Program-made: the position numbers and the translations under genes
Notes under the pieces: model-generated
What the model was told of the DNA's origin: nothing
Seen by the model: the letters and a program-made list of their open reading frames with translations, nothing else
Databases searched by the model: none
NCBI GenBank assembly: GCA_951406725.2
Contig: OX597830.1
Span: 25,048,001 to 25,112,000 of the forward strand
DNA: 64,000 nt
Direction of reading: 5' to 3'
From: Octopus vulgaris
Lineage: Eukaryota
Shown here: positions 1 through 64,000 of the stretch, one piece after another
How the letters are laid out: each line of letters starts with the position of its first letter
Position numbering within the stretch: position 1 is the first letter of the stretch

Positions 1-270
1 TGAAGAGCCTGCTCGTGAAATTAACGTGCATGTGGCTGAACACTCCATAGACACGTGTACCCTTCCCGTAGTTCTCAGAGAGATTCAGCGTGTCACAGAA
101 TGTGACAAGGCTGGCCTTTAAATTACAAGTACAGCTCATTTTTACCAGCTGAGTGGATTGGAGCAATGTGAAATAAAGTGTCTTGTTCAAGGACACAACG
201 CGCTGCCAAGAATCGAACTCACGCGCTTGCTATTGTGAGCTGAATACCCGGACCACTAAGCCACGCGCCG
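1..270 (-). mobile_element. tRNA-derived SINE family A, truncated by the window edge
   Basis: Matches the copies at 19290-19612 and 61120-61505. The minus strand begins GGCGCGTGGCTTAGTGGT (A box) followed by a GTTCGATTC B box. Confidence 0.8.
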
Positions 271-650
271 AAGTAGTTATACAGGAACGAGAGAGATAAT
301 CAGCTTAGCCCCTTCAGTCACAAATAAAAAGGGTAAAACTATTTTTTATATTTATATTTTTTATTTATACCAAAATACAGATATATACATATTGAGTAAA
401 TTTTTAAAGAATTCAATATTCAATGTGCTTAATTTTTGGTATGGATAAATAAACATTTTTCTAAGACTAGGTAAAAAAAAAATACCAATTTACTTACATC
501 TGTGAGATTTACGAGAAGACGTAGTCATCCTTTATGACTTGTAAGCAAACACTGAGTCAGAATCACGTGGTCTTGGTTATATATGCGTTTTGGAGATGTC
601 CAATGTATTGGTGACTGTGACAAAATTATATATTTTTTTTCTGTAATTTA

Positions 651-727
651 TTCGGAACGATAGAGAAGATTAGCATGATCCTTGCGCAAGGATGACACGC
701 AAATTTTTGAAGCGTTCCGTATTTTTT
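651..727 (+). pseudogene. U6: 5'-truncated U6 snRNA pseudogene
   Basis: GGAACGATAGAGAAGATTAGCATGATCCTTGCGCAAGGATGACACGCAAATTTTTGAAGCGTTCCGTATTTTTT aligns by eye to the 3' three quarters of metazoan U6. The 5' stem-loop is absent and the ACAGAGA box has lost AC. Confidence 0.92.
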
Positions 728-734
728 AAAGTAC

Positions 735-790
735 ACGGCAATGCTCCAGCATGACTACAGCCGCATGGCTGAAACGAGTAAAAGAGTAAT
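735..790 (+). mobile_element. SINE family B 3' tail fragment abutting U6
   Basis: GGCAATGCTCCAGCATG...CTGAAACGAGTAAAAGAGTAA matches the SINE 3' end at 45229-45288. Confidence 0.75.
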
Positions 791-2020
791 ACATTGGACA
801 AAGTGACTGAGGGGTTTAAAATTACCACCGAGTAAGATCAATTTTAACATATTATGACGTTCTGAGATAGGGGTAGGGTGGAATTTGCACCGACTATCAG
901 TTTAAATTTCAAGGATAAGATGGGAGCTAAATGGCCTAGATATGTGAAGAACACAAGTACCCGTTGTAATTATTATTCTGAATGACATATAATTCTTCAA
1001 GAAGTCGAAAACATTCTGTGTCGGAACGTAGATCTGCGTGTGAAATTCGATAACATGAGAAGTTAATACATTTACGTTTATGCTTGTTTAAGGTCAGATT
1101 ATTATGTTGTGCAGTTTAAAAGAAATTTGAAACGTTGGTATCGTGCTCTGATTTGCTTCCCCAGAAACTAAAAAAAAATAATCCAAATATGAAGAGCAAC
1201 CTAATTAGATTATTAAACCAACATGATAATTAGGTTTATAGCCTAATTATATTTGTGTGTTGATATGTCATTATCAGCGCCAAACTCTGAGAAATCTACC
1301 GCAATTTTCTTTTCTCATCGGAATTGCCAGAACTAACCAAAGCCTACACCTTCCTCTAAAAGATTTAAAATTTCTGAATTCTTGAGGTTTGCAGTTTGAA
1401 GTGAGATTTTGAAAACGTTACTTGAATGAACATCAATAAGACAAGAAATGTATATTATATTTAAGCCTTCAATACACACCCCTCGTTTTGAGATGTCACG
1501 AAGGACTAATTACCAGATGATGTTATGGTCACAGTTTGAACAAATCATTCAAGTTTATAAAAAAGTTCGAATCTATAAGTAACTCTAATTTCTTGAAATA
1601 ATTTCAACGAAAGTATTCGAAGAATAACATCGGCATACTGTTCAGAAAGAGAAGAAATTTGTATTTTTATATATTCTGAGTTTTATAGATATTTTAGCAA
1701 TACAGAACGTTATTTCAGTTATTATTTCTGATTTTTCTGCATTAGCTATGGAAAACAATACCATACCTGTATTTTAATAATTTTTGAGGTTGAATAGATT
1801 AACTAGATTTTGATGGATGACATTTTCATATAGATATTTTGACTACCTAGTCGTTAACTTTCACCATTATGATAGAAAGTGTAAAAAGCCTTGCAACAGG
1901 AAATACCGTCCCCAGAGAAATATATCCAGATTGAGTTATCCGAAGAAATTGCATTATGTTGAAGCTCAGGAGAGTCGCATCGCCACTAGGCCGAAAGGCA
2001 ATAACGCAATATCTTGATAT

Positions 2021-2588
2021 AAAATGACTTAGCGGTTCGCCAAACGAGATCAATAAATTGACTTAGCGGTTCGACAAACGAGATCGATAAAAGGACTTAA
2101 CGGTTCGCTAAAGGAGATCCCAAAAATGACTTAGCCGTTCGCCAAGAATGATCGATAAAATGACATAGCGTTTCGACAAACATGATCGACTTAGCGGTTC
2201 GCCAAACGAGATCGATAAAATGACTTAGCGGCTCGGCAAACAAGATCGATAAAATGACTTAAGGGCTCACCAAGCTAGATCGATAAAATGACTTAGCGGT
2301 TCGCCAGAAGAATCGATAAACTGTCTTAGCGGTTCGCCAAACGAGATCGATAAAATGACGTAGAGGTTCGCCAAACGAGATCGATAAAATGACTTATCGG
2401 TTCGCCAAACGAGATCGATAAAATGATTTAGCATTTCGCCAAACATGATCGATAGCGGTTCGCCAAACGAGTTCGATAAAATGACTTAGCGATTCGCCAA
2501 ACAAGATTGATAAAATGACCTAGCGGTTTGCCGAACAAGATCGATAAAATGAATTAGCGGTTCGCCAAACATGATCGATAAAATGACC
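2021..2588. repeat. 34-bp tandem minisatellite, about 17 units, derived from SINE family B
   Basis: The unit AAAATGACTTAGCGGTTCGCCAAACGAGATCGAT repeats head to tail with no spacers. It resembles the SINE segment at 45143-45176. Confidence 0.93.
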
Positions 2589-2640
2589 TCCGGCCGATCA
2601 AAGGCTTGTGAGTGGATTTGGTAGACGGAAGGAGCCCGTC

Positions 2641-2675
<35 letters not shown>
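2589..2675 (+). mobile_element. SINE family B body fragment followed by (TA)n
   Basis: GGCCGATCAAAGGCTTGTGAGTGGATTTGGTAGACGG matches 14006-14040 and 44576-44625. Confidence 0.8.
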
Positions 2676-2678
<3 letters not shown>

Positions 2679-3769
2679 CTTCTTACAAGTTAGAAAGACT
2701 TAACACACAATTTTTCATTTTATCTAAGCAAAAATTAATACAGTTGTGCTCTTGGAAGCTGTAGGGTTACCCGAGCATAAAAGTTGAGCATTATTTGTAA
2801 TTCAATGGTACAACAGTGTAACAGTTTGCTTTGACATACACTTACATTGTGATTTCTGCAATGTGCTGCATAAACTGTCAAGTAAATGAGAAGCATCTTT
2901 GCCTCCACTGATTCAGTTGCAAAGTATTTTGTAAAGTTATTTGATTGCAGACCTCCTTTCAGTCTTTTATTATCATTGGGTCACACAGTCCCCAGATAGT
3001 AACATTCATTTCAAGACGTTCCCAGATGAGTGACTGGTTATTCAAAGACATTCATAGATTGTATATTTATTCTGTCCAGTTAGGTATCAGTATAGTGGTC
3101 GTTTGCAAACTCCAACTTTCATTTCTCCTTAGCCCTCACGTCACACAGTTGTTAATGCTGATTTCAGTTGGGTCACGCCCTTCCAATTGCTATAGATTCG
3201 TAATGCATCTTACGACTGTGCCTGTCACCTGGATGGTGAGGAATCCTACATTGGGAGTGGTAACGACTAGGGCACTGTATCTGACTGCTTATTGTGATCA
3301 TTCGTCTTTTGGTTTCCTGTAGCTTTTCTCTCTTTTACAAACCTAGTGAACATATATTTCTTATTTCAAAGAAATTCAAACAATAGATATAAGACCCAAG
3401 TTAAAAATATTCTCAACAATTCAACTTCTCTGGTTGACATTAAGATGCCCACCCCCAGTAACTCTCACATTTTAGAGCTCCATGACCTCCATTTTTCAGG
3501 AGCAAAATCCTTTTAACAGGTTCAGTAAGACTGGAATTTTGGAATATGCGCATAAAAATCAGTAGTATGGGATACATGTGGCACAATTACAATTTTGTTT
3601 GGGTGTGTAAAGAGGGAATTAACCCTCATCTGCAATTTTGATGAAATTCAAAACATAGGTATTCCAGTTCATTAGAGAAAATATAACAGAAAAGTCTAAT
3701 TCTTCAATTGTATGTAACTTGGGCAACGCCGGGTAATATGTTACATTACTCGGTACATTACCGTTTTAT

Positions 3770-3814
<45 letters not shown>

Positions 3815-3815
<1 letters not shown>

Positions 3816-4670
3816 TAGATGTACCCGTGACCCGTTGGATCACAACCACCCCAGTTCAAAATGCCGATGCCCGGCGGCAAAGGGAAAATACAATTTCGAA
3901 CTTCATGCAATAAAATTCTTAAATAATGCAGTTCTCCTGCCTTTGATATGACAACATAAACACGACCAAGTATTTCTTCTTTGTAAACGTTCAAATGGCC
4001 TTCAACTTTTCCCCCGCTTTCTTCTTTACCATTCTTTGTTACAGCTGTTCCAAGTGAAATACATGGGTACTTAAGCATAAAGTAATGTTTTTGCAAAGTC
4101 ATCATTCATGCACAATGAAAAGAATTCTGTTAATATTGTTCTCATATGTTGTTCATTGACAGCCATATATATCCTCATAATTTCTGAGCAATATTCTTGC
4201 AGTCTCAATATTGGAGGTGCTCTTTCATGAATTGAAAATCCTAAAATTGATGCAATTGCTTCGGATGGTTCAATATACCCACCTATTAGATACTGACTAA
4301 TTTCGTTATCATTGTTTATTTGAACAGCAGCTTGGTCATTTCCTTTCAGCGTGTACTTGATGACATACTTAACTGACCTCACAAAGGCAACGATTTCAAT
4401 GTTGCAGTGACATTCGAATACTCTTAAAATAGTTTCATTATAAGGTACAGCTTTTTGTCTTTCCATTCTTATGAGATTCAACATCTCCCATTGCAACTGA
4501 TCTTCGTCTGCAAAAAGATGGCCTCTCTGTTTGTTTTCCTGCCTTTTGATTAAGATGATAAAGATTGATATTTTATTTTGAATAAAATAGTAATTTTGCC
4601 CTTTAAGAAAAAAAAAATCAAGTACCCGCGATTCCAAAAATATAGGGAGAATTTCTGTCTTTCTGTTCAC
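3815..4670 (-). mobile_element. Helitron remnant: frameshifted Rep-region coding fragments plus the 3' terminus
   Basis: Peptides VPYNETILRVFECHCNIE..SVKYVIKYTLKGND, LTEFFSLC..AKTLLY and LGRVYVV..GELHYLRILL are typical Helitron RepHel motifs. The minus strand ends with the hairpin GTGATCCAACGGGTCAC and then CTAG next to (TA)n. Confidence 0.88.
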
Positions 4671-4695
4671 GATACTCCGAAAGTTGTATAAATGA

Positions 4696-5068
4696 CTAGC
4701 AGTATCGCCCGGCGTTACTCAGGTTTGTAAGGGAAATAACTATATAAGCACTTTTAGAGATGTAAAGTATAATAGCCATCTCAATATGGCTAACCACAAA
4801 GGGGTTCTGAGATTTAATAATAAATTTTTAGAGAGTTACTTCCCTTATATATGCCAAAAAATGCATTAAAATGGGAAAAATTAATGGTAAATTTTTTTTT
4901 AAATCGTAGACTCATCGTAGACGCGCGCTAATACCCAGAGGGGCTCGATATGAATCACGACTATAAGATACCCGGTTTTGGTTAAACTGCACCGCAAAAT
5001 GTGGGAGTAGTTAGGAATCTAAATCGTAGGAGACAGACAGCACACAACTTCACTTTTATATATAAAGA
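4696..5068 (-). mobile_element. Complete non-autonomous Helitron (373 bp)
   Basis: Minus strand reads A|TCTTTATATATAAAAG ... CCTGAGTAACGCCGGG hairpin ... CTAG|T. Termini are canonical, the target is AT and there is no TSD. Confidence 0.85.
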
Positions 5069-5139
5069 TTAAGAGAGAAAGTAAGAAAAAAGGACGAACG
5101 GCGGTAGCTGCGATGACTCTTTGAAGTGTCACCGACGCA

Positions 5140-6055
5140 AATCAACATTTTCGTCTTGTATTTTTCTTCTTTCTTAAAGGGAGAAAGACGAGCGGGCAAT
5201 AGGAAAGACTATCGACACCAGGAAAGACTGGCGGAGGCTGCGGACTTACGATCCTCGCCTTTGTAATATATTGTAACGGAAATAACTGGAAATGACAGCC
5301 CCACGATTGACCGAGAAGGGGGAGTCGAGAATCAATCAAACCCAGTCAGCACGGGAATGACCTTGGAAACGAATACGATTATTCATTCGAACAGCGAACG
5401 AAATGCAAACAACTTTGGATGCAAGCTGTGCTATAGAACCTTTGCAACTGTGAGAGGCTTGAAGATACATCAGGGAAAGACTTGTGAGAAGAGGACAGAG
5501 CAGTGTGGATCATCAGATCGTAAAACACGTGGCAAATCATCCCCGAACTCAAACCACAGCGGATCGATAAATGCTACAGCAGAGACCTCTTCACGTGATG
5601 AAACTACAAGTCATGAAACTGGTGCATCGGATAATACTCAGAGGAAACCGAGGGTTTTGTGGCTTGCTGCTAATGAGAAAGTGAAATATAAAGAGTTTGA
5701 AAACAAGGTTTGTCGGGCTCTTTATAAAATGACAGGCTCTACAGTGGAGAAACTGGGTAAATTATCAAGCTCAATATACGATATAGGAAAAGATTTATTT
5801 GGATCGCTAGGCCTAACTCATCGTAAAGTCAATACCACCATGACTGATATCCAATCTACAGTGGAGATATCCAATCTAGCCACTGGATTTGGTTAAAAAG
5901 AGACAATGAGCGATGGCTACAAGTATATTGAGTTTAACTTCATAACCAGCTGATCTAGCAAGCGGGGCCTCATATCAGTGAGCCGGTGCGCATTGATGCC
6001 GTCGAGAGGTAGGCTCCAAAACGGCGTGCATTCTCTCCTGATTACCCCATACACT
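5140..6055 (+). mobile_element. Internally deleted HERO/NeSL-like (RLE-type) non-LTR retrotransposon
   Basis: ORF 5357-5896 has an N-terminal zinc finger (CKLC..RGLKIHQGKTC) and RKPRVLWLAAN. It is joined near 5803 to C-terminal-type sequence ending HWIWLKR (5881-5902), then a 3' UTR. No RT is present. The 5' boundary is uncertain. Confidence 0.7.
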
Positions 6056-6188
6056 TGCTAGTTTCCGGTATACGGAGCTTTTAACTGGTAGCACTTGCAT
6101 ATGCAAGTTGTTTGCAAGACATCTTTATCATCTTCATGATAAAGAAAACAAACTTTGAGTATTAGTATAATATATATATATATATATA

Positions 6189-6565
6189 CTAGCAGTATCG
6201 CCCGGCGTTGCTCAGGTTTGTAAGGGAAATAACTATAAAGCATTTTTAGAGAGTTATAGCCAAAAAATAGCAAAAAAATGGAAAAAAATGATGGTAAATT
6301 TTTTTTGAGAGTGAAAAAAGGTGGAGTTGCGTCCCCTAGACAGTTTGCGGTTTGTGTTTCTGATTCTCGACCCCATGTCGAATTTATCGATTTTTCTCAG
6401 AACTGGGGGAACTTTTCAAAATTTTCGCTACCTTAGTTTTGAATTATGACATTGGGCTATGTGTGTGTCAAGTTTCATCAGAATCGGTTGAAAGCCGTGG
6501 TCAGGGTGAGGGTACAAGCAAACAGACACACAGAAACACGCACAGACAAACTGCCGTTTATATAT

Positions 6566-6568
<3 letters not shown>
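6189..6568 (-). mobile_element. Complete non-autonomous Helitron inserted in (TA)n
   Basis: Minus strand reads TCTATATATAAACGGCAG ... hairpin ... CTAG|T. It is nearly identical to 44652-45012. Confidence 0.87.
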
Positions 6569-6626
<58 letters not shown>

Positions 6627-6655
6627 TATATAAATATATATATATAAATATATAA

Positions 6656-6729
<74 letters not shown>
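6569..6729. repeat. (TA)n microsatellite
   Basis: Directly visible in the sequence. Confidence 0.97.
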
Positions 6730-6731
<2 letters not shown>

Positions 6732-6839
6732 ATAATAACAAAGGGTAAAATTAATTAATTAAGAAGTAATCAATAAATTTCACCAAGTAGAATTCGGTAT
6801 GAAAACAGGACCGTTACACGGTAAATTTTATATATATAC

Positions 6840-7000
6840 ACGATGGGCCTCTTTCATTTTACGTCTACTAAATCCATTCACAAGGTTTTTGTTGGCCCGA
6901 GGCTATAGTAGAAGACGCTTTCCCTACCTGCCACACAATGGGACTGAACTCTAAACTATGTGGTTGGGAAGCAAGCTTCTTAGCAAACAGCCAAACCTGC
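6840..7000 (-). mobile_element. SINE family B 5' half
   Basis: Reverse complement of the head and body seen at 13900-14040. Confidence 0.8.
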
Positions 7001-7475
7001 ACTTATTGATTTGATTGTTCAAATTTACCACTTACAGTTTTCTCGATAACATCAAAAGGTCCCACAGGTGCAAGAGGAGGCATTTCTTACGATTCTCGAC
7101 CAGACTAAGTTTGTTCCAAAGATTGAACTTGTTGAATGATGCTATTGAATGGGAAGGTTTTGTTTTCTAGTAATTTGGTCATGATAATGTTTGAATATAT
7201 TCCACATCATAAAAGAATATCAGCTGTTATGACTTTCAAATCGCAATCCAATACAATTAAATTCTCTAGAAATTCATCTACGCTTTTATCGGTCCTATTT
7301 TATTTTATTTTACTTTTGAACAGAAGTATAATGAAATTCCTATTTTAGAGTACTAAATAGATTCAAGTATAAAATATTTAATATATCAATACTCTAAATT
7401 AGATAATATTTTTTTGTCCTTTTTCTAAATCTTTGAGAATGAAATATGTCTTTTTGCACTAAGAAATTTGTCAGC

Positions 7476-7477
<2 letters not shown>

Positions 7478-7537
<60 letters not shown>

Positions 7538-7563
7538 TGTGAGACCTATATAAATATATATGA

Positions 7564-7602
<39 letters not shown>

Positions 7603-7628
7603 TGTGAGACCTATATAAATATATATGA

Positions 7629-7670
<42 letters not shown>

Positions 7671-7685
7671 ATGTATATTTATATA

Positions 7686-7732
<47 letters not shown>

Positions 7733-7750
7733 CATACATACATACATACA

Positions 7751-7784
<34 letters not shown>

Positions 7785-7815
7785 CATACATACATACATA
7801 ATGTGTGTGAGTGTG
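7478..7815. repeat. Compound (TG)n/(TA)n/(TACA)n microsatellite with a local duplication of about 65 bp
   Basis: GTGAGACCTATATAAATATATATGAATATATG occurs twice among the microsatellites. Confidence 0.93.
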
Positions 7816-8599
7816 TATCTGTCCTATGTATGAAATTACTTAAAAGTAATTTAATACTTAAAGTTATTAAAATGTTTGCTATTTCTATATTAAAGATGTT
7901 ATGAAAAGCATTTATTTCCTCAACCAAAGTCACAGATGGATGCCGCAAAATAAATTAGCTTCTGCAGCAGTTGCTGCAACAACAGCAACAGGAGCGGCAG
8001 TAACAACAACAGCGACAATAATAACAGAAACTGCGATTTGAAAAACTGCAATAACAGCAGAAGAACTTGAAACAGTAGCTATTCTCCCAAAAGAACTACA
8101 AAATAATTGTCAATGATTGTAACAGCCGTAGAAATAGTAAGGATAGTAAAAAATACAGATTTTATGAATACTTTACAAGTGTGCAAACATGTTAAGAGAC
8201 CAACGAATCTTTAAGTGTCTATCCTGGTGTTGAACATCAGTAAGGCAAGAAATTTTTATTATAGCTAAGCCTTCGATAGAGATCCCTTGTTTCGAGATAA
8301 TAGTCACGAGGGACCAATTACTAGATGATGTTACGGTCAACGTCTTGTGCAAATCGTTCCAGTTGGTTTGCGCAGTAATAGACAAGCTGTACATAAAAAT
8401 ATATACTGCATTATCAACGAGATGAAACGAACTATGAAATTACATTTACTCTCGAAAGAAAAACTTAAAAAAAGGAAAACATACTAATGAAAGAATTTTT
8501 CCGTTCCTTTTTGTTGTTGTTTTTGTTGTTACTGGGTCAGTTATTTTTCTCAAGTGAGACTGATTTTGATTTACAAACCGTTTCTCAGCAACAGTTTTA

Positions 8600-8870
8600 A
8601 CATCTATGTATTTATGTTGGAATAAGGTTGTAGAGTTTTCTTTGGTTGGTGGAGAGAGAGGTGTACAGTATATTGATATCTCAGTTTTCTTTTTCTCATA
8701 TCTTCTCTGAGGCCCAACAACATGTGATCTGACTTCCAGTACATTTTCTTGCTTCTTCCAAGACCTTTCTCTACCATGCATACAACCTTCACTGACAGCA
8801 CACAACACTTCTATCTCAACCAGTTCTAAACTATTACCCGTTTGTGCGACACATTCATACCAGTCCCATA
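8600..8870 (-). mobile_element. Possible degenerate RTE LINE 3' coding end
   Basis: GLGRSKKMYWKSDHMLLGLREDM weakly resembles the RTE C-terminal GRGRP..W....D...LGL motif. Confidence 0.35.
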
Positions 8871-8880
8871 ATATATTCTA

Positions 8881-9104
8881 CGAGGGGATGCTGAAAAGTT
8901 CCTGGCTTTAAGTAAAAAAAAAAATTACAGGAAGATCTATTCATTATAGTTTCATTCAACATATTCTCCTCTCAGATTCACACACTTGTTGCAGTGGACC
9001 TTGAGTTTTTCTAAACTCTGTGAAAGAACTCGGAAGGTTGGTCCTACAACCAAGCCTTTCGCGATGCCCTTAAAGCCAGGAACTTTTCAGCACCCACTCC
9101 CTCG
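8881..9104. mobile_element. Tc1/mariner MITE
   Basis: TIRs of about 30 bp (CGAGGGGATGCTGAAAAGTTCCTGGCTTTAA / TTAAAGCCAGGAACTTTTCAGCA..CCCTCG), with TA on the left flank. Confidence 0.85.
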
Positions 9105-9699
9105 TTCGCACTTTGGTCAATGCATGTATTTCCAGCCGTTTTCTCAGCACACATATTCTCTAGATTGCAATGACGCATCTGGGATTATCCCCTCCAGTTT
9201 TTCATATCTACAGTAAATGCTCATGCCTCACTGTCATGCACCATTACAATTCTAATACTTGTTTCGTTCAGCCTGACTTACACTCTTAGAAAGAAGCTCT
9301 TTATTGCCAGCAAATGTAACAGGTGACTGGACTTTTCAACGTCTCTACTCTACCAAATATGCTTCTGCCATAATCAATCCCTTGCACTGATTATATCAAT
9401 TATAATTATGTTAATTAGGCAATAAAAACAATCACCAACATCTAGCGAGCTCTCTGAGCAATTCAGAAACTTTATTTCCTGAGTAAGAGAGAGAGAAACT
9501 GAGTGAGAGAGGTAGTAGGAAAGAAAAATTGAACGAGTAGAAACGGGCTAAGGTGTGATTGAAATGTAGGGAAAAGATGAAGTGAAAAGATAGTTGAGGG
9601 ATAAGAAAGGGGTTATTGAACTAAGAGTAGAAGGAAGAACGTTCATATCAACCTATTGGTGGCATAGCACCAACTTCAAATATAAACCGTTGTTCTCTC

Positions 9700-10268
9700 C
9701 CTTTCCTTGAGTATGTGGACCCATGGTGCGTGGAAATGCTGCACACTGATGTGTTAAAGTGGGAAATTTTACAAAGAGGTCAGCAGAGGCGCCATGTGGA
9801 ACTAGGATGGGTCCAAGTTATGCAAACTTCTTTTCAGGCCACATTGAGAGCAAATCTTTGTTCATTTCACTAGATCCATTCCAGAGATGTAAGGTCGTTA
9901 TATTGTCGACTGTGTTTTGGATATCACACTTACCAAACAACAACTCAGTACTTTTATCCCTTTCATTAACTCCTTTCCCTCTGCCTTGGAATTGATCCCC
10001 ACCGTATCCGATACCTCTGTTAGTTTTCGCAATGTCTCCATCACTATGAATATTACCTAATTCCATCCACTACACCATTCTCCAAATCTCTTTGATTTCG
10101 CCTGCTCTGCAGCATTGATTCAGATTTCTTATCCTAATGTGAAACAGCACCATAATTCTTTCTGCATCAAGGGTGCCCTTGATCAGTTGTGAACTCTGCA
10201 CGCTACTAGTCCCAAGCCGTCAACCACGCTACCGCTCTCCTATCCTCGTTGCGCACACCTACAGACCG

Positions 10269-10306
<38 letters not shown>

Positions 10307-10760
10307 TCACACACACACACACGCATACACACCTTCTACTCGTCCGTCCTTCCATTCAAAGATAAACGCATCAGCAATTTCCGCTTTCTGATCCCACAAT
10401 TGTTTTCTGGACCCACAAATGCTCGAATTTTCTTTCCCGCACCACTTCTCACCTTCGAAATAGATAGGAGGTGCCACTCAAATCTCTGCCCGACAAACTT
10501 ACTATGTCCTCACTGGAGCGATTCCGTCGACACAAAAGTAACTTAGACGCCTCGGATTGGCTGGTCTCGTACAAACTTCACACAGACCCTTCTGGCTCAC
10601 TCATCTCTCATCACTCCTATTGTGTCTACCCTGCACTAACCACTACAACCAGAACGTCTGTTCTCTGGAATACCCTCGCTGACCATGTTTTTTCTACTAT
10701 GAACTTACAACTTTTCAAGAGGGATATCAACTGCATCGATGATCTCCAGGAGTTTGCGAA
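9700..10760 (+). mobile_element. Degenerate Penelope-like retroelement (RT fragments)
   Basis: GTRMGPSYANFFSGHIE matches the PLE RT motif GxxMGPSYANLF. It is followed by GRYIVDC (degenerate RYIDD) and a PPLLTF-like linker. Microsatellites interrupt it. Confidence 0.75.
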
Positions 10761-11278
10761 GTCCACGGACGCAGCACGTTCCTCCAGTTTAAAACCCTAA
10801 TAATTGTGTGTGCGCGTGTTTGTGTGTGTGTGCGCGCGTCTATGAGTGAGTGAGTGAATGAGTGTGTGTGTGTGTGTGTGTGTGTGTGCGTATGTGTGTA
10901 TGTGTGAGTGTCCCCGCTTGTGCGTGTGTGAATCAGAGAGAGAAAGAAAGGGAGAGACAGAATGGTGTAAATTATATGCAACATAATCTATTTAGCATAA
11001 TAAAATAGGATCTTAGGATCTTAGTTATACAAGTTTAAATAACTAATCCATGGATTATGATATCAGGACGCAAGCACGTGCTTCACTGACACGTGTAAAC
11101 TAGCAAAGGCAAGTATTGCACATCTGCCTTTGTCAGAGACTGGCGGTCAAATTGAATAACAATACGGAGACAGAACCAGTTACAAAAATCAAGAGACTTC
11201 TATTCAATGACATCATTCTGTGTTGTGGGTGAGAGCGTGTGTTTATACATGTATGTGTTGGTGTGTATGTATGTGAAG

Positions 11279-11281
<3 letters not shown>

Positions 11282-11345
<64 letters not shown>

Positions 11346-11540
11346 CCCGAAGGAAATGATTCATTGAGTTTTTTGATAAAGTGGTGGCTGCGGTTGTGGT
11401 GATGATGGTTGTGACGGCGGATGTTGTGATCGTGATGGTGGCGTTGACGGCGGCGATGAAATTGATGGCGGCTGTGGGTGTGGTGAAGGTGGTTGCGAAG
11501 GCGGATGTTGCGATGGAAGCGTCAGTGGAGATGATGGTGA
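11282..11540. repeat. (GA)n(GT)n followed by a degenerate GGT/GAT trinucleotide tract
   Basis: Directly visible in the sequence. Confidence 0.85.
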
Positions 11541-12189
11541 AGTAATTTTTTTGCAAGATACTTTCTGCCTTTCCGGATTCTATCAGATATTAAATCAGAT
11601 AGGCGGAAAACGTTGAATTCCTAAAACTGTGAGATTCCGGTAATGTAAAAGACGAAAGACTGAAAGGTCGAGGTAAGAAGGAAATAAATTTTAATCTGAT
11701 ACAGATAATAGCGGTTCAGAGATTCGTCGTTTAGGGGAAAATGGACTCAAGAAGGGTTTTTTTAAAGATAGCTTTAAAAGAGAAATGAACTTTATAATTC
11801 AGGAATATCCAGACAGAAAAGATAGGAAATACAGTGACACGGAAGATAATTTGCTTTGAGTGCAATGTGGTTCTCGGCTTTAATGACATTATAGGACATG
11901 ATACTTCGTATCATGGGTCGAAGGTGCAGGCCTAGTGGTTGGGGTTTAGATTCTTGAACTGGGTAGTGCGTTGTGTTTTCTTGAACAAAACACTTCATAT
12001 CACTAAAATGCAAGACAATCATAAAAATATGTGTGAGTGTGTGCGCGCGCGTCATTAGCTTATTTTAAAAATATGTTACCTTAGTGTTAGTGTATCAATA
12101 TACGTAAGTCAACAAGTTTGTTTTTTTGCATATAAGTATGTCGGTATGTATGGTGTATGCGTGTGTTTATATCTGATGTATGCATTTAT

Positions 12190-12590
12190 TGTAGTTGGCA
12201 TCCTTTTGTCTCGTGAGACAATGGAGTTGCGCATAAACTAATCCAGTTTGGTTTTTACATTTCCTGTCCTTTCCAGTTTCCTCTCCAGTTTTGCGCAGGC
12301 CTGGGCTAGATGTAAGAAAATCCTGGGTAGCCCAATCGTCAGGTTTCCTCTCTCGACCTTGCTGACGTAGTCCAAAGAAGTGCAGAGCATTATGTTTGGC
12401 ACGAGCTTGGTTGCAGGAGCTGCCGGAAGAATGTCGAGTCGAACACTAAACAGCCTACGAGGCTCCACTCCGGATTTCTCTGAAGGTTGTCTCCTTTCCG
12501 TAACCCTAGATAGGGGCCCATACCGGGTACTGTCAGCCGGAGCCAGCTGAGCCCGGGGTTCGTGTCAGGCAGGGTCGTCACTCCCTGAAG
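12190..12590 (-). mobile_element. Bipartite non-autonomous RTE derivative (5' UTR fused to 3' end)
   Basis: The minus strand has GGAGTGGAGCC...GCAACCAAGCTCGTGCCAAAC...TTTGGACTACGTCAGC...GGGCTACCCAGGAT, recalled as an RTE 5' UTR. It is joined to GCGCAACTCCATTGTCTCACGAGACAAAAGGATGCCAAC, recalled as an RTE 3' end. Confidence 0.65.
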
Positions 12591-12957
12591 TAGTGAAGGA
12601 AATCGCTACCTACTACAATTTATATATGAATGTATATACGCATAGTCGGTGTTGCACTTACAATCTCGAAAATGAATGTGGGTTCAGTTCTTTGACCAAG
12701 TGGTGTGTTGTGTTCTTAAGCAAAACATTACATCTCAAGTTGCTCTGTGCTCACTTCAACACCTGGTGTGTGGTACACCACGCCTCTGTTTAGCCAACAT
12801 TGATTTGCTGGAGGGAGTGAGCTAATGTACAGCACATACATTCGATCAATATAAACAAATCACTTGTACAGGTTGTTCGACAAAAAAATTGCAGAAGTGT
12901 CTCATACTGCAAGAGACTACCATCAAATATGTCTTCACAAGAAATATAACTCATTAA

Positions 12958-13453
12958 CCCTTCGTGGGCCGGCGGCGTTGGAATTACACAAAAGGCCATT
13001 GGAGTCACTTTTTTTTATTTTTGAGCATTTCTGCACTATCCATAAAGTAATATTTGTTTAATATTGTATATATGTCTGAGTGATACAGGAAATTTAACAC
13101 TTTTTTTATAGTTCTATAAACTATACATATAGTACTAAATATAAAATAAAACAAAATTATTTAGTATGTCGATTCATACCAGTATAAATACGAAGAAAAT
13201 TGACTTATAGTTCATCAGAATATCTGAAAAAAGAACAGAAAAAAGTAATTTTACATAAGGCCAATGGGGTCCTGTTGGACCGCAATGACCATATTTTATG
13301 CTATAACATCCATACTAAAAATTTGTACGTGCATACAAAAACTATTGACGATAAAAGTCATGAAATATAAAACCATTTGAATAAAAAATGTAAAAGTTGC
13401 ATAATATTTAAAATTTACAAGGTTTCCAAGAGACCCCGCCGGCCCACGAATGG
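12958..13453. mobile_element. piggyBac-type MITE (496 bp)
   Basis: TTAA TSDs on both sides and an 18-bp TIR CCCTTCGTGGGCCGGCGG with one mismatch. Confidence 0.9.
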
Positions 13454-13899
13454 TTAAAAAGAAGAAAAAATCACCAAAATAACCTGGTAAACTAAAGCAA
13501 GAAGTTCCAATTTTAAAATGAGTGAACCTCCGGTACTTTAATTTTATCTAAAATGGTTTTCCTAACACACATACGTAGCCAAGTGCGAAATTTCCAAGGT
13601 TCTTTGTATTTGTTTAATTTTGTTTTCCGGATATTAGATGGCTAATAATAGATTTGCTTTAATAACTGAGAAACCTGCTCCCTCGGTTGAAATTAAGACT
13701 ACGATTATGCAACGGACATCGCGTCATCTTGTTGTTTAACTGCAGGTCAGCCCTGTTCGAATAAATCTATGGCAAAAGCATTCCAGCTGTGTTCATTCCT
13801 GTCTATTATTTAGATTTAATGCATTCAGAACAACATTAGATATTCTGTCTCTTTCTTTTTTTTAATACAGTAGAATAGTATGATATGAAAGAGATTATA

Positions 13900-14040
13900 G
13901 GCACAGGAGTGGCTGTGTGGTAAGTAGCTTGCTTACCAACCACATGGTTCTGGGTTCAGTCCCACTGCGTGGCACCTCGGGCAAGTGTCTTCTACTAGAA
14001 CCTCGGGCCGACCAAAGCCTTGTGAGTGGATTTGGTAGAG
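13900..14040 (+). mobile_element. SINE family B 5' half (tRNA-derived head; resembles octopus OK-type SINE)
   Basis: A box TGGCTGTGTGG and B box GGTTCAGTCCC. The body is shared with 6840, 23239, 29345, 44576 and 50430. Confidence 0.85.
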
Positions 14041-14220
14041 TTAATTAGGGTTTTTAGTATTTTTGTTGTTTTTTTGTTATTGCCAACTTAATTACTTTTT
14101 TGTTTTTTATTTTGTTTGTTGTTTTTGACAACTTAGTTAATTAGTTTGTTTTGTTTTTGATTTTTTTTTCAAGTAGAGGGATGAGGTTGATATTTGTTAG
14201 TTTAAGAAGTATTGCATTAT

Positions 14221-14645
14221 CATAGATACGTCGTCATAAATACGCTATCATAAATATGCTCTCATGAATACGCTATTATAATTAGGCTATCAAAGGTTCG
14301 TTATCAGGAATATGCTGTAATTATGCAGTAATAAACAAGCCGTCATAGATACGGTATCATAAACACTTTCATAGCAACACCATAATAAATATACTATCAA
14401 AACAGGCTACCATAAGGAGGCTAGCATTAATACGTTATCAATAATAGGCTATCAAAGATACGCCTTCAAACACACGTTCATATATAGGCTCTCATGAATA
14501 CGCTAACATAGACATATCAGAAATAAATTATCATAAACATGCTATCATATATATATATTGTTTGCCATCACAAGAAGCTATCGTAGATTACGATCTCATC
14601 AATACACTAACACAAATTCGCAGCCACAAATACGCTCTCACGAAC
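14221..14645. repeat. Old degenerate 14-bp minisatellite (consensus about CATAAATACGCTAT)
   Basis: Recurrent variants of CATAAATACGCTAT with a period of about 14 nt. Confidence 0.8.
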
Positions 14646-15014
14646 AGAATAGAGCATTGAATTAAAATATACAAAGAACTTGCAAATAATTGCAATACCA
14701 GAATAACTTATTGCTTTGCTTTTTTTTTTAGAAACAATACAAGATATGTAATTTTTACTACGTTCATACGGACCCTAGAGAAATATGAGGTGACGAAAAT
14801 AAAGTACATCAGGTGCAATGTTAGCAACGTTAGTAATTCAAGTCAAAAGCATTTCACGTCATCATTTGCAATAAAAAGTTTTATAGGTGGGGGTGTATTC
14901 TGTAATTAATTCTTAAAGTAGAATATTTAAAGCCTAGGCGTGTCTACAGTTATTGAGTGGAGAAGTATTATGAACAACATCAATCATCGTTATTGTTTCT
15001 TGTTTTTGGTAGTC

Positions 15015-15200
15015 TTATTTCCATTGTATGCTTTCATTGCACAACCGATGAAATCTATGTGCTTGGGGTTTATTGTGTTTGATTTTTCTGTTTTCTATTG
15101 TATTAAAAAGTACTCTTAGGACGTGTGCAGTGTCTAGGAATGCTAGTGTCGTTTGCTGCGTTGTTATGTCTAGGAATGCTAGTGTTATTCGTTGCATTGA
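15015..15200 (-). mobile_element. Possible R4/Dong-like retrotransposon 3' end
   Basis: QQTTLAFLDTAHVLRVL resembles the R4-clade C-terminal QK..LLGTAHILR motif. It carries a local tandem duplication of about 36 bp. Confidence 0.4.
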
Positions 15201-15828
15201 TGTTGGTGAAGAATGAAAATGTCGTTCCAGGGTTGCGTATGAAATTGAATAACAACACTCACGAACAATTAACAGAAGCTTTTATTTACCGCACATAGTT
15301 GTTTTCTGTGTTAGTATTTGGATGAAAAATAAAAACGACAATTTATATACACCTGGAGGGGGGGGACATACTACTGGGACCTACGACAAATTAGCTGACT
15401 AGCCTATCACAAATGGGGAAACAAACGCGCTAAATTCATGACAGCAAAATCTATAGCATTTATCTGCACGGCGGGTGAATGAAAAATGAGAACGGAGTCG
15501 TTACAGCAACTGCCTCAACATTCTGAAGTTGCCGTCATTAGAAGGTTGCAGAAAATCGAATCACATGACGGCTTGATACTGACTGTTCGGTCACGTGAAA
15601 CGACTGCGGTATCCAGCGATTCGGTTTCGAAGCTGCGACTCTAGTTTTGTTCTGCTTTTTTATTATTTTTTTTTATTACCAAAGTAAGCATTGGAGTTTT
15701 GAACATATATTAGTCGGCATCTTTTATCATAATAATTCCCAAAACACCTGCTATTTATTATAGGGACTGTTTCTGTTTTCAGTCCTTCTCATGATTTGGT
15801 TATTTCTGTTCTGTGATTTATTTGTCAA

Positions 15829-16045
15829 GGCATATAGCTGAGTGGCTAGGGGTATTCGGCTCAGGTTAACAAGGTCACGATTTCGATTCCTGGTGGCGCG
15901 TTGTCTCCTTGAGCAAAACACTTTATTTCACATTGCTCCAGTCCACCCAGCTGGCAAAATTGAGTTGTACCTTAATTCAAAGGGTTAGCCTTGTCATTTT
16001 GTGTCACGCTGAACCTCCCTGAGAAATACATTAAGGGTACACATT
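15829..16045 (+). mobile_element. SINE family A, 3'-truncated
   Basis: tRNA-like head followed by CCTTGAGCAAAACACTTTATTTCACATTGCTCCAGTCCAC, shared with other family A copies. Confidence 0.75.
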
Positions 16046-16679
16046 AGGGTGGAGAGAAAAATGCAACTTTCGAAATTGGTAACCTAGAATCAATATTTTG
16101 CTTCGAATTATGGTATAAAGAACTTTGCGGCTAAATATTTTTTCAAGCTCCGCAATGCAATTGACAATTTTAAAAATCGCTATTTTTAGTCAAATTTTGG
16201 ATTTCATGGATTATAAGTCGTAACGAATACATATTTCTACATAGCAGAATGTGAAACAGTAAATATAGTATCATTAAGAGGTTGCATACTAAGTTTCAAT
16301 ACAATTGACTAATATCTTGAGGTTCCGCATTGACTCGACTAACATACTCGGCTAATAGCCCAATGCTCTCTTTTGCCTACACAGTCATGTCCTGTTATGT
16401 TAGAATACTGAACTCACTCAAAGTGTGATTGATATTCTCGTCTCCTTTCCTGCAAATTCTACATTTGCTGTCTGACCGAGTTTTGTCGATCTTTGCCTTG
16501 ATTGGGACTTGTTCTAAGGGTTTGTCTCTGAGCGACTGTAATTAACGTTTCTGTTTCTTATTTCAAGGTCCCGTCCGTCAACCAAAGCCTTCGGGCTTCA
16601 CTTCCAGTATTGTTGTATGAATTGGCCATGCAGTTCCATTTCTTACCATTGGTTCATTCTGATGTTCCTCCTTTCACCA

Positions 16680-17934
<1,255 letters not shown>

Positions 17935-17935
<1 letters not shown>

Positions 17936-19115
17936 TAAAGCAATCCAGCTGCCCAACGGAGTGCAACTGCATGTCATCGTGGAAAGCAGGAAGCCCAGAT
18001 GCGACATCTGTGGGGCTACATGCCACCTGAGAGTCTTCTACCCCTAACAACAGCAACAACAGAGACCTTTTAATAAAACTCTAGCCTTGTCTCCAACAAC
18101 AACAAAGGCACATAAACCCCACACAATGGAGAAAACCACCCAGGGTATCTGTCAAACCAGCCCACTCTGACTCTTTTTCTCTCTCTCTCTCTCTCAAGGA
18201 TACACTCACACTATCACAGACACACTCACACTCCCCGAGACATATCCTACTAGTCACTCTTCATCCCGTAGTGAAGTAAGAACCTTACAAAGCAAAAACG
18301 GAAAAGGTAAAACAGACGAACCAATATGAACACCTGAAAACATAGCAATCCCCAACACATTGAACATAGACACAGCAAAATCCACACCGGTACCACCATC
18401 CTCACAACCACCACTACCCCAACCGAATCCTCCAATGCACTCACAATCACACGTAGCCCCCCAAAAGAACGTACACAGCAACCAATACCTATTTCTTTAC
18501 TACCCACAAGGGGCTAAACACAGAGAGGACAAACAAGGACAGACAAACGGATTAAGTCGATAATATCGACCCCAGTGCGTAACTGGTACTTATTATATCG
18601 ACCCCGAAAGGATGAAAGGCAAAGTCGACCTCGGCGGAATTTGAACTCAGAACGTAGCGGCAGACGAAATACCACAAAGCATTTCGCCCGGCGTGCTAAC
18701 GTCTCTGCCAGCTCGCACACAGCAACCAATACCGAAATACCCAATTATGTACTCGTGAGGAGAGCCAGCTAAAATTTGATGGCGCTCATAGCCAGGAACA
18801 AGGAGATTGAAAGAGAGGGTGCAATTTACGACACCAGTGCCCTTAGGGTTCCGGATCATTTAATGCTACCCTTCCAATTTTACAAAGACTTTCAGAGAGG
18901 TTTCACGCATGATGTGGGAAGACCAAACGTTCGTGCCACGAAAAGGCTTCTAGCCGGTTTCCCTGAGTAACCATGACCAGATCCGGAGCCCGGGTTACAG
19001 GGCTGCCAACAGCTCCAGGAGAATAAATAACCCAGCTCTTTTTTCTTTTCCTCAACCCATTCGAGCCGTCATGACGATTGTCAGAGTGAGCTGCACAAAT
19101 GTTCGCGGCCTAAAT
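17935..19115 (+). mobile_element. Tx1/L1-clade fragment: 3' half of ORF1 and start of ORF2, interrupted by a SINE
   Basis: VIVESRKPRCDICGATCHLR (degenerate CCHC knuckle) at 17970-18035. MTIVRVSCTNVRGLN (start of the APE endonuclease) at about 19071. Confidence 0.7.
18490..18716 (-). mobile_element. SINE family C monomer with Tx1-like tail and 17-bp TSD
   Basis: ACACAGCAACCAATACC at 18473-18489 and 18717-18733. Confidence 0.92.
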
Positions 19116-19289
19116 GTTCTACTAAACAATATATATTTAGTAGAATACACACTATTGCAAGTATTTGAATCAGGTTTTCAGGCTAACTGTAACTTCCACT
19201 CTTCTTCTCACTAGACTTCAAAAACCTGAGCGTCGCATGCCTTCCCTTAAGGAAACAATTAAATAAAAAGATGATAAATTAGTATGAAC

Positions 19290-19612
19290 CTGGCACTCCG
19301 TCGGTTATGACGATGAGGGTTCCAGTTGATCCGATCGAGGGAACAGCTTTCTCGTGAAATCAACATGCAAGTGGCTGAACACTCCACAGACACCCGTACC
19401 CTTAACGTAGTTCTCGGGGAGATTCAGCGTGACACACAATCTGACAAGGCTGGTCCCGTTGAAATACAGGTATTAGTCAATTTTACCAGCTGAGTGGAAA
19501 CAATTTGAAATGAATCGTCTTGCTCGAGAGACACAACGCCTCATAAGGTATCGAATACGCGACCTTGCTATCGTGAGCCGAATATCTCTAACTATTTAGC
19601 CACGCGCCTTCA
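19290..19612 (-). mobile_element. SINE family A, near full length
   Basis: Homologous to 61120-61505, with the likely TSD ATAAATTAGT on both flanks. Confidence 0.82.
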
Positions 19613-20228
19613 CACAATAAATTAGTGTAACAATTACGTAATCTGCTAATACAATCTGTCTGTTGAGTTGGGAGCCGTTTTTAATTTTTTTCACTTTTAT
19701 GCGAATTTCTTGTTCATTTTCTCAGTCACTCGTCTTATCGCTTCTCCTATATTCTCCGTAAGCATATCATATCACATTTCTAATGCCTCATCAATCATAT
19801 TTTTATTGCTGTTATAAATGACACTTGACAATTTCTCCATTTTCTGAAACATGGTTAACTTCACTGACCTTTTTTTCAATGCAGAAACTTCTATTAGCAC
19901 GGTATCTTACGAAAGAAAAAAACCTACCACATTGTCACTTCCGTCAGAAAAAAAAGTTGCTTAAGCACATATGTTGCGTCAAGTCCCCTACACCATCTCG
20001 CTGCTTCCCTTCCCTACTTGCTACCTCCTCCGCCTCTCTCTCTCTCTCAATTTTCTTGCTCTTATAAATTCTTTTATAAGTTCTTTTATCTGTTTCGTGA
20101 GTAATATCCTCCCACTTCCTTATCGTATCTTGTAATGTGCTTATTGATCGCATTTCCTACGTTTTCTATTCTGAAGTTTTTATCTTTAAACTTGCCCTTT
20201 TTAATCTTCATATGGCCAACACCATTTT

Positions 20229-20270
<42 letters not shown>

Positions 20271-20326
20271 ACGTATGTACGCAAGCACTCACTCACACAC
20301 ACATTATTATCGCTTATATTTTTATT

Positions 20327-20490
20327 AAGGCAGCAAACTGGTAGAATCGTTCTGAGTTCAAATTCTTCCAAGATCGACTTTGCTTTTCATTTTTCGGGAT
20401 CGATAAAACAAGTTCCAGTTGAGTACTGAGGTCACAGTAATCGACTAGCTCCTCCCCAGAAATTTCTGGCCCTGTGCTTATAGGAGAAAT
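20327..20490 (+). mobile_element. SINE family C, degenerate
   Basis: Head AAGGCAGCAAACTGGTAGAATCGTT followed by the CORE-type body. Confidence 0.7.
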
Positions 20491-20570
20491 AATTATTATT
20501 ATTACTGTTTTACTCGTTCCAGCCAAGTTGGGTTTTGACCGTACTGAGGAGACCTTTATCTATCTATCTA

Positions 20571-20644
<74 letters not shown>

Positions 20645-20647
<3 letters not shown>

Positions 20648-20873
20648 TAATCCTTCGACATATCGCAGTTCACCTATCGCGGTTTATTATTTAAGCTTAT
20701 GTCAATTCTTCCGTGGTGTTGTTTTTCATTTATAATAAAAATAAATGTATACAAATTATAAAATTTTAAAACATATATATTTATACAGTACTGTTTCTAC
20801 TTCACGGATTTTCACTTATCGCGGCGGATTTTGGAACATAACACACGCGATAGTCGAGGTCGAGGGCTTACTG
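20645..20873. mobile_element. pogo/Tigger-type MITE
   Basis: TA|CAGTAATCCTTCGAC ... GTCGAGGGCTTACTG termini, inserted in (TA)n. Confidence 0.75.
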
Positions 20874-21793
20874 TGTGTGTGTGTGTTTTGTGCGCGTGTG
20901 TGTGTGTGCGCGCGTGTGTATGTATATATATATATATATATATATATACATAAACAGATACTATATTCTACGGTATAGCGACACCAGGCTAATAACCATC
21001 CCATAAAATTACTCTGAATGATGGGAATAATAAGCGGTAGCCGTAATATATATAGCATAGGAGTTTTTATGACCGCGCTCAAAAGCGTTTCACATAAAGA
21101 AACTTAGAGGAGATCACACACACACACTCACTCACGTCTGAAACTGTTGATCCTAATCCTAATTCTGCTCGATCAAACCTGACCTGGAATTAAAAAACAA
21201 AAAAAAAACACCATATATGTCTTTCTTTTCTCGGTTATTCCAATATTCATCCTCTCTGCCCACTTTCCTTGTCGTATGTTATCAGTTTTTGCTTTCCTCT
21301 CAGTTCGATATCTCTAATCTACTGACTCCCTTCATTACCACATTCTACTGTAATCCTACAATTCCAGTCTCCATCCTCCAAATATATCTGTATCTCTTAA
21401 CTATAAATTCTTTAAGCTTTTAGATTTAATCTGGTGGGAAACTGGGAGGAGAAATAGATAATTTTAAGTTTGTATGAGATACTTTGAGCCAGTGATTCTT
21501 AACTTTTCTTCTTCTTTTTCTTTGCTTACTGCCCACTTTTTAACCCAAATTACTACTGTAGCCCCTTGGAAGACGCTATTAGATGAAAAAGAACCCTAAT
21601 TTACTATTTGCAGTCTATATTAATCGCAGCTGTATCACATAAAGACAAAGCGCTTGTTAAACCTGACAAAAATTATTATTTCAAAGTAACCTAATTTGTG
21701 TATTAGCGAAGAATAATCTATAGATACTTCGTTCTTGTATTTAACTTGCAAGATTATTGATATGAATTCGTGTATTGAAACAAATCTTGTAGT

Positions 21794-22931
21794 GCCAATA
21801 ATAACATACGCACTGGTTCAATATTACTTCTTTATTGTTGGTCAATTCGTTAAACATCTAACCAACTAATCGATCGTTTGTTTAATGTGCTGGTGGATCT
21901 TTTCTGTTTGGCTGCCACTTTTCAGTTTCTTCGATTTCCGTTCCAACGGATTTCATATTCGGTCTGTTAATGTAGTATTTTAAAGTAATCATTGACGTGA
22001 AATTCATTTTCGCTATAAATCAATAAATAAAGAGTCAATAGCTTTTAAAGTTTGAAAATTTGGGGTAATTTTAGCCAATCGAAATCCACAGACATATTAG
22101 GTGCTTGTCTCCATAGTAACAAGCCAAGCTGTTACCAAGTTCTTATGGCGTGTTCCTTTTGTCGCTTATTAAATACTTAAAACTCATTCGATATGAGCTG
22201 ATCGTGTGATGTGCTGAGAATAACAGCTAAATAGGTCTTAAATCGTGCACAAAATTTCATTATTATTTTTTTTTGTTTTGCATAATCGCATAAATTCCGG
22301 TGTGTAGAATAAAAATTCGCAAAATTTTATCTGAAAATTCAAAAAAATTAAAAAGTTATGAGGGGTTATATGGCGTGCTTAAAACAGAATTCTGCCAATA
22401 TTTCATTTGTTTACAGTTGACAACGCATGCTGAAACGCACAAAATAACAGCTTCCAAATCCCGTTTTCTGACTGGGTAAAACTGATCAAATATTAAACTT
22501 CTGTAACTTTTTTTTAAAAACATTTCTAGAAAAAAGTGAAGCGTGGAAAATTACATCAATACACGAAATTTTTAAATTTTCACTAAACTTCAAAATTCCC
22601 ACAAATGTAGCCAAACAGAAAAGATCCGTGCAGGTTCGACACACAATCGATTATTAGTCAAAGTCCTTTCGTCGCTATTCGCGACCTCCACTTAATGATA
22701 TGTTCTCTCTCTACAAGGCCTGCTCCGAGTCTCACCCAGAACAGACATTGAAGGAAGAGGGTGAGTCATTGAAATGGTCGCGAAGAGAGGCGAAAAGATT
22801 TTGACTAACAATCGATTGGTTGTTTAACCAACAAATTAAACAAACGATCGATTAATTAGTTGCTTAGATATTTAACCAATTGATCAACAATAAAGTGATA
22901 TTGAACCAGTGCGTGTGTTATTATTATTGGC
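21794..22931. mobile_element. Foldback (long-TIR) element carrying a nested MITE
   Basis: 21794-21890 is the inverted copy of 22830-22931. Inner arms at 22640-22690 and 22775-22820 are also inverted. Confidence 0.78.
21895..22627. mobile_element. Merlin-like MITE
   Basis: Perfect TIR GGATCTTTTCTGTTTGGC and an 8-bp TSD GTGCTGGT/GTGCAGGT. A related right end lies at 58383-58578. Confidence 0.8.
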
Positions 22932-23238
22932 GAAATGACCGTCCCAAGATACAACAAAATCTACAAATATATAAAGTTTATAAAGACCGTCACAAATAAA
23001 TTTTAATAATGTGTAATTGATTTACGAACTCGTAGAACACAAAATATATAGTAACAAAAAATATTCTTATAGTTGGCCCTCGATAGGGAACCTTATGGCT
23101 TCAGTGATATTAGTGATACTATCATGATGTAGGAAAGCTTTTAGATTTTAAACATCTCGAAGAGGAAGCTTTCTCTACTAATTGCGTTAATAATCTCGGT
23201 TACTCTTTTCTTTTCTTTTTAGGCATAAAATTCTTTAT

Positions 23239-23630
23239 AGGCGCAGCATGGTTAAGAAACTCGCTTTACAAGCTGCCTGGTTTAGTGTTCAATCCTATAG
23301 CGTGATGCCTTGGACAAGTATCTTCTACTATAGTCCCTGGCCGTCTAATGCCTTGTGAGTGAATTTAGTTGACATACTATGTGAAAACATATCGTGTGCG
23401 TGCGTGTATGTGTGTGTGCGCGTGTTTTCCCTACCACCCCACCACCATCACCACTTGACAACGGGTGTTGGTATGTTCACGTTCCCATAACTTAACAGTT
23501 CGACATAAAACCGGTAGAATAAGTACCAAACTTTAAAAAAATAAAAAAAAGAAGTACCGCGGTCGATTTAAACTCTTCAGTTAGTGCCCCAGCATGGTCG
23601 AAGTTCAATGACTGAAACACGTAAAAGGTA
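23239..23630 (+). mobile_element. SINE family B, degenerate full length
   Basis: Head, internal (TG)n, 3' body and tail in the expected order. Confidence 0.75.
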
Positions 23631-24997
23631 AAAGGTTCTATATGGGACGCTGCTTCTGAGAGGTGGTAATCTACGTAACGCCTAGAGGTAACCAACTTTT
23701 CATCAAGTTGCTTATATGGAAATTTAACACAATGTCACTATGTAATGAAACCAATTAACTTTTGATAATCATCGCGTCTCTGCATTCAGAGCGTTCGTCA
23801 TTTTCATCAAAAACTTGCCGAGAAAAAAAAAATCGAAGGAATGAATTTGCATTTGATATGACAATGTAAGATAGCTTTTATTATACTGGGCGAGGACACC
23901 AGTAATGCATTCAGTATATGCGATAGGTCTTAAGTGCATATATTAACATTTTAACATATTTTATATAATAACAGCACATTTCATATAATACCGCTCACAG
24001 GAGGAGCTTCTTCACGTGTACAAGCCGTGACATTTCCGGGTGAAATAGTTTCCCATAAAATAGTTTCAACTTCTTTGAAATGTATTTCACCTTTGGTGCT
24101 TGAAGTAAGCCTTCGAACAAAAAGCATTCTTCTCGGAAGCGATTGTCATTTAAAAGAAAAAAATCTTATATGCTATCCCTTACAATGGATTTTATTTTCT
24201 CTCTTTGAGCCGTTGTGGTTAATAAAGAAATTATTATTATAAAAGGGAACGGGAAGCGGAATTGTAAGAACGTTTGAAGAAATACTTTAGTTTTTTTTTC
24301 TTTCTGGCTCTTAAGGTTCTGAGTTCAAATCCCACTAAAGTCAACCTTACCTTTCATCCTTTCGGGGTCAATATCAACTCTCCTTAAAACTACTGGCATT
24401 GCGCCTAAATCAAAAATCACTATTAGACGACGAACTAGCAGAATCGTTAGAGTGTTTAGTGGCTTATCTTCCTGCTCATCTTCTGAGCTTAAATCCCACC
24501 TTTCAGATCAATAAATAAATTAAAGTGTTGATCAAGTACTAATGTTGATAATATCGATTAACCTTCTCCCCTAAAACTGCTGGCCTAGTACCAAAATTTG
24601 AAGCAATTATTGGGGTGGCAGTGTTGGGAAAATGCTTTATAGTAATTTCTTCGGCTTTTACATTCTCAGTTCAAATTACGCCAAGGTCAACTTGGCCTTT
24701 AATCCTTTCGGGGTTTATGAATTAGGTATCAATGCAATAGTGGAGTCGATTTAATCGACAAGCCTCTTACCGAAAATGTTTAAGACTTGTGCCAATGCTA
24801 GAAAAAATATTATACACTTTTGAATTATTGTCTAATTGTACATATTTCTGAATCAATATGTCTTCATCTATATACAATTTTATCAATACCGCTATATTGA
24901 TTCTGATACTAGATCTTTATCTAAAGGCAACAGTTGCTTATTTACCAGGTAAAAATGATACCATAAGTTGGAAGAAAAAGAAACGAACACATCTAGA

Positions 24998-25250
24998 TCA
25001 GCGGTTTTCAACCGGGATTCATATGGCTCTTGGGGGAGGGGTCTATATAAGATTTTGTTGTTAAAATTTATGTGCAATAAACTGGTTATATTTCGACAGC
25101 ATAAGAAATATTTAAACAATTTTTTTTATAGAATTCCCAATAATATTTAATCAAATGAGTCTCCATTTTAGACATCGAAGAGCTATGACGGCCCACCCGA
25201 GTGAAATAGAAATCGAAGGGGTTCATAGGTAAAAAATTGTTGAGATGAAC
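24998..25250. mobile_element. hAT (Charlie-type) MITE remnant
   Basis: CAGCGGTTTTCAACC terminus. Homologous to 29281-29863 and 41400-41980. Confidence 0.6.
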
Positions 25251-25694
25251 GGAGATTGGCGATTAACTTTAAAATTTTAAAGTGGAACGTCATCGAATTT
25301 AATCTCACCGGTGTCGAGGACCTGCCAAAGCTAAACTGAATAGATCCGCTATAGGTACTGCCCCAGGACTGAGCTAATGCAAAAAGAAAAAAAGCCTTTA
25401 TTTTTCCAGTGTTGCTAAATAACTTAATAAAAATATTAAATGCTATAAATTCTGTTAGTAAATCCAATGGTGTTAATTTGTTGAAATAAATTAGTTCAAG
25501 CTATAATGAGGAGTGGTGAAATCGATATTATGGTCATGGGTTTTTTAACTATTTAGACCGTTTATTTTGGTGAAGTAGCTAACGGACGTAGTTGATGAGT
25601 TTCAAAACCCCAGTGCCGTAAGGAAGTGAGAATCCGACGGTTTCAGTTAGACAGACCAGCTTTTGGCAAACAGGATGATGTTGATCATAAATAT

Positions 25695-25928
25695 ATATTT
25701 CTTTGCTACCCGCAAGGGGCTAAACACAGAGGGGACAAACAAGGACAGACAAACGGATTAAGTCGATTACATCGACCCCAGAGCGTAACTGGTACTTAAT
25801 TTATCGACTCCGAAAGGACGAAAGGCAAAGTTGACCTCGGCGGAATTTGAACCCAGAACGTAACGGCAGACGAAATATAGCTACGCATTTCGCCCGGCGT
25901 GCTAACGTTTCTGCCAGCTCGCCGCCTT
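25695..25928 (-). mobile_element. SINE family C monomer with Tx1-like tail
   Basis: Full head GGCGGCGAGCTGGCAGAAACGTTAGC, CORE-type body and tail. Short TSD ATAAATA. Confidence 0.88.
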
Positions 25929-25940
25929 ATAAATACGAGC

Positions 25941-26012
25941 CTCCTCGGCGTGGAATCAAACCCCGGTCTCCTGCGTGACTGGCGGGGATACTTACCACTA
26001 AACTAGTTGGGA
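25941..26012 (-). pseudogene. tRNA-Asp(GTC) pseudogene
   Basis: Minus strand TCCCAACTAGTTTAGTGGTAAGTATCCCCGCCAGTCACGCAGGAGACCGGGGTTTGATTCCACGCCGAGGAG is colinear with metazoan tRNA-Asp over 72 nt. The acceptor stem, U33 and T-loop are mutated. Confidence 0.85.
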
Positions 26013-26314
26013 TAAGAGAGCAAGAGAAAGGGGTAAACGAAGCCAAGATGATGGCAACTGAAAAAATAAATAACGAACTGAGACTAACGAGACAGATGAA
26101 GTGGAATGTTGATATGGATGTGGAGGTGGTGAGGGGGCGATCGGGATGTTTAAAGTTGGTGACTGGTTAGAATGACAAGACATGGAGTTGAATAAGTGCT
26201 TAGTAGCACAAACAGCAAAACTAACCAGGAATATGTGTGTATGTGTGCGTTTTGTGTATCTGTGTGTGTGTGTGTGTGTGTGTATGTGAACATGTATATA
26301 TACATATACACACG

Positions 26315-26351
<37 letters not shown>

Positions 26352-26783
26352 TGTAAAAAGGGGGCCAGTAAAAGAAAGGGGGATACATACGCGCATACAC
26401 ACGGGTATACGTAAGTACATACAAGCGTGCATAGACGATGATAATAATGATGGTGGTGGTAGTAGTGGTGATGGTGGTGGTGGTGGTGATGATGATGATG
26501 GTAGTGGTGGTCTCCCATAATTAGAGAAAGACGGTTCAGCAATTTCTTGCTGAACAACCCGATTTGTTTATAGTAATCAAATGTTCGTGATTAGCTCACT
26601 CTCTCTCTCTCTTTCTCTCTCCCTCTCTCTCTCTCTCTCTCTCCCCATAAAATTGACGTTGCCTGAACAGGTGCACGGTATACCACGCATCAGGTGTTAA
26701 AGCGTTTTACTCAAGAGCACAACGCACCACCCGGTCAAGGAATTGAAACTGCGATCTCACGATCGCGAATGTAACACTCACTA

Positions 26784-26819
<36 letters not shown>

Positions 26820-27104
26820 TACGTGCACCATACATAAATACATACCTCCATACACATAAACATTCCTACATGCACATATCATTATACTGACAGGGAGGAA
26901 CGTATACTAAAAATAAGCTACTCACACACATTTTTATGATTCTCTTGCATGCTAGTAGCTATATAATACATAAGTACAGTAATGTTCACTGATTATACTG
27001 ATGTACGTAATTAACGCAATTAAATATGATGATTATGACAATGCGATTACATGTCAAGCAGTTAAATGAATAAGTAAATTCAATACAATTTTTTAACTTG
27101 CTCC

Positions 27105-27745
27105 TTCATCCGCCCCAATTTCAGGCCTTGTGCTGAATACACAAACTATCGGCTTCAAATTTTGACACAAGACCAGCAATTTCGGGGTGGGGCTAGTCGT
27201 TTACGACGAGCCCGGTGCTCAACTGGTGCTTACAACATGTATAAGCTACATAGTTTTTTACATGTATCTCTACAGATTGTCTATAAAATTCAGAGGCAGC
27301 ACCGTAAGTTACGACGTTTCCTATACGAATCCATCTATATAAACAATACAATCGAAGATAGAAAAATAGGTAATGGGTGGATATCATTTTATCGATTCCG
27401 AAAAGATGAAAGGCAAAGTCGACCACGGCAGAATTTGAACTCAAAACGTAAAAACGGGACAAAATTCCGTTAAGCATTTTGCCTGGCGTGCCAACGATTC
27501 TGCCAGCACGCCGCCTTGTATTAATGAACGTGTAGTTAATAGTCCTTTCTACTACAGGCACAAGGCCTGGAGTTTGTGGGGAGGGGTTAGTCGATTACAT
27601 CGACCTCAATACTTGACTGGTACTTAATTTATCGATCATGAAAGAATGGAAGACAAAGTCGATCTCGGTTGAATTTGAACTCAGAACGTGACGGCTGACG
27701 AAATACTGCTAAGCATTTCGCCCGGCGTGCTAACGATTCTGTCAG
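27105..27745 (-). mobile_element. Several SINE family C copies and fragments
   Basis: CORE-type body and heads at 27385-27517 and 27545-27745. Confidence 0.75.
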
Positions 27746-28079
27746 AGTGTATAGCTAGTAATAGTTCTTGATAATTTAATTACTGAGGAGGTGAAAACAG
27801 TCAAGTATTGAAGTCGATGAAATCGACTAACCCACTCCTCTTAAAATTATTGTCCTTATGTCAAAACTTGAAACAATATTAGTAATTAAATAATTAATTA
27901 GTAATTAATAAAAAGAATTCTATAATGATCTCTAAGATCATAATATTGTTTAGGAATGTTATGAAAATAATTTGATTGTTAAGGAAAAAATATTGATTGC
28001 TACAGCGATAGTTGTAATTTTGGTAGAGTGATGATAATGACTTTTATTTCAAGAATGTTAGTTTCGAAGATATATTTAA

Positions 28080-28295
28080 CCCTTTAGAGTTTAAACCAGC
28101 TATATCTGGCCTAAATATTCTACATGCTTTATGCTCATACTGGCCAGATCCAGCCTCTCACACCTACCTTGCAATGTGATTCTAAAAATAATCAATCACA
28201 TCGATGAAATCTTGAAGCTGCAAGCATAATGCAGGATAAATTCGAAACAATGTGAATAAATAAGTATTACATTTGATAATCTGAATGTTAAAAGG
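28080..28295. mobile_element. piggyBac-type MITE (about 216 bp)
   Basis: TTAA|CCCTTTAGAGTT ... AATGTTAAAAGG|TTAA with imperfect TIRs. Confidence 0.65.
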
Positions 28296-28717
28296 TTAAA
28301 CAATATGATAACGGCGGTGATGGCTGTATGGAAGGATATATTGTTAAACTAGTAAGGATGAATGGTAAGATTGTAATGACGACTGTAAAAAAAAAGAGGT
28401 AATCATGAAAGTGATAAATTGTAATTCTTTGAGGAATTACAATTTTTTAAAGAATTATTAAAAATATATAATTCTTTAAAGAATCATAAAGAATTATTAA
28501 TCTTTAATCACATCTAAATCGATGACGATCGGTGTCAAACTTACTACATTAATTTTTATTCCCCACTTAGATGATTATAGAGATAATTAACTTGATTAGG
28601 TGGTAACATTCTAATTACTAATTACTAAATCATTTCACTCTAGAGTGGTATTATTTTATTGTTAAGGTTAATTGCTGCAACATATAGTAAGAGATATGAT
28701 TCAGCAAAACCGAATCT

Positions 28718-29118
28718 TTTCTACTTTAGGCACAGGGCCCGAAATTGTTGGGGAAAGGGCTAGTCGATTAGATCTACCCTAGTATGCAACTGGTACTTAA
28801 TTTATCGATCCCGAAAAGATGAAGGGTAAAGTCGACCTCGGCGGAATTTGAACTCAGAACGTAAAGTCAGACGAAATACCTATTTCTATTTCTTTACTAC
28901 CCACAAGGGGCTAAACACAGAGAGGACAAACAAGGACATACAAACGGATTGAGTCGATTACATCTACTCCAGTGCGTAACTGGTACTTAATTTATCGACC
29001 CCGAAAGGATGAAAGGCAAAGTCGACCTCGGTGGGATTTGAACTCAGAACGTAGCGACGGACGAAATATCACAAAGCATTTCGCCCGGTGTGCTAACGTT
29101 TCTGTCAGCTCGCCGCCT
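28718..29118 (-). mobile_element. Dimeric SINE family C with 18-bp TSD
   Basis: TTCAGCAA(A/G)ACCGAATCT at 28700-28717 and 29119-29136 flanks two CORE units. Confidence 0.9.
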
Positions 29119-29280
29119 TTCAGCAAGACCGAATCTGTGAATAAAGTTCTATTTACATTGGCTGTTAATCGATAATATCCTGAGAAAAAGAACAAACATT
29201 ACAACTTCCTTTCTCACCCAACTGAATCCAACAAAACTGTTCATCATTTAAGACTGTCACGGCTAACTATTCAACAAGAT

Positions 29281-29863
29281 CCCTGGTTCTCAACCGAGGT
29301 TCATATGGCCCTTGGTGGTGGGGGTCCATATAAGATTTTGTTTTAGTCGAGCAAATCGACTACAGGACTTATATTTTTAAGCCTAGTACTTATTCTATCT
29401 TGCTGAACCGCTAAGTTACAGAGAGGTAAACACACCAGCACCGGTTGTCAAGCGGTGATGTGGGGACAGACAGACACAAGGACACACACACACGCATATA
29501 TACGACGGGCTTCTTTCAGTTTCCGTCTACCAAACCCATTCACAAGGCTTTGGTCGGCTCGTGGCTATAGTAGAAGACACTTGCCCAAGGTGCCACGCAG
29601 TGTGACTGAACCCGAAACTATGTTGTTGGGAAGTAAGCTTCTTACCACTCAGCCACTCCTGCGTCACCACACAGTTACTCTGCGCCTGGTTCTACTTCTA
29701 CAATACACAAAATATTTTAACAATTTTTCTGCAGTTCCTAATAATATTTAGTCATAAAAAATATAACAAGAATTTCTCGACATTGAATCGTTAAGAGGGT
29801 CCTACCCACAGAATAAAACATCAATCAAAGGGTCTATAAGCAAAACCTGGTTGAGAATCACTG
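29281..29863. mobile_element. hAT MITE containing a nested SINE family B (29345-29662, minus strand)
   Basis: Termini C..TGGTTCTCAACC and GGTTGAGAATCACTG. The inner SINE is recognisable by its head and body. Confidence 0.7.
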
Positions 29864-30649
29864 GACTAGAGCCTCTACGCATTCGCTTGACCTACTAGAA
29901 AAAAAGTAATCACATTCATTAAAAACTACACATAACTGACTTCAACAAGGAGGATAATGTAGTCCTAGGTACATTGTTTAAAAACTGAGTAGAATGGTTA
30001 TGGATGGAACGCTTTGATCACAAGTTTGCTTAATCAGATATGAATTAGGGTTAAATTCAGAAACAGTCAAAAGAATTGTTAAATTTCTTCCAACCACTTA
30101 AAGTATCGATGATTTTTCGTGAGGTTTTCTTCAAATTTTCTGCGATAATGTACTGATTTCTAGAAAGGTAAAAATGAATGCGATTTTCGTCATAGGATGC
30201 AAAACTACATTTTTTGAAAATAATCTGGAGAAAACTTGATATACTTAAAGTGATTTGAAGAAATTTAACAAGATCCAGATAAATATTTATCGTTGTCTGT
30301 GTGTCTCTTTGTGTGTTATATCCTCGCATAGTGGAAAGGAAATAGAGTGTAATATTAAGATGTCTATTACTGTAGAATCGATAGCGCATCGGACAGAAAG
30401 CAATGAAGCATTTAGCAACGTGCCGTTATGTTCTGCGTTCAAATCCTCTCCTGTATCAAAAAAAAATGATGTACTAATCAAATACTCTATCAACTGTTCC
30501 TCTCTCTTCAAATTCCCGGTTTTGTGCTTTGTTAGAAATGAATATTATGATAGAAATTAGGAAAAAGATATCTTGCTGTCAATATATATATGCCAGTCTA
30601 TCAAATGTGTAAATACATTTATTGCTATTACTCAGGACCAGTAGTTCTC

Positions 30650-31386
30650 AACTCAAAGTCGTTTTCCGCAAGTGATCAGAGGACCTTCTGCGATTCGCTC
30701 TGGACCTCGACAACGGTGTTAAAACGGCGACCGTTGAGCTGCATCCATCATTTTGGGGGAAGAGATGGAAGTCTCAGGCAAATAGGGCAGGTGCGGAAGT
30801 CATACCATGTTGCGTTTGGCGAGAAACTCACGAGTGAGGAGAGCTCATTGACAGGGTGCATTGTCGTCATGAAGAATCCAATTCTTCGCGTTCCACAAAT
30901 CCGATCGCTTCCAACGGACGTCCTCCTTCAAATGCTTCAAAACGTTGCAGCAGAACTCTCGATTGATGGTCTGGCCCTGGGGTTCGTATTCTTTATGCAC
31001 AATACCACGGATGTCGAAAAACACGATGATTATGCTCTTAACTGAGCTGCTGCTCTGTCATGCCTTCTTCGGTCGTGGAGATGAAGGGCTTTTCCATTAT
31101 GACAACTGCTGTTTCGTCTTTGAAGCATGCTCTGTAACAGACTTCCCCAGTTTAACGCAAAATTTCAAGTTGACTCTTTGTTCCGACTTCCTGTCCATGA
31201 GAAAAATTGCAGACTACAGCATACACGCGATCTCAAAAACACTGACAACTTGCGAAGTAAACAGCGATGTCACTCGGCACACTGCCTCATCAAGGTCATT
31301 GCTAGCTCTCACTGCGCACGCAACCGTGTGCTGCCATCAATTGGCGCGCTACAGAACTAGTCCGGGATCTTTTTGATACTACCTCG
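30650..31386 (-). mobile_element. Mariner transposon remnant (internally deleted)
   Basis: Right terminus TA|CGAGGTAGTATCAAAAAGATCCCGGACT. The minus strand contains a mariner LHDDNAPCQ-like motif near 30850-30885. Confidence 0.7.
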
Positions 31387-33787
31387 TAATTGTCTTTGTA
31401 TTCTATTATAATTCCATTTACATGTACGATACTTTACAGATATACTAAATCAACTCCAGTTACTTTACTTTAACAATTCCGCAACACATGAAAAGCAGAG
31501 CTAATTTCGGCGAGATTTGAAATGGCAACGCAATGGGACGTAACTAATTGCTGCAAGTACGATGCTTTAACGAAATGGAAGCGTTTTTTTTTTTTAACAA
31601 AAAAAAAAAAACCCGAAGCGTTTGTCTGAGCTAGCTAACGATTCTGCCAACAAGCCGCCTTGTAAGGCACCCAAATATTGTTATAAAATATCAACGGTGT
31701 CGAATGTGTCATTCCTTCAAGGCCATAAGAATATTTTAATTATTTTATTCCATATTATTCATAGCGACAATTGAATGATATTAATTTTAGTTCATATGAG
31801 TAGAAAATGTTTCTATTGGTGAGAAGTGCTGAAAATGGAAACAGGTCGCGTTTTCTCTGGTACAAAAATTTTGGAATGACGCACTTTTCATTTAGAAAGT
31901 AAATCAACAAATTAAGCAATTTCTTTTATATATACACCCATATACGGCCCACCCTCACGTATGCACAACACGCATGTACACACGAGAGAGGGGGGAGAAA
32001 TAAAGCAAGCAAGCAAGAAAGAAAGAAAGACTATGAGACATCAAGTCCCAGTGGATTTTCCTCTCAGTTCTAACTTTCAAGAATGAATCAATGTCAAAAT
32101 TGAAAGCCATTAAATAACAAATTCTCTCGTCTTTGGCAACTGATAACAAAGAACATAGAAACCTGGGCAGTCTAACCTCACATACCAGAATTTTCTTTTA
32201 ATTAGATGATGTCAGCTAATTCGGCAAATAAGCAAAAATAAAGCACGGCGTCGACTAGAAATTGAAACGTGTTGGGTATATTTAGTTTCTAAACGTCCGG
32301 AAATAACCATAGAGAGGAATTTCAGATTTACGAAAAGTCTCAATAACCGACCCAACGAATCGAAAAATAACAGACATTTCAAAAGACCAGTTAAATATGA
32401 ACACAACTACAATATCAAAGAACCAAGGACGCAAAACTCATCACATGAATTCACAGCCACAACCCATCGTCTATCCCTTTTGTTTATTCAAATTATTTTC
32501 GTGTTAATCAACATATATTCCATGTTAAACTAAGTCATTCCCTCCCTTAACCTCAAGAATGTCTTCCACTTGATTACGCCCATTAGAATTCATTATTTAG
32601 TATATTCTGAAATAGTAGTTGCTATATAGTTAAGGGAAACTGAATTGGGAATGTGCAAAGCATCATCAGTAACAATGGGGCGGTTACCTCTGTAACTTAT
32701 TCTTACACAATGGTTAGATGTTATTACGCATTTCCAACATATGACAACATTTTTAACGAATGACTATTAAAAGCAACTGATATCACCAAAATTCGCAACC
32801 CAAATAAATGCATTAGTTAAGAATGAAACAAATAAATGATATTGTAGTTGTGTTCATGTTTAATAGGTCCCGTGCAAATATCTCAAGCAAAATCTCTCTA
32901 TGTTACGTAGCTAAATGTTTTAGAAACCTATTATTAAAAGCTTGACACTGGACAATGTCCTCTGAACCCCCCCCCCCCCCATATGTATCAGGGTGAGTAA
33001 GAAGTAAGCAACGTTTTGAAACATGAAATCCATCGCAATATATTTCAACAATGCAGAAATTTTATTCACCAAAGTAAATACCATTACAATCAACACATTT
33101 TTGCCAACAAGTTACAAGTTTGTTTATTCCGGTGCTGGTGAACTCTTTGAACGCACTTTCAGCATCGGCTTGATTTTTGAACTCCATCTCTCGCAAGAAA
33201 CAATCAAGGTATTTGAAGAAGGGGTAGTCGGTAGGGAAAAAGTCTGGGAAATAAGTTGGGTGGAGAAGAACTCCGTTGCCAAGTTCCCTCAACTTCTGGA
33301 GCATCATTAGGGTAATATGTGGTCGAGCATTGTCATGATGAATGATATTGGCCCTCTTCTGTTGACCAGTCTGGGACGGAGTAGTAGCAGTTTTTCTTTC
33401 ATGTCAATATGTTTCTGCAGAAATGGTTTTTCACAAAGACGGTCTTTAATTGACCGTCATCGATGACAGATGGGCGTCCACTACGCTCACGATCTGGTTA
33501 CAGAGAAGAAGCAACGAGCAACCATTTTAGAGCTGACGCACTGGTCATTTCCTCACCGAATGTTTCGTGTGGTATCCATTTGTCGATCTTTTTTTATTTT
33601 CCAATCGCATGCAAATGGTTGCAGGCAGTTTTCTGGCAAACTTGATGTTCTTTTGCCAGTCCTCGAGTGGTTTCCGTAGATCTTTCACAAAGACGGTCTT
33701 TAATTGACCGTCATCGATGACAGATGGGCGTCCACTACGCTCACGATCTTCAAGGTTCAGGTCTCCACTACGAAATCGTTTAAACCA

Positions 33788-36775
33788 CCCTTATTTTCCT
33801 GTTAAGGTGATAGATGACTTAACAGACCAGGCCAAGGCTAGAGATGAATGTGCCTGTCAGCGTTCCTTTCACGCGGGTCTTCCATACCGCTTCTTTCGCT
33901 ATAGCAACTACAGCAAGAAAACAAGCCTTGCCTTTCTTAAAAGAGGCAGGAGGAACAATCTTTACAATCGTCTCGGAAGACAGTTGTACTCTTCACATAC
34001 GTGACAGATGTTCTACGTAAATCCACATCTCAGAGATTTTGGGGCATTGCATAATTGCGTGCAGAACGGTTTCCCTGTCCTGCTCGCATCTTGGACACGT
34101 GGGGGCACAACGGGCACCATGCTTTGCGAGTTTATCGCGAACTGGTAAGGCTCCGCCGTAACACTGCTAGACCAGTGATCCTTGGAAGTTATCCAAGGGT
34201 CCTGGCCCGAATGTCCTTCGGAACAGACTAGCTACTTGATCCTCACTGAAGCCGAGTCTTCCCCAGGACATTGTCACATTGAGCCTCTACCAACCCTCTA
34301 TAGAAAGACGAGGTGGAACCCCCGCCGCTGGTGTTGCCTGTGTGACAGAGAAGCTTGGGTGCTTCACGACATTCCGCTTGCCAAAGCACCCAACTTTGGT
34401 CTACACTTGATCCAAGGTCCTAGTTCACTCAAACTAGTAAGCACAGGAAGTAACAACCGAACGAACGGAGACCACACTTGTTCACTATCCCTGTAGAGCC
34501 ACAGGTGCCTCAGCTTCAGTGCAATATGCGCATCAACAGCCAAGGCATCTTAGGTCCACTCTTTAGCGGGTACTGTCAGCAGATAGAGCGCTTTTCAAGA
34601 GGACTCCTACCCCTCCACAAAATGCTGAGGAGCAGCCGCTCCAACATGATCAGCCACGAACGGGGGCAAGGAAAAACGGTTAGGCAATAAACACACCCGC
34701 GACCTCCGCCCTTCTTTTCAGGGACAGCCGCCGCTCAGACCAGGTCTGTGTTAAGTGGGTCACCCTACTCGTCATCTCGCTCCAATTCTTCTCTATCTGG
34801 AAGACTGGACCAAACCAAACTCCTAGCGTTTTAACCGGCCCCTCCGTCCACCGCCCTACGACGTTGATGGGAAGTATTGTTCTGCCTCTCCAGGTGCCGA
34901 GTTGCAAGCCGACTGACTTAACCCGGTTAACTTTTGCTCCTACTACCGTTTCGTAGTCCTTAATGGCTTTGCCTACCCTCTGTAGGTGTACCATCTCGGA
35001 CACGATGATGGTGACGTCATCCACGTACGCCGAAACCTTCCTACTGCAACATAGATCGCGTGGGACGCCCCTCAAACCCTCCACCTTCCGCAGTAAGGGC
35101 TCTAGAGTCAACATATACAGAAGTGGGGATAGAGGACACCCTTGACGAACAGAGCGCTTGATGTTGAACGTCTTCGAGAAGAACCCGTTCATCCGAACGA
35201 TCAAGTCAGTGTTGCTGTATAAAGCAATGATCCACCCACGGAAGACGGGGCCGAGTCCGAATGCTGCGAGGACCAGCACCAGATTTCGATGGTCAACCCT
35301 GTTAAAAGCTTTGAACTAGCCTAAATGGGCCAGCGCCCCACTCTTGCTAGGAGACCTGTTAACCCTCTTTAAGGTGTAGCGTAGAAAGCGTCGTGTATGG
35401 ATCTGCCAGGAACAGCACAAGTTTGTACCTCCCCGACGATTCCACCCAAGACATGTGCCAACCTTTTTGCTAAAACCTTGGCCAAAATCTTCAGCTCTTC
35501 GTTAAGCAGAATGATAGGCCTGAAATTATCTATAATATACCTCTTGTTCGGGTCCTTTCTAAGCAGCATCACCACTCCCCAGCTCACAGATCTGTGTATA
35601 AACCCGTTCTGCTGCCAGTTGGTGAAGACGCATGCCAAAGCTCGTAGGGGAGACCATCTAGTTCCGGCGACTTGTCCCCGCCGCAGTCCGGCAAAGACTC
35701 CTGCACCTCTACAGCTGTGATCGGCCCCTCACAGCACTCCACTTCCAGCCCAGAGTGACGCAGCATGCCAGCGAGGAAGTCCGTGAGATTCCTCCTCCAT
35801 TCCGGCCCGCCGCCCCTCCCGAAAAGCAGGATGAAATGCTCCTGAAAGACCTTACACCTCTCCTCGGGTTTGTTTACCAAGTACCCTTGATTATTCATCA
35901 AACACCTTATAGTGACATTATTGTCACGTTGGGTTTCTATCACACGGGCCCGTCCTGCGGCTTTGATTCCTTCCCGTCCCATTGCATGTTGCTTAGCCCT
36001 GACTACGCATCCTTCGTTTTTAACCACGCGGTGATGGTTAAGCACCATTCTCGCAGCTAAAACTCGAAGCGCGGAGCCTGATTCCAGTGCTTCGTATTGG
36101 ACGCTAGCTAAATCCCTTTTTATTCTATTTTTCTTAGCCACTAACTCTTTCCTGTACCTAATAGACTCGAATTTTATAGCTCTTTTGAGACATACCACTA
36201 TTTGTTGTTAATAATGGCACCACACAATGCCCTCATCACTGACTATCTAATGCACCGTAGTGCATTAGGAGTTGTTTCACTGGGAGGAGTGATCACAATT
36301 CTGCTCCTTTCCCTTTTCAACATTCCTTTATATTTTCCTAATTCATCGTTTCCGCAGTTAATTGACCTTTTTGAAATAGTGGCCGCTTCTGCAAAATTGC
36401 TTCCTTTTTTTTTCCTTGCAAGAAATCCTCTGCTGACGGTATGTTTTTTAATCCTGTGCTATTTTCTGTCTTTTTTTTTTTTGGTATTCTTCCATGAACT
36501 TGAACTTGTACCAGGTTCATTCCCAGTTTTCAACTTGATTGGAGATTCATCCATGTTTGTGCATTTTTTTCACAAAAATTTAACTATATTTTTTCCCCTT
36601 CGTACAAGGGTGAAAAAGTTAACAAGCGACTGCCTCAAGCAGACAAATTATGTTTTACACAAAAAAAACACTAAACAAAAAGTTAACGTAACAATCCAAC
36701 AGTGTAAATTCAACAAAATATCCACAAATATTACAAACCTATACCAAACATTTCGAACAACGCACAAACAAAACG
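33788..36775 (-). mobile_element. Tx1-clade LINE A: 5' UTR and ORF1 N-terminus fused by deletion to a disrupted ORF2 RT; 3' end lost
   Basis: SPELDGLPYE, FRPIILLN..KILAKVLA, RQGCPLSPLLY, SAYVDDVT and a C-terminal ETVLHAIMQC zinc finger. The ORF1 start KGSNFAEAA..MLKRERSRIVITPPSETT is homologous to ORF1 of the adjacent element. Confidence 0.9.
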
Positions 36776-36788
36776 ATGATTGTAACAA

Positions 36789-38210
36789 TTTCTTTATTAC
36801 CCACATGGGATTAAATACAGGGGGGACAAATACAAACATATAAGTGGGGACGTAAAAGAACAAACGAATGGGAAAATTGTAAATATGAATAATGAAATGG
36901 AATGAAGCCACTCGACCCTACATCCGAGTGACTTCATTTACACTTTTTTTTACAAACTTATAATTAAGATAGTTTAACTTAGGCGGCAAATTACTTGCGT
37001 CTGCTGGTACGCCTATGTCCAATGTTTCTGTCCCACAGTTTTCCATTAAATATTTTTCGGTGTTAGGGTTAGAGAGTTTTGGGCACTAGTCTATTTGTGT
37101 TATTGTCTGCGTCAGGAGGGAAAGGGGGGCGGTTGGTGACTGCAGGGGGAGGGTGTAATAGCATGGGATCGGGTGAAACTTCACATTTTTTCCTCAGACC
37201 TTTTTTTAGTTTTCCCCCTTTTAGATTGTGTCCATTCCTGCTCTTCATCCTTCCCAGGCTCCTCCTCGCTTGTAGACGACTTCGCCAGAGATGGAGGTGC
37301 GAATTTTTCTCTTGGTTCTTTTGCACTGGGTTGAAGGCAGTCTGCTTTAATGTGGTCTTTTCCCTCCACATTTAAAACACCTGGGCGTCCTGCCCTCCAC
37401 CATGACTCTCAACTTGATGTCCCCGTCGACCGTCCTTTCTAGATATTCCGGGGCGGCCTGGATCACCATTTCCAGGCCTTGCCCATGCCAATTTCTTGTC
37501 GGCACAATTTTGGTCCTCCATAATAAGTAGGATGGCGACTACCAGCCAGGCAACATCTACCTCAGGAGGGATCTCATCTACCCTTACCCCGAGAAGCACG
37601 TTTTCCAGGGTAAATGAGTAGAAGGACCACCTCCTCCGTCTTGAGGGGAGTAACGGCATGCTGCCTTGCCACAGCCTCGGACGCAAACTGCACCTCCACC
37701 GTTGCGAACTTTCTCCCTCTAGCTAGGTAATCCACCTCTTTCCAAATGGGCTGCACAGCCTTTTCCACTTCACCTCTCGTAGCCACCTTTATCCGATGCA
37801 GTCTTACGTTGTATGTTCTATACAACACCGTTCTTTTGGCTGTCCTTTCGGTAGTTTCCCTGGGAGGAGACACCTTGACATTGTTCCTCTCCCTTTTTAT
37901 CATTTCTTGGAATCTTTCAATTCCCTCCAAACACACATCTTCAGACTGCTGTCTCACCGCCTCTACGAAACTGTTCCTTTTTGCCTCTCTATTTCGTCTA
38001 GACATGCCACCAGCTCCTCCTCAAACGACAACAGGTCTGAGTAGCTCATTCTCTCTATTTTAATAGCGCTTCACCCTTCAAACAAGGGAGACAGCGTTAA
38101 CAAAACTGCTGTAAGGCAGCAAAAACAAGTGTCTTAAGACACAATTAATAACAAATACAATTTTGACTAACCTTTCGCACAAACAAAATTCACGATCAAC
38201 TCGGTCACAA
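36789..38210 (-). mobile_element. ORF1-only non-autonomous Tx1-clade element N, copy 1
   Basis: Frameshifted ORF1 (37574-38005 and downstream fragments) with CCHC knuckle CFKCGGKDHIKADC, followed directly by a 3' UTR. TSD ATGATTGT(A/G)ACAA at 36776-36788 and 38211-38223. Confidence 0.87.
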
Positions 38211-38439
38211 ATGATTGTGACAACGGGGAAAAAAATCAATGTTAATTTATTGATGCATTTGGGTAAGTCCGTATCTATATTATCAAACAATTTCAAAAAA
38301 TGTTTCAAAACAATTCAAAACTCTGCAAAAATCCGGTACAAATTCTTCGTGGTTCAAAACGTTGCTTACATTTTACACAACCTGATATATAGCCTCTATA
38401 CAGTTTCTCAACCTGCAAGACACATATAGTATCAGAAGC

Positions 38440-39000
38440 ACAACCGTCATAAGATCATGCGATTTTCCTGTGATGTGATCAACCTAGTGCGCTTTCGATC
38501 GGTGTCAGATGTGGTACCCACCGAGCAGAAACCTTCGTCATGCCAAGTTCATTGAGCAGAATATTCTCAACACTCACACAGGCTCTGCTAATAGCATTGG
38601 CTATTTGATTTATAGTCAATCACCTCTCATCCAGCACTATGTGGTGAACACGATCAACGTTTTCCTTGGTGGTAGCAGTTGCAGGACGACCAGACACTGG
38701 GTCACCTTCAAGATTCTCCCTCCACCCCACCCCAAATTAAGCTCCTCACTTTTGCACTGTTCATAAAGCTGGAAAGTCATCCTCTAATTGTAGCAACCAT
38801 GTCAACATAAATGTTCTGGGGGAAGGTTAAACCATTTTTCTGCAGGTACTTGATAACACAAAGATGCCAAATTTCGTCCATTTTTGAGTTAAGTCACTAC
38901 TGGTTGCTTTTGAAGTCTTCTTTGAGCAGTCAGATGTCAGGTTACCTGGAAAAAGACAATGCAGTTATTAAGAACTGAAATTAATGCAATATTTCGCAAC
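38440..39000 (-). mobile_element. Mariner 5' fragment from a different family
   Basis: Minus strand resembles a mariner HTH region (LEGDPVSGRPATATTKENVDRVHHIV). Confidence 0.6.
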
Positions 39001-40469
39001 TCTTAAGGCAGTGAGCTGGTAGAAATGTTAGCACGCCGGGTGAAATGCTTAACAGTACTTCGTCTGACTTTACGTTCTGAGTTCATAATGTGTGAACAGG
39101 AGTTTTATAGTATTTATGCCTTCTTGGCTCGTGAGCTGACAGTTTTATTATTCAAGGATATTTTAGTTGTAGTACTGTAGTATTGCTTCAAGTGAATGTT
39201 TAAGCTACACATCCACAACTTGCCGGAGTATTCAACTGTTTCCCCAATTAACTGTAAAATTTATCTGATGGCAATTACAGGTTTTATCTGCAATTGTGTT
39301 CTTGCCTGTCGTAGTGTTGTTATTGTTTCAGTGCAGTGGTGCTGGTACTTCAAAGAATTGCTATTGCAGTTTTGTTGTTGTTAGTTTACAACACTGGTTT
39401 CAAAAGAAGTTAATGAGCTAATTATATTTGATTTCAGTTGAAACTTTAAGGTGACTTCATTACTGAACTTATTATAACCATTCTGCTTTTCTCAACATAA
39501 CCAATGAACCACATAAAATTAGCGACTCATTTCATCTCGAGGATATACTGCCGCATTTTCCCTGACCACCACATTTCAATAGCCTTTCATTACACAAGCA
39601 TAAAACCTGACTTATTTTACAGGAGGTAAATGCAAAGTGGTGACGTCATTCATATCTGAAATCATTAGAGATCCCAGATAATGATTCTGAAACTCAAAAA
39701 TGTCAGCCTCTCCCTTCTTCACAAAAAACTTGTCCTTCCCACTTTTTGTTTTTATTAAGACAGAGTTTGAATCTATATAATATCTTATTTCAGTGCCATG
39801 GTGATGGACGAATTTAAAAACCATCTTAATCTTATTAAACATGGTAATTTGTTCACCTCTTTATAATTTCCACAACCCCACTGGTGGTCTGTATCCTGTC
39901 CCCGAGAGAAGCAATTACCTAAGGCGCGAAAATCAAAACCAGAGCGCAAATTCAGCTTTGGGAAAATTTAACTTCACATGCCGCTTGTCCACATTTAAAT
40001 CTTGCAAAATTTAATAGTATATGTAACGCCATAGGATATCAGTAAAATTAAACTCATATGAAGTAAAAAAAAAAAATATATAGTATGCTAAGAGTAGTAG
40101 CTAAAAAAGACTAGAGTTTAAGTGATTCATAAATAGTAAACACTATTACAATCAAAATACTACTTGAGACAGATGATATATTATCAGACTTGTACCAACA
40201 TGATGCTGGTTTTGTACATGATTTTTTTTTAATATTTTATTACTTGATGTTTCTATTTTTTTTTTTTTGTTTCTATTTTTGCAATTCCAAATCTTTGCTC
40301 CCATTACAGAATCCACTCCAACATATGTGTACAGAAATTTTATATCAGTATAAATAACTGAATGCATCGTTATTTTTAACATGTGTGTATAATGCCAACA
40401 TATAAATACATGTATAATTATAATACATGTGTATACTTATAAATTTTATAAACATGTCTTAACATGTCG

Positions 40470-40502
40470 CATATATATGTGTGTGTGTACACACACACAT
40501 AC

Positions 40503-40543
<41 letters not shown>

Positions 40544-40626
40544 CACACATATATATCCATATATATATATATATATACATACACACATATATATCCATAT
40601 ATATATATATACATACACACTCACAT

Positions 40627-40674
<48 letters not shown>

Positions 40675-40820
40675 GTGTGTGTGTATTGCACAGTTATACT
40701 GCGTTCGAAATTTACTTTCTCGTCTGTGTGTGTGTATATACACATACATATGTCTATACATAGATACCTACATACATACACACATTGCAATTTGTGTATT
40801 TAGCAATATATATATATATG
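40470..40820. repeat. Compound (TA)n/(CA)n microsatellite
   Basis: Directly visible in the sequence. Confidence 0.95.
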
Positions 40821-41539
40821 CCCATTTTTTTTTTTTCAAGCAAACATAGTCGCACACGAGTACATATATTAAATGCAACAGAATCTCCAGAATTAATCGT
40901 GAGAACTAGTTAGGCTGCAACAAGTGTTATAGAGAACTAGAAAACAGTAGCAAGCTGGGGAAGTTGTTTAGAGGGATAAGAGACTTATTTCTCTCTGCTT
41001 TCAATAACAAAACACGCATATTCCTATTTCCCTGTTTGCGTACACGAGCACCCTTTCAAGGCTTATCTACTGTTACAATATCTCTTTAGACATGCAAACA
41101 CTAAAAACACAACTGCTGCGAATTTATTGCTGACGCATCGTTCTCTCTCTCACTCATAATTCATATATAACTAGTTGCTCTTCCTGTTATATATTTATGG
41201 CATTTTTAATAACATTCTTCAGATAAATATCTACAGTTTCTCGAATTTCTTCAAGTGACCGCGACCGAGATGCGTTTCACGAAGTCGCGCCAGAAATCTC
41301 CCTTTCTTTTAAAGCTTTGGCAGGACCAGAGTTTGAAGCTATGTGTCTCTGCTGTCTCTCAATAACACTGATATATGTGAGTGCCCTCGTCCCCTATTTT
41401 GGTTCTTATTTCACTCTGGTGGTCTCTCATAGCCATTCGATGTATAAAAAAATTCCTATTATATTTTTATAATTAAATATTATTAGGAATTGTATTAGAA
41501 AAATTCTTAGATTATTTTGTATATTGCAGGGGAAAAAAA

Positions 41540-41882
41540 GGGTAAAGACCCCATTCGGTCATGAATGACCATGGGATTGCACCTAGAAAGTTACCTTCCG
41601 AGGCACAAGTCCGAGCAAGGTTGTTTATGGAAGACCTGCAGTCGCCCATGCATACAAGCCTCCCCTCTCCACACCACCGATATTATCCAAAGGGAAGGCA
41701 AAGGCCGATACAATTTGGCACCAGTGACATTGCAAATCATTTCTATAACTGAGTGAACTGGAGCAACATGAAAATAAATTGTTTTGCTTAAGAACATAAC
41801 ACACAGCCTGGTCTGGGAATCGAACTGACTACCTCATGGTTGTGAGCCCGACGCTCTAACCACTGAGTCATGCGCCTTCACA
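41540..41882 (-). mobile_element. SINE with a family A head and a different 3' tail, nested in a hAT MITE remnant
   Basis: 41745-41882 matches the family A head, while 41540-41745 is unrelated to the family A body. The hAT end GGTTGAGAACCACTG lies at 41966-41980. Confidence 0.7.
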
Positions 41883-42902
41883 CTGTAGAAGTATAAACCA
41901 ATTAGTGCGCATAAATTTTAACAACAGAACCTTATGTGGACCCCACCAATGATCATATGGACCCTGGTTGAGAACCACTGTTCCACATGACAGTACTCAG
42001 CAGCATAGAAATGATAGGAATGGTCTGTAAATAATAAAACGAATTCATGAACTTACTATCAATTTGAACAATTTATTGTATTTATGTGCAGAAGTGTCGA
42101 TGTTATATAGAAACAAATCGAAGAGAGCAATATCTTTTTTTTAGCAAACTATATTCATTTGAGTTTGAATTGGAAGGTTCTTAATATGTAACGATTTATA
42201 TGTAGTAAAAAAATGGAAAGAAAATATTATTTGTTGAAATGACCCATTATTTTCATCGTTATAATGTAAGATACAACTTCGAGCTGTTCTTGTACACAGA
42301 TTATTTTTAGTTCTGTTATCCTTTCCGTAGTTAGAGTAAAAAAATTACCTCTCTGTGTTGACAAGTAACGAGGAGGGAAGCTGTGTTGTCGCACAGTGAT
42401 AAGCCATACGCGAAATAAGAAACGGACAGATGTGCTCTTTTAGTGAGGGGTCAAGTGAAAGAAGTAGACCCGAATTTGGATTCCGTATTTATATTTTCTC
42501 CTAATTAAATTTGGTCAGGCTAAACAAAAGATTTTCCGTCTCCTAAATGCACATGCAAACAAGCACACGCAAGCTCTGAAATAACAACTGCAAGTCAGCG
42601 AAGTGTTTGATATTAATCCTAATCAAAACTGCACAACATGCAATGCTACTATGCCTATTGATGGTTTATAGCCGATAGAATTACAAAGTTTATTTGGCTT
42701 TACTAAAAAAAATATTTTTCCAAGGTTATTCCGAAATATGTAGCCACGTGCAAAAATAACTATTACAGCACAAATACAATACAGACGTAAATGAAGTGCC
42801 AAACATGAACATAACTACAGTGTTCCTTATCTACATTGTGTATAAGTTTGCAGACGTGTATATAAGCTGGTACGTATGTGAAAACTCCTACGTAGATGTG
42901 GT

Positions 42903-42910
42903 TATATATA

Positions 42911-42946
<36 letters not shown>

Positions 42947-43254
42947 TGTATGTATGTATGTATGTATGCATGCATGCATGTATGTATGTATGTATGTATG
43001 TATGTATGTATGTATGTATGTGTGTGTGTGTGTGTATGTATGTATGTGTGGTGTGTGTGTGTGTGTGTGTGTGTGTGCCTGTGAATGAGGTATTTGTGCA
43101 GGTTTACAGCTAATGACCAAACCATTCGACAATATCAGATTAAGAACATTCCGTAATTTATATTGTGTTTACGTATGCAGATGTGCATATAGGCGTGTAT
43201 GTATGTGCAAACTCCTACGCACATATGTTTGAGCGTGGCTATATAGATAGATAG

Positions 43255-43343
<89 letters not shown>

Positions 43344-43384
43344 CAGAGATAGATAGATAGATAAATAGATAAATAAGTAGATAA

Positions 43385-43457
<73 letters not shown>

Positions 43458-43498
43458 CAGACAGATAGACAGATAGATGTGTGTGTGTGTGTGTGTGT
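42903..43498. repeat. (TATG)n, (TG)n and (GATA)n microsatellites
   Basis: Directly visible in the sequence. Confidence 0.95.
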
Positions 43499-44575
43499 AA
43501 ATGACGGTATTTTGCATGCTTATTTACTAACGATCAAATTATTTGACAATTCCAGATTAACAATATTCTTGGGCGCCTCTCTTTTTTAGGTGTGTCTGCT
43601 CTCTGTCGCCATTCCTCCTTTTTCTCCTTACTTGAATCCCACCTTTCACCAGCGTCTGACTGAAGCAGTGACTCTTTTTCACCTTCCTTCTTCTTGTCGT
43701 TCCCTACACACCCCACACTTGTCTAAGCTACTCCTGCCACCAAGCCTGTCCCACTACGCCTTAACTTCAGTTCCTTTATGGTTTGCTACTAATAATCCAA
43801 ATGACATCAGCTGTTTCTCTTTCTCTCTCTCTTACCCTCCTATGAAAGACATGGCTGGACACGAAACGCTATATTTTCACCCACAACAGCTGAAATTACC
43901 AAACTCTTAGAGAAACTCCCCCGTTGACTAATTCAAACCGGCGTATGTCATCATCAGTTTTCTCAGATTTCAGATTTTACCCACGTTTATGTTTCTATAT
44001 ATTTATTTTTTTCGGGACGCTTAAATCAGCAATTTTAAAATAAATCAGTTATAAGAAGAAAGGGATACACATACTATTTAGTAAGATTATAGGAATGAAG
44101 AAAGTCAAGGTTGCAAGAATTAGAATAAGATTAACAAGTGAATGTTCACCAATAAGCGCGGAAAACTAAGAAAGACGTGGATCAACGACAGATCAATATT
44201 TAAGCAGTCTGGTTGTTTGTTGAATTAACGATTTCTCTGAATACAGTCCGGAATACAAGAAATTATGTGAATGTTCAACTATTATATTCTGTAAAGGGTT
44301 AAATACTGTTCACTTCTAAAGTAAGTTTGAGCGCTGGAGAAGACCCAAGGTTTTTTTTGCTTTTTTTTTATGCCGGCCTAGAAATACTAATGTGCATTTC
44401 TCAAGTATAGTTGCCGAAGAAATTAGTTCGAACAGTTGATAAGTGGGGAAAGCTTTCGTTGGGAGCTATTCATGAACTTTCTTTTCTTCCTTCCTTTTAT
44501 ATATATATTATATTATATTATATTATATTATATTATATTATATTATATATATATATATATATTATAGTTTGGTAT

Positions 44576-45002
44576 GCCTTGTGAGTGGATTTGGTAGACG
44601 GAAATTGAAAGAAGCCTGTCGTATATATGTATATATATATATATATATATACTAGCAGTATCGCCCGGCGTTGCTCGGGTTTGTAAGGGAAATAACTATA
44701 AAGCATTTTTAGAGAGTTATAGCAAAAAATGGGAAAAAAATGATGGTAAATTTTTTTTTAGTTAAAAAGGTCGATGTGCGTCCCCTAGACAGTCTGTGGT
44801 TTGTGTTTCTGATTCTCGACCCCATGTCGAATTTATCGATTTTTTCAGAACTGGGGAACTTTTCAAAATTTTCGCTGCGTTAGTTTTGAATTATGACATT
44901 GGGCTATGTGTGTGTCAAGTTTCATCAGAATCGGTTGAAAGCCGTGGTCAGGGTGAGGGTACAAGCAAACAGACACACAGAAACACACACAGACAAACTG
45001 CC

Positions 45003-45069
<67 letters not shown>

Positions 45070-45290
45070 AATGTGTTTGTGTGTCTGTGTTTGTCCCCCT
45101 AGCATTGCTTGACAACCGATGCTGGTGTGTTTACATCCCCGTCACTTAGCGGTTCGGCAAAATAGACCGATAGAATAAGTACTGGGCTTACAAAGAATAA
45201 GTCCCGTGGTCGATTTTCTCGACTAAAAGGCGGTGCTCCACCATGGCCGCAGTCAAATGACTGAAACAAGTAAAAGAGTAAAAGAGTATG
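44576..45290 (+). mobile_element. SINE family B with a Helitron nested in its internal (TA)n
   Basis: SINE body at 44576-44625 and 3' half at 45065-45290 flank the Helitron. Confidence 0.85.
44652..45012 (-). mobile_element. Non-autonomous Helitron, sister of 6189-6568
   Basis: Near-identical sequence, with hairpin CCCGAGCAACGCCGGG followed by CTAG|T. Confidence 0.87.
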
Positions 45291-45544
45291 ATCTTTTTGC
45301 ATGGCCACCGAGACTGGTGGATGGATAGTGAGAAAGAAACTACAACTCATGGATTATCCATAAAGACCTAATCTGCAGCATAGTAGACTTCGAGAATGGT
45401 ACCCAAAGTCAGGTGACAGATTTGAAATAAAGTTTGCGATATATAAGGCATCATGTAGAGAATATTAAGCGGGTGGAACGGGCTATATGCGACAACAAAC
45501 AGGACTTAATAGAATAAGGTCGGGTTGATATAGATATACTAATT

Positions 45545-45710
45545 TCAAATTTTGGTACAAGACCACCAATTTCGGGGGAGGGAATAAGTCGATTACATCG
45601 ACCCAAGTACTCAACTGGTACTTATTTTATCGACCCCGAAAGGATGAAAAGCAAAGTGAACCTCGGCGGAATTTGAACTCAGAACATGATGGGCGAAATG
45701 CCGCTACGCT
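45545..45710 (-). mobile_element. SINE family C fragment
   Basis: CORE-type body and the alternative tail. Confidence 0.75.
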
Positions 45711-46365
45711 CAAGGCCTTAAGGATTGATATAGATAAACTTACTAAAAGCATATTTCGAATGCAGGTAGCCTTGATGTTCCGTGCTGCCATCTTACACTT
45801 GATCCCAGAGCTAGCCATGACTATTTCATCTTTGCTATAGACAAGATCCAATTTCAGTTAATTTCTGCTGTTATTTCTAGCAACTAGAGTAACCGGTATC
45901 CCTTCTTGACTCGTTTAGCTGTTCACTTATTCCATTGAAATAAAATTAATAACAAATAATCAGTCTACCTGCCTTTTAGATTTTATTAAAAATGTACGCA
46001 GCACAATCTATATTTCCTTCCTACAAATTTAAGAGCTGTCAAGTAAATATCTAAACAGCGTTTCTTCTAACACACACTGTGTTGATACTTATATGCAGTA
46101 AGAGTATATTTTGACTTGAATTGATATTATGATCTTACTGAAATATAAACTGAATTGTAACATGTTGTTGATACTCATAGGCATGACCTATTAAAAAGCT
46201 ATTAAATGGCAAGATGTATAGATGCAACCACTCATGTGTGTATATATATACTTACTAGGCAGCTATTATAACATTTATTTTTAACAAAATAAGTAATCCG
46301 ACACACAGTTTCCCTCATTATTAAATATCACAAACATTAGGAAATGTTTAACTAAATATTTCTGT

Positions 46366-48254
46366 CGTGATAGAAGGAAGGTTTTTATGATACTTTTGGA
46401 GTATCTTCTTCCATTATAATTATTCTGTTGATTCAAGGAGCTGAGAATACGAAGAACGAAGTTCTCAGGCGGAGTAAATTCGATAACCGTTTATTCACTG
46501 GTGCTTCCTACAAGGAGTTTGCTTTCAGTAACCATCTTCACAGCAGAGCGTAGTTAGCCTTCTCTCCCATACACGTGAGGTTCAATAACCTCTGGAGATA
46601 ATGCATGTGGTATCACAGCGGGACAAAAGTCCGCTGTGAGCTCCTGGCTTCGAAGTCTTGCTCGGCGTCAACGTGAGAAGAATGAGAGGGAAGATGTCTT
46701 TTCCTTGAATAATGGTTGCAGGCGAGATCTCGCTATTTCAAAATGGCACTGGCTTCTTTGTGCCTTGGTACAGGGGTTCCGCCTGAGAACGCCAATGCGA
46801 AAATAGAGAATAACTGGAGCAAGCACAAGAAAAGAGCAAAGATGGTAACCGATCGCAAACAACAAGATATGGTACAAAAATGTGACAAGTCAAAAAGAAA
46901 AATAATTGCAAGAAATATAAATCGGCATGCACAAAATTTGACAAAATGTTCAATGGCAGAGTATTGGAATTGTTAGAAAGCAACTGTCTGTCACAGGAAA
47001 CACAAAAGAGATTGTCAGATATAAATAGTTTTAAGCTTTTTAGTCCAATGCACAGTACGACTTGTCCTGGTGACATAAGGTTTGTTAGTGTTAGGTTGTG
47101 GTGACGAAGGTGGAGGTGTAGGTGATAGTGTGGTCAAAGGTGTATGTGCGGGTGGATGTGGAGGTGGTTGTAAAGGATCGAAAGTGGGCGTGGTCGAAAT
47201 GTCATCGAAAGATGTGGAAACCTCAAAATATCCCTTTTTAAGTCTGTCAACTAACACGGTATCTGCCCGACCATTGATGTCGAGACTAAAAGTTTTGGGT
47301 GTACGCGATAGCACACGAAACGGTCCTTTATAGAGAGAAACGAGCAGTCCTCTGACAGAATCATCCCGAACAAAAACATGAATCCACTTGTCAATGTCCG
47401 GTGGAACGTGAGAAGGAATAGATTGGTCACGCGGATACATTGGTGAAAGACTCGAGAAATACGAGGGAGGTCTGGTGACATACGACGTTGGATCAGGATG
47501 TGATGAATTGGCTGGTGCTAACATTGTACCAGGAAGTGCCAAGGTGGTACCGTAAAGGAGTTAGGCAGAGGAGAAATCTACGTCTGTCTTAACGGCGGTG
47601 CGACAACCAAGAAGAAAGATAGGCCGGGATTCTGTCCAAGACTGCGGATCAGGAGTGGCGCGTAGAGCGGTCTTCAGTTGCCTGTAAAAACGTTCGACCA
47701 TCCCGTTGGAGGTTGGATGGTAGCTGGTCGTACGAATGTGATGAACACCTAGGATTCTTGATAATTCACGAAATAAGGAAGCTTCGAACTGGCGTCCACG
47801 GTCAGTAGTTATTTTAGCTGGAACACCAAAACGAGCAATCCTACCATTTTATAATGGAAGGAAAGTTTTTATGATACTTTTTGGGTTATCTTCTATTATA
47901 ATTCTGTTGATTCAAAGAGCTGGAAATACGAAGAATGAAGTTCTCAGGCGGAGTAAATTCAATAACCGTTTATTCACTGGTGCTTCCTACAAGGAGTTTG
48001 CTTTCAGTAACCATCTTCACAGCAGTGCGTAGTTAGCCTTCTCTCCCATACACGTGAGGTTCAATAACCTCTGGAGACAATGCATGTGGTATCACAGCGG
48101 GACAAAAGTCCGCTGTGAGCTCCTGGCTTCGAAGTTTTGCTCGACGTCAGCGTGAGAAGAATGAGAGGGAAGATGTTGTCTTTTCCTTAAATAATGGTTG
48201 CAGGCGAGATCTCGCTGTTTCAAAATGGCACTAGCTTCTTTGTGTCTCGCTACA
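46366..48254 (-). mobile_element. Internally deleted Gypsy LTR retrotransposon with two LTRs of about 405 bp and a 4-bp TSD
   Basis: LTRs at 46366-46772 and 47850-48254, with CTGT TSD at 46362-46365 and 48255-48258. Integrase [31 protein letters not shown] and a YKGPF (GPY/F) motif at 47015-47840. Confidence 0.92.
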
Positions 48255-48610
48255 CTGTCTTAAATACGAATTAAAGCAATATGAATTTAGCCGATGCTCG
48301 GGAAACATGGAGAGAGATGTGTGGCGTCTTTGCTGTACACCTATGGCCTTCCTAGGTAATAGATTTCGATTTGAGCTGCTAACAGAACAGTTTACGATTG
48401 GAGCTATAAATATTGTCAACAATTCAATCCTGATGAAGCAGATCTATGATCAAAGGTGTATCATTCACGAATAACCGGTAATCCTAAAACGACGTTACCC
48501 ATGTCTTTTTATGATTAGCAGGTTATTAGGTTGCTATTTCCAGCAGGTCGCCTGACCATGTGGACACTCTTTCGGATCGAGCAAAAGATTTACTATTGAC
48601 TATATATATA

Positions 48611-49300
48611 CCGTAAATCCTCGAGTATAGTCCGCTCTTGAGTATAATACGCAGGGGATTTTTAAGGGGCTGTACCTCTGAAAAACCTAAACCTTGTGTA
48701 TAATACGCACCCCTTCTCTAACTTGAGTCAAAGAGGTCTATATAACGTCCTTGGTTTGTAAAAATGTATACAGTAACGTCCTTTATTATTACCTTCTTTA
48801 TCTTTGGCATCTGTTTAATTTCCTCTTTATTTCTTCTCCATAACCTGACATTGTTTTCGTCAACATCAAATTTTCTTCCGGCGGTCCTATTACCATGCTC
48901 TTCATCATATGATATAACTTCAAGTTTAAACATAGCTGAATAAGATCTACGAGGTATTTTATGGGCATGTAATGTATAAAATGTTTTACTGGAGATTAAT
49001 GTACAGGTTTAAGTCCCGCTTATAAAAAACCCTAGTAAAGACCCACAGTAGTTCAAACATTTAATACTGGTATTTAATTAAGTATCTATTGTTTGCCACG
49101 GTAATGATGCAAACTGCCAATACAAACAGCAGGATGAACTATTTAGCGCTATTTAGCACAATTCGTGCATAATTAAGCCAGCAGCACCTGGTCGAACAAA
49201 CACTTCCACGCATGCGTAATACAATAATGGTAATGTTCTTAACTGTTATATGGGAATGTAAATATGTTTGCAAATTGTTTTTGTTACATGTTATTCTGTG
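48611..49300 (-). mobile_element. pogo (POGK-like) transposon deletion derivative
   Basis: TA|CCGTAAATCCTCGAGTATA terminus. Brinker-like DNA-binding domain FKLEVISY..HGNRTAGRKFDVDENNVRLWR at 48718-48933. The right boundary is uncertain. Confidence 0.75.
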
Positions 49301-49910
49301 TTCTGAATACTTTTATTTTAATAAATGTTGCTTACTGCTAGTTATGGATGATTCTTTTAGGACTTCATTACTTTCAGGCTTAGCTTAAGGTATTTTCGCG
49401 CCCGACATCACAAAATGTGTCTGAATAAACATTGCCGGACAGCAAATAGAGACTCGGACATTGCTTAGAAAATATTTTTCATTTTAAACCTTTTTTAACA
49501 CTTGTTACCATTTCAAATATGCTCGAGGCATATTTGATCCCGTAAGAAGCCCATTCACCATATTTTGTCATGGGGAAAATTTCTCGGTGTCGACATATAG
49601 GTATAAACACCAAGCCAGTTCAAGCGCTCTCCCAGAGTCGAATTGTTGATGTAACTATGATGTTCGTTAAGCCTATCAGCTTGTTCATTAAATATCTGTT
49701 GCCATCTATACTATAATAAAGTTGCTCATTAATTATGAGTATGTAACTATTACTACGCTGTCTAGAAAATTCTTAAGAATTCTAATCTTAATATATTTTT
49801 TATTAAAATGTATTCTTTAGGATCTTTTTATTATTGAAAGTTTCAACTACAGAAAACTAATTTTAATTCACTGCAGGATAGAGTATTTTTTATGGCTGCG
49901 AGGTAGTTAG

Positions 49911-49979
<69 letters not shown>

Positions 49980-50429
49980 ATACAATTTATGAAGCTTTCT
50001 ACAAATATATCAGTAAAAATATTTCCCTAAATTATAATTTTAATCCAACGTCAGCCAAATTATGTTGATTCCAGTATCTTTTTCATATCTGTCAGGTGTT
50101 GTTGACGAAATAGAAAGCTGAAGAAGAAAAGTGGTTTTAATTACTAACGTCAAATGTACCAAATATAAATTTGTCGCATTTATAAGAGACTGTTACAAAA
50201 CATAAGAAGTACAGCGTGAAATCTGTCATATATTCCTAATAGTTAGCTCCTTTGCTGAGATGACTGGTATGGTAATGTTACTGTAGCTCATATGATGAAC
50301 GAGAATATTAAAAAATGTCATTTCCCATCTCCGAACATCTGAGATTGTGTGTTTATATAGGTTATTAATTGTAAAGTGTATAAATATGAGTATCAAAAGA
50401 AAACTAATGCAAAGCAAGTAAGTTATACA

Positions 50430-50592
50430 ATCAGAGGTTAAGAAGCTTGCTTCTCAGCCGCATAGTTCTGAGTTCAGTTCCAATGCGTGGAACCATGGGC
50501 AAGTATCTTCTACAATAGCATCGGGCCGACCAAAGCCTTGTGACCGGATTTGGTACATGGAAAGTGAAAGAAGCCCGTCGTGTGTGTGTGTG

Positions 50593-50633
<41 letters not shown>

Positions 50634-50838
50634 CTTCATGTCTGCGTTTGTTCCCCCTACCACCGCTTGACAACCGGTGTTAGTGTGTTTACGTGCCTTA
50701 ACTTAGCGGTTTAGTAAAAGATGCTGATGGAATAAGTACCAGATTTTAAAATGAGTGCTGAGGTCGATTCATTCGATTTAAAACGCGGTGCTCCAGCATG
50801 GCTGCAATCTAATGACTGAAACATGTAAAAGATAAAAG
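50430..50838 (+). mobile_element. SINE family B, near full length
   Basis: Head, body, (TG)n, 3' half and GTAAAAGATAAAAGA tail. Confidence 0.82.
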
Positions 50839-50977
50839 ATGTTTCCAAAACATATTAGGTGTGCGTTCCAGTTGCCTGTCATGCCAAGTCACGAAATCTT
50901 CTGATAGGTACGCATACGATAATCGAAGTATTTTTATGCGGCTGATATAATACCTGGTTTCTTCATAAATTCTAATA

Positions 50978-51841
50978 CAGTCAACTCTCGCTACTATGCC
51001 ACCCTGCGGGACTGAGCCAAAGTGGCATAGTACCGAGAGTGGCATAGTACCGAGGGTCTGTTATCTAAACACTACATAACCAAAAATTTACTGAACATAC
51101 GAATAAAAATTCATAGGGTAGAAAGTAAGGCCAATAAGAAGTTCAATGCAATGGTAAAAAGAAGACATCCAAGTTTATTAAGTTCAGATTGCTTTTAGTT
51201 AATCCCGAAGCTCTCAAAAATTGTCGGCTGACGCATCTTCTTTCGGCGGATTTCATTAATTTCGTTGTCTAGCCTATCGCACGCCTGCATGACGCTGGGT
51301 TTTCCGCTGCTCTGCTGCTGCATAAACTTTCGGATAGTGCTCCATGCTCTCTGGGCATCTGCAAACGAAACGTATTCCTCTTCCACAATTACATCGTCGT
51401 CTTCACTTTCCACCGGCTCTTCGTTATGCATTACCTCCTTTGCTATTTCTTCAAGAGTGAAACATGTCGGACAATACAAGGGGCGGTAACTTGTATAAGA
51501 TATTACTAATGATACGAGGGGCCCGACAATAACGTTTTTCGCAGCATCGATAATCTCCTTCTTTTCCTTTAGCGTAAACTCAGTCCGCTTGCGTTTCTGA
51601 GCTGACATTGTGTGCTACTTTCTGAACTTTTCCACAAGATTACAAATACGAAATGTACAAAATGTAGGAGTACAAAATTTCGAAAAGTTGCGTGCGCTTC
51701 AGTTTACAAGTGCCATAGTAGCGAGAGTTGAGGGTGGCATAGTAAAAATTTTTTGTTTATTATTTGGTCGGGACCGCGCAAAACTGGCACAGTAGCGAGA
51801 GTGGCATAGTAGCGAGGTGGCATAGTAGCGAGAGTTGACTG
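50978..51841 (-). mobile_element. Tigger/pogo non-autonomous element with a fused N/C-terminal transposase ORF
   Basis: TIR of about 25 bp CAGTCAACTCTCGCTACTATGCCAC and subterminal GTGGCATAGTAGCGAG repeats. ORF 51195-51608 runs KRKRTEFTLKEKKEII ... RQPTIFESF with no DDE core. Confidence 0.9.
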
Positions 51842-54563
51842 CATTGTCTTTGAGTGTTTCCTAAATTTATTTATTTTATATTTATTCATTGAGCGAATTG
51901 AGACCCTTAAGACGAAGAAAGGGGATACAAAGTGAAATTAGACGTAACATATCAGAAAAATTACGCAAATCGGGAATCAAAAGTGCAAAATATTATTTAA
52001 CGACTAACAGAAACCTGCTAAAGGGCGGTCTTTCTGCTAGTGAATATAATTTTAAATCTGTAACGTAACTTTAAACCTAGTGTTGATGATTGTATCAGTT
52101 ATAAATCATTCGCCTTTGCAACTTACTGCAGACCACACGGACAACAGGCCATTAACGACACTTTTGAAAATCAGACGAATAAATAAATTTACGAAGATAA
52201 TTCTTTCAAAGATAACATAAGGAACTAAGAATGAAATTTGAAAAATCCTTGATAAAATAAGCAAACTTTAGAATAGTCTTGTTTTAATATAGCACTTTTG
52301 AAAGTAAGGCTGTTCCCTATATTTGTGTGTGTGTGTGTGTGCATGAGAGAGAGAGGGTGTGTGTCTGTGTGCGCGGTGCAAGTGCGTGTGTGGTGGAGGC
52401 AGACCTTTGTCGTTCAATGATGATTCAATCGTTTGATCAACTGAATTAATTGCTCCTAAATTAGCGTGACACAATGTGTGATGAGGTTGTACTTTTTATA
52501 ATCCAGCCGACGGGCTTCCATCTAGTTTCCGTTTACCTGCGTCACACTGATTCTCCCTGAGCATTATATTAAGGGTACACTTGCCTGTGGAAATTCGGAG
52601 CCACTTACACGTTAATTTAGGGGCAATTAATTCAGTTGACCGAAATTGTAATGGCTCTGTATAAGAAGTTGTCTGATGAAATGTGTCTATTCATGTATTT
52701 TTTGGGGATGGGTGGGTTCATTTCCGTTAATTGCCGTCCACGTCTTTTACTGTTATTTTAATCTCATGTGTGTGTGTGCATGTATGTATGTATTTATGTA
52801 GATAGGCAGGTAGGTAGGTAAGTGTGCGTTTGTATGTATGTATGTATGTATAAGGCGAATTGGTAGAGACGTTAGTTTTGCTTTTAGTCTTGTGAGGTCG
52901 ATAAAGTATCAGTCAAATATTCGGGAATATTTCGACGAGAGTTTTAAACGTTGGTGAGAAAACCGAAAAACTGACGCTTTCTAATAAAAACAGAAAAACA
53001 TTAGTATTTATTCTACAATCAATTACACAATTACAATCAATGACAAGCTACTGAACTGAGGCAATGTGATTTCCCCAGAATCACAACGAACATCTTCAAT
53101 GAATAAAATATTAGATTTCTTATTTGACCATTAAACCTCTATACACCGAACTATAACAATAACAAAATAAATATCTATAATGAGATACAATTATTAATGT
53201 AACCAACGTCTATAAAAATGTTTCTTTTGTAACAATCCGAGAATCACAAAGCCAACGGTTTAGGTTTCTTGAATTTTTAGGAGCTACAAAATCAAATCAG
53301 TGGTGATGGCGGGGCCCTGTGAAGTGCTGCCTCAAATCTTTAAGCAATTATCTGCTAGAGCTTAATGGCTATAAAAACGTATACAATATGTATCAAGTAC
53401 ATTTACAAAATTAAATAAATAGCATAAAATGTTGTTATTTTCTAGTCTCGCAAACTAACAAGGTAACAGGAAAATAAATACGATATATGTTTATTTCCTT
53501 ATAAGGAAGTCCATTATTATAAGATATACGATATAGAAAACTTTACAAATAATTTTTAAGGTGAATTTAAGAGAAACTTATGAGAAATTAAGAAAGCTAG
53601 ACAATAAATTTAAGAGATAGCCATTAAGACAAATGGCTTAGACATATAGCGCTATTATACAGTTATGTCCCATTTTCACCTTCAGAAACTTTTATATCCA
53701 TTAATCTTGCAAAACCATTTGGGATTCAAATTTAAATATTATTTAGTTCCATTGGATTCCTAAGATGCTGAAAAATTACATTCAGCAGTATGTTGTGGGT
53801 GAATGAAAATTTTGTTATACTTGGGCGGTAGTTTAGTTGGAATTCGATCATGTTTTTTTACATGCCAAACCCACCTCCGAATAACTATGCAGTTGAAACG
53901 CCTAAATTAGAGACAGGGTGTTGGTGATCACTCATACATACATATAGTGGGTGTCAAATAATCCGGTTGTGTGTGTGTGAGAGAGAGAGAGAGGGGGAGA
54001 GAGAGAGAGAAAACAAAAGCTATCATGATGTTATGGAAGTGTCCGTAGCTAGACGCAGAACAAATACCTCAAGAGACTTCATTCGCAAACAACGGATGTT
54101 TTGGTTTTCTCTGCGCGACACACACACACACACACACACACATGCGTGCACAAACACACATGCGCGCGCGCACCCACACCCACACAACCCGATTTACAGA
54201 GTCATTAGAATGTCGGATAGAATGCTTTGCAGCATTTGTTCCGGCTCTTTGCTCTCTGAGTAAATATCTCACCACGATCAGTGTTGCTTTTCATTCTATC
54301 GGTGTCGATTACAAAATTACCAGAGGCTAAAACAGTGGGTGGGTGGGTTGGTGGGATTGTTGTAGCGACGGACGAGACGACTCGCAGAATTGTTTCTTCT
54401 GTTTACAGCTGTGAGCTCAAATTCTGTCTTGTTGCTGCGGGAAACGGAGAATTCCGGTTCCAGCTAATGGTACAAATTTCCAATATGAGAGGAAGCGAAG
54501 AATCAACAGAGCAGCATCCATGTAAATGCACGCCGTCTAGAACGGGATAAACGTTAGGATAGA

Positions 54564-54597
<34 letters not shown>

Positions 54598-55230
54598 TGT
54601 GTGTGTGTGTGCGTGCGCATGCGTACTTCCCCACCCTCTGTGAACCATATAGATGAGTTTTCTTGCTGTATTGTTAATTTCCAAAATGAATTTTCGTTCC
54701 CTTCGTCCATTTCTTCGAAGCAGTGGTCAATTAAAAGTTGCGTTGTTTACAAAGTACAACAAAGTACTTACTACTATCTGGTTTGCTGAAGATAGCTGAC
54801 TTAAGAAAGTCGTGAGTTTTGTTAACAGAATCAAAATCTATCGTAGTGCTAAAAAGAAATTTTCACGCGAGGCTGTTAGATGTCCCAGGCTTACGTTGTT
54901 TTAAATATTTTACCCACCGCCAGAATGTCACTGCTTAAAAAAATTCTAACTTATGGTTAAACTATGTGATGAGAATTATATGACAGTGTGTGGTATAATG
55001 TAGAGTGTTCCAAGTATATATATATAAATCGCAGATACACTTACACAAACATGCACGCGCATGCGTGTATGCATATATATATATGTATGTATGTATATAG
55101 GCAACATTATAAAATAACTCTACAAACATCAATGAACCCCGAGTCCCTAGAAGCACTTATCGGACCTGTTACACCACACTTTCTCTCCTTTAATTTTCTG
55201 TGTCTTTGTACTCTGTTAAAGTTTGCTCTG

Positions 55231-55286
<56 letters not shown>

Positions 55287-55290
<4 letters not shown>

Positions 55291-57743
55291 GTTGAGTAAA
55301 AAGTAAGCAACGTTTTGAAACATGAAGTTCATCACAATGCAGAAATATTATTCATCAAAGTAAGTACCATTACAATCAACACAGTTTTGCCAACGAGTTA
55401 CAGGTTTGTTTATTCCGGTAACATAAAAATCTGGAGTTCAGGAGTTGATGAATTCTTTGAACGCACTTTCAGCATCGGTTTGATTTTTTAACTCCTTCTC
55501 TCGCAGGAAACCATCTAGGCGCTTGAAAAACCACCATACAGTCCCAATAAACTTCTATTTGAAGAGCTCGGGTTTAGGGAAGCTTTTCGGTGCTTCATTT
55601 TGGCCCAACCACTACGAAGAACGTTTCTTTTTTATTATTATTGTACAGAATCCACTTTTCACCGCAAGTTAAAACGCGGTCGAGAAATGGATCGGTCTGT
55701 TTACAGAGAAGAAGCAACGAACAAATTTCATATCTGCGCATTTTCTGATTTTCATTCAAATCGTGTAGTATCCATTTGTCGATCTTTTTTGATTTTCCAA
55801 TCGCATGCAAATGGTTGCAGGCAGTTTTCTGGCAAACTTGAAGTTCTTTTGCCAGTTCTCGAGTGGTTTACGTGAATCTTTCTCAAAGACGGTCTTTAAC
55901 TGACCGTCATCGATGACAGATGGGCGCCAACTACGCTCACGATCTTCAAGGCTCAGGTCTCCACTGCGAAATCGTTTAAACCATTTTCGAGCTGACCACT
56001 CACTGGTCATTTTCTTACCAAACGTTTCCTTCATATCGATGGCGCTTTCGGCTGCTTTACGTCCTTTTTTGAGGTTGAATAGCAAAAATTGCTCCATTTC
56101 AGATTATTGTAACAACGATTTCTTTATTACCCACAAGGGGCTAAATACAGGGGGACAAATACAAACAGATAAGTGGGGACGAAAAAAGACAAACGAATGG
56201 AAAAATTGTAAATATGAATAATGAAATGGAATGAAGCCACTCGACCCTACATCCGAGTGACTTCATTTACACATTTTTTTTTACAAACTTATAATTAAGA
56301 TACTTTAACTTAGGTGGTAAATTACTTGCGTCTGCTGGTACGCCTATGTCAAATGTTTCTGTCCCACATTTTTCCATTAAACCAAAACACTTTTTCGGTG
56401 TTAGGGTTAGGGCGTTTTGGGCAACTGTCTGTGTTATTGTCTGTGTCAAGAGGGACAGGAGGACGGTTGGTGACTGCAGAGGGAGGGTGTAACAGCATGG
56501 AATCGGGTGAGACTTCACACTTTTTTCCTCAGACCGTTTTTTAGTTTTCTTCATTTTAGATTGTGTCCATTCCAGCTCTTCTTCCTTCCCAGGCTCCTCC
56601 TCGCTTCTAGATGACTTCGCCAGAGGCGGGGGGTGCGAATTTTTCTTTTGGTTCTTTTGCGCTGTGTAGAGGGCATTCTGCTTTAATGTGGCCCCACATT
56701 TAATATACCTGGGCGTCCTGCACTCCCCATGACTCTCAACTTAATGACCCCGTCGACTGTCCTTTCTAGATCTTCCAGAGCGGCCTGGCTCACCGTTTCC
56801 AGGCCCTGCCCATAACAATTTCTTGTCGGCACTCTTTTTTACCTGGAGGACCACAATTCTGGTCCTCCATATTAAGTAGGATGGCGGCTACCAGCCAGGC
56901 AATATCCACCTCAGGAGGGATCTCATCTACCCTTACCCCGAGAAGCACGTTTTCCAGGGTAAATGAGTAGAAGGACCACCTCCTCCGTCTTGAGGGGAGT
57001 AGCGGCATGCTGCCTGGCCACAGCCTCGGACGCAAACTGCACCTCCACCGTTGCGAACTTTCTCCCTCTAGCTAGGTAATCCACCTCTTTCCAAATGGGC
57101 TGCACAGCCCTTTCCACTTCACATCTCGTAGCCACCTCTATCCGATGCAGTCGTACGTTGTATGTTCTATACAACACCATTCTTTTGGCTGTCCTTTCGG
57201 TAGTTTCCCTTGGAGGAGATACCTTGACAGTGTTCCTCTCCCTTTTTATCATTTCTTGGAATCTTTCAATTCCCTCCAAACACACATCTTCAGACTGCCG
57301 TCTCACCGCCTCTGCGAAACTGTTCTTTTTTGCCTCTCTATTTCGTCTAGACATGCCACCAGCTCCTCCTCAAACGACAACAGGTCTGAGTAGCTCATTC
57401 CCTCCATTTCTTTACAGCGGTTCCTCTTTCAAACAAGGGGGACAGCGTTAACAAATCTGCCGTAAGGCAGCAAAAACAAGTGTCTCAAGACACAACAATT
57501 AATAACAAATACAACTTTGACTAACCTTTCGCACAAACAAAATTCACGATCAACTCGGTCACAAATGATTGTAACAACGGTGAAAAAAATATCAATGTTA
57601 ATTTATTGATGCATTTGGGTAAGTCCGTATCTATATTATCAGACAATTTCAAAAAAAATGTTTTAAAACAATTCAAAACTCTGCAAAAATCCGGTACAAA
57701 TTCGTCATGGTTCAAAACATTGCTTACTTTTTCCTCAACCTGA
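55287..57743 (-). mobile_element. Mariner copy 2 (defective) carrying Tx1-clade element N
   Basis: TA-flanked TIRs as in copy 1. Transposase HTH (KWFKRFRSGDLSLEDRERS) at 55756-56097 and FLDRVLTCGEKWILY at 55595-55810. Confidence 0.92.
56118..57564 (-). mobile_element. ORF1-only non-autonomous Tx1-clade element N, copy 2
   Basis: Colinear with 36789-38210. TSD AT(T/G)ATTGTAACAACG at 56103-56117 and 57565-57579. Confidence 0.88.
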
Positions 57744-58666
57744 TATATATTTATACTTGAATATTCATCGTCTGGAAAATTTCAGTCGTTGTCTTCTCTC
57801 TATTTACATGTATTCATATATGTATATCTAACCGAAACAGTTTTATTTGTTTATTTGCATCATTATCTCTATATACATACGTATACATGCATGTGTATGT
57901 ATATCTACTAGACAAATGAGAGTGTATGTGTCTATGTCTGAGTATATAACCCCCAAAGGCTCTGAAATCTGCATCCCAAAGAGGAGGTTTTCAGTAAATA
58001 ATATCCAAAAGATACAATTTGATACGAAAAATAACTCAAGTTTTAGATCGTTAAATCTCCTGTCGTCTCTCTCTCTCTCTCTCTCTTTCCACACACTCTC
58101 TCACTCTTTCTCTGTATATGTATATCTCCCATGCATGCCGCTCTCTTCCTATCACTCCCTCTGAGTCTTCATATGACAAGTAATTTCTTTCATGTTGTTT
58201 AAAACTTCGTCGCTGTTATCTGTTTGCTTTCATTTTATGAATTTAAATTCCGGGGTGATCTACCTTAACTTTCTTGACTATCTTGATTAGTATTAACCAT
58301 TAATCTAATGTACTGTTTTTTCTCTTTGCTACGGCAGTAACGTTAATCAATTAAAAATTTCTTGGTTCTCCACAAATACTACCTTCCAAATCCCGTTTTC
58401 TGGTTGGGTAAAAATTATGAAGCTTTAAACATGTGTAACGTTTTCCTAATTTTCTTTCTGGAATAAACGAATCCCAAAATTGGATTCAGAGTGAAAAATT
58501 ACACCAATATACCAAAATTGAAAATTTTCACTTAATTTAAAAATTTCAAAATCTGTGACAGCAACTGAAAAGATCCCGTCTCTAGCTGCCTCTTTCTTTG
58601 TCTTTTACGCTTTTTTCATTGTAAACAATACCCTTCTCTCTCTCTCTCTCTCTCGCTATATATATA

Positions 58667-58807
58667 TATGGTTGTCCCAAAAGTTCGTAGAAAGTCTTGG
58701 AAAATAATGGTCTTTATTTTGAGGAATAATTTTTGTTGTTTTTATTAGTACTTGGCGAGTAAAAATTCAATTTTCGCAAATGTTTACGAACTTTTGGGAC
58801 AACCTAA
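58667..58807. mobile_element. Small Tc1/mariner MITE
   Basis: Inverted termini GGTTGTCCCAAAAGTTCGTA / TACGAACTTTTGGGACAACC in TA context. Confidence 0.8.
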
Positions 58808-58884
58808 TATTTACCATCTCCCTCTTAGTCTTTATTTGCATATAAATATTGCTCACGCTGAGTGTGGGTGCATGTATGTAAGTG

Positions 58885-58943
<59 letters not shown>

Positions 58944-59215
58944 TCAGAAGGAAAGAAAGAAAGGAAGAGACGCACTCCATTGGTCATGCATGTGTAAGTA
59001 CGTAAGAGTTGTTGTCTATATTTCATATTGGTTTACAAATGAGTGGGCGTGAAATTTCAAACAGTACCAAATGGCCTAAGCATTTGTCAAAGAATCGAAT
59101 CTGTCCTTACAAAAACAATTAATATCCATTTGTAAAGAATCCAGTAACTGAATTCCTGTTACTAAGGCAATATTTGTTAAGTAAGAGACAGATAGATGGA
59201 GGAGAGAGAGAAAGG

Positions 59216-59282
<67 letters not shown>

Positions 59283-60007
59283 GGAAACGTTGAATTGTAA
59301 TTATATCTCTCGTATCGCTATCTGAAAACAGCAAAAAAGCTAATAACTTAATCAAGTAAATTCTACTAGCAAAAACACTAATCTACCATAAATCAAAATT
59401 ATTCCCCACAGTATTCTATTCTTAATTAAAATTAAATTCAAATTCCGGGGTTATCTCCCTTAACTTTCTTGATTAGTATTAATCATTAAGCTAAATCATT
59501 AAGTTTTTCTCCTAGCTACAGCAGTAATGTAAATTGATTAGAAATGTCTTGGTTCTCTACATTTATCATATTTTGTCACCAACTTTTTCATGCACCAGAC
59601 CCCGAGGTATTTTCTCCAGTTAATGTTCAGGGTGTGATACCGTTCAGTCACTATTGTCTTTCTTTAACTTTGATGGTTTGCAAATGACGAATGTCTACGT
59701 GAGTATGCGCGCACATGTACGTGTGTATATGTTTGTACACGCGTACATGTGTGAAAATGCTGGTTGAGAGAACGATTGTGTATAATTACCACATTTAAGC
59801 TTAACATGACATAACTTCATAGACGAAGTTGGATTACCAGAGCGTAGCGTAAGCTAGAAGCGGGAGAATTCACGCTTTTCTGAAGGACATAGCCGACATA
59901 AGTAAAACAGTTCCGACTGCAAATCGGAATCACTCCGAGATTTTTCGGATGATCTTTAAAATATGATATAGTTTCCGAACTAGGAGTACAAAACTGACAG
60001 TTATAAT

Positions 60008-60551
60008 CTTTTCTACTCTAGGCACAAGGCCCAAAATTTTTTGGTGATGTGATCAGTCGATTAGATCGACCCAATACGCAACTGGCACTTAATTTATCGA
60101 CCGGAAAGGAGGAAAGGTAAAGTCGACCTCGGCGGAATTTGAACTCAGAACGTAACGGCAGACGAAATACCTATTTCTTTACTACCCACAGAGAGGACAA
60201 ACAAACGGATTAAGTCGATTATATCGACCCCAGTACGTAGCTGGTACTTATTTAATCGACCTCGAAAGGATGAAAGGCAAAGTCGACCTCGGCGGAATTT
60301 GAACTCAGAACGTAGCGGCAGACGAAATACCTATTTCTTTACTACCCACATGGGGCTAAACACAGAGAGGACAAACGGATTAAGTTGATTATATCGACCC
60401 CAGTGCGTAACTGGTACTTAATTTATCGACCCCAAAAGGATGAAAGGCAAAGTCGACCTCGGCGGAATTTGAACTCAGAACGTAACGGCAGACGAAATAC
60501 GGCTACGCATTTCGCCCGGCGTGCTAACGATTCTGCCATCTCGACGCCTTG
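60008..60551 (-). mobile_element. Trimeric SINE family C with 15-bp TSD
   Basis: ACTGACAG(T/A)TATAAT at 59993-60007 and 60552-60566 flanks three CORE units. Confidence 0.9.
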
Positions 60552-61119
60552 ACTGACAGATATAATGAAATTCTATGACTCCTGTCAAATAATTTAGCCT
60601 AAAGAAAGAAACCAAAAGAACATCTGTGATCGCTCAGCCTGTTAGAAAGAGCAATTAACGTCTCTCAAACCTCACACTATAATATTGAAAACGGATCGAT
60701 ACCTTGGACAATGCAGTGGTAGATATACAAGCAGATAGGTTGGTCACCACTCGATTGTCTCTAATCATAGGTCTGCTCGTGTAGACCTCACCTAAAGTTA
60801 AACAAGGACAACTTAGCCTAAATACTATCACATAGAAAACTTCATTCTATACCCGGGTACATATTTGACAGAGTTGTTAGAACGTCAAATTATGGCTTGT
60901 AGCATTCAAATCGTCTTTCTTAGTTTAAATCCCGCTGGGTCAGCTTTTCCTTTCTCTCTTCCGGAATTCACAAAGTACTAGCACTGGTGCCAATTTTTCT
61001 TCCTGCTCTCTGAAAGAAAGCTGTGTTCAAACCAGGAGTGACATGAACTTCGCCATTCTGAAAATGCTCAAAAACGCAGTATGTCATGATCATCCTTATG
61101 ATTCCATCCTTACACATAT

Positions 61120-61505
61120 GTGGAAGCACTCCGTCGGTTACGACGACGAGGGGTCCGGTTGATCCGAATCAACGGAACAGCCTGCTCGTGAAATTAACGT
61201 GTAAGTAGCTGAGCACTCCACAGACACGTGTACCCTTAACGTAGTTCTCGGGGATATCCAGCGTGACACAGAGAGTGACAAGGCCGGCCCTTTGAAATAC
61301 AGGTACAACAGAAACAGGAAGTAAGAGTGAGAGAAAGTTGTGGTGAAAGAGTACAGCAGGGATCACCACCATCCCCTGCCGGAGCCTCGTGGACCTTTAG
61401 GTGTTTTCGCTCAATAAACACTCACAACGCCCGGTCTGGGAATCGAAACCGCGATCATATGACCGCGAGTCCGCTGCCCTAACCACTGAACCATTGCGCC
61501 TCCAC
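61120..61505 (-). mobile_element. Full-length SINE family A with 12-bp TSD
   Basis: CCTTACACATAT at 61108-61119 and 61506-61517. tRNA head with GGTTTCGATTCCC B box. Confidence 0.9.
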
Positions 61506-61891
61506 CCTTACACATATACAGTTATATAGTCTAAATTATTATTATTATTTTTTTTTGCTTTTCTATTTTTTGTTTTTAGTTTATTTTTCTTTTACCGCAA
61601 AAATTAATGAACTTGCTTGAAAAATAATTAATATTATTTTTATCATTTCAGATAACAGTCCGCCGATCACTTGCAAGAGGTAATTTATATATATATATAT
61701 ATGTTGTGTTTTTTTTTCTTCTTTTGTCTTTTCATTGAAGCGTTTCCTACTTGTATAGTCAACATTCTGGAAACGAAAACCATTTGTTGAAATACTTGAA
61801 TAATTGTTGACCAATATTCAGACAAAACAAACTTCTTGATGCTATAATAAACTACTTTGACGGAGGTAAGAAAAAAAAAGCATCATTTAAA

Positions 61892-64000
61892 CCAGGGGTG
61901 GGGAAACTTTTTAGTGCGGTGGGCAAAATATTCCAAAGAAAAAAGTCCGCGGGCGGATCACAAGTTCTGTGTATATATCTTTGTATAATTCGATATACAT
62001 TAATAAAGATAAGTTTAACACATTAAATTAACGCGTAACACCTTCATTAACGCCACCACTGAATTTAGGACGTTTATATTACTTATGAGGTATTCTATAG
62101 TTTTCAAAATGTACCTATCCTAATGTTGGAGAAATCATAACAGTTAAGCACAGACCGAATTTAATTTGAAAAATTACATTAATACCTAAATAGTATTATG
62201 TGTAAATGACATGTTTGAACAAATTTATCCTAGTGATCATTTTATTAAAGGTAATTAACCTTTACTTTAAAATTTGGCTTTGCTTAGTGAGAAGAATGAA
62301 ACTACTTTTTCTTTTTTTTTTCTTTTTTGAAAGTTTAGGAATATCATGTCTTTGAAGAAACTGCTATTCTTACTTCATTACTCAGGTTTTCGTTAGTAAG
62401 TCTGGTACGAAGACGATTTTTTTGCATAATTCAGTTTGGTAAAAAAAACTGCTCATATTGATAAGTTGTCGAAAATTGAGATACGAATTTCAAGGTATTT
62501 TTATGTAAAGCAGGTAATTTCTCAGGATTGATGGGTTTGTAGAAGTTCAATAAAGACAGATTACTATATTTTGATTTTATTAAGTTATCCAATTGCAAAT
62601 TAATTAAATCTAATTGTAAGGAATCCGGTGCCTCCTCAGGACACATATCAAAAGGTGTCTCAAAAACACATAGTTCGATTTTATCTTGTATTTCTTCAAA
62701 TCTTTCAAATTTCTTCAAAAGTCTTTCACACTCGTCAGAATATTCCTTTATTGATTTGGGATTTTGTTCGTTCATTTTCGGAAAATGTGTGAAGTACTTT
62801 CTTTTCAATTGTATGACAAATAAATGAAGCATCGATTCAAAGCTTTTGATATGAGAAAGCAAACTGGTTATTAGCTGATTGGAGCCTTGTATTATTTAAA
62901 TGGCTAGCTATATCTACTAAAAATGTTAAATCACTTTGAAACTTTTCATCTTCCAGTTCTATAATAGGAACACCTTTAATATCTATAAAAAATTTCGCTT
63001 CTTACTTCAGTTCATAAAATTGCTTAAGCATTTGGGCCTTACTTAACTTCACAATGGTGTGATAAATCCCCATATTGGGCTTCAAGATCTTTCAAAAATT
63101 CTTTAAATTCCCTATTATTCAACCCTTTGCTTTTTATCAAATTAACGGCCTTAGTTACAGCTTTAATTGCATTGACAATCTTGAGAGATTTTGCACATAA
63201 ACTTTCCATATGAATAAAGCGGACCCAAAAGTCGCTTCTTAAATTCATTCTTAATCAAACCTACGAACCCTTTTTCACGACCGACCACAGATGGAGCGCC
63301 ATCTGTGGCAAGACCACTCATTTTTTCATATGAAATTAACCATCACCTCTAATTGTTCCATGCATTGGTTTCAAGGAAAGAAATTCTTCCCGAATGTTGA
63401 ATTTTGCAGTTATTGCACGTATAAATATTGCCGTGTGAGTAGTATTAGACAGATCAGTTGTCTTATCAATAGCTAATGAATACAATACGAATTCTACTGA
63501 ATCAGATTTTAGAGAATTTTGAATGAGATCAGCAATATCTTTAATACGATCGGAAACAGTTCTTCTTGATAAGCTAATATTTCCAAACAAATTAATTTTT
63601 TCTTGGCATATATTCTCAACAGCAGTAAGGAGACATTTTTTCACGAATTCACCATCGCTATGTGGTTTGAGATTTTTAGCAATATTTTCGTATACCGCAT
63701 AATTAGCTCCAGTAACTGATTAACTCTCAAGAATTGGCCTTTTAAAAAAATGTTTGTCTTTTGGTCAGATTTTCTTTCAAGGAGGCTATCTTGTCAAAAC
63801 GTTCAGATTCTTTCAAATTTCCATAAATCTTATGCTTACTCATAAAATGCTTCCTTATATTATATTTTTTATGAAAGGTTACTTGTTCGTTGCAAATAAG
63901 ACAAATGCACTTATCTATTTCAATAAAAAAAATCAGTCCATTTTTCATCAAACAAAGTACGTTTACCAGCACTTTTATAACCGCTTGCCATATTGATAAA
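61892..64000 (-). mobile_element. hAT transposon (Charlie/SPIN/GTF2IRD2-like) with a frameshifted transposase, running off the window
   Basis: Terminus CAGGGGTGGGGAAAC. BED finger CLICNEQ..NIRKHFMSKH, ISLSRRTV, YSLAIDKTTDLS and a C-terminal FSTTYQYEQFF dimerisation motif. Confidence 0.9.

Follow-up and report, generated by a model that had tools for sequence, protein, structure and literature searches.

LINEs that use mariner transposons as landing sites are already known as a kind from crocodilians, and HAL1, the half-L1 type of LINE derivative, is a precedent for elements that encode only ORF1 (PMC5753468). In the available excerpts of the description by Kojima (2015; PMC4494074), Tx1-Mar and its SINEU passengers prefer Mariner-N4_AMi, tandem insertions occur, and truncated copies exclude hitchhiking on the host transposon. 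For Tx1L of Xenopus, the endonuclease hairpin loop accounts for only part of the specificity, according to the portion of the source at hand (PMC1950540). No published account of the octopus mariner site described below was found by a search that had Repbase and subscription journals outside its bounds; an octopus repeat paper (PMC13282606), in its available portion, carries Tx1 and mariner once each in a table with no site description, and the available portion of PMC7265360 offered no usable parallel. In this study, we characterise two mariner composites found in a 64,000-nucleotide stretch (the window; contig C17, positions 25048001-25112000) of an octopus genome of 2.8 Gb in 227 contigs, and follow their components through the genome. 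We consider it probable that an autonomous LINE family, B, and the ORF1-only elements A1, A2 and X were inserted at one site, 5 nt 5' of the mariner ATG, through many separate nick-and-prime events carried out by the B endonuclease, and that the two window copies represent one insertion later duplicated, probably by a local hop of the mariner.

Mariner composites in the window and the empty mariner site

All parts of both window composites lie on the minus strand. The mariner ends (TCAGG...CCTGA between TA dinucleotides) were located at 32988-38385 and 55287-57743, with TA flanks on both and TIRs of about 40 bp, i.e. the TA duplication and short TIRs of Tc1/mariner elements; the coordinates, ends and flanks originally given for both mariners were borne out. 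The transposase start matched HTH_48 (Mos1-type, Pfam; E=2.4e-11), and decayed transposase copies contain TCDEKW, HHDNARPH and YSPDLSPTDY, which we take to be motifs of a Mos1-type DD34D transposase. No Pfam match was obtained on three short window fragments or on the second transposase piece.

Copy 1 (32988..38385) reads 5' arm, target, A1, target, B and rearranged transposase remnant, with TA on both sides. Its 5' arm (38226..38385, TIR at about 38346-38385) is followed by the upstream target copy (38211..38225; 13-mer at 38211-38223), which has one mismatch, and by A1 (36789..38210), an ORF1-only LINE derivative with an ORF1 remnant at about 37359-38005 and a tail ending in GTGGGTAATAAAGAAA. 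A further target copy (36776..36788) separates A1 from element B (33788..36775), a decayed copy of the autonomous family with an internal deletion of 1.88 kb near 36250, the 3' end of which has been lost; its ORF2 remnant (33786-36245) matches RVT_1 at 34683-35315 (E=5.7e-17). Measured against a fuller B copy (L143, about 5.07 kb), window B is without the 1.88 kb that held the rest of ORF1 and the endonuclease, and without the last 310 bp. It runs via a deletion junction into the transposase, about 130 bp of which has been lost together with the target copy downstream of B, and the rearranged transposase remnant with the 3' TIR (32988..33787) contains a perfect 67-bp duplication (33429-33495 and 33683-33749).

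Copy 2 (55287..57743) reads 5' arm, target, A1, target and transposase remnant, again with TA on both sides. The 5' arm (57580..57743) and the upstream target copy (57565..57579) precede an ORF1-only A1 (56118..57564; ORF1 remnant at about 56761-57354), and the downstream target copy (56103..56117), with one mismatch, is followed by 5 nt (CTGAA) and the ATG at 56097. The transposase remnant with its HTH_48 match and the 3' TIR (55287..56097) has a small deletion after the ATG and an internal deletion of about 260 bp. All four target copies were located, and the ATG, 5 nt off, was confirmed where the original prediction had placed it, as was the tandem position of a second, decayed family, B, after A in copy 1. 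The claim that each mariner carries a Tx1-type element at the same position held for the position but not for the content, the shared element A having an ORF1 remnant and a 3' tail only, with no RT.

Empty mariners carry a single copy of (C)GTTGTTACAATCAT 5 nt 5' of the ATG. From 979 candidate mariner start regions, 40 were listed and 30 fetched; 26 of these 30 are empty with a single target copy, small deletions lying inside the target in four of the 26, and the other four, the window's own included, are filled. Searched across the genome, exact patterns matched 126 empty sites and 12 3' junctions of filled ones, and the reversed controls matched none. The possibility that the motif is part of the LINE was rejected, since it is present in empty mariners, at 126 exact sites. 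Inside the window itself, nine matches to the 13-mer were counted when up to two mismatches were allowed, against 4.9 expected; this is only marginally above chance, and the case therefore rests on position and on the genome-wide data. Our own estimate suggests about 1000 mariners, roughly 5-10% of them occupied, decay allowed for. The mariner family is star-like: outside CpG, most copies are 5-9% off the column majority, and less diverged mariners, at 2.6-3.5% from the majority, also exist. The copies sampled in this study have decayed to about 7-15% from the majority of their family. RNA contigs from two runs, which are unable to show starts, were uninformative except for joins across the passenger, such as empty mariners would give.

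The autonomous family B and its ORF1-only passengers

At least four LINE lineages were found at the mariner site, namely B, with endonuclease, RT and zinc finger, and the ORF1-only A1, A2 and X; a fifth type of 5' end occurs there at two loci (L215 and L270). Element A, 1.42-1.45 kb long, matches an intact LINE of the same genome in ORF1 only; an ORF2 or RT match to that LINE was looked for and not found. Over 217 residues, the ORF1 of an A1 copy shares 44% identity with an intact LINE's ORF1 that bears zf-CCHC. Copies of A1 of about 1.43-1.6 kb between target copies, with no ORF2 match, occur in the window pair and at six further loci (L117, L118, L176, L082, L086 and L092). Because this size and content recur at other loci, A is regarded as an ORF1-only family and not as a damaged LINE; A1, A2 and X all consist of ORF1 and a tail, with no ORF2, in many dispersed copies, as is expected of HAL1-like elements. 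A1 and A2 are separated by a dS of about 1.5, with a dN/dS of 0.14 that selection in autonomous ancestors would fit too, and they share a longer tail. The ORF1 tree, in which 52 of 59 rows were kept (seven of fewer than 90 residues, window B among them, being dropped) and whose deep nodes are weak, places ORF1-only relatives with other flanks among or beside A1.

Family B has the ORF2 of an L1/Tx1-type LINE, with APE endonuclease, RT and C-terminal zinc finger, all three of which are present in the intact relatives Y1 and Y2. The endonuclease motifs are kept in B copies outside the window, and L143 aligns over 1076 of 1138 residues. The best PDB match of an intact relative is human L1 ORF2p (E=3.5e-71) and the nearest named ORF2 relative is an Argonauta hians protein (66%); no named Tx1 reference appeared among the 120 listed homologues or the 10 clusters. 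A CCHC knuckle in ORF1 is typical of Tx1, and zf-CCHC was found in the Y1 ORF1 and an aligned CFKC-GH-C motif in A1 copies. B is likely to belong to the Tx1 clade. Window B, at 8.7% from its family, is as diverged as A. No intact B was found among 150 scored RT matches, which counts against our explanation.

Target preference and independence of the insertions

Flanks were sampled from the best-scoring matches and do not represent a full census. Unrelated flanks were not the rule, as the target was found at 28 of 30 A-type 5' ends, at 15 of 18 B 5' ends, at 13 of the 15 best-matching A 3' ends and, in full, at 15 of 30 B 3' ends. Among the A-type 5' ends, a sample that includes the two window copies and two from one array, 26 follow the mariner 5' arm and target and two follow another LINE tail and target; another sits in an array that has lost most of the target, and the last has a different flank. 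Nine B 5' ends come after the arm and six after a tail and target, while two others are in damaged arrays and one is unrelated. When all 30 A 3' ends are considered, 14 are on target, one is fused to transposase and 15 lie elsewhere, with only one on target among the 15 weakest matches (73-81% identity, other ORF1-only elements included). The B 3' ends off the full target comprise one with its 3' end lost, three with CGTTG only, four from one duplicated locus, four followed by TGAT and three others.

After deduplication, there were 34 arm-to-LINE 5' junctions, with four more that are truncated or of the new type, and 44 tail-to-target junctions. No junction in the opposite orientation was found, every target copy with a recognisable LINE end being sense. 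Filled mariners hold a target duplication of 14-18 bp, this length probably being reached through extension by CT(G). Elements stack head to tail at the site in arrays of two or three, in differing combinations, and the target is restored with every insertion. For many on-target 3' junctions there is no mariner 5' arm upstream, which counts against our explanation; 3' transduction of the mariner ORF by the LINE was considered for these missing arms and is unsupported, as 22 downstream flanks share only a common repeat, at differing offsets. The preference for the mariner site is very strong, not absolute. Mariner-specific targeting, as originally proposed, is real genome-wide in the sense that independent insertions have recurred at one sequence, each with a fixed duplication, but strict specificity did not stand, half of the sampled B 3' ends lying off the full target.

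Occupancy of one site by related elements could also result if one or a few LINE insertions in master mariners had been amplified as composites by transposition, with no real targeting. The window pair is one such duplicated composite, and arms and passengers are of similar age; we nevertheless hold it to be highly improbable as the general history, given that at least four lineages, with varied truncation points and varied tandem orders, occupy one site, and that 3' flanks are unshared except for a common short repeat. Inserts truncated at their 5' ends, each enclosed by a pair of target copies, were found at L226 (about 50 bp), L093 (about 145 bp) and L244 (about 320 bp), and these largely refute hitchhiking as the general cause. 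A comparison of filled and empty arms was possible for 69 of 93 copies with at least 250 shared columns: shared derived changes per 100 columns amounted to 0.36 among filled arms, whereas pairs of an empty and a filled arm, and pairs of two empty arms, gave 0.33 (permutation p=0.10). The filled arms thus form no clade and resemble one another no more than they resemble empty arms, which fits repeated targeting. The truncated inserts at the same site, together with this result, indicate that most insertions were independent.

The two window copies themselves, originally offered as evidence of targeting, are not independent insertions. Their A elements have 48 derived changes in common, of 91 and 101; 27 substitutions are private to the pair, more than in any other of the 98 pairs compared (median 0.16 per 100), and both carry a 7-bp deletion that is likewise private. 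Their mariner arms share 11 derived changes in 625 columns, ranking 4 of 2099 pairs (Poisson P=1.4e-5), and the homology ends at the TIR ends, beyond which the flanks are unrelated. The private substitutions, the private deletion and the unrelated flanks establish the composites as one insertion, duplicated about halfway through its decay. Segmental duplication was rejected, as the 3-kb flanks share only common short repeats, and a local cut-and-paste hop of the mariner is likely, being the simplest reading. Either element B joined copy 1 once the two had separated, or copy 2 lost it. In an empty pair (L039/L059), oppositely oriented and 276 kb apart, the same pattern recurs at equal depth (20 shared, 6.6% apart). 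Neighbouring mariner pairs on contigs C2 and C3 were rejected as further hops, being identical recent duplications.

Targeting might be as described and the window pair might still have arisen by ectopic gene conversion or break repair in which a neighbouring mariner received a copy of the 5' arm and of A, a change that would touch only the last step of our explanation. We regard this as somewhat unlikely, but a candidate to be taken seriously because only 1 of 220 columns is shared in the 3' arm, against 7 of 128 for the 5' arm and 7 of 338 for the ORF; the copies also have the same orientation and are separated by 17 kb. The drop is, however, not clearly beyond chance (about 4 expected in 220), the homology stops at the TIR ends, and mariners at 2.6-3.5% from the majority suggest that transposase was still available at the split. 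Duplication by a mariner hop is the reading that we prefer, and the earlier proposal that the passenger could be moved inside the mariner draws support from the window pair itself, gene conversion being the alternative.

Target choice and relation to known systems

By analogy with known TPRT, the APE endonuclease of ORF2p would nick the bottom strand at TTTTCAC^(C)GTTGTT, the shared tail ending in GTGGG(C/T)AATAAAGAAAT would be copied from the nick, and second-strand cleavage would follow 14-18 bp downstream, just before the ATG. The 3' junctions show the end of the tail, then CG or decay products, then TTGTT; because of the TPRT model, the first nick is placed at this junction, and the second cut at the 5' junctions with their variable CT(G)(A). 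ORF1-only RNAs with a similar tail may be mobilised in trans by B, so that the helper would set the target of the passengers, as is suggested by the position of ORF1-only relatives with other flanks among or beside A1. A multicopy transposon would offer a harmless landing pad, and an insertion that parts the transposase from the 5' arm and keeps the TIRs could leave the composite movable in trans.

The hairpin loop of the B endonuclease (9 residues, NSDGSSRS) was aligned to the 9-residue L1 loop. It is identical to that of the young family Y2, the copies of which are not at the mariner target, and the loop therefore does not explain the specificity. It is also close to the loops of Y1, which sits in (TC)n, and Y3, which sits in (ATT)n; close relatives in the same genome (65-77% RT identity) are found in these and other repeats with nearly the same loop. 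The tail is common to families with other targets and so does not explain the pairing of B with its passengers. An off-target B copy (L232) has an 18-bp duplication resembling the target, which favours recognition of the site by its sequence.

The site may alternatively be sought as the putative start of mariner transcription, reached via the promoter complex or open chromatin, with the co-oriented passenger borrowing the mariner promoter. The sense orientation at all recognisable junctions would agree with this, although an asymmetric endonuclease site would equally fix orientation. The putative nick lies about 30 bp behind AATAAATT, the arm's densest cluster of TATA-like 8-mers; this TATA match is weak, however, having two mismatches, and others like it lie at -90. 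In a sister ORF1-only copy (L107/L214), the duplication is preceded by TATAAAA at a distance of about 27 bp, and the identical loops of B and Y2 also speak for a start-seeking element, while L232, a single case, is target-like in sequence with no TATA at -30. On balance we judge this reading improbable. More broadly, an old ORF1-only lineage might survive by swapping helpers and, with them, targets, its mariner branch landing on the transposase start, taking the promoter, silencing the copy and riding cut-and-paste, with target choice not set by the endonuclease hairpin. This is put forward tentatively, as we consider it unlikely; if true, it would describe a three-tier parasite, an ORF1-only passenger on a LINE on a DNA transposon.

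Repeated insertion by the B endonuclease, the explanation favoured here, would make this a second, probably independent case of LINEs with a mariner landing site, and an apparently sharper one than the crocodilian in having one site, one orientation and a position beside the start codon. The sister families of the same genome provide a natural series on what sets target choice in APE-type LINEs, and ORF1-only passengers with relatives at other targets would test whether the helper or the RNA chooses the site. All of the mariner-targeting copies that were found have decayed, and nothing here implies a host function. The original prediction had presented a new lineage of mariner-specific Tx1 elements without citing Tx1-Mar, through which such families were already in print (PMC4494074, as excerpted). 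What is new is the single sense-strand site beside the ATG of a coding mariner, the ORF1-only passengers of several deep lineages, the invertebrate host and a composite duplicated as a unit.

Like HAL1, the octopus passengers are non-autonomous LINE derivatives encoding only ORF1; HAL1 derives from mammalian L1, in the available part of PMC5753468, whereas the octopus elements have a CCHC-type ORF1 and are target-selective. The octopus system resembles Xenopus Tx1L, which inserts in Tx1D, in that a LINE of APE type occupies a fixed sequence within a DNA transposon, but Tx1D is described in the accessible text as a non-autonomous piggyBac and the host here is a coding mariner (PMC1950540, PMC4494074). 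Tx1L has an 11-residue hairpin loop and an endonuclease shown to be sequence-specific (PMC1950540, in part), whereas B has a loop like the 9-residue loop of L1 and a specificity that is inferred from sequence. The closest likeness is to Tx1-Mar, as far as the excerpts of PMC4494074 go: both systems consist of L1/Tx1-type LINEs that prefer a mariner family; in both, non-autonomous passengers use the target of the LINEs, insertions lie in tandem about a single duplicated target, host and passenger are similarly old, and truncated copies served to exclude hitchhiking. The same excerpts give Tx1-Mar two target regions in Mariner-N4_AMi (at about 240, in opposite orientation, and at about 830, in the same orientation) with the duplication AGGTTCCCATCAGCAT, snRNA-headed SINEs as passengers and crocodilian hosts; the octopus elements, in an invertebrate, have a different target, a single site that lies 5 nt ahead of the ATG in a mariner coding for transposase and is occupied in the sense orientation only, and their passengers are ORF1-only. 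By analogy, then, the octopus elements would work like Tx1-Mar, and we do not file them as its members.

Mariner copies, probable local movement and neighbouring sequence

Two empty mariners, that is, copies with no LINE at the target 5 nt upstream of the transposase ATG, were located 276 kb apart and in inverted orientation on one contig (L039, C4:58025824, and L059, C4:58302283). They have 20 derived changes in common and are embedded in unrelated flanks, and the pair is likely to reflect a local hop by an aged mariner copy. Within the window, mariner copy 1 contains a perfect 67-bp duplication (33429-33495 and 33683-33749), which postdates the split of copies 1 and 2 by far. This copy is immediately adjoined by a minus-strand fragment of a different mariner-like transposase (approximately 38400-38950; residues LEGDPVSGRP...VSARWVPHL).

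Arrays and shortened passengers at the target

In five tandem arrays (L061, L064, L113, L116 and L120), the ORF1-only element was upstream and the B-type element, the autonomous LINE family, was downstream, nearest the ATG; this order may indicate which target copy gets reused. Numerous shortened passengers have their 3' junction on target but lack a mariner 5' arm over several kb upstream (L190-L194, L267-L269 and L272-L274), for which target-site deletion or later deletion are the candidate explanations.

LINE tails and ends at other sites

A very abundant short repeat, of extreme contig depth, has in common with the LINE tail the final 40-60 bp of that tail, ending GTAGTAAAGAAATAGG. In the window this stretch corresponds to 56118-56175, with matches near 18512, 28909, 60194 and 60354. 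The repeat may be a SINE mobilised by these LINEs. The 3' flanks of three ORF1-only relatives of A (L099, L103 and L105) revealed a common end site other than the mariner target, followed by a CTGATGA...GAAAC-like stretch; this site bears a loose resemblance to the mariner target and likewise lies ahead of AGAAATG. At four further loci (L235, L252, L255 and L256), TGAT follows B-like tails in otherwise unrelated flanks, possibly representing a subfamily with a different target.

Young sister families in the same genome

Three young LINE families, Y1, Y2 and Y3, in which ORF2 is an open frame of 1132-1145 aa, were identified at loci L125-L141, spread over C3, C4, C6, C27, C29, C30, C50 and other contigs. 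The host sequence of Y1 is (TC)n and that of Y3 is (ATT)n, Y3 forming head-to-tail arrays with a period of approximately 5.87 kb. Y2 occurs in arrays with a period of approximately 5.28 kb; a different repeat, also host to Y2 arrays, contains a perfect TTGTTACAATCAT (L135:2826 and L136:3737, coordinates of the oriented loci), situated approximately 90-100 bp ahead of the junction and not at the junction itself. The RT of B is 65-70% identical to those of Y1, Y2 and Y3.

What the first reader, a model, noticed from the sequence alone, without database searches (positions are those of the whole stretch)
56118..56170. A CORE-type SINE shares its tail with the 3' end of the Tx1 element
Seen: the Tx1-N 3' terminus (plus strand TTTCTTTATTACCCACAAGGGGCTAAATACAGGGGGACAAA, also at 36789) nearly matches the SINE C segment TTTCTTTACTACCCACAAGGGGCTAAACACAGAGAGGACAAA at 18492, 25698, 28889 and 60334. 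Known: SINEs often borrow the 3' end of their partner LINE, usually L2, CR1 or RTE; Tx1-type tails are uncommon. Inference: this SINE subfamily is or was mobilised by the Tx1 machinery, adding a third tier (SINE on LINE on DNA transposon).
Basis: partly seen in the sequence, partly recalled or inferred. Interest (0 to 1): 0.7.

Follow-up and report, generated by a model that had tools for sequence, protein, structure and literature searches.

The report
Octopus SINE with Tx1-type LINE tail
In this octopus DNA, a young subfamily of short parasitic repeats (SINEs) ends in the same 43-base tail as a defective L1/Tx1-type retrotransposon that sits inside a mariner transposon, so it likely borrowed the copying enzyme of that retrotransposon group, although it does not insert at the mariner site itself.

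Summary
The shared tail is real. The last 43 nt of element N (56118-57567, and a second copy at 36789-38213) match the tail of four SINE copies at 34-39 positions and end in register; scores 44-67 against at most 35 in shuffles. The window is from an octopus. N carries ORF1 only and has no poly(A). It sits in a mariner at the same site as a related element with an L1-group reverse transcriptase, whose own 3' end is deleted. Mobilisation of the SINE by an L1/Tx1-group enzyme is the best reading (0.6), but no autonomous 3' end could be obtained. Corrections: the SINE lacks the CORE hallmark motif; the two N copies may be one insertion copied with the mariner; 2 of 4 SINE loci carry the tail internally in multimers that end in another tail; 0 of 4 use the mariner site. 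All tail types share a hairpin with a CUUGU-like loop, which keeps the reverse direction open. A SINE/Tx1/mariner hierarchy is already described in crocodilians (SINEU), there without a shared tail.

The parts
56118..56172 (-). 3' tail of element N1 shared with the SINE: pyrimidine-rich stretch, 4-bp hairpin with CTTGT loop, then AATAAAGAAAT, no poly(A)
56118..57567 (-). Element N1: ORF1-only non-LTR element, 1450 nt; ORF1 from 57354 to the stop at 56267 with frame breaks; 149-nt 3' UTR that opens with a 14-bp hairpin; no ORF2 remnant detected
56106..56117 (.). Target-site duplication of N1, 12 bp exact; partner at 57568-57579 (15 bp with one mismatch)
55286..57745 (-). Defective mariner-type DNA transposon hosting N1; terminal inverted repeats, TA flanks, Mos1-type HTH
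   Evidence: (HTH_48, E 2.5e-11)
36789..38213 (-). Element N2, 6.5% diverged from N1, same 5' nucleotide, same ORF1 frame break; duplication 36779-36788 / 38214-38223 with one mismatch
33788..36778 (-). Element B: internally deleted L1-group element in tandem at the same mariner site; ORF1 start homologous to N, ORF2 with RT; last ~32 codons of ORF2 and the 3' UTR deleted
32987..38386 (-). Second copy of the defective mariner, hosting N2 and B; shares a frame break with the first copy
18490..18716 (-). Solo SINE ending at tail C; exact 17-bp duplication 18473-18489 / 18717-18733; inserted antisense in ORF1 of fragment Q
25694..25928 (-). Solo SINE ending at tail C; 7-bp duplication 25687-25693 / 25929-25935
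28718..29118 (-). SINE dimer: full monomer with tail C (tail at 28887-28945) followed by a 5'-truncated monomer with tail A; 18-bp duplication with one mismatch around the whole
60008..60551 (-). SINE trimer: tail C (60332-60376), internally deleted tail C (about 60172-60204), tail A; 15-bp duplication with one mismatch around the whole
17937..19127 (+). Fragment Q: third element of the same ORF1 family (zinc-knuckle region, ORF1 end) followed by the start of an endonuclease-type ORF2 at 19071; truncated at both ends
   Evidence: (iE 8.4e-7)
24210..24231 (+). Orphan tail-like stretch, 20 of 22 identical to the end of N, followed by TAT repeats; no SINE body or ORF upstream
   Evidence: (E 0.002 within the window)

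Best explanation
The SINE subfamily and element N end in the same 43-nt tail without poly(A); the SINE likely took this tail from an L1/Tx1-group retrotransposon related to N and was likely copied by that group's reverse transcriptase. Shown: N is an ORF1-only element inserted with a target-site duplication at the same mariner site as element B, which encodes an L1-group RT. The SINE keeps the head and body of older copies but has a different tail from the end of the body onward. Inferred: N needed an ORF2 protein in trans, and with no poly(A) to bind, that protein probably recognised the tail hairpin and primed about 11 nt downstream. The SINE probably gained the tail by a template switch from a sister family of N, since three fixed differences separate them. 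Inferred from two junctions only: priming was helped by pairing of the cut target with RNA just beyond the tail. That would explain why N, read through into mariner DNA, returns to the mariner site while the SINE lands at sites that resemble its own read-through (GGTATTT, the start of the next monomer in multimers). The SINE therefore likely parasitises the enzyme but not the mariner habitat. Multimers that end in tail A were probably primed at tail A.
For: Homology in register, far above shuffles. N's ORF1 family is tied to an L1-group ORF2 three times: B carries both, Q has ORF1 followed by an ORF2 start, and database protein P0189 joins an N-type ORF1 part to a B-type ORF2 part. The profile of B's relatives matches L1 ORF2p at E 1e-45 and R2 at 1e-25. 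N and B abut at one duplicated target. Ages overlap: SINE-C pairs 7.0-10.0% (6 pairs), N1/N2 6.5%; tail-C monomers are more alike (5-11%) than solo tail-A/B copies (9-25%). 2 of 4 loci end at tail C with their own duplications. N keeps AATAAA where the SINE has AGTAAA or AGCAAA. An orphan tail without SINE body exists. The solo junctions match the multimer read-through at GGTATT (38 occurrences in 128 kb) and TATTT (1.5% of positions within the offsets allowed). Loop-specific recognition of 3' hairpins is shown for L2 elements (PMC4176376, passages) and RNA-target annealing is proposed for SART1 and R1Bm (PMC7265360, passages).
Against: No autonomous 3' end was seen (B deleted; empty). N1 and N2 share a frame break and are as diverged as their mariner hosts (5.8, 6.8, 9.5%), which also share a frame break, so N may be one event. 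The tail folds no better than shuffles (z -0.83 to +0.32 for the six tails). Older SINE tails A and B have a hairpin with the same loop, so tail C could descend from the SINE lineage. Duplication lengths do not separate the classes: tail C 7 and 17, tail A 15 and 18, tail B 16, N 10-15. 0 of 4 SINE sites resemble the mariner target. Tx1 clade membership was not tested by a tree with reference elements. The junction argument was made after seeing the data and rests on two copies.
Confidence: 0.6

Rival explanations
1. The tail belongs to the SINE lineage, or to a LINE of another clade that serves all three SINE tails. An ancestor of N acquired it from a SINE fragment at its 3' end and later moved by relaxed recognition or only by hitchhiking in the mariner.
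For: Tails A, B and C share a hairpin with a C(T/C/A)TG(T/C) loop and covarying stems: 10 of 11 window-wide hits lie in SINE or N tails, against a simulated mean of 2.8. N may be a single event. Tails A and B often run into ATT-type repeats, which from my own knowledge is more typical of CR1, L2 and RTE partners.
Against: Tails A and B show no significant linear similarity to tail C or to N's UTR (7 copies, 41-500 of 500 shuffles score as high). N carries no SINE body upstream of the shared stretch. N's duplication encloses ORF1 and tail together at the site used by B. An orphan tail occurs without a SINE body.
Confidence: 0.2
2. The tail came from an L1/Tx1-group element once, but it is a passenger. 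The active template is the multimer, copied by the partner of tail A, and the solo copies arose when that enzyme primed internally at the look-alike hairpin.
For: 3 of 5 tail-C instances are internal, and both multimers carry duplications around the whole unit and end in tail A. The terminal A monomers of the two multimers are closer to each other (8%) than to other copies (11-23%). Both solo junctions match the multimer read-through.
Against: Solo copies end within 1-3 nt of the register of N's end. The same read-through match is expected if an L1/Tx1-group enzyme primed them. The partner of tail A is unknown and may itself be of this group.
Confidence: 0.15
3. The match is convergence between two pyrimidine-rich 3' ends that carry a polyadenylation-like signal.
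For: The segment is of low complexity, and a weak TTTGTCCCC-type match also occurs in another SINE family at 45082 (E 0.087).
Against: No dinucleotide-preserving shuffle of N's own 3' UTR came near the observed scores; 39 of 43 identities in register.
Confidence: 0.03

Closest known systems
SINEU / Tx1-Mar / Mariner-N4_AMi of crocodilians (Kojima 2015, PMC4494074; parts 2-4 of 5 of the text and passages read)
   Same: SINE inferred to depend on a Tx1 LINE that targets a mariner; tandem insertions around a duplication; hitchhiking in the mariner considered as a confound.
   Different: SINEU has snRNA heads and poly(A), shares the target (13-90% of copies) and no tail donor was found. Here the head is tRNA-like, the tail is shared, there is no poly(A), and 0 of 4 copies use the target.
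Xenopus Tx1L in Tx1D (as described in the introduction of PMC4494074)
   Same: L1-group retrotransposon inserted at a fixed site of a non-autonomous DNA transposon.
   Different: The host there is piggyBac-type; no SINE partner is mentioned in the passage read.
SINE/LINE pairs with L1-clade tails: ZmSINE2, ZmSINE3 with LINE1-1_ZM; SINEX-3_CR with L1-1_CR (Ohshima 2013, PMC3747384; parts 1 and 8 of 8 and passages read)
   Same: About 50-nt shared 3' end with a hairpin whose stem covaries and whose loop is conserved.
   Different: Plants and algae; 3 of 58 pairs surveyed. No animal L1 or Tx1 pair appears in the rows of Table 1 that I saw (a few mammalian rows not seen).
Tail-swapping SINE superfamilies (CORE, Deu/Nin/Inv, V, Meta; PMC4824008, PMC4758252, PMC5786205, PMC5804259, passages)
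   Same: One head and body with several alternative tails.
   Different: Partners named in those passages are L2, CR1, RTE or Vingi. The CORE hallmark is missing from this SINE.
Half-L1 (HAL1) elements (known to me from recall and from the citation in PMC4494074; paper not read)
   Same: ORF1-only non-autonomous derivative of an L1-group element.
   Different: N has a zinc-knuckle type ORF1 family, a fixed target and no poly(A).
Octopus SINEs OK, OR1, OR2 and Twain (OR1/OR2 named as CORE-SINEs in PMC4824008 and PMC4758252; OK and Twain recalled, sources not held)
   Same: Abundant tRNA-derived octopus SINEs; this family is very probably already in repeat libraries under some name.
   Different: Their consensus sequences could not be seen, so identity with any of them is untested.

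Membership tests
CORE-SINE | Central CORE domain with the conserved CCTTGGG block (PMC5786205) | tested here: not met
   No match in the body of 4 of 4 loci; the only 1-mismatch hits are the tail loop. The motif occurs in a different SINE family at 13975, 23308, 29580, 50493. By eye the body resembles the region 3' of the CORE block in one published SINE; not computed.
tRNA-derived SINE | Short interspersed repeat, tRNA-like head with pol III boxes, target-site duplications | tested here: inconclusive
   Short, interspersed, with duplications and a B-box-like GTTCAAATTCC. ARAGORN and Rfam give no tRNA hit, so the tRNA origin rests on the box-like motifs.
Deu/Nin/Inv (alpha) domain SINE | Central domain similar to the published consensus | not testable with these tools
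   SINEBase supplements unavailable. Mollusc Nin sequences seen show no clear match by eye. The resemblance to the alpha/Inv domain is recalled only.
L1 group of non-LTR retrotransposons (elements B, N, Q) | ORF1 plus ORF2 with APE endonuclease, RT and C-terminal zinc domain, RT closest to L1 | tested here: met
   Relatives of B carry PF03372, PF00078 and PF13966; best solved match is L1 ORF2p. N has ORF1 only and is tied to the group through B, Q and P0189.
Tx1 clade | RT clusters with Tx1L, Keno, Kibi, Koshi in a tree | not testable with these tools
   No named reference sequences of these elements were returned by any search.
Tx1 clade | Target-sequence preference | tested here: inconclusive
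   N and B abut at one mariner site with a duplication, but Q is not in a mariner and N1/N2 may be one event.
SINE/LINE pair of the stringent type | Shared 3' end with a non-LTR element, in register | tested here: met
   the partner seen is non-autonomous
SINE/LINE pair of the stringent type | Same 3' end on an autonomous ORF2-bearing element | not testable with these tools
   B's 3' end is deleted; searches found nothing.
SINE/LINE pair of the stringent type | Conserved 3' stem-loop | tested here: inconclusive
   4-bp hairpin present in 6 of 6 full tails, one compensatory-type change in N2, but stability no better than shuffles.
SINEU-like system | SINE shares the Tx1 target in a mariner | tested here: not met
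   0 of 4 loci. With two solo copies a weak preference like the 13-23% of SINEU-1 and -2 is not excluded.
mariner DNA transposon (host) | Terminal inverted repeats, TA flanks, Mos1-type HTH | tested here: met
   the catalytic triad was not examined

The most novel reading that the evidence does not exclude
Octopus L1/Tx1-group reverse transcriptases are stringent hairpin readers that recognise a CUUGU-type loop regardless of stem sequence, and they drive this whole abundant SINE superfamily (tails A, B and C). Insertion sites are chosen largely by the RNA read through beyond the tail: mariner DNA for the LINE, the next SINE head for the SINE, which would make SINE multimers self-propagating.
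Probability: 0.2. Interest if true: 0.7.

Novelty: new variant of a known kind. Interest (0 to 1): 0.42.

Why it matters
L1-clade tails are rare on SINEs: 3 of 58 pairs in one survey, all in plants and algae (PMC3747384). The one Tx1-dependent SINE group my searches found has no identified tail donor (PMC4494074). If autonomous octopus Tx1 elements end in this tail, this is an animal tRNA-type SINE with a Tx1-type tail and evidence that some L1-group enzymes in animals read a hairpin instead of poly(A). It would also name a partner for part of the SINE expansion that makes up 11.6% of the O. vulgaris assembly (all SINEs together; PMC13282606), and it gives a small testable unit: one 43-nt tail, one loop and one target site. 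The principle of tail swapping is well known, so the gain is for specialists.

Tried and rejected
Autonomous 3' end: a tail pattern and an ORF2 alignment against the bacterial and archaeal genome collection gave 0 matches and 0 of 15 confirmed stretches; an antisense peptide of the tail gave 0 of 5 candidates; C-termini of 137 ORF2 relatives, read by eye, showed no read-through into such a tail. Viral and metagenome contigs stayed unchecked, and no octopus assembly was available. Literature: four window motifs found in no full text and tail motifs in none of the readable supplements of PMC9115989 (file 7 yielded 94 characters of text). The 2015 octopus genome paper is not held, SINEBase supplements could not be read, and the O. 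vulgaris repeat supplement holds no sequences; repeat libraries I could not see may already record this pair. Searches for a prior report; none listed an octopus SINE with a Tx1 tail. ORF1: word-indexed search 0 of 77, no Pfam or solved-structure match for the N piece, atlas hits all under 0.9; a structure prediction had not finished after repeated collection attempts and gave no result. Folding energy gave no support. Duplication length was uninformative. The covariation count (4 of 4 pairs with double changes, 0 of 500 shuffles) used only the 10 tails that had passed the hairpin scan and spans about three lineages, so it is descriptive. Of 18 monomers examined (17 of the 23 seed hits plus one more; six truncated or unrelated hits left out), 9 had the full hairpin, 3 had three pairs, 2 had the loop with one or two pairs, and in 4 it was not located. 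Rejected: chance match; CORE label; N1 and N2 as proof of two independent insertions; a physical SINE-on-mariner tier.

Full report
Source. The window is repeat-rich animal DNA. Named relatives of the ORF1 of element N come from Octopus vulgaris, O. sinensis and O. bimaculoides, and named relatives of the neighbouring RT from Argonauta and a cuttlefish. The species was not determined.

Observation. A pattern covering both versions of the segment has six matches in the window, at the six stated places, and none in 100 shuffles. All 8 SINE-by-N comparisons align at the very ends, 34-39 identities in 42-43 nt, with scores of 44-67; no shuffle of N or of its 3' UTR exceeded 35.

Element N and its host. 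N1 (56118-57567, minus strand) lies in a defective mariner (inverted repeats, TA flanks, Mos1-type HTH) with an exact 12-bp duplication. It encodes only ORF1: 149 relatives were found, 2 of 43 aligned members score for a CCHC knuckle, and no ORF2 remnant is detectable. After the ORF1 stop come 149 nt: a 14-bp hairpin, an AT-rich stretch and the shared tail, which joins the target with no poly(A). N2 sits at the same site of a second mariner and is followed directly, across the duplicated target, by element B. B has an ORF1 start homologous to N and an RT whose relatives carry APE, RT and zf-RVT domains and match L1 ORF2p far better than R2. B's last codons and 3' UTR are deleted, so the decisive comparison is missing from the window. 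A third fragment, Q (17937-19127), shows the same ORF1 family followed by an ORF2 start. N is thus a non-autonomous member of an L1-group lineage. The Tx1 label fits the zinc knuckle and the tandem insertion at one site (own knowledge, and PMC4494074) but was not tested by a tree. N1 and N2 differ by 6.5%, their mariner hosts by 5.8-9.5%, and each pair shares a frame break. They may be one insertion copied with the mariner.

The SINE. One head and body occur with three tails in the window: A and B, often followed by ATT-type repeats, and C, the shared one. Tail-C monomers are the more homogeneous group (5-11% against 9-25%) and differ by 7-10% over their length, which overlaps the age of N. 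The body lacks the CORE hallmark; that motif belongs to another SINE family in the window. Two loci end at tail C with duplications of 17 and 7 bp. Two are multimers in which tail C is internal and the duplication encloses the whole unit, which ends in tail A. None of the four is in a mariner and none resembles the mariner target (8-68% of random sites score as high). One solo copy is nested antisense in ORF1 of Q.

Structure. Tail C and N fold a 4-bp hairpin with a 5-nt loop about 11 nt from the end, no more stable than shuffles. The same loop closes a hairpin with a different stem in tails A and B: 10 of 11 such hairpins in the window lie in these tails, against 2.8 expected. The pattern was defined after seeing the tails, and in 9 of 18 monomers examined the hairpin is damaged or was not located. 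Tails A and B are otherwise not significantly similar to tail C. This cuts both ways: it fits loop recognition by related enzymes, as shown for L2 elements (PMC4176376, passages), and it leaves open that tail C arose within the SINE lineage.

Mechanism. N could only be copied by an ORF2 protein in trans, and it landed where B landed. Its RNA end is the tail without poly(A), so that protein probably primed on this tail (inference). The solo SINE copies stop in the same register. The simplest reading is a tail swap from a sister family of N, followed by trans-mobilisation. Both solo junctions also match the sequence that follows tail C in the multimers, which suggests priming by RNA-target pairing as proposed for SART1 and R1Bm (PMC7265360, passages). 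This rests on two junctions. It would explain why the SINE uses the enzyme without sharing the mariner site. Confidence 0.6; reverse capture or another partner 0.2; passenger tail in multimers 0.15; convergence 0.03.

Comparison. Tail swapping is standard for SINEs (PMC4824008, PMC5786205, passages). L1-clade tails are rare, 3 of 58 pairs, in plants and algae (PMC3747384). The three-level arrangement is known from crocodilian SINEU, Tx1-Mar and Mariner-N4_AMi, where the target is shared and no tail donor was found (PMC4494074). This case is the mirror image: shared tail, unshared target. Eight literature searches listed no report of it, but Repbase, Dfam, SINEBase sequences and the 2015 octopus genome supplement were not visible. 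Other papers were seen as follows: PMC13282606 part 1 of 3 and a supplement search; PMC4758252, PMC4824008, PMC5804259 and PMC9115989 passages and supplement searches; PMC8967140, PMC3531059 and PMC12988792 passages only.

Verdict. A real shared tail and a plausible, unproven L1/Tx1-group partner; a new variant of a known kind. Interest 0.42.

Noticed in passing
window 622-726 (+): Full-length match to U6 snRNA (75.8 bits) with a degenerate 5' part; probably a pseudogene.
   Followed up: no
window 17937-19127 (+): Fragment Q of an L1/Tx1-type element (ORF1 end, ORF2 start) hosting the SINE at 18490-18716 in antisense; not in a mariner.
   Followed up: partly
window 24210-24240 (+): Orphan 3' end like N's (hairpin with GTTGT loop, AATAAAGAAAT, TAT repeats) with no recognisable body upstream.
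   Followed up: partly
window about 25940-26010 (-): Stretch just upstream of the SINE at 25694-25928 looks like a decayed tRNA-Asp gene; the label is from recall, and ARAGORN (down to a 70% threshold) and Rfam found nothing.
   Followed up: partly
window 6834-7000, 13904-14039, 23250-23634, 29341-29662, 44576-45285, 50436-50839: A second SINE family; four copies carry the CORE-type CCTTGGGCAAG motif. Possibly OR1/OR2-like; not compared with their consensus.
   Followed up: partly
window 56231-56266 and 36902-36937 (-): 14-bp hairpin directly after N's ORF1 stop, identical in both N copies; role unknown.
   Followed up: no
window 33429-33495 / 33683-33749: Exact 67-nt direct repeat inside the second mariner, marking an internal rearrangement that includes an inverted piece.
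   Followed up: no
window 46370-46772 / 47854-48254: Two direct repeats of about 400 nt, 93% identical, around a short coding remnant; probably the ends of a deleted LTR element (label from recall; no Pfam hit).
   Followed up: no
window 2-269, 19293-19622, 15816-16042, 61126-61309: A further dispersed repeat family of about 270 nt.
   Followed up: no
window 4071-4718, 5267-5896, 30554-31376, 51195-51614, 62431-63719: Coding remnants that look like Helitron, non-LTR, mariner, Tigger and hAT pieces; labels from recall, no Pfam hit for the frames tested.
   Followed up: no
window 2019-2587: Tandem repeat array of about 570 nt.
   Followed up: no
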